A DNA stretch of 64,000 nt from Octopus sinensis (GCF_006345805.1 NC_042998.1:156302001-156366000), one strand, 5' to 3'; numbered from the stretch's first letter, positions 1 through 64,000 are shown. Notes: generated from the letters alone by a model not told the origin. Program-made: numbers and translations.

Positions 1-86
1 ATTATCAATTCTGTTGGTGTCTCGCACCTGTTTCTCTTCTCCTCCATCTCAATCTGTTAACCTTTTTTGGCTCTCTGGAGGAGAGC

Positions 87-908
87 TCACCCGTTCTTTC
101 TCTTCCTCTTGTTCACGAGTGTGAAGGATTCCTCCAATCTATCCTTCTCTGTTACTGGTACTACCTCTTCGGTACTCTTTTCTTCACCTTTTTGCTTCTC
201 CTCTTCGTTTTCCTTCTGAGGGCACCTTACTTTCATGTGCCCTTTTTTGCCGCACAGGAAGCATGTTGGCGGTCTTCCTTCAACTACTACTCGAAGTCTG
301 GTGTCTTCTGGGATTATGATTTCCTCTGTGATGCCATGCAGGTCTTTTAAACTCACTTGTATGGCCATCCCGAGGCCATACCACCACCACCAATTGACCT
401 TTTTGGTCCTCGTTATCATGAGGATTTTCACCTCATCCTCCATACCGTGCATTATGGCTGCCACTAGCCATGCTTCCTTAATTTCGGGGAGCACTCTGCC
501 AATTCTTATCTGGCAACGCGTTTGCCACAGTACGTCGTCAGAAATACCCATTCCGGTGTCCTTATCGGCAGAGTGGAGTGGCTTATGGCATCTTCTTCGT
601 TGCCAAACCTTACTTCCACTGTGCCGTACTTCCTTTCACGTGTATAAAAAGTGGTCAGCCTTTTAACATTTTCAAGGCACTTCTCTATTGCCTCTATCGG
701 GGCAACACCTATCTTGTTCGAGGACGTGGACGATGTCCTGTATACTACCGTTCTATTTGCCACATTATTTTAAAATTCTTCTGGCTCCTTTCTATCCCAG
801 CAATCTGCTTCCTTCCATTTCTTTGGCTCAATTTTTATTTCCCGTACTTGAAGGGTGTTGGCATTTATACCTTGGGTTGTTGCAGATGCGTAACTTTGTC
901 CACGCTCC
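87..908 (-). pseudogene. Tx1/L1-like ORF1 (gag-like, CCHC zinc knuckle), frameshifted
   Basis: ORFs 506-763 and 87-551, plus an upstream MERGQSYASA start at 908. Knuckle CFLCGKKGHMKVRC. Motifs EVRF...RVVVEGRPP are shared with the ORF1s at 17646-18630 and 22369-23162. Confidence 0.75.
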
Positions 909-1040
909 ATCTCTCCTCCTTTCTCCACTTTTCCCAAATTCATATAACATGCAAATTAATATAACATACGAAAACAGCGACAGAAAATCCCAAAATATAA
1001 ATTTAACAAATCGTGGTACACCCACACGGGGAGACCTTCA

Positions 1041-1225
1041 ACAAATATATAATAACAATGTGTAACAATTCGAACTCACGTTTAAGAAACCACTACCAAC
1101 ACCCATCTGCGATTTTTCATCTCTCAATCAAACACACTGTTACTTAAACGAGTTTGGCTAGTCCATTCTCCCAGTGGGTGTCATGATTTTCCCCGTAACA
1201 TCTCCCCTTTTGAGATTTGACTTCT
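1041..1225 (-). mobile_element. Possible Gypsy polypurine tract plus LTR start remnant
   Basis: Minus strand reads AAATCTCAAAAGGGGAGA-TGTTAC at 1218-1195. This resembles the Gypsy end AAATCTCAAAAAAGGGAAAGG at about 17087-17106. Confidence 0.35.
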
Positions 1226-1388
1226 GTAGGACTTAGTAAAAGAGTACCTGATGCAGCATTCTCTGCGCAACTAAGGAAAGGGCGTTTTTAGGAAACCCAT
1301 ATAAAGCAATAATTTAGCAATAACAACACAAAATACAGCAAGGAGTAGTCTTGATTTATCTTTAGGACATATTATTCTAGTTCCCACA

Positions 1389-1770
1389 GGCGCAGAGTAG
1401 CTGTATGGTAAAAAGTTTGTTTCCCAACCACATTGTTTGGGATCAATTCCGCTGTTTTGGGCAAATGTCTTCTATTTTAATCCATGGCCGACCAAAACCT
1501 TATAAATGGATTTGGTAGTCGCAAACCGAAATAAACTTGTCGTGTGTATGTGTGTATGCACTCACGCGCGTCTTTGAGTTTTTGTTTGTCCCCATCCACC
1601 ACTTGACAACCGGTGTTGGTTTGTTTACGTCCCCATAGAATCGCTTGAATAAGTACCAGATTTTTAAAAAAAGAGAAGTACTGGGCTCGATTTGTTCGAC
1701 TAAACAATTGAAGGTAGTGTCAATGTATGACCGCAATCCAATGACTAAAACGTGTAAAAGATAAAAGATA
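1389..1770 (+). mobile_element. tRNA-derived SINE (octopus-type, CORE-like TTGGGCAAAT), degenerate
   Basis: GGCGCAG..GCTGT.TGGTAA head and internal TG repeat. The tail ...GACTAAAACGTGTAAAAGATAAAAGATA resembles the family D LINE 3' end. A second copy lies at 23468-23672. Confidence 0.65.
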
Positions 1771-2809
1771 GGCTGGTATTCTTCTTGCTGTATTTGATCT
1801 GTTAGAATAGTTTGTTGATATTGTGGCAGTGTAATTATTTGTTATGTCCGTAATATTTACTCTTTCCAAACCTATGTGAACTTCATTACCGATGCTATCG
1901 TTATTGCTGCTTGAATAGTTGTTATTTGCTAAAAAGGAAAACATAGCCAATGGATTTCAGGTTTCATCAGTGTCATCTTGAAAATCATATTCAGGATAAA
2001 AGACTTTTTGAGATTGTATCACGTCTTTAAAGGAATTCTGATATGCTTTTTCAGTCGCTAGCGCCTTTTCATCTCAAGTATGAGTTTTTTTCTAATAGGT
2101 AATGTTCTACTTTTTCAAATAATTTTACTCTTTCAAGGATTTACAGTAATACATTTTCTGCGAAATTTACAACAATCCGTTTGTCTTCAATATTAAGTCT
2201 ATGTGAACAGAACAATGACTGCCTGTTCTACATTACGATAGAATTTATTGATGATATAGTTGTGCCTGTTTCGTTCATAAGTAGTGAACCAGTTGTATGA
2301 ACAGTTAGCGGAATTGCTGCAGCTGTCTCCTTCAACGTCTAGATTGCATCAGGCCATTCGGATGATAATGGAAAGCATTGATATTTTTTAATGTGAAATA
2401 ACGATGCTGCAATTTCAGCAAAAGTTTTTTTTTTAAATCCATTTTGAATAATGTACAATCATCCCAATGAAGTACCCAAGTTCTTTGGACATCCAGGCCT
2501 AGGAAGTCCAGTAGTATATGGTATAGGTTTGGCAGTATCTTGCTGTCTGAAATTGTGACCCATGAATCAAGGAATCAATATCCAACAATAGACATACCAT
2601 ACACTCCAAGAAATCATTTTTTAAATTCAGCTTTTATAATCAACGGTAAGGCAGACCAGTACGCATGTTCTTAGGGCACTCATAATTTTGCATAATTGTA
2701 GTCTTAGCAATTACCATATCAAATATTAGACAAATATAGAGTATCCAATACTACAATATATATTTAACAAAGCTCTCTTACGACGTACATGTATGCATCT
2801 TATAGCATA

Positions 2810-3022
2810 TGTGTATACATACATACATGCATACATACGTACGTACATACATACGTACGTACATACATACATAGCTCACTAGCTGGTTAGCTAGCTACCT
2901 ACCTACCTACATACATACATACATACATACATACATACATACATACATACATACATACATACATACATACATACATACATACTACATACATACATGCAAA
3001 CATACATGCATGCAAACATACA
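2810..3022. repeat. (TACA)n microsatellite
   Basis: Directly visible tetranucleotide array. Confidence 0.95.
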
Positions 3023-3659
3023 TCAGACGTCTACAGATGTAGCTGAAGACAGAAAAATTAAATTCACTCATTCTCTCCTTTCTCAATTGCTATACTATTA
3101 ATGTTCTATGAAGAATAAGAAGAGAAAAAGGAAAAACATATTCCATGAACAACCTCTAAACTAACTATTTTTCATATTTGATAAATGTTTCGCAGCGTAA
3201 AATGTATAATTTATTTGTCTCGTGCCATGCCATGCTGGCGATTTCTAATATGAAAGAAATAGCACTATACATGATTACCTATGAGTAGGGAAAAAAAATC
3301 TTTGATCTTCGATTTAAAATTCAAACTTCTAAGCACGCCAAGATTTATCTAGAAGTGATTACGTCCCGCACGATAAATGGCTACTGGGGCCTTTCTATTT
3401 ATTTCTTTATATCAACATTTTTGAAAATTTCTAATTTCCATTTTAATTTTATAATACCATTTTATTCTTATTTCACCAGTATAGTTTAAAGAGCGTTGTG
3501 TTTTTTACTATCTTAGTCTAAATACCTCTGTTATCAACGTGCAGTTATTTGTTTCCCTAAGTATCTCAATATTCTTTGTTAATTCCCATTAGTTCAACGA
3601 TTATGATTGTGTATATGTTTAATACAAACTTATTGCAGACAAGTAACGTACATACATAC

Positions 3660-3702
3660 TCAAACACTTTCACACACACTCGCACACACACACATACACA
3701 CA

Positions 3703-3766
<64 letters not shown>
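3660..3766. repeat. (CA)n/(CT)n microsatellite
   Basis: Directly visible. Confidence 0.95.
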
Positions 3767-3771
<5 letters not shown>

Positions 3772-4199
3772 CAGCTAATGTGTCAGAGTGTGTGTGAGTT
3801 AAAGCAGTAAATTCGATACTTATTATAATTTCGTTCATGTTATGTGACATAGTGTCAGAGGTTTACGAAACAACAGCTATTCGTTTCCTGAGAACATATT
3901 GTGAGACAATATTCATGATTAACAGCAAGAAAGAAAAACTTTCTCACGCGAAAACGAGAATAAACTGAAGGGGACAAAGGAATCTAATGAGATCCAAACT
4001 GTATATATAATTGTAGTTTAGTACAATGGCAACGCCTAGACTAAGTATTGAAATAGGGCAAATCAATTAAGATGTCACCGACTAATTATTTTCACAATTA
4101 ACTCGATATTTAGAAAAAAAAATCAGTCTCTAGTACAGATCATAACAATTTTCTGTTTGTTATTTATTGTATTCTTCTGTGAAATAACACATGCGCGCG

Positions 4200-4280
4200 C
4201 ATACATACATACATACATACATACATACATACATACATACATACATACATACATACATACATACATACATACATAATACA
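4200..4280. repeat. (ATAC)n microsatellite
   Basis: Directly visible. Confidence 0.95.
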
Positions 4281-4419
4281 TACAAAATATATGCACATGC
4301 ATGCATTTCCGTCTGTGAGTAGTAAATCCAGGCAGATATCTAGAAAGCACTCAGCGAACCACATCAAACAATCAGATACGATACATGTATGGTGTAATCA
4401 TCAAAGTGTGGTTTCTTGG

Positions 4420-4975
4420 TACTGAGATGCTTGCAGACAATTTCAAGCATCCGGGTCATTGGTGTTCTTTAGATAAGTGACTAAGCCTAATATCATTTCT
4501 TCTTTTTATCACATGTTTTGTTGAACTTCTGGAGTCTTGCATGCGTAGCAGGTTTGCTACCTGCATTCTACGGTACCATGCTATCTGTTCTTTTCAACTA
4601 CCTAATACTTTCCTTATTATTCTGGCCGTGCCAAGGAGGCAAAACCTTTTGTAACAGTTCTACTGGACACTCTATTCCGATTTCTTTTATATTCCTCTTC
4701 TTCTCTCTTCCCATGTCTTGTCTCTTTCTAGCCCCCACTTTTCGCAGTTTCCAATGTGGCACTTTCACTACTTTATCGTGTCGCCACAACTAGTGGTTTT
4801 GGACAAGTCTAGGGTATTTGTTCGCGATATTGGCAATAGTTTCGTCCACTCTATAACAGATGCGGCACAGCGGAGAAACTTTCTCATTCCTAAGGTTGAC
4901 CCTCCAATTCGTGACCAAAGCTTGGTCTTGTGTTGCCAGTATAGTGATCTCAGTCTCTTTTCTTAGTGTTCCTTT
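4420..4975 (-). mobile_element. R4/Dong-like non-LTR fragment (CCHC region)
   Basis: Manual minus translation gives LATQDQALVTNW...SPLCRICNRVDETIANI...WRHDKVVK..HWKL, matching R4-clade QDQAL/CCHC/RHD motifs. Confidence 0.75.
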
Positions 4976-4979
4976 CTTC

Positions 4980-5770
4980 AGCTAATCCTATCTATGTTTT
5001 CCAGCAATTTCTGAAGTAGCTGCATGGAATTGATTGTGTAGTCTAATGTTGCATAATGCTTCTTCATGTCCTTTTTGTATTTCTTCCTTTGTTTTTCCTT
5101 TTTTCTCTGCTTATTATTTTCATATTCACACAACAGATTAGACTGTTGAAAAAGAAAATATCCTAACATCGGTCTACAAGTAACCTTAGATGCCAAGAAC
5201 CCTCCGAAGTATCCTCGCTGTCCCTAATAACATTGTTTTCTGGGTCTGTACTAAACTGGATTTTATGCCTATTTCCTCTATCCATCTGTTTATATCATTA
5301 GGGATAGTTCCCAAAGCACCCATAACTACTGGGATACATTTTACCCGCACTTTCTGTAGTCTCCGTAATCCAATGGATAGGTCCTGGTACTTTGCTCTCA
5401 TTGACTTTTCCTCATTTGGGACTAAATCAGGCCTTCTAACTTTTATTACTCTGTCAGTCTGAATGTCCCACAACATCTTGAATTTCTTACTTTCTAGTAC
5501 TTTACTAGGTTCATGTTCATACCATTTATTAGTATGTTCAAATTCTAGCTTTCTACATAACGTCCGGTGGATTACTATCCCTAAGTTGTCATGTCTTTTC
5601 TTGTATTCTTTTTTGTGCCAGCACTATATGAGTAACGCTTTCATCTTTTGGTTTGCATAACCTACACTGGAAATCTACTTGGTTTTTGTCTATCTTTGCT
5701 TTTATCCGATTAGTCCTTAATGTTTTGTTGTGGCAAGAGTCATTGACACCCCTGGGGGATTGGAAGAACG
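4980..5770 (-). mobile_element. R4/Dong-like non-LTR 3' fragment with REL endonuclease
   Basis: ORF 5186-5476 reads WDIQTDRVIKVRRPD...KYQDL...IPVVMGALG...GTARILRRVL. ORF 5589-5897 contains LRTNRIKAKID...CRLCKPKDESVTHI. Confidence 0.85.
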
Positions 5771-5970
5771 GACTATCCGAACTCTTATAAAGAGTAGTGG
5801 TCGGTAGTAGTCGGGGAGAACGTTTTGGTAGTCTCACGAAGTACGTCATGTAAACCTCCGCTGCATAATTTATATATACCAACCTGTGGCAGTACATAAA
5901 AGTGGCAAAGAGATATTTAAAGCTTGGCTAGGACGTTTATTTATTTTATTTATTTATTTATTTATTTTGT

Positions 5971-7790
5971 ATGAAACCAAAGAAAAAGTTATTTAACACA
6001 GAAGACTTGTTGGCTCGCGTGGTGCAGTTGCAAGAGCAACAACAGCAGTTACAACAACTACAACAGCAACAACAACTACAACAGCAACAACAACAATACC
6101 AACAGTTACTGGAAGTAATGTTGAAGAAGTCTGAAAATACTTCAGGTTCTCGTCATACAGCGTAGCAAATTCAATTGGAGAACTTATTTATAACCCAGAA
6201 GAAGGAACTACTTTTTCTTCATATTTTAGAAGAAATCTTCAAAGAAGAATGTAAAAATTGGAATGATGAGGAGAAGGTGCGACTACTTTTAAAGAAGTTA
6301 TCCCCTGCCGAACATGAAAAATATTGTAACTATATTCTGCCGAAGAAACCAGATGAGATTTGTTTCGATGAAACAGTTAATTTGTTATCGAGAATTTTCA
6401 GTGAAAGAAGTTCCCTGCTCAATACTCGTTGACAATGTTTACATTTAGTTAAAAAAGATGATGAAGATTTCGTCACCTGTGCTGGGGTCGTTAACAGGGA
6501 GTGTGATAAATTCAAATTCAATTAATTAACCCCGGATTTGTTCAAATGTCTAATTTTTGTTTTAAAGTTAACAACAAGAAAAGATGCTGATACACGTTTC
6601 TTTATATTAACAAAATTAGAACAGTACCAAAACAGTACTCTACAAGCAGTGGCTGAAGAATGCTTGAGGATTATAAATTTAAGGCACGACGCGGATAAAG
6701 TTGAAAAGATTGCTCCCAGATACATGCATGTCGTCCTAAAACGGATAAGAAAAAAGAAAAATGAACGTCAAGGCCAAATCCATGCTATGGTTGCGGATGT
6801 TTACATTTTAAAAGTAATTGTTCTTTTATAAATCGTAAATGTTTTGATTGTGGAAAGATCGGACATAAAAGCTCACATTGTATAGCAAAAGAAAAAAAAA
6901 AGGGTCAAACAAAACAAATTCTAGAAGGAATGTATTGTTAAAGAACTTCTAAGCGAGGCTCAGAAAAGAAAATTTGAGTCCATAAAAATGAATAATGGGA
7001 ATATCAAGTTACAATTGGATACAGACAATGATATCACGATAATTAATACAAATACATGGAGAAAAATAGGGAAACTTAGATTAAAGGAAACTTCGAAAAT
7101 TGCGTGAGGTGTTTCAGAAAAAAAAATTGCATCTTGTAGGGGAAATGATAAGTGATGTTACATTTCGTGGAAAAACTTTGATAGCCAAAGTTGTGTTGCA
7201 AAATACAATAAATTTATTTGGAACAGACTGGATGGAACTATTTAACTTATGGGACTTACCCATGAATATATTTTTTGTAAGAATGTAAATGATTCTTCTG
7301 CCGGTACAAATAAGGCGTCGGAGAATTCTTTTTTTTTAAATTTAAATATATTTTTCTTGTAGTTTTTTCTGAGAAATTGGGTCTTTGCACCAAAACAGGG
7401 GCGAAGTTTCAAGTGAAAGAAAACGCCACACCGGTATTTAAACCAAAAAGAACGGTACCTTTCGCAGCATTGACACAAGTCAACGAAGAATTGGATAAAC
7501 TTGAAAAACTTGGCGTTATTGAAAAAATTGATTCACAAATTGATGTCAAGAGAAAAAATGATAAAATCCGAGTATGCGCTGATTTCTCAAGGGTATTAAA
7601 GTTGAATGGAGGAAAATCTTTTTCTAAGTTGGACCTCTCTGAAGCATAAAAGGTAAAAGTCGATGAGGAATGTTCAAAATTATTGACAATAAATACCCAT
7701 AAAGGGTTGTGTAAATTCAATAGACTTCTCTTTGGTAGCACCTGGCATTTTCCAACAAATTATGGATATTATGCTCGCAGGTTTATCCTC
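5971..7790 (+). mobile_element. Gypsy LTR retrotransposon gag-protease-RT fragment (degenerate)
   Basis: gag LLKKLSPAEHEKYCNYILPKKP; decayed protease LDTDNDITII at about 7015; RT FKPKRTVPFA..NEELDKLEKLGVI, IRVCADFS, FSKLDLSEA, INTHKGL..FNRL.FG. Confidence 0.85.
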
Positions 7791-8165
7791 CATTCATATA
7801 GAATTCCTTCCTAGTTCTTCTGTCTAGCTGTGTTAATTCAGTCTTTGTCCAATCTTCAAAAGCTGCTGAAATCTCAGTAATGATACTGCCCAAGTATTTA
7901 CAGCCTTCACTAGATTCGAACCATTTAGCCTTGACTTCATTAGCTTCCTCACCCTTCTGATGTACTCCTTCTCAATTTTTGTTTCCATTTCTATAGTTAG
8001 TACACTGTCAGATTCTCCTCCTTTCAATGATTTTAATTTCTGGTCACCTGGTAATTGGACGCCTTCGCTTTTGACTATCTGCTCTTCTCATGACTAATAT
8101 CGCACACTTATTTATGCCAAATTCTATGCTTATATCTTTGCTGAAGATACTTACAGTTAGTAATC
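7791..8165 (-). mobile_element. R4/Dong-like RT, downstream part (split by mariner)
   Basis: TVSIFSKDISIEFGINKCAIL; KEYIRRVRKLMKSRLNGSNLVKAVNTWAVSLLR. Confidence 0.8.
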
Positions 8166-8167
8166 TA

Positions 8168-9440
8168 CGAGGGGCGTTCAATAAGTAATGCCCCTGACCC
8201 ACTTTCCATAGCAGTAGAGCAACGACACTTGGCACAGTTATTAGTCTTTTCCTACATAGGAACTACCCAGAGTTATGCATTTCTCTCATCGTTTGATACA
8301 GCTCTGGAGACCGTTTTTGTAGAAGACCCCCAGCTTGGTCCTCCAACCACGACGTGACTTCAGAAATCAAGGCTGCATCATCTGGGAAACGCTTTCCTTT
8401 CAAAATCAACTTCATGGCTGGGAAGAGGTGAAAATCAGAGGGTGCAAGGGGAGGAGTTCATAGCTGCACGCCTGTGCTTCTGATCTGGCGACACGCGAGT
8501 TGTGGACCGGAGCGTTGTCCTGCAGGAGGAGGATGCCTTTGCTGATCTTGCCCCGCCTCTTGATTTTGATAGCTTCTCTTAATTTCCTCAAAAGTGAAGC
8601 ATAATAGGCTCCTGTAATTGTGGTACCCTTTGCCAGGAAATCTGTCATCACTACTCCGTCCTGGTCCCAGAAGACTGTGAGCATAACCTTGTCAGCGGAG
8701 GGCTGCACCCTTGCCTTCTTTGGAGGAGGTGAGTCACGGTGCTTTCACTGCATTGACTGGGCTTTGGCTATGGATCATAGTGATGGACCCAGGTTTTATC
8801 CTGTGTGATCAGTCTTTTGAAAAATTTTGACTCATCTTCTTGGCACATCTCCAAATTCATCCTCGAGCACTCAACGCGTTCTTGCTTCTGGAAAGGTGTG
8901 AGCAACCTGGAAATCCATCTGGCAGACACCTTTTGCATATGCAAATGGTCATGAATGATAGTTTCCACAGACCCGGTACTAATCTTGACCTTATGGGCTA
9001 TTTGGCGAATAGTTATGCGTTGACCTTCCAAAATGGCAGCCTCAACTTGACGGACAGACGTCTCATCAACGGCAGAAGGGGGCGACCAGATCTGGGAGCT
9101 GTTTCCACAGAGTTCCGACTATGTTTGAATTCACAATGCCAGCGTTGTTTTACAAGGTCATATGATGGGGCATCATCACCATAAGTTACTTTCATTTCAT
9201 CAAAAGTCTCCCGTGATGTGCGTCCTTTCAAATACAAAAACCAGATCACTGCTCGACACTCAACAAGCTCCATTTCACACTTGACTCAGTTCAAACACCT
9301 GTAAATCAGATACCACAATTAGTTCAGAGCTGTAATTCGCCACTTAATCTATAGAGGTATAAATAAGTGCACATGCAAAATTTCAGCTAGATCAAACAAC
9401 TGCAAGTGGGTCAGGGGCATTACTTATTGAACGCCCCTCG
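8168..9440 (-). mobile_element. Mariner DNA transposon, full length (1273 bp), frameshifted transposase
   Basis: Perfect 37-bp TIRs (8168-8204 and 9404-9440), with TA duplicated at 8166-67 and 9441-42. ORFs 9013-9273, 8768-9031 and 8412-8708 carry RSGRP, WISRLLT, ITQDKTWVHHYD and LLQDNAPVH. Confidence 0.95.
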
Positions 9441-9442
9441 TA

Positions 9443-9702
9443 TCTCTTTTTCATTCTTTGTAAAACGCTTCAGATCATCCGTGTAGAGCAAATAGTTAAT
9501 TTTTCCCTTACTGTTTCTGAACTGATACCCTGCCTTTGTCTTCCTTAATACTAAAGTGAGGGCGATAAAACATAAGACAAATATTAAAGGGGACAACGAA
9601 ACCCCTTGGAAAATGCCTCTTTTGATATTAACTTTCCCTAAGAGTGTGTCACCTGAGTAGAGATCTACTTTCTGTCTGCTATACTGAATATACTCAAACA
9701 TT
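9443..9702 (-). mobile_element. R4/Dong-like RT, upstream part
   Basis: ORF 9420-9701: IKRGIFQGVSLSPLIFVL...INYLLYTDDLKRF (RT motifs 4-5). Confidence 0.85.
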
Positions 9703-9707
9703 CTCTT

Positions 9708-9787
<80 letters not shown>
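9703..9787. repeat. (TTC)n(ATT)n microsatellite between two Dong-like copies
   Basis: Directly visible. Confidence 0.95.
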
Positions 9788-9789
<2 letters not shown>

Positions 9790-9790
<1 letters not shown>

Positions 9791-11075
9791 GCTAGTACAT
9801 ACTAATCTAATACCTATTTTATCTTGATGTTTGGTGATAATAATTTTCCTCAAATCTCAAGACCCGTCCTTAGGGATTTTGCAGAACATAGGATAGTACT
9901 TCTCTGCAGCTCGACAATGCGAGTTTCAATTCCAGTCTCTTTCAGTCTTTTAGGTAGCAAGTGCTGGAATAATTGTTATCTTGGTATTACACAGTCTCCT
10001 CACCTCTCTAGCTAGATCTTGATATTTCTCAATTTTTTTTTTTTTTCGATTTCTTTGGTGTCGACTTTGCTATCATAGAGAATTGCAAAATCTATGATCT
10101 TACAATCTTTGTTTATTTTGTCCTCTATAATCATATATGGTCTTTTTGCTTCAATATGTTGGTCAGTCTTTATGTGGAAATCCGACAAAATCTTGTAATT
10201 CTCACTTTCTATCACAGCCTCTGGTCCGGGTTCAAACAACTTTGCTGTTTTGAAGCCACACAGTCCGTTAACATCCGAGTGCAGGACGTCACAAAACGTA
10301 ACAATATGAAATACGAAGACAAACTTATGCGAACAACGAGAGAAAGAATATGATTTATTGTTTCTTGTCAATCTCCACATATTCTGCAGTTATTTGTATT
10401 TCTTTTCATTACACGTTTTTGGTAATTTCTGGTGGGGTCTTATGCTGCAATTAAAAATCATCTAGTCTCTGCTTTGAGTCCTGAGCTTCTCAGCCATTGT
10501 TGGGATTTTGCTGTCTCTTTTCTGTTTAGTTTAACCTAATATTTGCCATAAAGGAGCTTTTCTTGCAATCGGTTTATCATGATCCGTTGCTGTTCCAGTT
10601 TTGGTTTGGATTTCAGTTGTTTTACAGCGTTTGTTGTTTGTTCTTTTTCTTCGTAGTTGTTAGGCACTATGACTTCTTTTTTGTATTTGTCAATTTCCTT
10701 AAAACTGAAAACAGCATTTTGCTTTGTTCGTGTTTGTGGCTATTTGTATTAGTTTTCCTTGCTTCTGAAGTAGGTATTTCTATAGTCCTTTGGTGATTGT
10801 TTTGTAATAGTTTTCTAACTGAACCTCTATCACTTTCCATACGTTGTATATATAACCTTTCTATGTCAGATTTTGGGTGGTGCATCCTAAATCCTGTCAT
10901 TATTTTTCTAGTTTTCCTGTCTATGTTGGTTAGTTCATTTACAGCCCAGTTAAGAATATTGTAGCTGTAACTTATAACTGGGATGACAAGAGTGTTGATA
11001 CCTATTATCTTGTTTTTTGCATTGAGCTCTGTTTTCAGTATTAATCTAACTCGTCAATAGTATTCTTTTTCTTAT
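9790..11075 (-). mobile_element. R4/Dong-like element, 5'-truncated, ending in (TAA)n
   Basis: LNAKNKIIGINTLVIPVISYS, MHHPKSDIERLY, CRICGD.QETINHI, and REL motif SDFHIKTDQHIEAKRPY..IIDFA. The 3' end runs into TAATAATAA. Confidence 0.85.
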
Positions 11076-11126
11076 CTTATCTTTCATTTGTGTGTGTTGC
11101 ATCATATCTAGTTCGTTATTATTATT

Positions 11127-11349
11127 AAGGCGGCAAGCTAGCACGCCGGGTGAAATGCTTGGCGGCATTTCATCTGTTTTCTCGTTCTGAGTTCAAATTC
11201 CGACGAGGTCGACTTGCCATTCATCTTTTCGGGGTCGATGAAATAAGTACCGCTGAAACAATGGGGTCGATGTAATCGACTCAACTCCTTCCCTAAAATG
11301 GCTGCCCTTGTGGCAAAATTTGAAACCATTATTATTATTATTATTATTA

Positions 11350-11424
<75 letters not shown>

Positions 11425-11425
11425 G
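11127..11425 (+). mobile_element. tRNA-related SINE with (ATT)n tail
   Basis: GGCGGCAAGCT...GAGTTCAAATTCC (B-box-like)...GGGGTCGATGTAATCGACT...AAATTTGAAACC then (ATT)n. Further copies at 12008, 12205, 12455 and 62599. Confidence 0.75.
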
Positions 11426-11995
11426 AGTGAGAGAACAGCGCATGCCATCAAAGTGACACTGGGGTACAACTATACGAAGTCCATTGTATCCACTATGATT
11501 ACCTATCTGATAAAGTACATCAGGCACATGCATCACGACCATATGTGCGCAACATGGTGATCTTATATCAAAATAAACAGTGCATGATCTTGCAGGCGGG
11601 ACCCAATTAGAATTTTCTTCAGGTCGAGTAGCCCATCTCACTCAAAAGGTCCCTGAATAAGGGTTGTTTAAGGATGTTCAACGAAACACTCAGGTTTCCA
11701 GGGGTGAACTATTCAAACTCCAAGGAATTACTCTCAGCACATTGACTATGGTGCTCCCCCACTACTTCTGCTCGTGAACAGAGATGCACATATTATCAGC
11801 CATTAAGGGACATGTTCAACTGGTTAAGGTCAAACAACTGACAAACAAAATTGAGCAGAAAATTTGCTGTAACCCTCTTTTATACAGAGAAAAAACATGT
11901 ACATGATAACACTTCCAATCAGTTAAGATCAGAAGTCATAGGGTCAGTACCTGATATTGCATCAGGACATAGCCATGAAAGCCGGTGCCTGGTAT
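11424..11995 (-). mobile_element. Anonymous non-coding interspersed-type element abutting (TAA)n
   Basis: No credible ORF. On the minus strand it ends ...CACTCAATAATAAT. The strand and element status are inferred. Confidence 0.35.
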
Positions 11996-12007
11996 TGCAT
12001 CTATTAT

Positions 12008-12330
12008 TAAAAGTGGCAAGCTGCTAGAATTGCTTGCATGCCGGACAAAATGCTTAAAAGCATTTCTTCCATCCTTTTATGGTTTGAGTTCAAATTCTGT
12101 AGAAGCCGACTCTGCCTTTAATCCTTTCGGGGTCAATGAAATAAAGTACTGAGATTGGCGTAATCGACTATCTCCCTCCTATAAAATTTCAGGCCAAGAG
12201 CCTATAGTAGAGTTTGACTTTGCCTTTCATCCTTTCGAGTTCGATAAATTAGGCACCAGTCAAGTACTGGGCTCGATGTAATCGACTAGTCTCCCAAATT
12301 TCAGGCCTTGTGCCTGTAGCAGGAAGGATT
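12008..12330 (+). mobile_element. Two degenerate SINE copies (family of 11127)
   Basis: Repeated GAGTTCAAATT, TTTGCCTTTCATCCTTTCG and GTAATCGACT motifs. Confidence 0.7.
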
Positions 12331-12454
12331 AACATCATCATCATCATCACATAAAGTACTCTCATATAAAGAAATATTCATTTTTCCAATGCATTTGATA
12401 GATTCAATTACTTAACCAACAGTATTGATTTCTATTTTAACACTAGGTATGTAT

Positions 12455-12605
12455 CATTTTCTACTCTAGGCACAAGGCACGAAATTTGGGAGGAGGGGGC
12501 CAGTCGATTAGATCGATCCCAGCACGCAACAGATATTTAATTTATCGACTCCGAAAGGATGAAAGGCAAAGTCGACCTCGGCGAAATTTGAACTCAGAAT
12601 GTAGA
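12455..12605 (-). mobile_element. SINE fragment (family of 11127), reverse orientation
   Basis: AAAGGATGAAAGGCAAAGTCGACCTCGGCGAAATTTGAACTCAGAA is the reverse complement of the SINE body. Confidence 0.75.
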
Positions 12606-12624
12606 GACGTGTGCTATATATCGA

Positions 12625-12985
12625 TGTAATAATGTATGTAAACGCTTGTGTATAATAAGATAGGTGAATTGATAACTATTTGCATTAAATTTATTTCGTT
12701 TAAGAAAGACATAAAGATCACTCGAACTCATTTCCTTCCTTGTATAAATTTTAGAAAATTCTTTTATTGTTGCAGTTACTACTACTTGTACTTGTAATTT
12801 TAAGGATGTTTTTCTTCTCTATTTTGAACTTAACCTACTGGCAAATTGACTCGACCAGCTTCCATGCAACTGGAAAGAGATTCTATATAAACTACTGAGA
12901 CAATTTCCAACGAATATTACTTTTAAATCTATTTTATAGAACATTTTAAAAATAACTATAAATAAACGTCACCAGTTTAGCAACA
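12625..12985 (+). mobile_element. Possible solo LTR
   Basis: TGTAAT...GCAACA termini, TATATAAA at about 12884 and AATAAA near the end. No TSD found. Confidence 0.25.
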
Positions 12986-13222
12986 ATTACTTGACATCCA
13001 TTTACATTGGTATTGTGCAGATAATAATATCGCTCCTATGCCTTCACATTTTACCAAGAAATTGTCGTTTTCCAGGTTTTCATTTTCTGGAATGGTCTCT
13101 GAACTGTAACTTGACTGCTTAATAGATTACACGAAGCAGTGAACGAGAATATATTGAGATATGTACGTATGCATGTATACATACATACATACATACATAC
13201 ATACATACATACATACATACAT

Positions 13223-13580
13223 ACATACATACATACATACATGGTGGCTGCCCCTCGTTATCGAGTATGGCCATTGCACGAAGCTTAATCAATGTTGTTA
13301 TCGTGCAATGCCTGTGCAAGAAGATTTTTTTTAAAGTGAGGAAAGGCTGTGCACTGAGTCAATCCCACTCACTAAGCAACAGCAGCCATAATCCGAAAAG
13401 AAGAACAAGTCAGCATCATCGGTAACCACTGAGCCGCAGGTTTTATGTCGAAGTTATCCCAGTTACCTGAGTTACCTTCTCCTAGAAGGATGCCCTAACA
13501 AAAGCTAGGAGTCCTTCACTCCCAATGGTTTAACCGCGCGATCGGGTATTCAATCCGATTATTTCTATGTCCCCGCGCAT
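13223..13580 (-). mobile_element. Non-coding structured element (RTE-5'UTR-like) inside (ATAC)n arrays
   Basis: Flanked by (ATAC)n on both sides. The minus-strand motif GGCATCCTTCTAGGAGAAGGTAACTC resembles RTE 5' regions (from recall). Confidence 0.35.
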
Positions 13581-13779
13581 GATACATACATACATACATG
13601 CATGTTTGTGTGTGTGATATACATATATCGATTATACATAAGAATGCGTCTGATCTGTAAGACAGACTGAAAGAAAAGAAAAGATGATCACGTGAGGAAA
13701 AGATGGGAGTAGGTGGACCTAATGAAGGGTGGTTCTTTATGTTACTTGTCTTGTTTTCCATTTGTCCTGTACCCATATA

Positions 13780-13781
13780 TG

Positions 13782-13826
<45 letters not shown>

Positions 13827-13858
13827 TATATATATTATATATATAATATATATATATA

Positions 13859-13896
<38 letters not shown>

Positions 13897-13962
13897 TATA
13901 TATATTTTTTATATATATTATTATGATTGAACGCCACACATACATGTATGTGTGTGTGTGAG

Positions 13963-14014
<52 letters not shown>

Positions 14015-14068
14015 TTCAGATGAATATGGGACTTAAGTTGAGGCACTTGCATATTTTGATATATATAT

Positions 14069-14122
<54 letters not shown>

Positions 14123-14130
14123 CATACATA
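13780..14130. repeat. (TA)n/(GA)n compound microsatellites
   Basis: Directly visible. Confidence 0.9.
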
Positions 14131-14184
14131 CATATAGTGAGAATTTACAAAAAAACACAAAGACGGGTGTGTAAACAACAAACA

Positions 14185-14325
14185 GATGTATTAGTTTAAT
14201 GTCGGGAAGCGAGAAAGTCTTTTATGTTTCGAGCCTACGCTCTTCGACAGAAAGGAACACAGAAATAAATAGGGAGAGAAAATAGAAAAGGTTTGGAGGC
14301 TAGCGATCTATCATGGCGAAATATA
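14185..14325 (-). mobile_element. Penelope-like terminal (pLTR) fragment
   Basis: Shares GTTTCGAGCCTACGCTCTTC with 44203-44222 at the end of the PLE. Confidence 0.65.
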
Positions 14326-14364
14326 TACATATGTATATATATGTATGTGCGAGTGTTTATTTAT

Positions 14365-14413
<49 letters not shown>

Positions 14414-14438
14414 AATGTGTCTACACATATATCTATAT

Positions 14439-14560
14439 ATCACCGTGATCACCGTGACCGACCAGGCTATCAGATGTTGCTACACATCGCTGGTCACAAT
14501 GCGCTTCATATTGTTTTAGCCTTCAAATGACGCTACTCCGCTGGCTAAGCGAACAGGCCA

Positions 14561-14561
<1 letters not shown>
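14439..14561 (-). mobile_element. 5'-truncated SINE tail (family of 26124-26421)
   Basis: About 85% identical by eye to 26124-26232; flanked by TA repeats. Confidence 0.8.
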
Positions 14562-14617
<56 letters not shown>

Positions 14618-14625
14618 CATATGTT

Positions 14626-14676
<51 letters not shown>

Positions 14677-14902
14677 TATATATATGTGTGTGTGTGTGTT
14701 GTGTGTGTGTGTGTGTGTGTATATATGTATATCTTCTTTATGCATGTACCTGATGTAACTGCACAAATTGATGCAACACAATTAGATGCACAAATTCCTA
14801 CCTATAAGGGAGTTTCAGGATGAATCGAAACGATCGTCGTACTGAATAAAAAGACTAGTAGCAAATCTATCTTCCGTTTCCTTCATCAATTATATATATA
14901 TA

Positions 14903-15657
14903 TGGTCATCTCCATAAATAATGCGTTTTTTTTTGTACTTCTTTTATTTTTCAAAATTAAGATAAGCAAAATTCTTTCTTATTCTAATATATACTCTCCT
15001 TCATTTTTCCACCATGCTCTTTCATCTACCTGGTAGGCTTGCAAGGCTCCTCTTCCAAATTCACTTGTCCGTGACGAAAAATACTCCTCCAGTACTGCTC
15101 TGACCTAGTGTACAGAATTCATATTTTTGCCGTCCAAATGATTTTGAAGACTGCGGAATGAATGATTATTAGACGGGGCAATATCCGGCGAATATGGTGG
15201 GTGGGGCATCGCTTCCCATTCAAACTGCTCCAGCCTTGTATGTGGCCGAGCATTATCCTGAAGGAAGAACATCTTTCGTCTTGAAACCAAAGATGGTCGT
15301 TTTTCTTCTAGCACTGACTTGAATGACTGGTTGAATGACCAAATCCAAGCATCTCTGCTAGTTCCTCTACAGTTAAGATGGGATCTTGTTTCACCAGGAT
15401 TTGCAGGACATCCTCGTCGAGCTCTACACATCTTCCAGGACGAGGTTCGTTTTCTAGGCTGTAGTTTCCGGCTCGGAGTTTCTGGAACCACTGCTGACAT
15501 TGGCTTACGCTTATTGTCCGATCCCTATATACTGCATGAATATTCCTCGCACTTTCCGTTGCGTTGTTATCTTTATTCAACTAATAAATCAAAATATGCC
15601 GAATATGCTCCTATTTCATGCAGCTGGGGAAAAAACGCATTATTTATGGGATTACTA
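14903..15657 (-). mobile_element. Internally deleted mariner
   Basis: Imperfect TIRs (..CCATAAATAATGCGTTTT at both ends). ORFs carry WFQKLRAGNYSLENEPRPGR, LQDNARPH and HPPYSPDIAPS. Confidence 0.85.
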
Positions 15658-15666
15658 CATATATAT

Positions 15667-16408
15667 AGCAATAATAAATCTCTGAGCGAGAGGTAAACAG
15701 TAAGCACTCGACAACGTAAAGTATACTAGCCATCTCAATATGGCTAACCACTAGGGGTGGGTGTTACTGTAGCTTTTTAGCCCCAGGAGATCATCGTCTC
15801 CAGCTGGCTTTAGACACAATTTTTGTGCGCTTATGATATTTGCAAAGGGAGGTCATCCCCTCTCGAAAACCTAAATGATACGCATGGACTGCAGTTTCGA
15901 GATTATTGTCTCTTGTCAACACACGCTAATCACCGGTTTTCGATGAGGAGAGACCTGTTTGCGAATATCTATTTAATGTTTTTCCCAGTAACCACTGTCA
16001 CTAATTTCAAAAAACGGTATGAAAGCAATAATAAATCTCTGAGCGAGAGGTAAACAATAAGCCCTCGACAACGTAAAGTATACTAACCATCTCAATATGG
16101 CTAACCACTAGGGGTGGGTGTTACTGTAGCTTTTTAGCCCCAGGAGATCATCATCTTCAGCTGGCTTTTGGTACAATTTCTGTGCCCTTATGGTATTTGA
16201 AAAGGGAGGTCATCCCTCTCTCGTAAACCTAAGTGATACGCACGGACTGCAGTTTCGAGGTATTTGCCTCTTGTCAACGTACGGCAATCACCGGTTTTCG
16301 ATGGAGGGGGACCTGTTTGCAAATATCTATTTAATGTTTTTCCCAGTAACTACTGTCACTGATTTCGAAAAACTGTCTGCAAGCAATAATAAATCTCTGA
16401 ACGAGAGT
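15667..16408 (-). ncRNA. Tandem 357-358 bp retrozyme-like array with two type I hammerhead ribozymes
   Basis: Unit starts at 15667, 16024 and 16382. Minus-strand HHRs at 15880-15926 and 16239-16283: stem I-UUGACAA-stem II-GAAAC-UGCA-GUC-stem I. Confidence 0.85.
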
Positions 16409-16439
16409 TTTATTATAGCTTGCAGAATTATTGCTTGCA

Positions 16440-17108
16440 GACAGTTTTTCGGGGTATGAATTAAAAAGTTTCTGTGAGAGGTATGCAATCAATCACAACT
16501 CTAATCCGCCGTACCACCTGAGATCAAATGAGCAAGCAGAAAGGTTCGAAGACACATTTAAGCGAGCAATAAAATTTTTAAAATTCAGAATATGAATTAA
16601 GAAATGATGCAGCACTAACTCAATTCTTAATAGTTTACAGGGTAACACCTAACCAGAACACCTGTTCAAGCAAGTCGCTCGCAGAATTAATGCTTGCCCG
16701 GAAGACAAAATAAATTTTTGATAAATTTTTACCTACCAAAAAAAAAAAAAAAACCCAAGAAACACAACAAAGTATTTTAATGTGGGAGATAAAGTTTATT
16801 TCAAAATATATAAGAATGGAAGACAAGGACAGTATAGTGACAAAAGGAATAAGCAGTATGATGTACATAATAAAAAGTTAAATAGGAGAGCACAAACGAC
16901 ATTTGAACCAGCTGAAAACTAGACATACCGAAAAAAGAGAAGAAATATCAATGGAAATTTGTTATGACTTGTTCGATATTCCAACGCCAAGAGGTTGATC
17001 AGCAATAGAAAGCGTAAACAAACAGAATAACTAGAAAAAGTCCTTAAGCAACAAAAAAAGAAAATTAAAACTTCTGAGTAAGTTAAAATCTCAAAAAAGG
17101 GAAAGGTG
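16440..17108 (+). mobile_element. Gypsy integrase C-terminal fragment and PPT
   Basis: Manual translation: ELKSFCERYAINHNSNPPYHLRSNEQAERFEDTFKRAIK, then YRVTPN..LAELMLARK. Purine tract at about 17093-17106. Confidence 0.8.
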
Positions 17109-17559
17109 AAAACGAAAGAAAAAAAAGAAGAAAATTAAATTAAACTCCAGTATATCATGCAACAGTGATTCATATATCGACGGGTAGAAATCCACAGTAT
17201 CAAACAGTATGAATTTCTCTTTATCTTTATTGTGAATGGATTTGAACCAAGATATCACCGGCGAGTTATTAGTCTTTAATTACAGGGTCGAAGACTCCTT
17301 TATTTTATTATTAATGTTTCTTCATTTTTGTTTTTTGCTTGTTTCATATCCTGCCACAGGTTGGTATATGTAAAATTAGGTAGCAGAAGTTTAATCAACG
17401 TGTTAATAATTACAGTTCTATGTTGGATCCCATTATACACAATTACATTGTGAGCAAAATTTTCAAGAATTCGTTTTTCAATTTGGCTTGCGAACTGTGA
17501 ATTATATTTTGTTATTGTTGAAAAATTGTTAGACTGTTGTTATACGTTGAAAAGTCTTG

Positions 17560-20500
17560 CTATTACTGCTTGCGACAGTTATTTGATTCCCCCTTGCTTG
17601 AAGGGGGAATTATCATTTTTGTGGGGGTTTTTGCCCATTTCTGCAATGGATAAATCACCGGAACCTACCATGAGCCGTGGTTTGAAAAATACTATTTTAC
17701 TGGATATGCCAACAGAAGAAACTTTTCTAAATAAATCTGAACCAACGGAAAAAGTCATCAACTTTGCTGCGGCCGCTGGAGTGGCCATAAAAAATTTAAA
17801 TTGTGAACCAAAAGAACTTCAAAAATATAAAGGAATGTTACAAAGTTAGCCCTCCCAATGAGATCACCCACAACACGCTGCGATGCACAGTAATATACAA
17901 GTCTGTTTTAATGAAAACAAAAAATGTGGGCATTACTTCAAAAGAAGCAGTTGTAAAGTGCTTGAGACCCGTTTGACAGGACGTGGCGTTCCTGACTAGG
18001 GGAAGAAAATTTGCCACGATAAAGGTACGATTTAAATCAGAAGACAAAGCCCGGCAATATTCAACAAAATCACTCAAGACGTCAGAAGTGGTGCTCCTGC
18101 ACACATATTTTGGAAGACGGACTTCCAAGATTAGGGTGGGAGAGATTCCATCTGAGGTGGATGCTGCCTGGCTAGAGGCAGCCATTACGATGGACTTGGA
18201 GGATAAAATATCTATCCTTCAAGCCACAGTTATAGAGCACCATAACTGGCTGGGGCAGGGACTCGAAATGCTGGGAAATAATAAGTTGCGCGTAATGGTC
18301 GAGGGGATGAAGCCTCGATGTCACAAATGTGGCCAAAAAAGGCCACATTAGATCCGAGTGTCAGCCACCTCCAGAGAAAACATCAGTGCCTCACCTCCCG
18401 AGAAACCACTAGATTCACCAGAGCCAACTGAGACTTCTCTGGAAGTGGATGCAGCAGAGGAGGAGACGATAGAGGACAAACTGGAAAGCGACGATTGGAA
18501 AACACAAACTTCAAGGAAAAAGAGGAAATCCAACACCCAACCCAACCCTACAAGTCCCACATGCAAAAAAAACTTGCTCAAAACAAACAAACTCCCAACC
18601 CCCATCATTCTCCACCCAACTAGATCTTAATTTTATTGCAGTTAACACTCAAAATTCCAGACTGATCCATAAAAATCAGATTCCCACAGCAGATGTGTTT
18701 AATAATTATGAAGAAAAGACACCAAAAGACTTGAAAATTTTTACCATTGACAGGACCAATTATAGCAGTATAAAAATCGAATTTAAACACGACATAGGCC
18801 CTCTGAGAAAGGATTTCTCTCCTCAGATCTTTGATGGCCTAGTCAAAGACACCTCGCAAGCTCCGGAATAATGGATTGAGATGGGATTACCATCCCCCCA
18901 TCTCCAACTCCAGGTAAAACCACTACCTTTATGACTACTCTCAATGTAGGATGTTTAAATGTACGCAGCTTGGGATCAGTCTGGAAGCAAGGTTGTTTCC
19001 TTAATGACCTCAGGTTGCATAAATTGGATGTAATAGTTGCCGCGGAAACCAAAGCAGGTCTTTCCCTCTCTCCTAAACGGCCACGAGAAATATATTTCTC
19101 TATGCCAACCTGGAGGAGGGAGTGGTGTTGCAGTTCTGCTCAGGAAAAATCTGTTTCCAGAGACAACAACAATCTTATTCGACCCCGAAGGCAGGTTGGT
19201 CGTCCTTGACGTGATGCTCAGCAGTGGTAAGACCTTCAGGCTGGTAGTTGTCTATTTTACCCCGAACGCTGGACAGTTTAACTATTTTAGAAGCCTAGAG
19301 AACTTTCTCGGTACGTCACACACTTTAGTATTGTTAGGAGACTTTAACACAATCTGCGATGCACGAGTAGATTGTGTTGACTCGAACCCGGACAGGAGAG
19401 GAAAACAGTACTTCAACGATCTGCTAGAATTCCCGGACGCTCCATTGTAGACTTGGACTAATAGCGACGGGTCTTCTAGATCTTATTTAGATAGAATAAT
19501 AATTAGGTGCAAAGACAAAAATTTAGCTATGTGTCCACATTTTCACTACGTCAGCTACAGTGATCACAAACATGCGACTATAAGTTTGACTTTGATAGGT
19601 TATGTAGGCAGGGTCCTGGCTACTGGAAACTTAACAAGTCTCTTTTGGCTTGTGAGGAGTACAGGAATCGAAATAGAGGGCATTGGCAAGGAACCATCAT
19701 AAATAACAAATGGTGGTATGTCCTCAATAGAGCCATTAAGGTTAAGTCTATTAGATGTTAAGAAAAATAGAATAGAAAGGACTTTAGTTAAGGCTCTGGA
19801 TGAGGCGCTGAGGTCTGGCTCTGTGTCCCAAGTTTTAGCGGCGAGATTGTCTCTTAACCAACACTTTGAGGCTAAACACGAGGGGTGCATAGTCAGAGCA
19901 AAGTAACGTGCAATAGGACAAGGGAGAATCAAAGCCGTTGGATGGGCCAGTGTGGTAGAGACCCAACGTGGAAACGATGCTACAATAAGGTCTTTGACGG
20001 ACCAACAAAAGAATGTGGTAAACGAACCTGGGGAGATGTGTAACGTCTTTCAAGAGCATTCCGCACAGCTTTTCTGGCGGAGCGGTGGACTGGAGTGCAG
20101 GAGGGACCTCACAGACTTCCTTGCTGGTTTGTCGCATCTCTCGGGGCGCGAGGTGGAAAGCTGTGAAGGGCCGATAACAGCTGTGGAGGAACCTTTGTTG
20201 GACTGCAGCGGGGGCAAGTCGCCGGGGTTTGATAGTCTTCTCGACGAGCTATATTATAGTACACCAGACTTATGTGGGCACCTACTGGCATGTCTTCGCC
20301 AACTGGCAGCAGAATGGGTTTATACCGGGGTTGGTGATACTGCTAAGAAAGGACCCAAACAAGGGCGACTTAGTTGATAATTTCCGACCTGTCACTCTAC
20401 TTAACGCAGAGCTGAAGACTTTGGCCAAGATATAAGCAAGAAAGTTGGCGCGTGTCGTGGGTGGACTCGTTGGGGAGGCACACACATGTGCCATTCCCGA

Positions 20501-21690
20501 CAGATCCATACACGACAATCCCCACCTTCGTGTCTAAGCAAGTTGGAATGACTGTTCTTCCGGTTTTTGTGAAAGGGCAAAGAACCTCTTATAAGGCGCT
20601 CTATCTGCTGCCAACAACCCCTAAAGGGTGGTCAGGGATGCCTTGGCTGATGATGCACAGACATGCGCTGAGGCATCTTTGGCTCTACTTGGATGGTGAA
20701 CGGGTGTGGTCTCCGTTCATCAAATCGATACTCCCGAGGTTCACTAGTTTTAGTGAACTGGAACCGTGGATCTAGTATAGACCGAAGTTGGGAGTTTGGC
20801 AAGCCGAGCGCCGTCTGGCACTCGTGCTCCTCTCCCACATGGGTAATGCCAGCGGGTGGGGAGGATCCGCTTCGTCATTCTATGGAGTGTTGGTAGAGGA
20901 TAAGTGCGATGACATTCTGGGGGAAACCCTGGGTTTCGACGATAATCAACTTGCCAGCCTGTACCAAAGGACATTCGGGCCAGGGACCTTAGATAATTTC
21001 CAAAAGTCTTTGCCTTAGAAATGTTACTGAGGAGCCTTACCAGTTCGCGATAAACTCGCAAAGCATGGTCATTCTTGCTCGCCCACTTGCCTAAGATGCG
21101 AGCAGAACAGTGAAACTGTTCTGCACGCGATTGTACAGTGTCCGAAAATCTCGGAAATGTGGGTTTATGCCGAACAGCTGCTGTCACGTTTAGGAAGAGT
21201 ACAACTGCCTTCCGAATCGATTATAAAGATTGTTCCACCTTCCTCTTTGAGGAAAGGTTTGTTTTCTCACTGTGGTCGCTATAGCGAAAGAAGCAGTATG
21301 GAAGACACGAATGAAAGGTATAGCAACAGGCAACTTCATCTCCAGCCTTGGAAAGGAAAATATGGTTGGAGAGGGGGATGCATGTCGACCAATATATACG
21401 GCAAAAGATGGAAGAATGTAACAAGAATGTTGAGAATGAATGATCCTACATGAGCGTATTAGGGTAACTAAAGGTTTCAGCGGTGGTATGGGGCTTGTGG
21501 GGTCGAATTCGAACCCGTTCCCCACTCCATTGTATCGTTCTTGTATTGTGTAAGCATTCAAATTTGTCATTAATTTTTAACTGTCAACTTTTTGTTGTAC
21601 CATGAGTCGTTCAGACCCCACCACCTTCAGTCGTTCAGACCTTACTGTCCCTTCAATGTTGGCCTTTGGTAGGCAATAAAGTATTACATT
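17560..21690 (+). mobile_element. Tx1/L1-clade LINE, near full length, degenerate
   Basis: ORF1 17646-18630 (INFAAAA, CHKCGQK knuckle). APE: LNVRSL..AAETK..LGDFN..SDH. RT: GKSPGFD, NFRPVTLLNAELK. C-terminal C..C..ETVLH...C at about 21090. AATAAA at 21675. Confidence 0.85.
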
Positions 21691-21799
21691 ATACGTAATT
21701 ACATGCTGTTTTTTCTTTTTGTCCTATTTTTTCTACACAATTACAAAATATCACTTATTACTGTAGTAATCATTGTTCAAACTGAGTCAAAACTTCAAG

Positions 21800-23215
21800 G
21801 CTACAACTACCTTTCGTTCCTATTGTTTATGGGAAATTTTCACTCGATCTTACCTTAGGTCGTAACGAGTTCAGGCCGACGTCCCTTCTCGTGTAGTAGA
21901 CATCTCTCTTGTACTTGTCTTTTAACTTGTGATAATTCTCCTTCAACATGAGGGAACACCTTACACTCAGGTGTAACCCTTCACAATCTTTCGTGTCCAC
22001 CTCTATATCAGAGTTCACCATCTCAACTTCTTTTTTCACTGAAACCATTGCACTGTTGTATAAAACGATAAGGTACCTTTCTCTGGTGGGGGATTGGGGA
22101 TTTGTGGCTGTTGTGCGTTTGCATTATTTGTGTTCATGCTTGGTGGAGTAAGAAGGTTGGTGTCTGAAAGGGGGAGGAGGTTTGGGGTGTGGAGCGGGAA
22201 TGGGTTGGGGTTCTTCCTCGCTGATTTCTTCTTTTCCTCTTCTTCCTGCTCACCTCAGTCCATTCTGTTGATTTTTTTGTACTCCTGGTTTTTCGTTTCC
22301 GTTCTTCTCAGTTCTTGATGCTACTACTGTCGGAGACGCGGTCTTCACTGGATTTTCTTTTGGTCCTTCTATGGGGAGGAGCACTTGGCCCTTATGTGTC
22401 CCAACTGTCCACAGTTGTAGCATCTCGGCCTCCTGCCTTCCACCACAACTCTAAGCCTCACTTCATCTCCCACCGTTATGGTATTGACTATTTCCTCCAA
22501 ATCTTCTTGGGTAGCCTGGATTATCATTTCCAGTGTCTGCCCTAGCCAATTCTTCGCTGGTACCTTTGTCGCCTGTAGGATTGTAAAACTTTCCTCGAAA
22601 CCCATTAAAATTGCCGCTATTATCCAGTTTACGTCCGCCTCCTGAGGTATTCCTTTCACCTTTACCCTGGATGCACGTCTTCCCATGTAGATAGGTAGGA
22701 CTACTTCGTCTGTCATGATGGAGGTCGAGGAATGATACCTGGCTATCACCACGCCGGTAAACCGTACCTTCACCGTCGTGAACTTCGACCCCCTGGCAAG
22801 GTAGGTAATATCCAGCCAGATGGGTCTTAGTGCTTTTTCTATTTGTTCTGTTGTCACTATCTCCACCTTGTTGGATTTCGGGTTCTGTATGTGATACTTC
22901 TTTCCTTGATAATTCTTGTGTTGTCGCTGGAGGTTGACACCTTCACCTCTTGTTCTTCTCTCTTCAACATTTCTTTGTATTTTGGTATTTCTTTTTTGTT
23001 GATACAGATTTCTTCTTTCTTATCACTAGCCGCAGCTGCAAAGTTAATTTCCTTCCTTTCTTCCATTACCTCGTCAATCCTCTCCAGACTTCTTCTCCGG
23101 TCCTCCTCGGACGAGGTCATAGGGGACGAACTAAGACTTTTATAGTCCATTTCAGTATTCACAGCGCCTCTCCCTTCAACCGAGGGAAAACACCAACACT
23201 ACCACCGCAAAGCAG
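21800..23215 (-). mobile_element. Tx1-like ORF1-only element
   Basis: ORFs 22857-23162 and 22369-22866 (CYNCGQLGHIRAKC). No APE motif follows; a small ORF lies at 21827-22048. Confidence 0.75.
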
Positions 23216-23467
23216 CAAAAACAGAGTGTAGAAAACTCGCAGCAGAATAACGTTACAATTACATAAAACAAGCGAGCAACTTACGCGAACTTGGAACCAT
23301 GGTATGACAGCGTCTATAACGTTAAGGGAATAAAAAAAGACTACCAAAACGCTATTTTTCTTTATTTTCCACACACGGTAGAACACAGAGGCTCGGTACA
23401 AGAACAGAGAAAGTGGGGGGGGGGTGAAGAAAACGAATGAAAAGATGGAGTTAAAAAAGGAAAAATG

Positions 23468-23672
23468 AAACCAGTTGTGAAGCAGTGATGAGGGAGAAAC
23501 ACAAAGACACACACACAGACTTACATATATACATACAATTGATTTCTTTCAGTTTCTGTCTACAAAATCCACTGACAAAGCTTTGGTTGGTCTGAGGATA
23601 TAGCAAAAGACACTGAACTAAGGACCATGTGTTTTGGAACCGAGTTTGTTACCACACAGCCACACCTGCACC
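23468..23672 (-). mobile_element. SINE 5' half (family of 1389-1770)
   Basis: Minus strand GGTGCAGGTGTGGCTGTGTGGTAA...GTGGATTTTGTAGACAGAAACTGAAAGAA. Confidence 0.7.
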
Positions 23673-23885
23673 AATGTATGTGTGTGTGTGGGTGTGTGTA
23701 TGGGTGTATATATGTATGCATGTATATATGTGTACATATTACACGTACATCTATACATATACAGCTATATATATATACATGTATATATATATATGTATAT
23801 ATATGTATATATACGTATATATGTATATATATATATATATGTATATATATATTATATGTATATATATATATATGTATATATAATG

Positions 23886-23918
<33 letters not shown>

Positions 23919-24247
23919 GTATATATATATATGTATATATATATATGTATATATTATATATATGTATATATAATATATATATATGTATATATATATATGT
24001 ATATACATATATATGTATATATATATATATATATATGTAGATACATATATATGTATATATATATATATATATGTATGTATATATATATATGTATATATAT
24101 ATATGTATATATATATATGTATATATATATATGTATATATATATATGTATATATATATATGATATATATATATATATATATAATATATATGTATATATAT
24201 GTATGTATATATATGTATGTAATATATATGTATATATATATATATAT

Positions 24248-24278
<31 letters not shown>

Positions 24279-24587
24279 GTATGTATATATATATATATAT
24301 ATATAGTATGTATATATATATGTATATATATATATATGTATTATATATATATATAATATATATGTATATATATGTATGTATATATATATATATGTATATA
24401 TATATGTATATATATATATATGTATATATGTATGTATATATATATATACATATATATACATGTATGTATATATATATATGTATATATATATACATGTATG
24501 TATATATATATACATGTATATATATAATATATGTATATATATATATGTATATAATATATATGTATAATATATATATATATATGTATG

Positions 24588-24665
<78 letters not shown>

Positions 24666-24669
24666 GTAT
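23673..24669. repeat. About 1 kb (TA)n/(TATG) compound microsatellite
   Basis: Directly visible. Confidence 0.95.
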
Positions 24670-24944
24670 GATTTTGATTTTGATTTTGATTTTACCAGTT
24701 TCAGCTAATGAGCTGTGGCCATGCTGGGGCACCGCCATTTGGTTTGCTACACGGTTTTACCTCACGGATGCTTTTTAGCAAACGCCATCTGATGCATGGG
24801 AGAGTTCGATGCAGCTACCCTCATCTGCACCTCCTGCCGTGAAGTTGGTTCATCCGGGACACCTGACAGGAAGAGATCCAGTCCTACTTTAAAGACATCC
24901 GCATCTACACCATGCAGGTCCCTCAGGTTCTTCGGGAGGATATT
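24670..24944 (-). mobile_element. CR1/L2-like family A 3' fragment with (AAAATC)n tail
   Basis: Matches the 3' end of 52320-56423. Encodes ...[21 protein letters not shown]. Confidence 0.9.
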
Positions 24945-24947
24945 ATG

Positions 24948-24979
<32 letters not shown>

Positions 24980-25136
24980 TATGTATGTATATATATATAT
25001 ATATGTATATATATATTATATATATGTATATATATATGTATATATATATATGTATATATATATGTATATATATATATGTATATATATATATTATATATAT
25101 ATGTATATATATGTATAATATATATATGTATATATA

Positions 25137-25173
<37 letters not shown>

Positions 25174-25277
25174 TATGTATATTATATGTATGTATATATA
25201 TATATATGTTATATATATATATATAATATATATGTATATATATGTATGTATATATATAATATATGTATATATATATG

Positions 25278-25308
<31 letters not shown>

Positions 25309-25385
25309 TATATATATATATATATATACATGTATGTATATATATATATGTATATATATATACATGTATGTATATATTATATATG

Positions 25386-25416
<31 letters not shown>

Positions 25417-25462
25417 GTATAATATATATATGTATATATTATATATATATATGTATGTGTAA

Positions 25463-25517
<55 letters not shown>

Positions 25518-25541
25518 TATATATGATATATATATATGTAT

Positions 25542-25816
25542 GATTTTGATTTTGATTTTGATTTTACCAGTTTCAGCTAATGAGCTGTGGCCATGCTGGG
25601 GCACCGCCATTTGGTTTGCTACACGGTTTTACCTCACGGATGCTTTTTAGCAAACGCCATCTGATGCATGGGAGAGTTCGATGCAGCTACCCTCATCTGC
25701 ACCTCCTGCCGTGAAGTTGGTTCATCCGGGACACCTGACAGGAAGAGATCCAGTCCTACTTTAAAGACATCCGCATCTACACCATGCAGGTCCCTCAGGT
25801 TCTTCGGGAGGATATT
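25542..25816 (-). mobile_element. Identical duplicate of the family A 3' fragment
   Basis: Same sequence and same truncation point as 24670-24944, offset 872 bp. Confidence 0.9.
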
Positions 25817-25819
25817 ATG

Positions 25820-25851
<32 letters not shown>

Positions 25852-26000
25852 TGTATGTATATATATATTATATATGTATATATATTATATATATATGTAT
25901 ATATATGTATATATATATATGTATATATATATGTATATATATTATGTATATATATATGTATATATATATGTATATATATGTATATATATATATGTTATAT

Positions 26001-26052
<52 letters not shown>

Positions 26053-26123
26053 GTATATGTATATATATATATGTATATATGTATATATATATGTATATAT
26101 ATATATATATGTATATATGTATA

Positions 26124-26421
26124 TCACGTGATCACGTGACCGACCAGACCATCAGATGTTGCTACACATCGCTGGTCACAATGCACTTCGCATTGTTTTA
26201 GCCTTCGAATGATGCCACCCTGCTTGCTAAGCAACAGAAGAAAGATTGAGAAAAAGAGTGGTGAAAGAGTACAGCAGGGATTACCACCCCCTGTCGGAGC
26301 CACGTGGAGCTTTTAGGTGTTTTCGCTCAATAAACACACACAACGCCCGGTCTGGGAATCGAACCCGCGATCCTCCGACCGCGAGTTCGCTGCCCTAAAC
26401 ACTGGGTCATTGCGCCTCCAC
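26124..26421 (-). mobile_element. tRNA-headed SINE with (CACGTGAT)n tail
   Basis: A-box-like TGACCCAGTGTTTAGG and B box GGTTCGATTCC on the minus strand; flanked by TA arrays. Confidence 0.85.
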
Positions 26422-26433
26422 ATATATATAATA

Positions 26434-26520
<87 letters not shown>

Positions 26521-26530
26521 GTATATATAC

Positions 26531-26594
<64 letters not shown>

Positions 26595-26595
26595 C

Positions 26596-26640
<45 letters not shown>

Positions 26641-26725
26641 ACTTAGAATAACTTAGAAAGGTTTTGGCCAGTATTGGCCCAGGCCATGTCTAACTTAATA
26701 GCACCACCTGGTGAAGTCTTTCAGT

Positions 26726-29700
26726 TCAGGATTTGGGCACCAAGGCCCATTCGAGCAGAGAGTTATTGTTTGCGGAGACATATCCGGGTGTGGGTGGTTT
26801 GTCCGGTACTGTTTGAAGGAATTTGTCCAAAGACTTCTTGAATTTTGTGTGGTCAGTTTCTTTTTTGACGTGCCCTGGTGTAATGTTGAAGAGAGCAGGT
26901 GCAATTGAGGTGAAATAGTTGTGCCGTATTGTCGTTATGTGATGCGATTTAGATTTTTGTTGTGGACGGATGGCACGTGGTCCAAGCCTTGGATGCATTT
27001 TGAAGGTGATGCCAACATCATTCGGACAGTGCTGGTGGAATATTTTCCACATCATACAGATAATGTAGCGTTCACGGCGTCGTTGGAGTGAATACAATTT
27101 CAGCTTCTCTAGTCTACCCCAGTAGTCACGGTCTGACATGCCATCTATCTTTTTTGTGATTGACCTTTGGGGAGCTTCAATTCTCATAATATTTTGTTTT
27201 GTGTAGGGAGACCACAGTGGACAGCAGTATTCAAGGTGGGGTCGGGCAAAAGTGGAGAAGAGAAGGATAATAGCGTGGGAATCTCTCGACTGGAAGGTTC
27301 TGAGAATCCAGGAACACATTCTGCGGGCCATGTCAACTTTGCTGCTTATATGTGTAGCCCAGCTTATGTTGTTGTCCACTGTTACTCCCAGGTCTCAGAT
27401 GTTGTTGGATGCCATGAGAATTTCTCCAGAAGGAAGAGAGTATGGGAGTTTCAGAGCGTCCTCCCTTCCAAAGTGGATCAGTTCAAATTTGTCTTCATTT
27501 AGCAACATGTTATTCTTTTCCGCCCTTGGACAACAGCCAGTAGGTCTGACTGAAGGTTTATTCGGTCATCCACGCCATTGATGACCTTCTGGAGCTTGGA
27601 GTCATCAGCGAAGGTTCTGATGTTACTGTGTTTGATGGTATCAGTAATATCATTTATGTAGATGATGAAGAGAAGTGGGCCCAACACAGTGCCTTGTGGG
27701 ACACCACTGCTGACTTTGGCTGGGCTGGATTTGACTCCTTCGACTACAACATGTTGGGTTCTGTTAGACAGGAAGCACTTGATCCACTGCAGCAACTTTC
27801 CAGTGATACCAATATTGGACAGCTTTCTCAGAAGGATCTTATGATCAACCCTGTCAAAGGCTTTGCTGAAATCAAGGTAGATGACATCAGTGTTGGAACC
27901 TTCTCCCAAGGCTCTCAAAATGTCATCAAAATGATGCAGTAGCTGCGTCAGGCAATCTCTCCCATTACGGAATCCATGCTGGTTGGGGTTCAGCATATTA
28001 TGCCTCTCAAGGAAGTGAGTCATACGCGATCTCAGCACCCTCTCAAATACCTTGATGATATGAGAGGTGAGTGAGATTGGACGGTAATTCACGGCAAGCG
28101 ATTTGTTTCCTTTTTTGAAAACTGGGACACAGACTGGGATAGAAGGTCCTCTGGTATATATCCAGCATCCAGTGAGTTCCGCCACAGATTGGCTAGAGGG
28201 GGTGCAAGTTGGTTTTGACACATCTTCAAGACACAAGCAGGGAACCTATCGGGACCTACTGCTGAATTATGCTTCATTTCCTTTATTGCTGCTAAGACAT
28301 CAGGAGTGCCAAATGTTATGTCCGATAAAGTGTATTGGGGAGTAACATCACTGATACAGCCCAGATCAGTCATATCAGGATTGCTGAAAACAGAGCAATA
28401 TTGTTTCTGCAATATCTCTCCCATGGTTTTGGCATTGTCTTGAAGAGTACCATTTTCATCAATCAGAGGGCCAACAGTAGAACCAGTGACTCTGTGTTTT
28501 TTTGCAAATGAAAAGAACACTTTGGGATTGAGTTTGATCTTCTCAATGGCCCAGGCCTCTTCAGCTCTTCGCTGACTATTGATGATAGACATCATGTTTT
28601 TTGGTGTTATGTTTTTTAATCTCTAGCGACGAGATGGCAGTCAGGTTGGTGTGTTGCTGTGTTGACAGTATTTCAGCATGTTGATCTTTTTGTTGATTCT
28701 TTTAATTTTCCTTATGAGAGATTTCTATTTCTAGGGATTCGACACTTAGATTTGTTTGCAGATCTTAATGGGGTGTGTCTTGCACATATGTTCGTGATGG
28801 TGTCTACAAGTGACTGCCAGGACTTTTTAATGTTAGTGGGTGTGTATGTGTGCGTGAAGGACCAATCGACTTGTGCAAGATCATTATTGATCGCTTCCCA
28901 GTTTGCATTGTGGAAATCCATAGTGTCAAATGGATGAACAGGAGGGATGACATTTGTTTTGCATTTTGGCCAGTGAAATCTCAGATCACAGAGAACCATG
29001 TCATGGTCGGAGAGTAGGGTTTTCTCCACTGCAATATTGTGGATAGTATCAGTGTGATTGCTGAAAATTAAGTCTAAGACGTTTTTGTGACATCTCGTTG
29101 GTTCGAGTACCAGTTGGGACAAGAAGAAGTCATCCATGAAGTCAAGAAGCGATTCCACTGCCTCCCTGTCAGGGGTTGAGAGAGAAGAACCTGGCGGCAG
29201 ACTGTTTGTAGACCAGTCAACCCCGGGAAGGTTGAAGTCTCCCATCATTAAAATGTTGTCAGGTTGACACTGCTGAATGAAACACTTTATGCTGTTGAGG
29301 CATTCCTTAAGCATGGTAGGGGCGTTTGGGGGGTGGTCTGTAGAGCCCAACTACTGTTAAGTTGTTGGTTTGACTGAATACAGCGACTACTTCGCAGTAT
29401 CCATTCGAAAATATGTTCATGGCTTCTGTTGAGAATGAATCATGGACATAAATGGCAGTCCCACCCTTTCTTCTGCCAGCACGATCAGCACGAATGGTTT
29501 TGAAATTTTTAACTTTCACCTCGGCTTCCAAGTGGAGGTCACTAAGATGTGTTTCAGTGAGGACGAAGAAAGGGATGTGGTTTGGATGGGCCTCGACCCA
29601 GTCCTCCAGGAATCTTATCTTCCATTTTTGTGTATTGGTGGAAGGGCTGATGCTTTGGGCATTAAGCAGAAATGTTGAGGCGAGAGTGGATGGTTTTAAT

Positions 29701-29822
29701 TGTTTTGGTGATTTGTTTATTTGATTGCTTTTTAATGGCATGTGCAGTGGGGTATTTGTGGTGGATGGTGGTGGGTGATAGCTCGGATGTTTTTTTTCCA
29801 GTTCTTTTGCTAGATTCATCAT
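26726..29822 (-). CDS. Family C ORF2 APE-RT (five pieces, frameshifted)
   Basis: ORFs 29307-29822, 28712-29350, 28089-28595, 27499-28236 and 26726-27379. Confidence 0.88.
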
Positions 29823-30943
29823 AGCTAAAAAAGAGGAAGGAAGGTGGTTTCCTGTCTAGGGAACCGCAGGTGACTGTGGCCGCGGCTATTTTTATGTGAG
29901 TGTTATCTTTAAATGTCCGACGAGTCCCCGGGAGATGGGTAAAGGGGCAATCCCTGTGCAGACACAATCTGTCTCGCTGGGAATAGCGGCAGATTTGGGG
30001 ATTCCTTGTTTGAGATATTGGTGGTTGTGGTGGTGTTGTATTATGGTGGTTGCTGTTGTAGTTTGTGGGGGGATAGAGCGTTTTGTTCCAGGTAAATGGG
30101 TGAATTTGCAGTCTCTATCAGTGCACAGTCTATGGCGAAGAGAATATCGGCAAATGATGGGGTTTCGAGTGGGTGTGTAGGTGCGTGTGTGTGTGTGAGT
30201 TGTGAAAGGTGTAGATGATAGTTTGTTGAAGTTTTGGCGACCTTTGTGACCTGTAGGAGGTAAATTCCTTGAGATAGCATTAGTAGTAGTAGTTGTAGTA
30301 GTAGGTAGAAGAGATGTTGACAGTGGTAATGATTGAGGAGGTCGATTCCAAGACAAAGATGTTTGTCGATACATAGTTGGAGCTGTACTAGTAGTAGTAA
30401 GCAGAGGAGATGGTGTTGACACTGATGATGATTGAGCTGCTGGGGCAGTGAAAGGAAGGGGTGGTGCTTCCTGCTGTGTGACCCTGATGACTGGGGGGTC
30501 AATCGTTTCGTTTAGCAAATCTGCCATTGTAGATGAATCGAGGAGTGGTTCATCCTGTTGTTGTTGCTGTATCTGTTGTTGTTGCCGCTGAGTTTGTTGT
30601 TGAGGTTGTTGTTGTTGTTGCTGTAGCTGTTGTTGTTGTTGTTGCCGCTGAGTTTGTTGTTGTTGAGGTTGTTGTTGTTGCGCCGGTGATGCGTTCGAAG
30701 AGAAAACACATCTCAGTTTATCGAAGTGTTTATTTATTAATTTAAAAGCAACTTCGATTTGTTTTAATTTATTTTGTATCTGCTGTTCAGATCGAGTTTG
30801 CAAATGGTGAACTGCTCGTTTAGCAATTTCGTTCAGATACGAAGCACCTATGCTCTCTGTTTCGGTAAGGCCATGCCATGTGTTGAGAAGAACGTCGACT
30901 TCATTATCAGACCAGTTTTTGTTGGATTTTTGGTGCTAGCCAT
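29662..30943 (-). CDS. Family C ORF1: Myb/SANT-like, polyQ and two CCCH fingers (frameshifted)
   Basis: Manual translation upstream of ORF 29892-30803 gives NWSDNEVDVLLNTW...EIAKR...RSEQQIQNKLKQIE. Fingers CRYSLRHRLCTDRDCKFTH and ..CLHRDCPFTH. Confidence 0.7.
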
Positions 30944-31360
30944 TCTGGTTGATATGTTTTATTAATTTTATTTTGTTCGTTTGTTTTTGTTGATTACTTT
31001 TAATTATTATTATTTTTTTTTAAGGAGAAGTATGTAGAATTGATTGTACAGAATGTTTGCTGTAATACTGAGAAGTTTGTATTTGAATTATGAGCTTGTA
31101 GTTATTTTATCTTTCTTTTCTTTTCTTTTTTTCCCTCTTTTTCTAATTTTTAATGTGTGGGTGATCCTTTAGTTATCAGAAGGTGTTTGAAAATATTTGG
31201 TCGTTTGAAAATTATGAAAATAGTTTGTGGTTAAGGAAAAGTCTACTCACGAGTTGGGAAAAAGCGTGGTTTCAAATATACAGGAATATATGTGATGGTC
31301 AATTACGACGAATGTAGCTGTGAAGCTTGCTGCTGACCGGCGCAGAGAGGAGTAAAAAAC

Positions 31361-32083
31361 ATATATATATATATATATATGTATACATATATATACACAT
31401 ATATGTATATATGTATACATTTATATATATACATATATGTATATATGTATACATATGTGTATATACATATATGTATATATGTATACATATGTGTATATAC
31501 ATATATGTATATATGTATACATATGTATATATACATATATATATATGTATACATATGTATATATACATATATATATATATGTATACATATATATATACAT
31601 ATATGTATATATGTATACATATATATATATATGTATGTATATATATGTATAATATATATATATATGTTATATATGTATGTATATATATGTATATATATAT
31701 GTATATATATGTATGTATATATATATGTATATGTATGTATATATATATTATGTATATATATATTATATATATATATGTATATATATGTGTATATATATAT
31801 GTATATATATATATATATTTGTATATATATTGTAATATATATATATAAGTATATATATATATATATATGTATATGTATATATATATATGTATATATATAT
31901 GTATATGTTATATATATGTAATATATATGTATATGTACATATATATATGTATATATGTATATATATATGTATATATATATAGATATGTATATATATATAC
32001 ATATATATATGTACATATATACATATACATATATATATTATATACATATATATATTATACATACTATATATAATAACATATAT
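31361..32083. repeat. (TA)n compound microsatellite
   Basis: Directly visible. Confidence 0.95.
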
Positions 32084-33477
32084 AAAAAATTGAGGGAGAT
32101 AAATTATATTAAGTTTAATATCAATTTAAAACCATAGTCCCGCATTCAAAAAATCTGAGGAGTCAGAGAAAATTCAAATATATGTGTATATTGGCAGGGC
32201 TGGCCTCCTAGGTAGCCGGCCAGAATGCTAGAAAATAGATCATAAACGATCAAACTACAAGGAAGTTCTCTAGAGGAAGAATTCAGCGAACACCAGAACC
32301 AAATTTGGCGTGCAGGACATATGAAAAATAAATAAAATAAAAAACAGACTTAATGCATACCTCGGTTTCGGTCTTAACAAAAGAATTACTTGCATAATTC
32401 AAGTGTCCGTGACTTCTTCAGTACATTCGGTCCTCGAGATGCAACTGAAAGACTAACCCCAGCTCTCTGTGTCAAGACAGACACGTGCTTAGTCTTACTG
32501 ATTACATCGGAATAAAATTTCAAATGTCTTGGTTCCGGCGCGCTAATAGACTCCTGAAGCGAAGGGCTGCAGTGAATAATTCACTGCGGGTAAAGCTTAC
32601 TGCTAGGGAACGTATTTATTTAAATATTTAAAAAATTGAGGGAGATAAATTAATATTAATTTTAATATCAATTTAAAACCAGTAGTCCAGCATTCAAAAA
32701 ATCTGAGGAATCTATGCAAGTAATTCTTTTGTTAAGACCGAAACCGAGGTATGCATTTAAGTCTGTTTTTTATTTTATTTAATTTTTCATATGTCCTGCC
32801 CGCCAAATTTGGTTCTGGTGTTCGCTGAATTCTTCCTCTAGAGAACTTCCCTTGTAGTTTGATCGTTTATGATCTATTTCTAGCATTCTGGCCGGCTACC
32901 TAGCAGGCCAGCCCTGCCAATATACACATATATTTGAATTTTCTCTGACTCCTCAGATTTTTTGAATACTGGACTACTGGTTTTAAATTGATATTAAAAT
33001 TAATATTAATTTATCTCCCTCAATTTTTTAAATATTTAAATAAATACGTTCCCTAGCAGTAAGCTTTACCCGCAGTGAATTATTCACTGCAGCCCTTCGC
33101 TTCAGGAGTCTATTAGCGCGCTGGAACCAAGACATTTGAAATTTTATTCCCGATGTAATCAGTAAGACTAAGAACGTGTCTGTCTTGACACAGAGAGCTG
33201 GGGTTAGTCTTGCGGTTTGCATCTCGAGGACCGAATGTACTGAAGAAGTCACGGACACTTGAATTATGCAAGTAATTCTTTTGTTAAGACCGAAACCGAG
33301 GTATGCATTTAAGTCTGTTTTTTATTTTATTTAATTTTCATATGTCCTGCCCGCCAAATTGGTTCTGGTGTTCGCTGAATTCTTCCTCTAGAGAACTTCC
33401 CTGTATTTGATCGTTTATGATCTATCTCTTTCTAGCATTCTGGCCGGCTACCTAGCAGGCCAGCCCTGCCAATATAC
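32084..33477. ncRNA. Inverted pair of about 550-bp tandem units with type I hammerhead folds (retrozyme/PLE-like)
   Basis: Left arm 32084-32709 and right arm 32713-33477 are reverse complements of circularly permuted units. HHR on minus at 32352-32427 and on plus at 33234-33309; half-HHR at 32713-32757. Confidence 0.78.
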
Positions 33478-33663
33478 TTATATACATATATATATATATA
33501 CATATATACATATACATATATACATATATAGTATATACATATATATATACACATATATAAATACATATATATATACACATATATATATATACACATATAT
33601 AACACATATATATATACACATATATATATACACATATATATATATACATATACATATATACAC

Positions 33664-33695
<32 letters not shown>

Positions 33696-33799
33696 TTACA
33701 ATATATATATATTATATATATACATATATACACATATATAATATATACATAATATATATAAACACATATACACATATATATATATATACATATATATAC

Positions 33800-33847
<48 letters not shown>

Positions 33848-33865
33848 ACATATACATATATTACA

Positions 33866-33950
<85 letters not shown>

Positions 33951-33969
33951 TTATACATATATATATATA

Positions 33970-34995
33970 CTAGCTAGCAGTATCGCCCGGCGTTGCTCGA
34001 ATTTCTAAGGGACTTAACTATATAAACATTTTTAGTGAGTTACTTCCCTTATAGATGCCAATTCGGGCTTTCTTAGCCATTTCTGTTTTGGTGTCTTCAA
34101 GCCATGAAGTCGTTGTTCTAAAAGAACGCTGGTCTCATTGACAAATCTTTACGACGTTGAATTCCTTACACTCCCTTCCCCACAGCTTCACGAGGGAGGG
34201 AAGAAGGGGGAGAAGCAAACAGGTGCAGGTGTGACCATGGACGCCAACTCCGCCGCCATCGACACACGAAAAATTATGCATTAAAATGGAATAAAAAATG
34301 ATGTTAAATTATTTTTAAAATCGTAGACTCATCGTAGACGCGCGCTAATACTCCGACGGGCTCGATATGAATCACGACTATAAGATACCCTAATTTGGTT
34401 AAACTGCACCGCAATGTGGGAGTAGTTAGGAATCTAAATCGAAGGGGACAGACACTCACGCAACTACAGTTTTATATATATAGACTAGCAGTATCGCCCG
34501 TGTTGCTCGGGTTTGTAAGGGAAATAACTATATAAGCATTTTTAGAGAGTTACTTCCCTTATAGATGCCAATTCGGGCTTTCTTAGCCATTTCTGTTTTG
34601 GTGTCTTCAAGCCATGAAGTCGTTGTTCTAAAAGAACGCTGATCTCCTTGACAACGTATTACGACGTTGATTTCTTTACACTCCCTTCCCCACAGCTTCA
34701 CGAGGGAGGGAAGAAGGGGGAGAAGCAAACAGGTGCAGCTGTGAGCGTGGACGCCAACTCCACCGCCATCGACACACGAAACATTATGCATTAAAATGGA
34801 ATAAAAAATAATGTTAAATTATTTTTAAAATCGTAGACTCATCGTTGACGCGCACTAATAGCGAGACGGGCTCGATATGAATCACGACTATAAGATACCC
34901 GAATTTGGTTAAACTGCACCGCAAAATTTGGGAGGAGTTAGGAATCTAAATCGAAGGGGACAGACACTCACACAACTAGAGATTTATATATATAT
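33970..34995 (+). mobile_element. Two tandem 511-bp Helentron-associated (HINE/DINE-1/Lep1-like) non-autonomous elements
   Basis: Units start CTAGCAGTATCGCCCG..GTTGCTCG at 33974 and 34485, and end ...GACAGACACTCAC.CAACT..TTTATATAT. Architecture recognised from recall. Confidence 0.55.
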
Positions 34996-35196
34996 ATATA
35001 TAATATATATAACACTACAAAATTAGAGAATGGAGAAATATACTTAAATCAGTAAAACATCACTATCTGATGATACTCATCCATACTTTATACACCATTA
35101 CATATGAGTGTAGGCAATACATAAATGAAATGAGATATACGGTAATAGTACAAGATAAAGAGATATAAGTAAAAAATTTAAATATAATATGCAAAT

Positions 35197-35319
35197 AAAT
35201 CAAACTGACAGCTGTTTCGGCAGTGAGGACAGTCATACCTCATTTAACCTATAAGCCATAAAAGGCAGGTATAATGAGGCATTAACAGGATGCCCCACGG
35301 CCTCTTCAGAGAATTAATT
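35197..35319 (-). ncRNA. Type I hammerhead fold with very long stem II, in an AT-rich PLE-like remnant
   Basis: CUGAAGA-GGCCGUGGGG...CCUCACUGCC-GAAAC-AGCU-GUC. Stem I is weak. Confidence 0.6.
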
Positions 35320-35888
35320 AATTTGTTATAATAGTGAAAAATATTATACAATCATAACATCATATAATATAAAATAAAAATGTAAAATATAAAAACTTAC
35401 ACTCATAAAGCTACACTTATATAATATATACACATTTGTACAAAAAGGAAGGTAAACAGAACAAAATAAAACAAAAATAATAATAGTGTATATATAATAT
35501 CATAAGTACCGATATTATACATATTTGGCTAATAGTTTTTTTTATATATATGAAAAGGCTAACATATATGGAGATGAAATAATATTAAATCCGTGGTACA
35601 GTTCATAAGATTCTAAAGCTATAAAAGTTAATAAAAAAATTACGATATAATAATAATAATAATAATCATAATAATAATAATATAATAATAATAATAATAA
35701 TATAATATAAAAAATAATAATAATAATAAAAAAAATAATAAAAAATATAATAAAAATAGATACAGTTAAGTTAGCACCAAGTCCATTCCTTAAAGATCGA
35801 ATAACTATGAGTTAAGAAATGCTGACCACTAGGTAAGAAAATATAGATTAATTCGATTGCTATTGGTTTGAAATTAAATCACAAAAGA

Positions 35889-35908
35889 AAATATATATAT
35901 ATATATAT

Positions 35909-35954
<46 letters not shown>

Positions 35955-36359
35955 TATATACATATATATATATAAGATATATATATATATACATATATCT
36001 ATATATATATATATATAGATATTAATTATAACATATATATAAATATAAGTATATATAATATATATCATATATATATATATATATACATATATATAGATAT
36101 ATTATATATATACATATACATATACATATATATAGATATATATATATATAATACATATACATATACATATATATATATACATATACTATATATATATATA
36201 TAATATATATATACATATACCATATATATACATATATATATTTATATATTATATATTATATATAATATTATATATATTATATAATATATATATATATTAT
36301 ATATATACATATACATATATATTATATATACATATATATATATATATACATATACACAC

Positions 36360-36409
<50 letters not shown>

Positions 36410-36410
36410 C

Positions 36411-36470
<60 letters not shown>

Positions 36471-36831
36471 CATATACATATATATATATACATATACATA
36501 TATATATATACAATACATATATATATGTATATATATATATAGTATATATATATATATATATATAATATACATATATATATACATATACATATTATATATA
36601 TATAATATACATATATATACATATACATATATATATATACATATACATATATATATACATATACATATAAATATACATATACATATATATCTATATATAC
36701 ATATACATATATATATATATACATATACATATATAGATATATATATACATTACATATGTATATATATACATATACATATATATATATAATATATATATAT
36801 ATACATAACATATATATATACATATACATAT

Positions 36832-36896
<65 letters not shown>

Positions 36897-36971
36897 ATAT
36901 ATATACATATACATATACATATATATATACATCATATACTATATATATATATATATACATATACATATACA

Positions 36972-37027
<56 letters not shown>

Positions 37028-37062
37028 GTATATATACATATACATATATATATTATACATAT

Positions 37063-37094
<32 letters not shown>

Positions 37095-37095
37095 C

Positions 37096-37168
<73 letters not shown>

Positions 37169-37479
37169 CATATACATATATATATACATACTACATATAT
37201 ATAATACAAATACATATATATATATATGTATATATATATAAGTATATATATATATATATATATATAATATACATATATATATACATATACATATATATAT
37301 ATATATATACATATATATACATATACATATATCTATATACATATACATATATATATATACATATAATATATATATATACATATACATATATATATATATA
37401 TATATATACATTAATATATATATATATCATATACATATATATATATATATACATATACAATATGTATATATATATATAC

Positions 37480-37527
<48 letters not shown>

Positions 37528-37531
37528 ATAC

Positions 37532-37573
<42 letters not shown>

Positions 37574-37582
37574 TATACATAT

Positions 37583-37616
<34 letters not shown>

Positions 37617-37663
37617 AATATATACATATACATATACATATATATATATACATACATATCCAT

Positions 37664-37694
<31 letters not shown>

Positions 37695-37707
37695 CATATA
37701 TATATAT

Positions 37708-37747
<40 letters not shown>

Positions 37748-37835
37748 CATATACATATAATATATATATAATTATATATATCTATATATATAATATATAT
37801 ATATATATACATTATATATATATAATATATTATAT
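35889..37835. repeat. About 1.95 kb (TA)n/(TACA) compound microsatellite
   Basis: Directly visible. Confidence 0.95.
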
Positions 37836-38531
37836 AAAAGGGCTTAGTAAAATAATTACTTTGCCGCATACTGAACTCATTAGCAATAGCAGCTAAAAAC
37901 TTTTTTAAGGCTATTTCTAATACTTAAAGAAAATCTCTCTCATATATAGTGTTTGCATAATTTAACTCACAAAGTTTGGGGTAATGACATCGAAAATCAA
38001 ATGCTAAGGTTATTCGAGAACGTACGTTTCAAGATTAGTCAAAACACATTTCTATCATCGGCTCGGAAATTCCTTGGTTTGGATTTGGAAACACTGAAAA
38101 TAAGACATACCCTCTCTCGAAGATCTGCTCCCACTAACAGTGTCAACAAATTCAAAATAAGCAAGCGAAGAATCTCTGTTCTCCCCTTTCCACCAGCGTG
38201 GGTTAAAATCATCAAACTCTATGCTTATTTCGGTAAGTCCAAGCATTAATCAGAGGGAGATTAATTATAATTTCAACAATTAAGGGCAAAATTAATTAAT
38301 TATTAATCAATTTCACCAGTGTTCAGTATGCAAAGGGACCATTCAAGGGAATTCAAATTATTACATTATAACTGCTATTTCTAATGAGTTCAGTATGCGG
38401 CAAAGTATTTATTTTACTAGCCCTTTCTATAATGTAATAATTTGAATTCACCTTGAATGGTCCCTTTGCATACTGAACACTTGGTGAATTGATTAATAAT
38501 TAATTAATTTTGCCCTCAATTGTTGAAATTA
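37836..38531 (-). mobile_element. Decayed hammerhead-bearing unit related to 51412-52319, with inverted terminal segment
   Basis: Shares AAGGG..TTAG..A(G/C)AATAGCAG and GAAACGTACGT. Decayed HHR at 38013-38068. 104-bp inverted repeat at 38267-38370 / 38428-38531. Confidence 0.65.
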
Positions 38532-38533
38532 TA

Positions 38534-38599
<66 letters not shown>

Positions 38600-38612
38600 C
38601 ATATACATATAT

Positions 38613-41600
38613 GATTGATTGAGTGATTGATTGATTCTAGTTTCAGCTTATGAGCTGTGGCCATGCTGGGGCACCGCCATTTGGTGTTGCTACTTGGTTT
38701 CACTTCACGAAAGCTTTCTAGTAACTGCCATTTGGTGCATGAGAGAGTTCGATGCAGCTGCCCTCATCTGCCCCTCCTGCCGTGAAGTTGGTTCATCTGG
38801 GACACCTGACAGGAAGAGATCCAGCTTCAGTTTAAAGACATCTGCTTCCACCCCATCCAGGTCTCTCAGGTTCTTCGGGAGGATATTGAAGAGCTGTGGG
38901 CCTCGGAAGCCCAGGCTATCACAGAATCTTGTCCTACATCTTGATGCAGTTTGGAGTCCTAGGCACCACGCAGTGGCGCCCAGTTCTGGCATTTGCGTAA
39001 CTCTCGATGCCAAGTTTCAGGACACTTCCCTGCAGGATCTTCCAGATGTATATTATGGCATATCTTTCCCGCCTACGCTCCACGGAATATAGTTTTAATC
39101 TCTTGAGTCTTTCCCAGTAGCTTACATTCTGCATAGAGGCTATCTTCTTCGTGTAGCTCCGTTGGATCGCCTCGTGCTCTGTGATCAACTTGACACTGGA
39201 TGGTGACCATAACTGAGAGCAGTAGTCAAAGTGGCTTAGGACAAGTGTCCTCCAGAGGACCATCATGGCTTCTTGTTCTCTTGTTCTAAAGGTTCTAAGG
39301 ATCCATCCGGCCAGTCGTCTACATTTCATTGCCAATTTAGCAACATGTACACGAAGGTCGCGTCATCACTCATGTAAATACCTAGGTCACGCACTGATTG
39401 TGCCTCTGGGTTGCCTTCCTCCGGGTCCAGTGTATTCATTGGGTATTGCATTCGTTTTGCATGCTGATAGTATATAAGCTTGAAACTTTCCAGCATTGAA
39501 CTGCATGCTATTCTTTTCAGCCCACTTGTATATTTCGTCCAGCTCACATTGCAGGTGCTTAGTGTATTCAGGGTTCTGTATTGCCTGTGAAACTTTTGTA
39601 TCATCTGCATAACTTGTGATCGTGGCTCTCCGCGTGGCTGAGGGCATGTCTGAGAGGCGCATTATGAACAGTAGTGGTCCCAAAACAGTGCCCTGTGGAA
39701 CACCGCTCACTACTTGCGTGCTAATGGAAGTGGCCCCATTGGCTGCTACCACCTGACTTCTATCTTTCAGAAAGTCATGAAGCCATTCTCCTAGTTTTCC
39801 AACTATGCCAAGATCACGCAGTTTGTGACATATCATTCCATGATCGACTTTATCGAAGGCCTTTGCGAAGTCGAGATATATGACTTCCACATTTGAGTGG
39901 TTGAGTGGTTTCAGCACCCAGTCATAGTGCTGCAGGAGCTGAGTTAAGCAGCTTCTTCCTGGTCGGAAACCATGTTGGGTGTCAGGCAGCAAGTCATTTT
40001 CTTCAAGGAAGGTGATTAGTTTCCTTCTGACTATTCGTTCCATGACCTTGCTGATGTGTGAGGTCAGAGAGATAGGTCTGTAGTTCTTGGCCTCCGCTCT
40101 GCTACCTCCTTTATGAATAGGGCATATTTTACCTTCCTTCAGTTTTCTTGGAAGTTTGCCAGCTGCAAGGAAGCTCTGAAAGAGGAACTGCAGTGGTCTT
40201 GCTAGGACTCTCTTACAAACTTTTAGGAGGATTGCCGGGAATCCATCGGGGCCAATAGCTGGAGTCTGTTTTCATTTCCATCTATAGCCTTTATTACATC
40301 GTCTCCTTTATATCGATGTATTTATCGTCACCCCAACCGCCTCTGATTCTATATCTGCAGTGGTAAAGAAGTCAGTTGGATTGCTGATTTGGAAATGCCC
40401 AAGGGGTGGAGTGAAAACACTCTTGAATTGTTCATTCAGTATTCACTTACCTCATTGGTTTTCCTGTGAGTGTGCCATCCTTTTCAAGGAGTGGCCCTAT
40501 CCTACATGCACCGTAGCTGTTTCTTTGGCATACATGTAGAAAGCTCTGGGGTTAGTTTTTATGTTGTCTATAGCCCAGGCTTCTTTGTCTGCTCTTTTCT
40601 CTTCTCATGGGAGAGTTGCAGACAATTTTCAATTTCCAACAGTTTTATTTTCAGGCGGACTTTTCACTGCTTTCAATTTGTTTGTTTAGGCGATTTGAAA
40701 TTTTGTACGCCGTCTCTCATTAAATTTCCTCTCTCTGGGATTTTGTTCTTGTGTACAGTGGCCTTTCTCTCTGGGACACATTTGTAGCATATGGCTTGCA
40801 TTACATACATGAATTGTTGAAGTATCATGTCGATGTCCGGCGAGGAGAGACATTCAGGCCAGTTTTGTTTGAGGATCTCTTTCTCAATTTGTTTCCAGTT
40901 TGCCTTATTGAAGTTCAAGCTGGAAAGATTCTGAGGGTTTCTTGTAGGCTGCATGTCCGTGCTCTCTTTTGGCCCGTACATGGTCAGCTCTACCATGTTG
41001 TGATCCGAGAGTAGTGTCGGTGTCACTTTCACATTATGGATGAGATCCATATTATTTGTGAAGCAGAGATCCAGTGTGTTACCTGCTCTGGTTGGTTGGA
41101 GTATTACTTGCTCCATGTACAGGGTGTTGATGAGGTTCAGGAGGGACCTCGCCTGTCCTCGTTCACATCTTGTCATTCCTGGGAGAGAAAGGCCCTCGGG
41201 CCATCTGACATTGGGTAGATTGAAGTCTCCCATGAGAAGTACACTTATGTGTTGTTCTAATTGGATTAGAACTTCTTCTATTTTTAAAAGGCAGTCCTCA
41301 AACTTGCCCATATGACTTGGGGCATCTGGAGGGCGATATGTAGCACACACAACTACATCAAGTTGCCTTATGTGTACAATTAGTGTGTCACACACCGAGT
41401 TTGAGTATGACAAAAGGACCTGGGGTGTGAGGTCCCCACGGATGTACATAGCAACTCCTCCATGACTCCTTTCTTTTCTGTCGGTCCGTAGTACGACATA
41501 CTGTGGTATGTGTAATTCCGCATCTGCTATGTCCGGTTTCAGATGCGTTTCTGTGAGTGCTATGCATAAGGCTTGATTGCATGCGACAAAGTCTCTCAGG

Positions 41601-42358
41601 AACGGGACTTTTGTCCTGTTACTGTGTGTTAGTAGTCCTCTGATGTTCAGTAGGAGCATCGAGGTGAGGTATATGCTGTTGCCGGCGGTGTCCACCCTGG
41701 GTCCATCTGCTGTGGCAGTCTGTGAACTGTGGGCAGTTCCATCTGCGAGCCTGAAGCCTATGATGGCCAGGTTAGCTGCTGTACAATCTTTTGTGCCATG
41801 CACAAAAAAGATTCCTGCTCAGCAGCTGCCCTTTCAACAACACGTTGGTGGTTTTGGTACGCACCACATCTGCGTACCTCCGTTTTGGGGCAGGTGATGC
41901 GGGTCCATCCCATTTCCTTTCGGTGGTTGGTTTCTGTGGCAGGGTCCCGGATGTGCAAAGCGGCAGCCTGCACTTCCTCTCCATGCCGGCAGGCACCTTT
42001 CAGGTAGAACCTACATACCCGTGTGCGCTGCTTGTTTCCATCCTTTTGGCATATGTAGTTAGGTTTGCCTCTATCCCTGGCTGCCTTGCCCTTTGGCTTT
42101 GTCTGAGTTTTAGCTTCAGTTTTTCTTCCTTTTTGGTTTTTTCATCTCCATGTCCATGGCTTTTGTGCTGGTAGGAGCATCCGCACCTGGGTTCATCTCC
42201 CGGCAGGCCTTTCACTGGAGTTTTCTTCCTGGGCGTCTACCAGGTGGGGGTGACCCTCCTCATCAGCGCCCGCGTCTCTATCCTGCCATCTTTTACTTTG
42301 TTCGCGTTTTTCGCTGTCAAAAATGGCATCCCGTGTTACTGTGCGATCTGACAAGTGC
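38613..42358 (-). mobile_element. CR1/L2-like LINE family A (subfamily A2), 5'-truncated within ORF1
   Basis: CCCH region, APE ORF 40673-41803 (LLLNIRGL, TETHL, MGDFNLP, SDH) and RT ORF 39387-40043 (YADD). (AATC)n tail. TA arrays on both sides. Confidence 0.92.
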
Positions 42359-42359
42359 A

Positions 42360-42425
<66 letters not shown>

Positions 42426-42525
42426 TATATACATATATATATATACACATATATATATACACACATATATATACACACATATATATATACATATATATAT
42501 ATATATACATATATTATATATATAC

Positions 42526-42591
<66 letters not shown>

Positions 42592-42677
42592 ATACATATA
42601 CATATACATATATATACATATACATATATAATATATATATATATATTATTATAATATACATATATATATATATACAT

Positions 42678-42746
<69 letters not shown>

Positions 42747-43050
42747 GATCATCATCATCATCATCATCGTTTAACGTCCGTTTTCCGCGCTAGCACGGGT
42801 TGGACGGTTTCGACCGGGGTCTGGGGAGCCAGGGGCTGCCTCAGGCTCCAGTCTGGTCTGGCAGTGTTCTACAGCTGGATGCCCTTCCTAACGCCAACCA
42901 CTCCGCGAGTGTAGTGGGTGCTTTTAACGTGCCAATTGCACAGGTGCCAGAGGGGTCTGGCATCGGGCCACGGTCAGTGGTGCTTTTTATGTTCCACCTG
43001 CACAGAAGCCTGTCGGGGCGGTGCTGGCATCGGCCACGTTCGGATGGTGA
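42747..43050 (-). mobile_element. RTE-tailed SINE/non-autonomous element
   Basis: Minus strand GGTTGGCGTTAGGAAGGGCATCCAGCTG...GCGGAAAACGGACGTTAAACG then (ATG)n tail. Confidence 0.65.
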
Positions 43051-44040
43051 TTTTTGTTGTTGGGGGGTGCGAAATATAGGGGAGCACCAGTGGGAGGGGT
43101 GTTCGGAGGAAACGATGACAGGTTCTTGACAAGTAGAACGTAGGATATCACGAGAGGGGGAATGCATGGTGAAAATAGCGTATTGAAGAGGAGGGGGGGT
43201 TCGGAGAGTAGACACTATAATGGTGGTGAGAAGAGCGACATCCGGTATAGATGGAGCAAAAATATAGAGATATCCGGTATTGGTGGTGGGGGTGGGCAAG
43301 GGCGGGTGCACCGGGAATATGCGAAGGTTGAACTTGACGGGCTGGCTTAAAAATGCGCGAAGTTGGAGAAATTATCGGCGCATAAAAATGGAGGATAATT
43401 TAGGGCGAAGAAAGACAGACAAAGTGATATGGAGAAGGGGGGGGGAACTAACAGCGCATAAAATGAATTTAGGAAAGACGATGTAAACAAAACAAGCGTA
43501 TTAGTATTAGGAAATAGATAATACATTTTTTAGTGTTATAGGCAAATGTATTGCGGCGGTCAAGAAGTGAAAAGAAAATTTTGGCTTATGTATATTCTGG
43601 CATCGATCGCTGCTAGATGATGAATGATAATAGAGCACATGGGGAGTCCTTTTAAGTATAAATTGACCGGAAGAGGATTTTGAGTTTTAAGGGTGGGCAA
43701 GGCGGAAGTTTACTAAAGGAACAGATTTCAAGATGGCGAAGTTTGGGCAAATTATCGTAGAAACAAGGAGAAAGGCAGAAATTATCGGCGCATAAAAATG
43801 GAGGATAATTTAGGGCGAAGAACAAACAAAGTGATATGGAGAAGGGGGGGAACTATCAGCGCATAAAATGAATTTAGGAAAGACGATGTAAACAAAACAA
43901 GCGTATTAGTATTAGGAAATAGATAATACATTTTTTAGTGTTATAGGCGAATGTATTGCGGCGGTTAAGAAGTGAAAAGAAAATTTTGGCTTATCTATAT
44001 TCTGGCATCGATCGCTGCTAGATGATGAATGATAATTTTG
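43050..44040 (-). mobile_element. Penelope-like remnant with about 260-bp direct repeats
   Basis: Manual translation RTCHRFLRTPLPLVLPY is PLE-linker-like. Repeats at 43371-43631 and 43781-44036. Confidence 0.45.
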
Positions 44041-44049
44041 GCTTCTATC

Positions 44050-44094
<45 letters not shown>

Positions 44095-44097
<3 letters not shown>

Positions 44098-46820
44098 CGG
44101 GAAGCTTTATGAAAATAAAAAAAGACGAAGGCAGGTGGGAAAACAGACGAACAATTGTATTAGTATGGCGCTCAGGAAATATAAATAAAACAAGTCTTTA
44201 ACGTTTCGAGCCTACGCTCTTCAAACAGAAAGATACACAGAGAGAGAAAAACACAGAAAGAAGGAGAGAAAAAAAATGCGTGCAGTAGCTAACGAATCAA
44301 CATGGCGATCTGATTTCGGCCAGAGGTCAAAGATCAAACATGAGACGCGAGAGCGAAATAAGGGGAGATAATAGGGTGATAAACGGGTTGAGGGACCAGC
44401 TAAAAGTGCGTGGGAGGGGTCTGGAGGTGTGTATGTATAGGGTTGGTGTATGTGTAGTAGTATAAGGGTGTGTGGTTGTTGTGTGTGTGTATGAGAGAGT
44501 ATTAGTGCGTAAGATTGGTCTGGACGTGCGTATGTATGGGGTTGGTGTATGTATAGTTGTATTAGTATGTATTAGTACGTATTGGTATGTATAGGTATGT
44601 GTGTGTGTGTGAGAGAGTATAAGTGCGTATGCGGGTCTGGACGTGTGTATGTATAGGGTTTTTGTAAGTATTAGTATGTACTAGTATGTATTAGTACGTA
44701 TTAGTATGTATTAGTTGGTGTGTGTATTAGTATGGCACATCATATGTGATGTGATGTGTAAAGTCATGTGGTTGTAGTGAGGAGGAGAGGAGAAGAGGGG
44801 GAGGGGGAGAAGAGGGGGAGAAGAGGGGGGGGGGAGCAGAGAGGGGGAGAGAAGGGGCGGGGAAGAAGAGGGGGAGGAGAAGGGGGAGAGGAGAGGATGG
44901 GGGGGGAGAAGGAAGGGGAGGAGGGGGATGAGGATGAAGGAGGAAAAGGGGAGAGGGGGAGAGAGGGAGGGAGGGAGCAGAGGGAGGGGAAAGATAGAGG
45001 GGGAGAAAGAGGGAAGAGGAAGGGGAGTAGGGGTGAAAAAAATGAAGGATGAAGGACTGAAGAAGTAGGGGTCGGGGGGAGAAAGGATAGGGGAGGAGGG
45101 GGGGAGAGGGGGGTTAGATGAGGAGGGGGGAGAGTTGAGACCAAATGGCGTATAAGAGCGAAGAGAGAGATTAATTCCTGTTCACGCGCAAACGGGAATC
45201 CGGATGGCCTCTGTGTAAGGACAAACCGAACACAGATAGGTGTTGCAAGGAGTGACGGTGGAGCGGAAATGGCGTGAGACCGGTGTGTCGTTCGCAAGGT
45301 GGATGTCACGAAGGTGTTCCGCGAACCGGTCAGCCAAGCGGCGTCCCGTTTGTCCGATGTACAAGGAATTGCAGAGAGAGCAAGAGATGCAATAGATAAT
45401 ATTGCTGGAGGTGCAGGTGAAGGAGTGGATGATGGGATAGGGTCGATGGGTGGGTGCTAGTGAGGCGGGTGGTGTTGGAGAGGTAAGGGCAAGTGCGGCA
45501 ACGTGGGCGGGAGCAGGGGAACGAGCCGGGTTGGGAGGTAGGGTCAGGGAAGGAGCTATGGACCAAAAGGTCTCGAAGGTTGTGGGCTCGTTTGAAAGAG
45601 GGGAGGGGTCGGTTAGGGAAGAGAGTGTGAAGTGGACGGGTCGGACTGGAGATGACGGAAAGCTCGAAGAATGGTGCGTTGGGACGTAGGGTCGTGGGGT
45701 GGTAAGTGAGGGGAAAAGGGAGGCGGGGAGACTACAGGGCGGGTTCGGGGAGAGAGAGAGAGAGCAGATACACGGTCCACGGACCGTGCTCTGGCAAGGG
45801 CGGTGTGGATAGTGGTGTGAGGGGTATCCACGTAGGGTGAAGTGGTGAGCCATACGTTGAGACTGAGTCTCAAAGTCATGGTCGTCACTACAGAGCCTAC
45901 GTAGACGGAGGAATTGGGAATAGGGGATGGAAAGCTTGGTATGTTCTGGGTGGGAGGAAGAGGAAGGGTTGAGGTATGAGTGTGAGTCTGGTGTTTGTAG
46001 TGAATGGAGTGGTAAGAGTGGAGTGAAGAATGCTAACCGAAATGTCGAGGAAGGAGAAGAGGTGTGGAGATAGTGGAAGTGAAGTGGAGGGCTGGATGGA
46101 AAGATTGGACGAAAGAGAGGAAGGAATCTAGATGTTCGCGGGAGAGTGAGGTGGCACCGATAATGTCGTCAATATAACGACCATATAGTTCAGGAGTGGG
46201 ACCAGTGAAATTAGAGAATATTTGGGCCTCAACATAGCCAACGAACAGGTTCGCATAGTTGGGGCCCATTCGCGTTCCCATGGCCACTCCCGAGACCTGA
46301 TGGTAGAACTCGCCCGCGAACGAGAAGCAGTTCAGAGTAAGGACAAGTTCGGCCAGACGAATGAGTGTGGAGGTGTCAGGTACAGGGTTGGAGCGGAGGT
46401 CAAGAAAGTGTCGAAGGGCCTGCAGTCCTTCGTGGTGAGGGATAACAGTATAGAGGCTTTGGATGTCCATAGTAAAAAGGATTTTGGAGGAGCCGGGAGG
46501 AAAGGAGAAAGAGTTGAAAAGCCGGAGAGCATGGTTGGTATCGTGGATGTGGGAGGGAAGAGATGCCACTAGGGGGGCAAGGACACGGTCAAGGTATTTA
46601 GAGATGAGCTCCGTGGGGCAGTTACAGGCGGAGACGATGGGGCGGCCAGGTTGTTGGGTTGTGGATTTTGGGGAGGAAGTAAATGGTGGGGGTACGTTGG
46701 GTTCGCACAATTAGGTTGGATGCGGTGCGGGGGGAGACGGGAGGACGAGATGAGGTCTTGGACGTAGAGGATACCTGTTGGTAGCTACGTGTGGGGTTAG
46801 AGGGCAGAGGGGGGGACATA
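44095..46820 (-). mobile_element. Penelope-like element (RT + GIY-YIG), 5'-truncated at a TA array
   Basis: RT ORF 46033-46710 (PGRPIVS, FTMDIQSLYT, GVAMGTRMGPNYANLF, RYIDD). GIY-YIG ORF 45182-45853 (IIYCISC..C..LYIGQTGRRLADRFAEH). pLTR at 44095-44330. Confidence 0.93.
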
Positions 46821-46911
46821 GATACATATATATATATATACATATATATATACATATATATATATATACATATATATAAACATATATATATATATATATA
46901 CATATATACAT

Positions 46912-46942
<31 letters not shown>

Positions 46943-47250
46943 CATAACATACACATATATATATATATACATACATATATATATATATTATATATATATA
47001 TACATATTTATATATACATATATATATATATATATACATATATACATATATATATATATATACATATATATATACTATATATATATATACATATATATAT
47101 ACATATATATTTATACATATATATATACATATAATATAATACATATATATATACATATATATAATACATCATATATATATACATCTCATATATATACATA
47201 TATATGACATATATATATATACATATATATATACAGATATAATATATATA
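46821..47250. repeat. (TA)n compound microsatellite
   Basis: Directly visible. Confidence 0.95.
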
Positions 47251-48937
47251 CTCTTTTACATTTTACTCTCTTTTACTTGTTTCAGCCATCGGCTGAGGCC
47301 ATGCTGGGGCACCGCCCTTGTTGCTACCCTCTCTAAGTCCTTTGCCGTGGCTGGCCACTGATCTAAGAGAGAGTTTGTAGCTGCTGCCCTTAGGTTACCT
47401 TCGTACCTTGCAGTGGGTTCATCTGGGATCCCGGAAAGCAGCTTGTCTAGATGTTTTTTGAAATGTCCACATCGCATCATGTAGATCTCTTAGTTTTCTT
47501 GGCAGTTTGTTGAAAAGCTGAGGGCCCCTGAACCCCAGGCTATTACAGTATCTGCTCCTTACCCTGGATGTGGAAGACGGGACCTTTGGCACCACCACAG
47601 TGACGTCTGTACGGGGATTGGAACAGCTCTCAATTCCAAATTTGGTGCTAGTCCCTCCAGGATTTTCCATATGTATATCACTGCATATATCTCTCTCGTC
47701 TTCGTTCCAAGGAGTACAAATTGAGTTCCCTAAGCCTCTCCCAATAGTTCTTTTCTTTCATGGTGGAAATCCTCTTGGTGAAATGTCTTTGGATTGTCTC
47801 AAGCTCTGTGGTTAGTTTGACACTATGCGGGACAAGTTGGGAGCAGTAGTCCAGGCGGCTTAGGACAAATGTCTCCATAGTGTCAACATGGTCTCGCAGT
47901 CTCTTGTCCGGAATGTCCTCAGGATCCAGCCAGTGAGTCGTCTGCACATTGTCGCCACCTTCGCGAGTGTGAAGAAGAAAAAGATGCATCGTCACTCATG
48001 TCTATCCCCAGGTCCGTATGATTTCGATACTGGGATTTCGATCCCTCCTGGACCAGTATAGTTGTGTTGTAATGTATATGTGTTTACAGCTTGATATTGT
48101 AAGGCTTGAAATTTACCAGCATTAAATTGCATGTTGTTGTCTTCAGCCCATTTGTATATGGCATCAGATCTTGTTGTAAAAGGTCAGCATCAGCTGGGTT
48201 TTTGATTGCTTGTGCTACCTTTGTGTCATCAGCATAGCTAGTGAGGGATGTTGTTTGTGCTACCAAGGGCATGTCAGAGAGCGCCACCAAAAACAGCAAG
48301 GGTCCCAAGACTGTGCCTGTGGCACCCCGCTTGCTATTGGTGTCTTTCCCGAGAGGGCTCCATTGGCTGCAACCATCTGGCTTCTGTCCTTCAGGAAGTC
48401 ATGTATCCACTCACCTACTTTTCCTGTTATGCCAAGTCTGAGTAATTTGTGACATATCACTCCGTGGTCGACTTTGTCAAAGGCCTTCGCAAAGTCGAGA
48501 TATACCACATCCACCTGTGAGCGATCCAGTAGTTGTTTCAGTACCAGTCGTAGTGTTGTAACAGCTGCGTAAGGCAGCTTCTTCCTGGGCGAAAGCCATG
48601 CTGTGTTTCAGTGAGACGGTTAGTTTCTTCGAGGAACGTGATCAGTGTTTTTCTGATGATTCGTTCCATGACCTTACTTATGTGTGACGTCAGGGAGACT
48701 GGCCTGTAGTTTTGGCCTCTGCTCTACTCCCTCCTTTGTGGATAGGGCATATGGTGCCTTCTTTTAGCGCCCTGGGCAGTTTACCGTTAGCCAAGGAACC
48801 ACTGAAGAGGTTCTTCAGTGGTCCCGCTAGGGCATGCCTGCATGTTTTTAGGAGGACTGCTGGGAATCCATCTGGTCCAGCAGCTGAGTTTATTCTCATT
48901 TCTTCTATGGCAGATATTACATTCCTCTCTGTTATGT
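47251..48937 (-). mobile_element. CR1/L2-like family D, 5'-truncated, (GTAAAAGA)n-type tail
   Basis: RT motifs YLDFAKAFDKVDH, YADDTKV, DYCSQL and IPDEP. TA arrays on both sides. Confidence 0.9.
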
Positions 48938-49065
48938 ACATATAATATATATAACATATATATATATACATATATATATATAGAAATATATATATATACA
49001 TAAATATATACATATATATATATATACATATATATATAAATATATATATATACATATATATATAC

Positions 49066-49102
<37 letters not shown>

Positions 49103-49181
49103 CATTATACATATATTATATATACATATATATACATATACATATATATATATATACATATATATATACATATACATATAC

Positions 49182-49213
<32 letters not shown>

Positions 49214-49256
49214 TATACATATATATATCTATATATAGATAGACATATACATATAC

Positions 49257-49288
<32 letters not shown>

Positions 49289-49338
49289 CTATATATATTC
49301 ATATACATATATATATATATATAGATATATACATATAC

Positions 49339-49370
<32 letters not shown>

Positions 49371-49490
49371 ATATATATAATATACATATATATAGATATA
49401 TGCATATACATATATATATACATTAGAATATATATATAATATAGATATACATATACATATATATTACATAGATATATATATATATACATA

Positions 49491-49538
<48 letters not shown>

Positions 49539-49600
49539 AATATAGATATATATATATACATATATATATATACATATATATATACATATATATATATATA

Positions 49601-49635
<35 letters not shown>

Positions 49636-49650
49636 TATATAGATATACAG

Positions 49651-49703
<53 letters not shown>

Positions 49704-49793
49704 CATATACATATATATACATATGTATACATATATATATAGATATATATATATATAATATATATATCCATATATATATGTATATATATATAT
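48938..49793. repeat. (TA)n compound microsatellite
   Basis: Directly visible. Confidence 0.95.
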
Positions 49794-51325
49794 AGTCAAA
49801 CTGAAAGAGGGGGTAATATGCCCTATCCATAGGGAGGTAGCAGAGCAGATGCTAAAAATTATAGGCCTTCTCTCTGACCTCACACATCAGCAAGGTCATG
49901 GGAACGAATAGTCCGTAAGAAACTAATCATGTTCCTGAAGAAAATGACTTGCTGTCTGACACCCAGCATGGATTTCGACCAGGTAGAGGCTGCCTAACAC
50001 AGCTCCTGCAAAACTATGACTGGGGTTGTTGAAACAGCTACTAAATGGCTCAAATGTGGATGTAATATATCTCGACTTTGCAAAAGCCTTGATAAAGTCG
50101 ACCATGGTATGATCTGTCACAAACTGCGTGGTCTCCGCATAGGCGGGAAACTTGGAGAGTGGCTGCACAACTTCCTAAAAGACAGAAAACAGACAGTTGT
50201 GAGCAATTCAGCCACCTCAAGGAAACGCAAAAAAACAAGCGGTGTCCCACAGGGCACTGTCTTGGGGCCACTGATGTTCATAGTGGCCCTTTCAGACATG
50301 CCTTCAGTTGCTACGATGACCACCCTTGCTAGCTATGCAGATGACACAAAAGTCTCCCATGCAATACAAAACCCTGAAATATTGCGCATCTGCAACATGA
50401 GCTGGACACAATATACAGGTGGGCTGAGGGACAACAACATGCAGTTTAATGCAGGTAAGTTCCAGGCCCTGCAATATTGGCACACAAAGGTAAATGACGT
50501 GAAGACTGGATACACTGGCCCAGGAAGAATTGCAATCCCTGAGTCAAAATCAGTGCGTGACCTGGGCATTGACATGAGCAATGATGCATCTTTCCAAATA
50601 CATATTGCTAATCTGGTGATAAAATGGACGGCTAGCTGGATGGATTCTCCGAACTTTCAGAACAAAGAGAGAAGGAGACACTGATGGTCCTATGGAAAAC
50701 ATTCGTCCTCAGCCGCTTGGACTACTGCTCCCAACTTTGGTCACCACACAATATAAAACAAACAGCAGAACTCGAAGCAATTCAGAGAAGCTACACAAAG
50801 AAAATCGTCTCAATGCAAAATGTCAGCTACTGGAAAGACTGAAGGTATTAAACCTCTTCTCCTTGGAGCGGAGGCGGGAGAGATATGCAGAGTGATATAC
50901 ATCTGGAAAATCCTGGAGGGTCTTGTCCCAAACTTTGGCATTCAAAGTTACTCCAACCGCAGAACGGGGCGCCGCTGCGTGGTGCCAAGGATTCCAACAT
51001 CACCATCAAAATACAGGTCCAGATACTGCAACAGCTGGGTTTCAGAGGACCACAGCTCTTAACATCCTCCCTAAATGCCTGAGAGACTTACATGGTGTGG
51101 ATGTGGGTTTCTTTAAAACTAAACTAGATCTCTTCTTGTTGGGAGTCCCAGATGAACCACCTCACGACAGGAGACACGGATGCGGGCAGCAGCATCGAAC
51201 TCCCTTGTTGATCAAGTGCCACGTATCAGAGGTGGATTCACAAACTAGTGTAGCTCATTCAGCGGTGGTGCCCCAGCATGGCCGCGGCCTTCGGGCTAAA
51301 ACATTTTTAAGGATTTTAAGGATTT
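49794..51325 (+). mobile_element. CR1/L2-like family B, 5'-truncated, (AAGGATTTT)n tail
   Basis: RT ORF 50016-50684 (PQGTVLGP, YADD). Near-identical to 58990-60376. TA arrays on both sides. Confidence 0.9.
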
Positions 51326-51337
51326 ATATATATATAC

Positions 51338-51401
<64 letters not shown>

Positions 51402-51411
51402 ATATACATAC

Positions 51412-52319
51412 AGCAATTAAGGGGTTAGCAACGAATTGCCTCACCACACACCGAGTTTAGAAATAGCAGTCAAAGATATAGCTATTCCTTCTACAAAAGG
51501 GAGATTCAGTAAAAAGACAGCACTTGAAAGGCAAACACAGACAGGTAAGAAAGAATGAAATTACGGCAATCTATCATACAATTTTAAGTTACCTACGGAC
51601 GTACGTTTCGAAATCAAGTTTTAGGAAAGCATAAGAATTAGAAAATTCTACCTTACCCAAACTTCTTTTCTCATCAGCGTAGGATACTACAATTATGAAT
51701 AATTGTATATTAAATTTTGAGATACTAGAAGGCATTATCTCAACTCAGTGTCAGAGCGAGCCAAAGCATTCCCAGTACCACGAAATTCAAAGTGTGAATG
51801 AAAGTTTGTGTCACCAGCCCCCTTCCACCCGCGTGTAGCCAAGACAAGATGCTGTGGTCATTTACTGGGATAAAATATGGTTATCATTAACAATAAAGGG
51901 TGAAATTAATTAATTTGGAATAATTATTAATTACACCAAGTAGATTTCGGCATGTAAAAGCCTCATTCGAGGAAAATTTAAGTAATACTAAGCAATTAAG
52001 GGTTTAGCAACGAATTGCCTCACCACACACCGAGTTTAGAAATAGCAGTCAAAGAGAAATAGCTATTCCTTCTACTAAAAGGGAGATCTCAGTAAAAAGA
52101 CAGCACTTGAAAGGCAAACACAGACAGGTAAGAAAGAATGAAATGACGGCAATCTATCATACAATTTTAAGTTACCTACGGACGTACGTTTCGAAATCAA
52201 GTTTTAGGAAAGCATAAGAATTAGAAAATTCTACCTTACCCAAACTTCTTTTCTCATCGGCGTAGGATACTACAATTATGAATAATTGTATATTAAATTT
52301 TGAGATACTAGAAGGCATT
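51412..52319 (-). ncRNA. Retrozyme-like element: about 325-bp direct repeats, each with a type I hammerhead (583-nt monomer)
   Basis: Repeats at 51412-51736 and 51991-52319. HHRs at 51592-51683 (CUGAUGA) and 52175-52266 (CCGAUGA), each with CCUACG/CGUAGG stem I and GAAAC-GUAC-GUC. Confidence 0.85.
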
Positions 52320-52724
52320 CTATCTCTCATTCTATCTTACTCCCCTCTTTCAAATATATAAATTCTCTCTATATTTCTTCCTTCTCTCCCTATCTCTTCA
52401 GTTTCTCTCCCGCTTCTCCTTGTCTCTCCATTACTCTCTTCTATCTCTTCAGTTTCTCTCCCGCTTCTCCTTGTCTCTCCAGTACTCTCTTCTATCTTAC
52501 TCTCCTCTCTCGGATACATATAAGGACATAGACGCTTTCTCTCTCTTCCTTCAGCTCTCAGTCTCTCCTCTTCCTCTTCTCTCTTACTCTCGGCTCCCAA
52601 TTTCTCCTTAAGTACATAGACGCTCTCTTTCTCTACTTCCTCCCTACCCCCTATTGCACTATTAGATTAATATAAATTAATATAATATAATTAGATAGAT
52701 AGAAGGATAGATAAAATATCAATA

Positions 52725-53654
52725 ATGTCCAGAACCTGGAAACGTGACGAACTGGCGAGGTTCCTGCGAGGATGGCAATGCGCTGACGGAGAATATCCAA
52801 ATAATATAATTACGGCTGCGCTGAAGAACAACGGATACAAAAGGACGTCAGCTCAAATAGAGCGGAAGAAGCAAGAATTTATACGCTCCTACGCACTTGT
52901 CAGATCGCACATTAACACGCTGGATGCCATTTTTGACAGCGAAAAACGCGAACAAAGTAAAGATGGCAAGGATAGAGACGCAGGCGCTGATGAGGGGGGT
53001 CACCCCCACCTGGTAGACGCCCAGGAAGAAAACTCCAGTGAGAGGCCTGCCCGGGAGATGAACCCAGGTGCGGATGCTCCTACCAGCACCAAAAGCCATG
53101 GACATGGAGATGAAAAAACCAAAAAAGGAAGAAAAACTGAAACTAAAACACAGACAAAGCCAAGGGGCAAGGCAGCCAGGGATAGAGGCAAACCTAACTA
53201 TCCATATGCCAAAAAGGATGGACACAAGCAGCGCACACGGGTATGTAGGTTCTACCTGAAAGGTGCCTGCCGGCATGGAGAGGTAGGTGCAGGCTGCCGC
53301 TTTGCACATCCGGGACCCTGCCACAGAAACCAACCACCGAAAGGAAATGGGATGGACCACGCATCACCTGCCCCAAAACGGAGGTACGCAGATGTGGTGC
53401 GTACCACAAACCACCAACGTGTTGTTGAAAGGGCAGCTGCTGAGCAGGAATCTTTTTTGTGCATGGCACAAAAGATTGTACAGCAGCTAACCTGGCTCCA
53501 TCAGGCTCAGGCTCGCAGATGCGGAATTACACATACCACAGTATGTTGTACTACGGACCGACAGGAAAGAAAGGAGTCATGGAGGAGTTGCTATGTACAT
53601 CCGTGGGGACCTCACACCCCAGGTCCTTTTGTCATACTCAAACTCGGTGTGTGA
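52725..53654 (+). CDS. Family A ORF1: Myb/SANT-like domain plus CCCH zinc finger
   Basis: WKRDELARFLRGW...ALKNNGYKRTSAQIERKK and VCRFYLKGACRHGEVGAGCRFAH. The frame after 53521 is altered by the deletion. Confidence 0.75.
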   Translation: MSRTWKRDELARFLRGWQCADGEYPNNIITAALKNNGYKRTSAQIERKKQEFIRSYALVRSHINTLDAIFDSEKREQSKDGKDRDAGADEGGHPHLVDAQEENSSERPAREMNPGADAPTSTKSHGHGDEKTKKGRKTETKTQTKPRGKAARDRGKPNYPYAKKDGHKQRTRVCRFYLKGACRHGEVGAGCRFAHPGPCHRNQPPKGNGMDHASPAPKRRYADVVRTTNHQRVVERAAAEQESFLCMAQKIVQQLTWLHQAQARRCGITHTTVCCTTDRQERKESWRSCYVHPWGPHTPGPFVILKLGV

Positions 53655-54991
53655 CACACTAATTGTACACATAAGGCAACTTGATGTAGTTGTATGTGCT
53701 ACATATCGCCCTCCAGATGTCCCAAGTCATATGGGCAAGTTTGAGGACTGCCTTTTAAAAATAGAAGAAGTTCTAATCACATTAGAACAACACATAAGTG
53801 TACTTCTCAAGGGAGACTTCAATCTACCCAATGTCAGATGGCCCAAGGGCCTTTCTCTCCCAGGAATGACAAGATGTGAACGAGGACAGGCGAGGTCCCT
53901 CCTGAACCTCATCAACACACTGTACATGGAGCAAGTAATACTCCAACCAACCGAGCAGGTAACCACACTGGATCTTGCTTCACAAATAATATGGATCTCA
54001 TCTATAATGTGAAAGTGACACCGACACTACTCTCGGATCACAACATGGTAGAGCTGACCATGTACGGGCCAAAAGAGAGCACGGACATGCAGCCTACAAG
54101 AAACCCTCAGAATCTTTCCAGCTTGAACTTCAATAAGGCAAACTGGAAACAAATTGAGAAAGAGATCCTCAAACAAAACTGGCCTGAATGTCTCTCCTCG
54201 CCGGACATCGACATGATACTTCAACAATTCATGTCTGTAATGCAAGCCATATGCTACAAATGTGTCCCAGAGAGAAAGGCCACTGTACACAGAACAAAAT
54301 CCCGAGAGAGAGAAAAATTTTAATGAGACGGCGTAAAAATTTCAAATCGCCTAAACAAACAAATTGAAAACAGTGAAAAGTCCCGCCTGAAAATAAAACT
54401 GTTGGAAATTGAAAAATGTCTGCAACTCTCCCATGAGAAGGAAAGAGCAGACAAAGAAGCCTGGGCTATAGACAACATAAAAACTAAACCCAGAGCTTTC
54501 TACAGGTATGCCAAAGAAACAGCTACGGTGCACTGTAGGATAGGGCCACTCCTTGAAAAGGATGGCACACTCACAGGAAAACCAATGAGGGTAAGTGAAA
54601 TACTGAATGAACAATTCAAGAGTGTTTTCACCCCACCCCTTGGGCATTTCCAAATCAGCAATCCAACTGAATTCTTTACCACTGCAGATATAGAATCAGA
54701 GGCGGCGACGATAGATTACATCGATATAAAGGAAGACAATGTAATAAAGGCTATAGATGAAATGAAAACAGACTCAGCTATTGGCCCCGATGGATTCCCG
54801 GCAATCCTCCTAAAAGTATGTAAGAGAGTCCTAGCAAGACCACTGCAGTTCCTCTTTCAGAGCTTCCTTGCAGCTGGCAAACTTCCAAGAAAACTGAAGG
54901 AAGGTAAAATATGCCCTATTCATAAAGGAGGTAGCAGAGCGGGGCCAAGAACTACAGACCTATCTCTCTGACCTCACACATCAGCAAGGTC

Positions 54992-56335
54992 ATGGAACGA
55001 ATAGTCAGAAGGAAACTAATCACCTTCCTTGAAGAAAATGACTTGCTGCCTGACACCCAACATGGTTTCCGACCAGGAAGAAGCTGCTTAACTCAGCTCC
55101 TGCAGCACTATGACTGGGTGCTGAAACAACTGCTCAACCACTCAAATGTGGAAGTCATATATCTCGACTTCGCAAAGGCCTTCGATAAAGTCGATCATGG
55201 AATGATATGTCACAAACTGCGTGATCTTGGCATAGTTGGAAAACTAGGAGAATGGCTTCATGACTTTCTGAAAAATAGAAGTCAGGTGGTAGCAGCCAAT
55301 GGGGCCACTTCCATTAACACGCAAATAGTGAGCGGTGTTCCACAGGGCACTGTTTTGGGACCACTACTGTTCATAATGGCCCTCTCAGACATGCCCTCAG
55401 CCACGCGGAGAGCCACGATCACAAGTTATGCAGATGATACAAAAGTTTCACAGGCAATACAGAACCCTGAAGACACTAAGCACCTGCAATGTGAGCTGGA
55501 CGAAATATACAAGTGGGCTGAAAAGAATAGCATGCAGTTCAATGCTGAAAAGTTTCAAGCTTTATACTATCAGCATGCAAAACTGAATGCAATACCCAAT
55601 GAATACACTGGACCCGGAGGGATTGCAATCCCAGAGGCACAATCAGTGCGTGACCTGGGTATTCACATGAGTGATGACGCGACCTTTCATGTACATGTTG
55701 CTAAACTGACAATGAAATGCAGACGGCTGGCTGGATGGATTCTTAGAACCTTTAGAACAAGAGAACAAGAAACCATGATGGTCCTCTGGAAGACACTTGT
55801 CCTAAGCCACTTTGACTATTGCTCTCAGCTATGGTCACCATCCAGTGTCAAGTTGATCACAGAACTTGAGGCGATCCAACGAAGCTACACGAAGAAGATA
55901 GCCTCTGTGCAGCATACGAGCTACTGGGAGAGACTCAAGAGATTAAAGTTCTATTCCCTGGAGCGTAGGCGAGAAAGATATGCCATAATATATATCTGGA
56001 AGATCCTGGAAGGTCTTGTCCCAGACTTTGGCATCGAGAGTCAACAAACGCCAGAACGGACGCCACTGCGTGTACCAAGGACTCCAAATTTGCCATCAAG
56101 ATGTAGGACAAGATATTGTGATAGCCTGGGCTTCAGAGGCCCACGGCTCTTCAATATCCTCACGAAGAACCTGAGGGACCTGCATGGTGTAGATGCGGAT
56201 GTCTTTAAAGTAGGACTGGATCTCTTCCTGTCAGGTGTCCCGGATGAACCAACTTCACGGCAGGAGGTGCAGATGAGGGCAGCTGCATCGAACTCTCTCA
56301 TGCATCAGATGGCGTTTGCTAAAAAGCATCCGTGA
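54992..56335 (+). CDS. Family A reverse transcriptase (447-aa open stretch)
   Basis: QHGFRPGRSC, YLDFAKAFDKVDH, PQGTVLGPLLF, YADD, DYCSQLW, RRRERY. Confidence 0.92.
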   Translation: MERIVRRKLITFLEENDLLPDTQHGFRPGRSCLTQLLQHYDWVLKQLLNHSNVEVIYLDFAKAFDKVDHGMICHKLRDLGIVGKLGEWLHDFLKNRSQVVAANGATSINTQIVSGVPQGTVLGPLLFIMALSDMPSATRRATITSYADDTKVSQAIQNPEDTKHLQCELDEIYKWAEKNSMQFNAEKFQALYYQHAKLNAIPNEYTGPGGIAIPEAQSVRDLGIHMSDDATFHVHVAKLTMKCRRLAGWILRTFRTREQETMMVLWKTLVLSHFDYCSQLWSPSSVKLITELEAIQRSYTKKIASVQHTSYWERLKRLKFYSLERRRERYAIIYIWKILEGLVPDFGIESQQTPERTPLRVPRTPNLPSRCRTRYCDSLGFRGPRLFNILTKNLRDLHGVDADVFKVGLDLFLSGVPDEPTSRQEVQMRAAASNSLMHQMAFAKKHP

Positions 56336-56463
56336 GGTAAACCGTGTAGCAAACCAAATGGCGGTGCCCCAGCATGGCCACAGCTCATTAGCTGAAACTG
56401 GAAAAATCAAAAATCAATCAAAATATATATACACATATATATATATATAAATCATATATATAT

Positions 56464-56495
<32 letters not shown>

Positions 56496-56514
56496 TATAT
56501 ATATAATATATATA

Positions 56515-56563
<49 letters not shown>

Positions 56564-56564
56564 T

Positions 56565-59500
56565 CTCTCTCTCTGTTCCTATATTTCACTAGAAGAAAAT
56601 GGCAAGAAACTGGTCTGCGAGAGAGGTGCAATTGTTCGTCCGTGCTTGGAGGATTGCTGAGGACGACTCGCCGAACAACATTATTGCTGCGGCGCTGAAA
56701 AGCAACAATTTTTCGAGAACCACCGCCCAGATAGAGCGAAAGAAGAGAGAAGTTATCCGTTCGTACGCTCTAATCAGGCAACATGTGGACACCCTGGACA
56801 TCATCCTGGGAGGTGACGGCAGCAGGGAGGGCCAAAAGGATGAGGAAAGCATCCAGAGCCAAATGGAGAAGCCTGGAACACAGGGAAACGATGACACATG
56901 TCCAGCTTCCAACACCACAACTGAAGACCAAAGAGGTGCGATGGCCGCAAGAAAGGAAAGGCACCCTGGAATTGATGGGAAGCAGGAGGTAAAGGGTGAC
57001 AGAATCAAGGCTAAAGGAAGCCCTGTCCAGAGAAAGCAGAGGGACCCCAGCAAAACTGTAAGGGCAGGAAAAGAAACACCTGCAAATTCTACCTGAGGGG
57101 GGACTGCTGGTACGGCGTCGAAGGTGCAAACTGTCGCTTTGCACATCGGAGGCCCTACCAAAACCGCACGGACGCGAGACAGAGGTCCCTCCCTCAGGGA
57201 GAACAAAAACAAAAATAAAAAGTTAAAAGAAGGGAAAAAAGCGCACTGACCACTACTGAAAGACGGTATGCAGATGTGGTGCGCGGAAACCCAACAGGTG
57301 GCCAGCTTCACCCAGATGTGAGAAGGGAGGCAGCTGAACAGCAATGTTTTTTGTGCATGGCACAAAAAATTGTTCAGCAGCTGACCTGGCTACAAGCACA
57401 AAGCTGGAACTACCACCACATAAGGCCACCTCCAACAGATGTCGGATGGCCACCACAGACACCACACCAACAACACACCACAAAAATATTTCTACTGAAT
57501 GTAGGAGGGCTGCTGCGCGGAGGAAACTGTAAAAAGAAAAATTCATTCCTGAGAGACCTTGTGACATGCAATCAAGCTATATGCATGGCACTCACAGAAA
57601 CGTATCTTGAACCCGATATAGGTGATGCAGAAATACACATGCCGCAATATGCAGTATACGCACAGATAGAAAAGGGAGGAGCCATGGTGGAGTTGCAATG
57701 TACATCCGAGATGACCTCACGCCCCAGGTCCTGCTGTCATATTCAAACTCAGTATGTGAAACTCAAATTGTACACATAAGACAAATGAATATCGTCATAT
57801 GCACTACATATCGCCCACCAGATGCCCCAAAACACTCAGGCATGTTTGAAGACTGCCTAACAAAAATAGGAGAAGTCCTCACCAACCTTGAACAGCACAA
57901 CAGTGTTTTCTTCATGGTGTGACTTTAACCTCCCCAATGTGGAATGGCCTGGGGGGCAGATGCTCCCAGGGATGACACACCATCAGCAGGCACAGGTGGA
58001 GTCCCTGCTCCATCTCACAAAGCCTCTTTCATGGAGCAAATAGTTCTGCAACCAACAAGGCAGAATTAATTACTGGATCTCTGCTTCACAAACAATATGG
58101 ATATTATCCATAATGTTAATGTGATGCCGACAATGATCTCGGATCACAACATAATAGAGCTGTCTATGTATGGAACAAAAGCCCCCACAAGACACACAGC
58201 CTATACGAAGCACACCACCATCTCTCCAACTTAAACTTTCATAAAGCCAACTGGAAGTGGCTTTATGAGAAAGAGATCCTCAAACAGGATTGGCCTGAAT
58301 GTCTCTCCACACCGGACATAAACATGAAACACAAACACTTCATGTCCATAATACAAGCCATATGTGACAAATATGTCCCAAGTGTGCAGGGCCAGCACAC
58401 ACAAGAACAAAAACAGGATCCCTAGAGAAAGGAGGATTCTTATGAGACGACGGACAAGGATTGCAAACCGCCTGAGCAAGCACACCAAAAGTGGTGAGAA
58501 GTCTCGGCTCGAAAGAATGCTAATGGAAACGAGAAAAGTCTACATCAGTCCCATGAAAAGGAGAGAGAGAGATAAAGAAGCTTGGGTAATAGAAAATATA
58601 AAATCAAACCCTAAAGCTTTCTTTAAGTTTGCCAAAGAGACAGCCACAGTGCACCAGAGAATAGGACCTCTCTTCCAAAAAGATGGCTCTCTCACAGGAA
58701 ATCCCACGAGGATAAGTGAAATACTGAACGAACAGTTCCAAAGTGTGTTCACTACACCTCTAGGACACAGGCAAGTAAACAACCCAGCAGAATTCTTTGC
58801 CACTTAACCTGCGGCCAAAGAGACAAAAATTGAGTACATCAACATCGAAGATGATGATATCACACTAGCCATAGATGAGATTGACACAAACTCAGCTGCT
58901 GGACCTGATGGATTCCCAGCGATCCTTCTCAAATCGTGCAAACGAGCCCTTGCAAAACCGCTACAGCTTCTTTTTCAGAGCTTTCTTGCAGTGGTAAGCT
59001 CCCAGTCAAATTGAAAGAGGGGGTAATAATTGCCCTACATTAAGGGAGGTAACAGAGCAGATGCTAAAAATTATAGGCCTATCTCTCTGACCTCACACAT
59101 CAGCAAAGTCATGGAACGAATAGTCCGTAAGAAACTAATCATGTTCCTTGAAGAAATGACTTACTGTCTGATACCCAGCATGGATTTCGACCAGGTAGAG
59201 GCTGCCTAACACAGCTCCTGCAACACTATGACTGGGTGTTGAAACAGCTACTAAATGGCTCAAATGTGGATGTAATATATCTTGACTTTGCAAAAGCCTT
59301 TGATAAAGTCGACCATGGTATGATCTGTCACAAACTGCGTGGTCTCCGCATAGGCGGGAACTTGGAGAGTGGCTGCACAAACTTCCTAAAAGACAGAAAA
59401 CAGGAGTTGTGAGCAATTCAGCCACCTCCAAGGAAACGCAAATAACAAGCGGTGTCCCACAGGGCACTGTCTTGGGGCCACTGATGTTCATAGTGGCCCT

Positions 59501-60376
59501 TTCAGACATGCCTTCAGTTGCTACGATGACCACCCTTGCTAGCTATGCAGATGACACAAAAGTCTCCCACGCAATACAAAACCCTGAAAATATTGCGCAT
59601 CTGCAACATGAGCTGGACACAATATACAGGTGGGCTGAGGACAACAACATGCAGTTTAATGCAGGTAATTCCAGGCCCTGCGCTATTGGCACACAAAGGT
59701 AAATGACGTGAAGACTGGATACACTGGCCCAGGAAGAATTGCAATCCCTGAGTCAAATCAGTGCGTGACCTGGGCATTGACATGAGCAATAATGCATCTT
59801 TCCAAATACATATTGCTAATCTGGTGATAAAATGCAGACGGCTAGCTGGATGGATTCTCCGAACTTTCAGAACAAGAGAGAAGGAGACACTGATGGTCCT
59901 ATGGAAAACATTCGTCCTCAGCCGCTTGGACTACTGCTCCCAACTTTGGTCACCCACATATAAAACAAACAGCAGAACTCGAAGCAATTCAGAGAAGCTA
60001 CACAAAGAAATTGTCTCCATGCAAAATGTCAGCTACTGGGAAAGACTGAAGGTATTAAACCTCTTCTCCCTAGAGCGGAGGCGGGAGGAGAGATATGCAG
60101 TGATATACATCTGGAAAATCCTGGAGGGTCTTGTCCCAACTTTGGCATTCAAAGTTACTCCAACCGCAGAACGGGGCGCCGCTGCGTGGGTGCCAAGGAT
60201 TCCAACATCACCATCAAAATACAGGTCCAGATACTGCAACAGCTTGGGTTCAGAGGACCAACTCTCTTAACATCCTCCCTAAATGCCTGAGAGACTTACA
60301 TGGTGTGGATGTGGGTTCTTAAAACTAAACTAGATCTCTTCTTGTTGGGAGTCCCAGATGAACCTACCTCACGACA
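56565..60376 (+). mobile_element. CR1/L2-like family B, from 5' end to the assembly gap
   Basis: ORF1 56599-57096 (NWSAREVQLFVRAW...RTTAQIERKK), CCCH at about 57080-57150, APE (FLLNVGGL, TETYL) and RT. Many frameshifts. Confidence 0.9.
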
Positions 60377-60476
60377 NNNNNNNNNNNNNNNNNNNNNNNN
60401 NNNNNNNNNNNNNNNNNNNNNNNNNNNNNNNNNNNNNNNNNNNNNNNNNNNNNNNNNNNNNNNNNNNNNNNNNNNN
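60377..60476. other. Assembly gap (100 N)
   Basis: Run of N. Confidence 1.
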
Positions 60477-60553
60477 ATATATACATATATATATATACAT
60501 ATATATACGTATATGTATATATATACATACATATATATATATATACATATATA

Positions 60554-62490
60554 CTCTTTTACTCTTTTACTTGTTTCAGCCATCCGGCTGAGGACATGCT
60601 GGGGCACCGCCCTTGTTGCTACCCTCTCTAAGTCCAGTTTGCCGTGGCTGGCCACTGATCTAAGAGAGAGTTTGTAGCTGCTGCCCTTAGGTTACCTTCG
60701 TACCTTGCAGTGGGTTCATCTGGGATCCCGGAAAGCAGCTTGTCTAGATGTTTTTTGAAAATGTCCACATCCGCATCATGTAGATCTCTTAGTTTTCTTG
60801 GCAGTTTGTTTTGAAACAGCTGAGGGCCCCTGAACCCCAGGCTATTACAGTATCTGCTCCTTACCCTGGATGTGGAAGACGGGACCTTTGGCACCACACA
60901 GTGACGTCCTGTACGGGGATTGGAACAGCTCTCAATTCCAAAATTTGGTGCTAGTCCCTCCAAGATTTTCCATATTATATGACTGCATATCTCTCTCGTC
61001 TTCGTTCCTAGGAGTACAATTGAGTTCCCTAAGCCTCTCCCAATAGTTCTTTTCTTTCATGGTGGAAATCCTCTTGGTGAAATGTCTTTGGATTGTCTCA
61101 AGCTCTGTGGTTAGTTTGACACTATTGCGGTGACCACAGTTGGGAGCAGTAGTCCAGCGGCTTAGGACAAATGTCCTCCATAGTGTCAACATGGTCTCGC
61201 AGTCTCTTGTCCGGAATGTCCTCAGGATCCAGCCAGTGAGTCGTCTGCACATTGTCGCCACCTTCGCGATGTGTGAAGAAAAAGATGCATCGTCACTCAT
61301 GTCTATCCCCAGGTCCCGTATTGATTTCATACTGGGATTTCGATCCCTCCTGGACCAGTATAGTTGTGTTGTAATGTATATGTGTTTAACAGCTTGATAT
61401 TGTAAGGCTTGAAATTTACCAGCATTAAATTGCATGTTGTTCTTCAGCCCATTTGTATATGGCATCCAGATCTTGTTGTAAAAGGTCAGCATCAGCTGGG
61501 TTTTTGATTGCCTGTGCTACCTTTGTGTCATCAGCATAGCTAGTGAGGGATGTTGTTTTTGCTATACCAAGGGCATGTCAGAGAGCGCCACCAAAAACAG
61601 CAAAGGTCCCAAGACTGTGCCCTGTGGCACCCCGCTTGCTATTGGTGTCTTTCCCGAGAGGGCTCCATTGGCTGCAACCATCTGGCTTCTGTCCTTCAGG
61701 AAGTCATGTATCCACTCACCTACTTTTCCTACTGTTATGCCGAGTCTGAGTAATTTGTGACATATCACTCCATGGTCGACTTTGTCAAAGGCCTTCGCAA
61801 AGTCGAGATATACCACATCCACCTGTGAGCGATCCAGTAGTTGTTTCAGTACCCAGTCGTAGTGTTGTAACAGCTGCGTAAGGCAGCTTCTTCCTGGGCG
61901 AAAGCCATGCTGTGTGTCAGTGAGACGGTTAGTTTCTTCGAGGAACGTGATCAGTTTTTTTCTGATGATTCGTTCTATGACCTTACTTATGTGTGACGTC
62001 AGGGAGACTGGCCTGTAGTTTTTGGGCCTCTGCTCTACTCCCTCCTTTGTGGATAGGGCATATGGTGCCTTCTTTTAGCGCCCTGGGCAGGTTTACCGTT
62101 AGCCAGGAACCACTGAAGAGCTTCTTCAGTGGTCCGCTAGGGCATGCCTGCATGTTTTTAGGAGGACTGCTGGGAATCCATCTGGTCCAGCAGCTGAGTT
62201 TATTCTCATTTCTTCTATGGCAGATATTACATCCCTCTCTGTTATGTCTATGTGGTCGATGGTTGTTGTTTGGTTTTGGAGTGTGTGGCATCAAAGAAAA
62301 CTTCTGGTTTGGTGATTTGCATGTGCCCCAGAGGGGATGTGAACACACTTTTATACTGTTCCTTTAGTATTTCACTTATCCCTTGGGGGTCCTCAGTTAG
62401 AGAGCCCTTTTTATCAAAGAGTGGGCCAATCTTGCAGTGTACCGAGGTGGTTTCTTTCGCAAATTTAAAGAAGGCTTTAGGGTTTGTTTT
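60554..62490 (-). mobile_element. CR1/L2-like family D, 5'-truncated
   Basis: Near-identical to 47251-48937 but extends further 5' (NPKAFFKFAKE..CKIGPL). TA arrays on both sides. Confidence 0.9.
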
Positions 62491-62598
62491 ATACATATAT
62501 ATACATATATATACATATATACATACATATATACATACATATATACATACATATATACATATACATATATATATATATATATATACATATATACATAT

Positions 62599-62712
62599 GT
62601 GGCAAGCTGGCAGAATCGTTAGCATGCTGGGCGAAATGCTTAGTGGTATTCCATCTGCCGTTAGATTCTGAGTTCAAATTCTGCCAAGGTCGACTTTGCC
62701 TTTCATCCTTTT
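62599..62712 (+). mobile_element. SINE 5' half (family of 11127)
   Basis: GGCAAGCTGGCAGAATCGTTAGC...GAGTTCAAATTC...TTTGCCTTTCATCCTTT. Confidence 0.8.
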
Positions 62713-63640
62713 CACCTGCAATGTGAGCTGGACGAAATATACAAGTGGGCTGAAAAGAATAGCATGCAGTTCAATGCTGGAAAGTTTCAAGCTTTATACT
62801 ATCAGCATGCAAAACTGAATGCAATACCCAATGAATACACTGGACCCGGAGGGATTGCAATCCCAGAGGCACAATCAGTGCGTGACCTGGGTATTCACAT
62901 GAGTGATGACGCGACCTTTCATGTACATGTTGCTAAACTGACAATGAAATGTAGACGGCTGGCTGGCTGGATTCTTAGAACCTTTAGAACAGAGAACAAG
63001 AAACCATGATGGTCCTCTGGAGGACACTTGTCCTAAGCCACTTTGACTATTGCTCTCAGCTATGGTCACCATCCAGTGTCAATTGATCACAGAACTTGAG
63101 GCGATCCAACGAAGCTACACAAAGAAGATAGCCTCTATGCAGAATGTAAGCTACTGGGAAAGACTCAAGAGATTAAAATTATTTCCCTGGAGCACAGGCG
63201 GGAAAGATATGCCATTATATACATCTGGAAGATCCTGGAGGGAAGTGTCCTGAACTTTGGCATCGAGAGTTACGCAAATGCCAGAACTGGGCGCCACTGC
63301 GTGGTGCCTAGGACTCCAAACCTGCCATCAAGATGTAGGACAGATTCTGTGATAGCCTGGGCTTCCGAGGCCCACAGCTCTTCAATATCCTCCCCGAAGA
63401 ACCTGAGAGACCTGCATGGGGTGGATACAGATGTCTTTAAAATGAAGCTGGATCTCTTCCTGTCAGGTGTCCCAGATGAACCAACTTCACGGCAGGAGGG
63501 GCAGATGAGGGCAGCTGCATCGAACTCTCTCATGCACCAAAAGCAGTTGCTAGAAGCCTCCATGAAGTGAAACCAAGTAGCAACACAAATGGCGGTGCCC
63601 CAGCATGGCCACAGCTCATAAGCTGAAACTAGAATCAATC
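62713..63640 (+). mobile_element. CR1/L2-like family A (A2) 3' fragment
   Basis: Matches the reverse complement of 38613-39560; (AATC)n tail runs into a TA array. Confidence 0.9.
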
Positions 63641-63724
<84 letters not shown>

Positions 63725-63736
63725 CATAAAATATAT

Positions 63737-64000
63737 ATATATGGTCGTTACATTGACGACATTATCGGTGCCACCTCACTCTCCCGCGAACATCTAGATT
63801 CCTTCCTCTCTTTCGTCCAACTTTTCCATCCAGCCCCACCACTTCACTTCCACTATCTCCAACACCTCTGTCTCCTTCCTCGACATTTCGGTTAGCATTC
63901 TTCACTCCACTCTACACCTCCATTCACTAAAACAACACACAGACTCACACTCATACCTCAACTCTCTTCCTCCCACCCAGAACACCACCAAGCTTTCCAT
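63737..64000 (+). mobile_element. Penelope-like RT fragment (same family as 44095-46820), runs off the window
   Basis: YGRYIDDIIGATSLSREHLDSFLSFVQ is nearly identical to the ORF at 46033-46710. Confidence 0.9.

Follow-up and report, generated by a model that had tools for sequence, protein, structure and literature searches.

What kind of ORF1 do the retrotransposons of this octopus locus carry, and could it take part in choosing where they insert? For the window (the whole 64,000-nucleotide stretch of Octopus sinensis DNA that was analysed), the original prediction had named sequences from three divergent LINE families, each with an ORF1 that begins with a Myb/SANT-like domain followed by CCCH zinc fingers. 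All three sequences were located where they had been placed.

ORF1 layout and element class

A single ORF1 layout upstream of APE and RT was confirmed in the three divergent families of the window (A, B and C, with A′ as a truncated copy). From the N-terminus, a Myb/SANT-like domain is followed by a disordered linker of ~90 residues and the CCCH region, with one finger in the A/B type and a pair in family C; next come a 'YADAV' motif and, at the C-terminus, a conserved amphipathic helix. The features are as follows.

52725..53654, plus strand: ORF1 of element A, as open in A from ATG 52725
52737..52934, plus strand: Myb/SANT-like domain of A (trihelix, Pfam Myb_DNA-bind_4-type), from Pfam and AlphaFold
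53244..53309, plus strand: CCCH zinc finger of A, CRFYLKGACRHGEVGAGCRFAH, C-x7-C-x8-C-x3-H, from translation and alignment
53433..53498, plus strand: conserved C-terminal motif of A, AAAEQESFLCMAQKIVQQLTWL, inside a confident long helix
53512..56335, plus strand: ORF2 of A, with an APE remnant, reverse transcriptase (RVT_1, E 2e-25) and C-terminal domain
56336..56557, plus strand: 3′ UTR of A, with a short (AAATCA)-like tandem tail, then (TA)n at 56424-56557
38606..42361, minus strand: element A′, a 5′-truncated copy of A, 94-96% identical
56599..57096, plus strand: N-terminal frame of the ORF1 of B, ATG 56599
56611..56808, plus strand: Myb-like domain of B, from Pfam
57081..57146, plus strand: CCCH finger of B, CKFYLRGDCWYGVEGANCRFAH, in another frame than the N-terminus (one frameshift)
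57327..57392, plus strand: C-terminal motif of B, EAAEQQCFLCMAQKIVQQLTWL
57353..60377, plus strand: ORF2 of B, APE and RT, its 3′ end lost to an assembly gap (Ns 60378-60476)
30702..30943, minus strand: N-terminus of the ORF1 of C, ATG 30943, then a 1-base shift in an A-run
30914-30702, minus strand: Myb-like domain of C, NWSDNEVDVLLNTW...RSEQQIQNKLK (Pfam Myb_DNA-bind_4, E 1.4e-5)
29935..30152, minus strand: two CCCH fingers of C, C-x8-C-x4-C-x3-H, CRYSLRHRLCTDRDCKFTH at 30152-30096 and CRYSQRDRLCLHRDCPFTH at 29991-29935
26726..29834, minus strand: C-terminal ORF1 motif of C, SFLAMMNLAKELEKK (~29834-29784), then ORF2 (APE, RT, C-terminal domain)
26423..26725, minus strand: 3′ UTR of C, (TTCTAAGTTA)2 tail, (TA)n at 26626-26423

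The Myb-like domain, CCCH finger and C-terminal motif of A share one frame. Its ORF1 truly ends at ~53522, beyond which a deletion of ~213 bp, seen by comparison with A′, joins the APE region out of frame. The ORF1/ORF2 junction that A lost in this way is kept in A′, where a candidate ORF2 ATG, in a different frame, precedes the stop of the restored ORF1 frame by 8 nt. B starts directly after the (TA)n tract of A. Its predicted single frameshift was recovered, with the CCCH finger lying in another frame than the Myb-like domain, as was the homopolymer shift said to hide C, whose frame is restored one base off in an A-run at about 30916-30920. The second C finger is in a different frame from the first.

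The likeness between A, B and C is beyond chance, because the Myb-like domains of A and B are 54% identical, the A/B-type and C-type domain profiles match each other (96.9% probability, E 1.6e-10) and pN is below pS in the Myb domain of A v B (0.28 and 0.84, respectively). The ORF1 modules are under purifying selection across families. For A v B, dN/dS was about 0.24 in the CCCH finger and about 0.06 in the C-terminal motif and helix, which in A spans residues 229-265 at a pLDDT of about 93 (AlphaFold). The RTs of C and A are 48% identical. The module order of the window ORF1s is repeated in the full-length relatives P0017, P0027 and P0034, and ORF1 is followed by APE and RT at three O. vulgaris loci (L001, L004 and L006) and on an assembled contig (L002) whose ORF2 is intact at 1093 aa. 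The collinear ORF1-ORF2 unit, with frames abutting or overlapping, occurs repeatedly: it is present in A, A′, B, C, L001, L002, L004 and L006. All named homologues are uncharacterised Octopus proteins.

ORF2 matched Exo_endo_phos_2 (E 1.5e-11) in addition to RVT_1. Pfam showed no further domain, RNase H and CCHC included, in the ORF2 segments scanned, namely the APE segment of A′, 447 aa of A with RT and C-terminal part, and the C-terminal segment of C. The C-terminal 'L-x-L-x-S-L-E-x-R-R' motif is no more than a lead to CR1/L2. The nearest named RTs are hypothetical proteins of Argonauta hians (62-63% identity). The 3′ tails of four families, (AAATCA)n, (TTTTAAGGA)n, (TTCTAAGTTA)2 and (AAAGAGTA)n, all lead into (TA)n and none into poly(A), which among CR1-group elements is found in Zenon alone (PMC13343379). 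The elements fit two-ORF octopod non-LTR retrotransposons, their CR1/L2 placement being by architecture and tails, not by RT phylogeny.

The N-terminal domain and the CCCH fingers

Myb_DNA-bind_4 (PF13837; curated gathering cut-off 27 bits) was the sole or top Pfam match of every N-terminus scanned, and the same region of the profile was matched in all three families. The window copies scored below the cut-off (C, 25.8 bits, E 1.4e-5; B, 20.2; A, 15.5), and two relatives scored above it (P0024, 31.7 bits; P0031, 29.3 bits). A family profile searched against 1.84 billion sequences returned 53 matches, with Myb_DNA-bind_4 in 19, MADF in 14 and GeBP in 9; in this library a single-domain host protein of Myb_DNA-bind_4 type, P0051, was matched at E 1.2e-4. 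The AF2 model of the domain was confident (pLDDT 86.6), with three helices at residues 7-19, 25-35 and 42-80, the third of them long, and residues W5, E9, W17, R40, Q44, K48 and Y56 are nearly invariant. The Myb/SANT signature claimed in the original prediction is supported by the top Pfam matches with the two relatives above the cut-off, the profile search, the three-helix model and, without significance, the GT-1 trihelix as its best structural match.

Structural comparison of the domain with the PDB by Foldseek gave no significant match, every E-value being above 0.1. The match of highest probability was the plant GT-1 trihelix 2jmw (probability 0.72, TM 0.55, rmsd 3.0 Å, E 1.3, not significant), and the top TM-scores belonged to the DMAP1 SANT and the PHR1 MYB. 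A sequence search of the PDB with the domain likewise returned nothing significant. Counted by hand from the translated sequence, the domain contains 13 K/R v 8 D/E, a net positive charge as expected of a nucleic-acid binder. Together with the (TA)n context, this charge is indirect support for the putative sequence-specific binding of double-stranded DNA.

The accompanying CCCH fingers are present, as had been claimed, and their ligands are conserved, but their Pfam scores fall below the cut-offs. In the A/B type, the third Cys and the His are invariant, and the first two Cys occur in 6 of 7 aligned full-length ORF1s. The best score among the window ORF1s was 20.1 bits with zf-CCCH_4 (cut-off 24.6), and the best scores of the relatives were 20.2 with zf-CCCH_PARP12 (cut-off 27) and 19.6 with zf_CCCH_4 (cut-off 29). 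Lone short CCCH fingers often miss Pfam cut-offs.

(TA)n flanks and the choice of target

Copy ends in the window lie within 15 bp of a TA tract in 15 of 18 cases (chance ~14%; binomial P about 1e-10, the ends not being independent, since neighbouring copies have TA tracts in common), and in 17 of 18 when the family-specific tail is allowed for. Among these ends are the 5′ termini of copies with different truncation points. A′ has (TA)n at both ends (38530-38598 and 42366-42746), and the 5′ UTR of C starts at ~31361, directly adjoining a TA-rich tract (31362-32072). That nearly all window copy ends, truncated 5′ ends included, adjoin (TA)n suggests insertion into (TA)n. In O. vulgaris, (TA)n lies on either side of the element at L001 and L006, but L004 lacks it in the 5′ flank, so that (TA)n specificity is a strong association rather than, as yet, an established strict rule.

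Our preferred reading, to which we assign a probability of roughly 0.55, is that the Myb-like domain and CCCH finger together make ORF1p a bipartite adaptor that brings the RNP to (TA)n. The basic Myb/trihelix domain would bind double-stranded DNA and bring the RNP to (TA)n tracts, and the CCCH finger would hold the element RNA, perhaps helped by the C-terminal helix, which might multimerise or contact ORF2p. At (TA)n, the APE would nick the DNA and reverse transcription would be primed there. The (TA)n flanks lend circumstantial support to DNA recognition by ORF1. Against the adaptor reading stand the Pfam scores of the window copies, the non-significant Foldseek matches and the 5′ flank of L004. 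The narrower proposition, that ORF1p rather than ORF2p chooses the target, with the trihelix domain reading the (TA)n duplex and tethering the RNP, we regard as rather doubtful. If true, this would be the first APE-type LINE to owe its site preference to a separable, trans-acting DNA-binding ORF1 module, in principle swappable between RT lineages, and the first (TA)n-specific LINE.

A preference of the APE together with pairing of a (UA)n RNA tail could also explain (TA)n without ORF1. Target choice would then lie with ORF2 and the RNA, the APE preferring TA steps and the (UA)n 3′ tail annealing to nicked (TA)n, and the Myb/SANT-like domain would serve otherwise, in RNA binding or chaperoning, chromatin or histone contact, nuclear import or host-factor recruitment. 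We consider this possible, if somewhat unlikely. For APE LINEs known to target microsatellites, the specificity of the endonuclease is the preferred explanation (PMC3812793). In every family (TA)n follows the element's own tail, so transcripts may end in (UA)n and pair with the target, and the 5′ side of L004 lies outside (TA)n. The DMAP1 SANT is among the best structural matches of the domain, and SANT-type relatives bind histones, not DNA. However, the domain is basic and its profile places it in the DNA-binding trihelix/MADF branch, not with the histone-binding SANTs; moreover, since a typical RNA-binding module is already there in the CCCH finger, the DNA-type fold of a second nucleic-acid module points to a ligand of its own.

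The Myb-like domain might instead bind the element's own DNA, for example the promoter or CT-rich 5′ UTR, so that the element would encode a regulator of its own transcription, without a part in integration. Trihelix and MADF proteins are transcription factors, and the 5′ UTRs of these elements are long, rich in CT and internally repetitive; but no DNA motif shared by the 5′ UTRs of different families was found, only ~40 nt separate the (TA)n tract from the ATG in B, and the (TA)n context would be left unexplained, all of which makes such a role very improbable. Least probable of all, and already disfavoured, is a chance helical match or an ORF1 from a neighbouring unrelated element (such as a Harbinger-type Myb gene), which would accord with the sub-cut-off window copies, the Foldseek E-values and the PDB sequence search, but not with three independent families matching one region of one Pfam model, two relatives above its cut-off, the match to P0051 among 1.84 billion proteins or the recurrence of the ORF1-ORF2 unit in the window and beyond.

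Comparison with known mobile elements

The elements share with CR1/L2/Jockey LINEs two ORFs, APE and RT in ORF2, a short tandem-repeat tail without poly(A), and a modular ORF1 that combines a zinc-binding module with long disordered stretches and varies between related RT lineages. The ORF1 types described in that group are RRM+CCHC, coiled coil+RRM+CTD (Tnp22), PHD and esterase, whereas the octopus ORF1 is without these: RRM, CCHC, PHD, esterase and Tnp22 gave no Pfam match at E ≤ 1 in the scanned ORF1 pieces of A, B and C, and none at E ≤ 0.1 in the full-length relatives. Under types I-V (Khazina & Weichenrieder 2009; Metcalfe & Casane 2014, PMC4120745; a 2026 vertebrate CR1-group survey, PMC13343379), it is formally 'type V, unclassified'. 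Myb, SANT and CCCH are unmentioned in the searchable CR1/L2/Jockey ORF1 surveys, these last two included. The proposal of an unusual ORF1 class is supported: the Myb and CCCH ORF1 is a type absent from the searchable ORF1 surveys, in a kind of element that is itself known. Neither outcome named in advance as fatal to the original prediction came about, since a Myb/SANT profile match and a helical fold were obtained and those surveys do not catalogue the layout.

The APE LINEs that target microsatellites include Waldo (ACAY), Mino (AC), Kibi (TC) and Koshi (TTC), as well as Dong (TAA). Their copies sit inside a single kind of microsatellite and are flanked by it at either end (PMC3812793), a context that the octopus copies largely share. 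They are members of the R1, Tx1/L1 or R4 groups, and we know of no Myb ORF1 among them. The review of microsatellite-targeting LINEs has no (TA)n-targeting LINE, its TA entry being Micron MITEs only (PMC3812793).

PIF/Harbinger elements, likened here at the superfamily level, also encode a trihelix-type (Myb-like) protein separate from the catalytic protein, but are DNA transposons without RT, CCCH finger or RNA intermediate. Their Myb-like protein binds the element ends and recruits the transposase. In TRAS/SART, which are telomere-specific R1-clade APE LINEs, a Myb-like region has been proposed to help recognise the repeat target. In these LINEs the region is part of ORF2, with the endonuclease on one side and the RT on the other, and ORF1 has CCHC knuckles, whereas the Myb-like region of the octopus elements is in ORF1.

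In R2, too, the coding capacity opens at its N-terminal end with zinc fingers and a Myb-type helical domain, and it is these that read the part of the target lying upstream of the nick (PMC12503042). However, the one ORF of R2 encodes a restriction-like endonuclease, fingers of the C2H2 type and a classical Myb, and its target is 28S rDNA, whereas the octopus elements are APE-type, with a separate ORF1, a CCCH finger and a trihelix/Myb_DNA-bind_4-type domain. By analogy, their Myb and finger module would be functionally R2-like, but supplied in trans by ORF1.

ORF1 copies and their conserved modules

LINE copies in the window encode a first gene, ORF1, in which a Myb/SANT-like domain precedes CCCH zinc fingers. 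The copies of the divergent families A, B and C, and the truncated copy A', are as follows.

52725, + strand: start ATG of A ORF1, a single open frame with Myb-like domain, finger and conserved motif
52737-52934, + strand: A Myb-like domain, the N-terminal sequence quoted in the original prediction
53244-53309, + strand: A CCCH finger, CRFYLKGACRHGEVGAGCRFAH
53433-53498, + strand: further conserved motif of A, AAAEQESFLCMAQKIVQQLTWL
56599, + strand: start ATG of B ORF1, ~40 nt past the (TA)n tract closing A
57081-57146, + strand: B finger, CKFYLRGDCWYGVEGANCRFAH
30943, - strand: ATG of C ORF1
30914-30702, - strand: C Myb-like region, NWSDNEVDVLLNTW...RSEQQIQNKLKQ
30152-30096 and 29991-29935, - strand: two C CCCH fingers, the latter in another frame
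42361-38606, - strand: A', 5'-truncated and 94-96% identical to A

The original prediction was borne out for all three families. In A, the quoted N-terminus and the CCCH finger were both present in one frame from the ATG; in B, the finger lay out of frame with the N-terminal domain, so that the one predicted frameshift is needed; and in C, where a homopolymer shift and two CCCH fingers had been proposed, an A-run put the frame off by one base and both fingers were found. The N-terminal domains of A and B were 54% identical.

The order of the ORF1 modules was common to A and its full-length protein relatives P0017, P0027, P0034 and P0025. From N to C terminus they are the Myb-like domain, a non-conserved linker, the finger CKF(F/Y)xxGxCxHGxxGxGCRFxHP, the motif (S/R)YADAV and the segment AAxEQxxFLxMAQxIVxxLTW. 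Diverged forms of the three ORF1 modules were carried by the assembled contig L002 (ICRYSLRERICLQQDCTFTH and SFLDMLNLVKEI) and by family C (SFLAMMNLAKELEKK). The AlphaFold2 model of A's ORF1 had a Myb domain with pLDDT > 90, disorder at residues 81-170 and a long C-terminal helix (229-265, pLDDT ~93); the CCCH finger was of low confidence, as expected without zinc.

The ORF1 modules are under purifying selection between A and B, with pN 0.28 versus pS 0.84 in the Myb domain, dN/dS ~0.24 in the CCCH finger and dN/dS ~0.06 in the C-terminal helix; the linkers of the two cannot be aligned. The most conserved ORF1 stretch at both protein and nucleotide level was TTTTTTGTGCATGGCACAAAA..., at 53433-53498, 57327-57392 and 41767-41829. 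It lies ~130 nt upstream of the ORF1 stop and candidate ORF2 start seen in A', and in the O. vulgaris locus L001 an ATG in the ORF2 frame falls inside it. This stretch may combine a peptide motif with a role in ORF2 translation.

Upstream of A, a 336-bp direct repeat (51412-51741 and 51991-52326; 97% identical, 579 bp apart) precedes a CT-rich region containing tandem 51-bp units (52390-52511). These are either A's 5' UTR or a different element; the region 5' of A had no homology to the other 5' UTRs.

Identity of the N-terminal domain

The N-terminal region had been read as a Myb/SANT (trihelix-like) domain, and profile searches upheld that reading. Pfam Myb_DNA-bind_4 (PF13837) was the sole or top family for the N-termini of A, B and C, with E 1.4e-5 for C (25.8 bits), 7.9e-4 for B (20.2 bits) and 0.023 for A (15.5 bits); all three scores are slightly below the 27-bit cut-off, and the matched region of the profile is the same in each. 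Two relatives from the LINE family, P0024 (31.7 bits) and P0031 (29.3 bits), exceeded the curated cut-off. The A/B-type and C-type domains were ~20% identical, and their profiles matched each other with 96.9% probability (E 1.6e-10).

We searched 1.84 billion representative proteins with a profile built from six family members (threshold E <= 1e-3) and obtained 53 matches. Of these, 32 were short single-domain proteins, and nearly all of the 32 were whole or fragmentary LINE ORF1s; the other matches were long proteins with the domain in multiple copies. By Pfam, 19 of the 53 contained Myb_DNA-bind_4 (best E 2.7e-145), 14 contained MADF and nine the GeBP DNA-binding domain. One host-type single-domain protein, P0051, was matched at E 1.2e-4 over the whole library. 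Several matches, including P0019, P0020, P0023 and P0026, were long proteins in which the profile matched weakly at 4-8 tandem positions, and 7/53 contained TINF2_N (TERF1-interacting nuclear factor 2 N-terminus).

From an alignment of 20 sequences, exclusively LINE-type members, AlphaFold2 predicted a confident three-helix domain (helices 7-19, 25-35 and 42-80; mean pLDDT 86.6). A Foldseek comparison of this model with the PDB gave no significant E-value (none < 0.4), as is common for helical domains of 80 residues; ranking was therefore by probability and TM-score alone. On these non-significant E-values, the top probability went to the Arabidopsis GT-1 DNA-binding domain, the archetypal trihelix (2jmw; 0.72, TM 0.55/0.53, rmsd 3.0 A over 65 columns), and the top TM-scores to the DMAP1 SANT domain (0.58/0.63) and the PHR1 MYB domain (0.52/0.70). 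Searching PDB sequences with the domain profile returned nothing significant, the best match, at E 0.18, being to helix 1 of the SANT domain in RSC8. From its profile matches and predicted fold we conclude that the domain is a true, though divergent, member of the Myb/SANT superfamily, in its trihelix/Myb_DNA-bind_4 branch.

ORF2 linkage and kind of LINE

ORF1 is part of the LINE. Once its frame is restored, ORF1 of A' ends 8 nt past a candidate ATG for ORF2, which is in a different frame; in the O. vulgaris locus L001, the last part of ORF1 and the ORF2 frame overlap. The overlap is ~160 nt in L002, where ORF2 is intact (1093 aa, APE+RT), and in a second assembled contig, L003 (SRR22824287), ORF2 starts 90 nt past ORF1; the O. 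vulgaris loci L004 and L006 likewise have the order ORF1-APE-RT. In B and C, ORF1 continues in frame into ORF2, yet both have other frameshifts. A single fused ORF was not adopted because the ORFs of A', L001, L002 and L003 are separate, overlapping or spaced, and we regard the two-ORF layout as ancestral.

ORF2 encodes an APE endonuclease (Exo_endo_phos_2, E 1.5e-11) and a reverse transcriptase (RVT_1, E 2e-25), and the scanned ORF2 pieces had no other Pfam domains. Its C-terminal 'YSLERRRERY...' region may also resemble that of CR1/L2 elements. The 3' tails are short tandem repeats, different in each family, rather than poly(A): (AAATCA)n in A, (TTTTAAGGA)n in B, (TTCTAAGTTA)2 in C and (AAAGAGTA)n in the fourth family, D. 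The label 'CR1/L2-like' is plausible, since the APE-RT layout of ORF2 and these tails fit the CR1 group, within which poly(A) is reported for Zenon only (PMC13343379). Database names were uninformative as to RT clade, the nearest RTs having either no name or the wrong one, 'RPP40'.

The RTs of C and A were 48% identical and that of L002 was ~40% identical to either; this ORF1 type is thus shared by RT lineages that have diverged quite far. L002 (Logan SRR29346471, 4569 bp) joins a C-type Myb-CCCH ORF1 to its ORF2, and its RT identity means either that the ORF1 type is old or that it has moved between RT lineages. All named relatives of the studied proteins were octopod (Octopus vulgaris, O. 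sinensis and Argonauta hians), which places the window in an octopod cephalopod. These relatives are 'hypothetical' proteins lacking domain annotation, which is now available for a set of them in Octopus.

An unusual ORF1 class had also been proposed, and the comparisons agree. RRM, CCHC, PHD, esterase and Tnp22 gave no Pfam signal in the ORF1s. An ORF1 with Myb, SANT or CCCH is unmentioned in a survey of Jockey/CR1/L2 ORF1s (PMC4120745), the 2026 CR1-group survey (PMC13343379), mollusc TE papers (PMC11203168, PMC10294476) and an octopus brain LINE paper (PMC9115989). Full-text searching of the literature turned up nothing relevant on a LINE ORF1 with Myb, SANT, trihelix or CCCH, and CCCH was met solely as the host restriction factor ZAP. 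Judged against the published surveys, we rate the Myb + CCCH ORF1 as a new form of an otherwise known kind of LINE.

Other elements also occur in the window. A Penelope-like retroelement remnant (45182-46710, - strand), adjoining a TA tract at 46827, has one ORF matching RVT_1 (E 3.4e-8) and a downstream ORF with a weak GIY-YIG match (E 1.2e-3, motif IIYCISCSLCNSLYIGQTGRR). A repeat of ~113 bp, GGCAAGCTGGCAGAATCGTTAGCATGC...GAGTTCAAATTCTGCC, lies at 62599-62711, with a TA-rich tract on one side and an A-like copy's 5' end on the other, and has further copies at 11139-11229 and 12013-12127; it is probably a SINE, and ARAGORN found no tRNA in it.

(TA)n context and a possible role for ORF1

(TA)n-like microsatellites make up ~11-12% of the window, nearly all within 23.7-63.7 kb, and ten copies of the LINE group lie at 24.7-63.5 kb, with none in the first 24 kb. 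TA-rich tracts adjoin the 5' ends of truncated copies at 24944, 25816, 42361, 48937, ~49796 and 62490, where truncation points differ, and of full-length C (~31361) and B (56558). Short tandem tails differ among the four families, and (TA)n follows each. Copy by copy, the 3' tails run into (TA)n except in B, where an assembly gap (99 N, 60378-60476) removes the 3' end just short of a TA-rich tract. Using tracts and copy ends from 23766-63742, 15/18 ends were <=15 bp from a TA tract strictly, and 17/18 allowing for a 24-nt family tail. The expected share is ~14% (binomial P ~1e-10; tracts shared between adjacent copies make the ends non-independent). Of the O. vulgaris loci, L001 and L006 were flanked by (TA)n on both sides, and L004 had a 5' flank that was not (TA)n.

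These data suggest a strong, though not necessarily strict, preference for insertion into (TA)n, tails of earlier copies included. A review of microsatellite-targeting LINEs gives ACAY, AC, TC, TTC and TAA as targets and no (TA)n LINE (PMC3812793). The main rival to ORF1-mediated targeting attributes the preference to APE specificity together with pairing of tail and target, the Myb-like domain having another role; the data are compatible with both.

Of all parts of a LINE, ORF1 is understood least; the forms catalogued so far are RNA-binding/chaperone, PHD and esterase types. A DNA-binding-type trihelix and an RNA-type CCCH in one ORF1 suggest a different job, that of linking the element RNA to a selected site in DNA. 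Taken with the (TA)n context, it yields a directly testable model in which an APE-type LINE could gain site preference, its enzyme unchanged. On the likeliest reading, the CCCH finger of ORF1p, typically a single-stranded-RNA module, would hold the element RNA, and the C-terminal helix would perhaps serve ORF1p multimerisation or contact ORF2p. The basic trihelix domain would bind duplex DNA and concentrate the RNP at (TA)n, where an APE nick and then the start of reverse transcription would follow. Such a model bears on the evolution of target specificity, on the unusually repeat-rich octopus genomes and on the retargeting of retrotransposon machinery, and should interest transposon specialists mainly because ORF1-mediated target choice becomes testable.

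The closest functional analogue of the Myb + CCCH ORF1 would be R2, whose zinc-finger + Myb module recognises its target on the upstream side of the nick (PMC12503042). Unlike in R2, the octopus module lies on a separate protein and belongs to an APE-type element.
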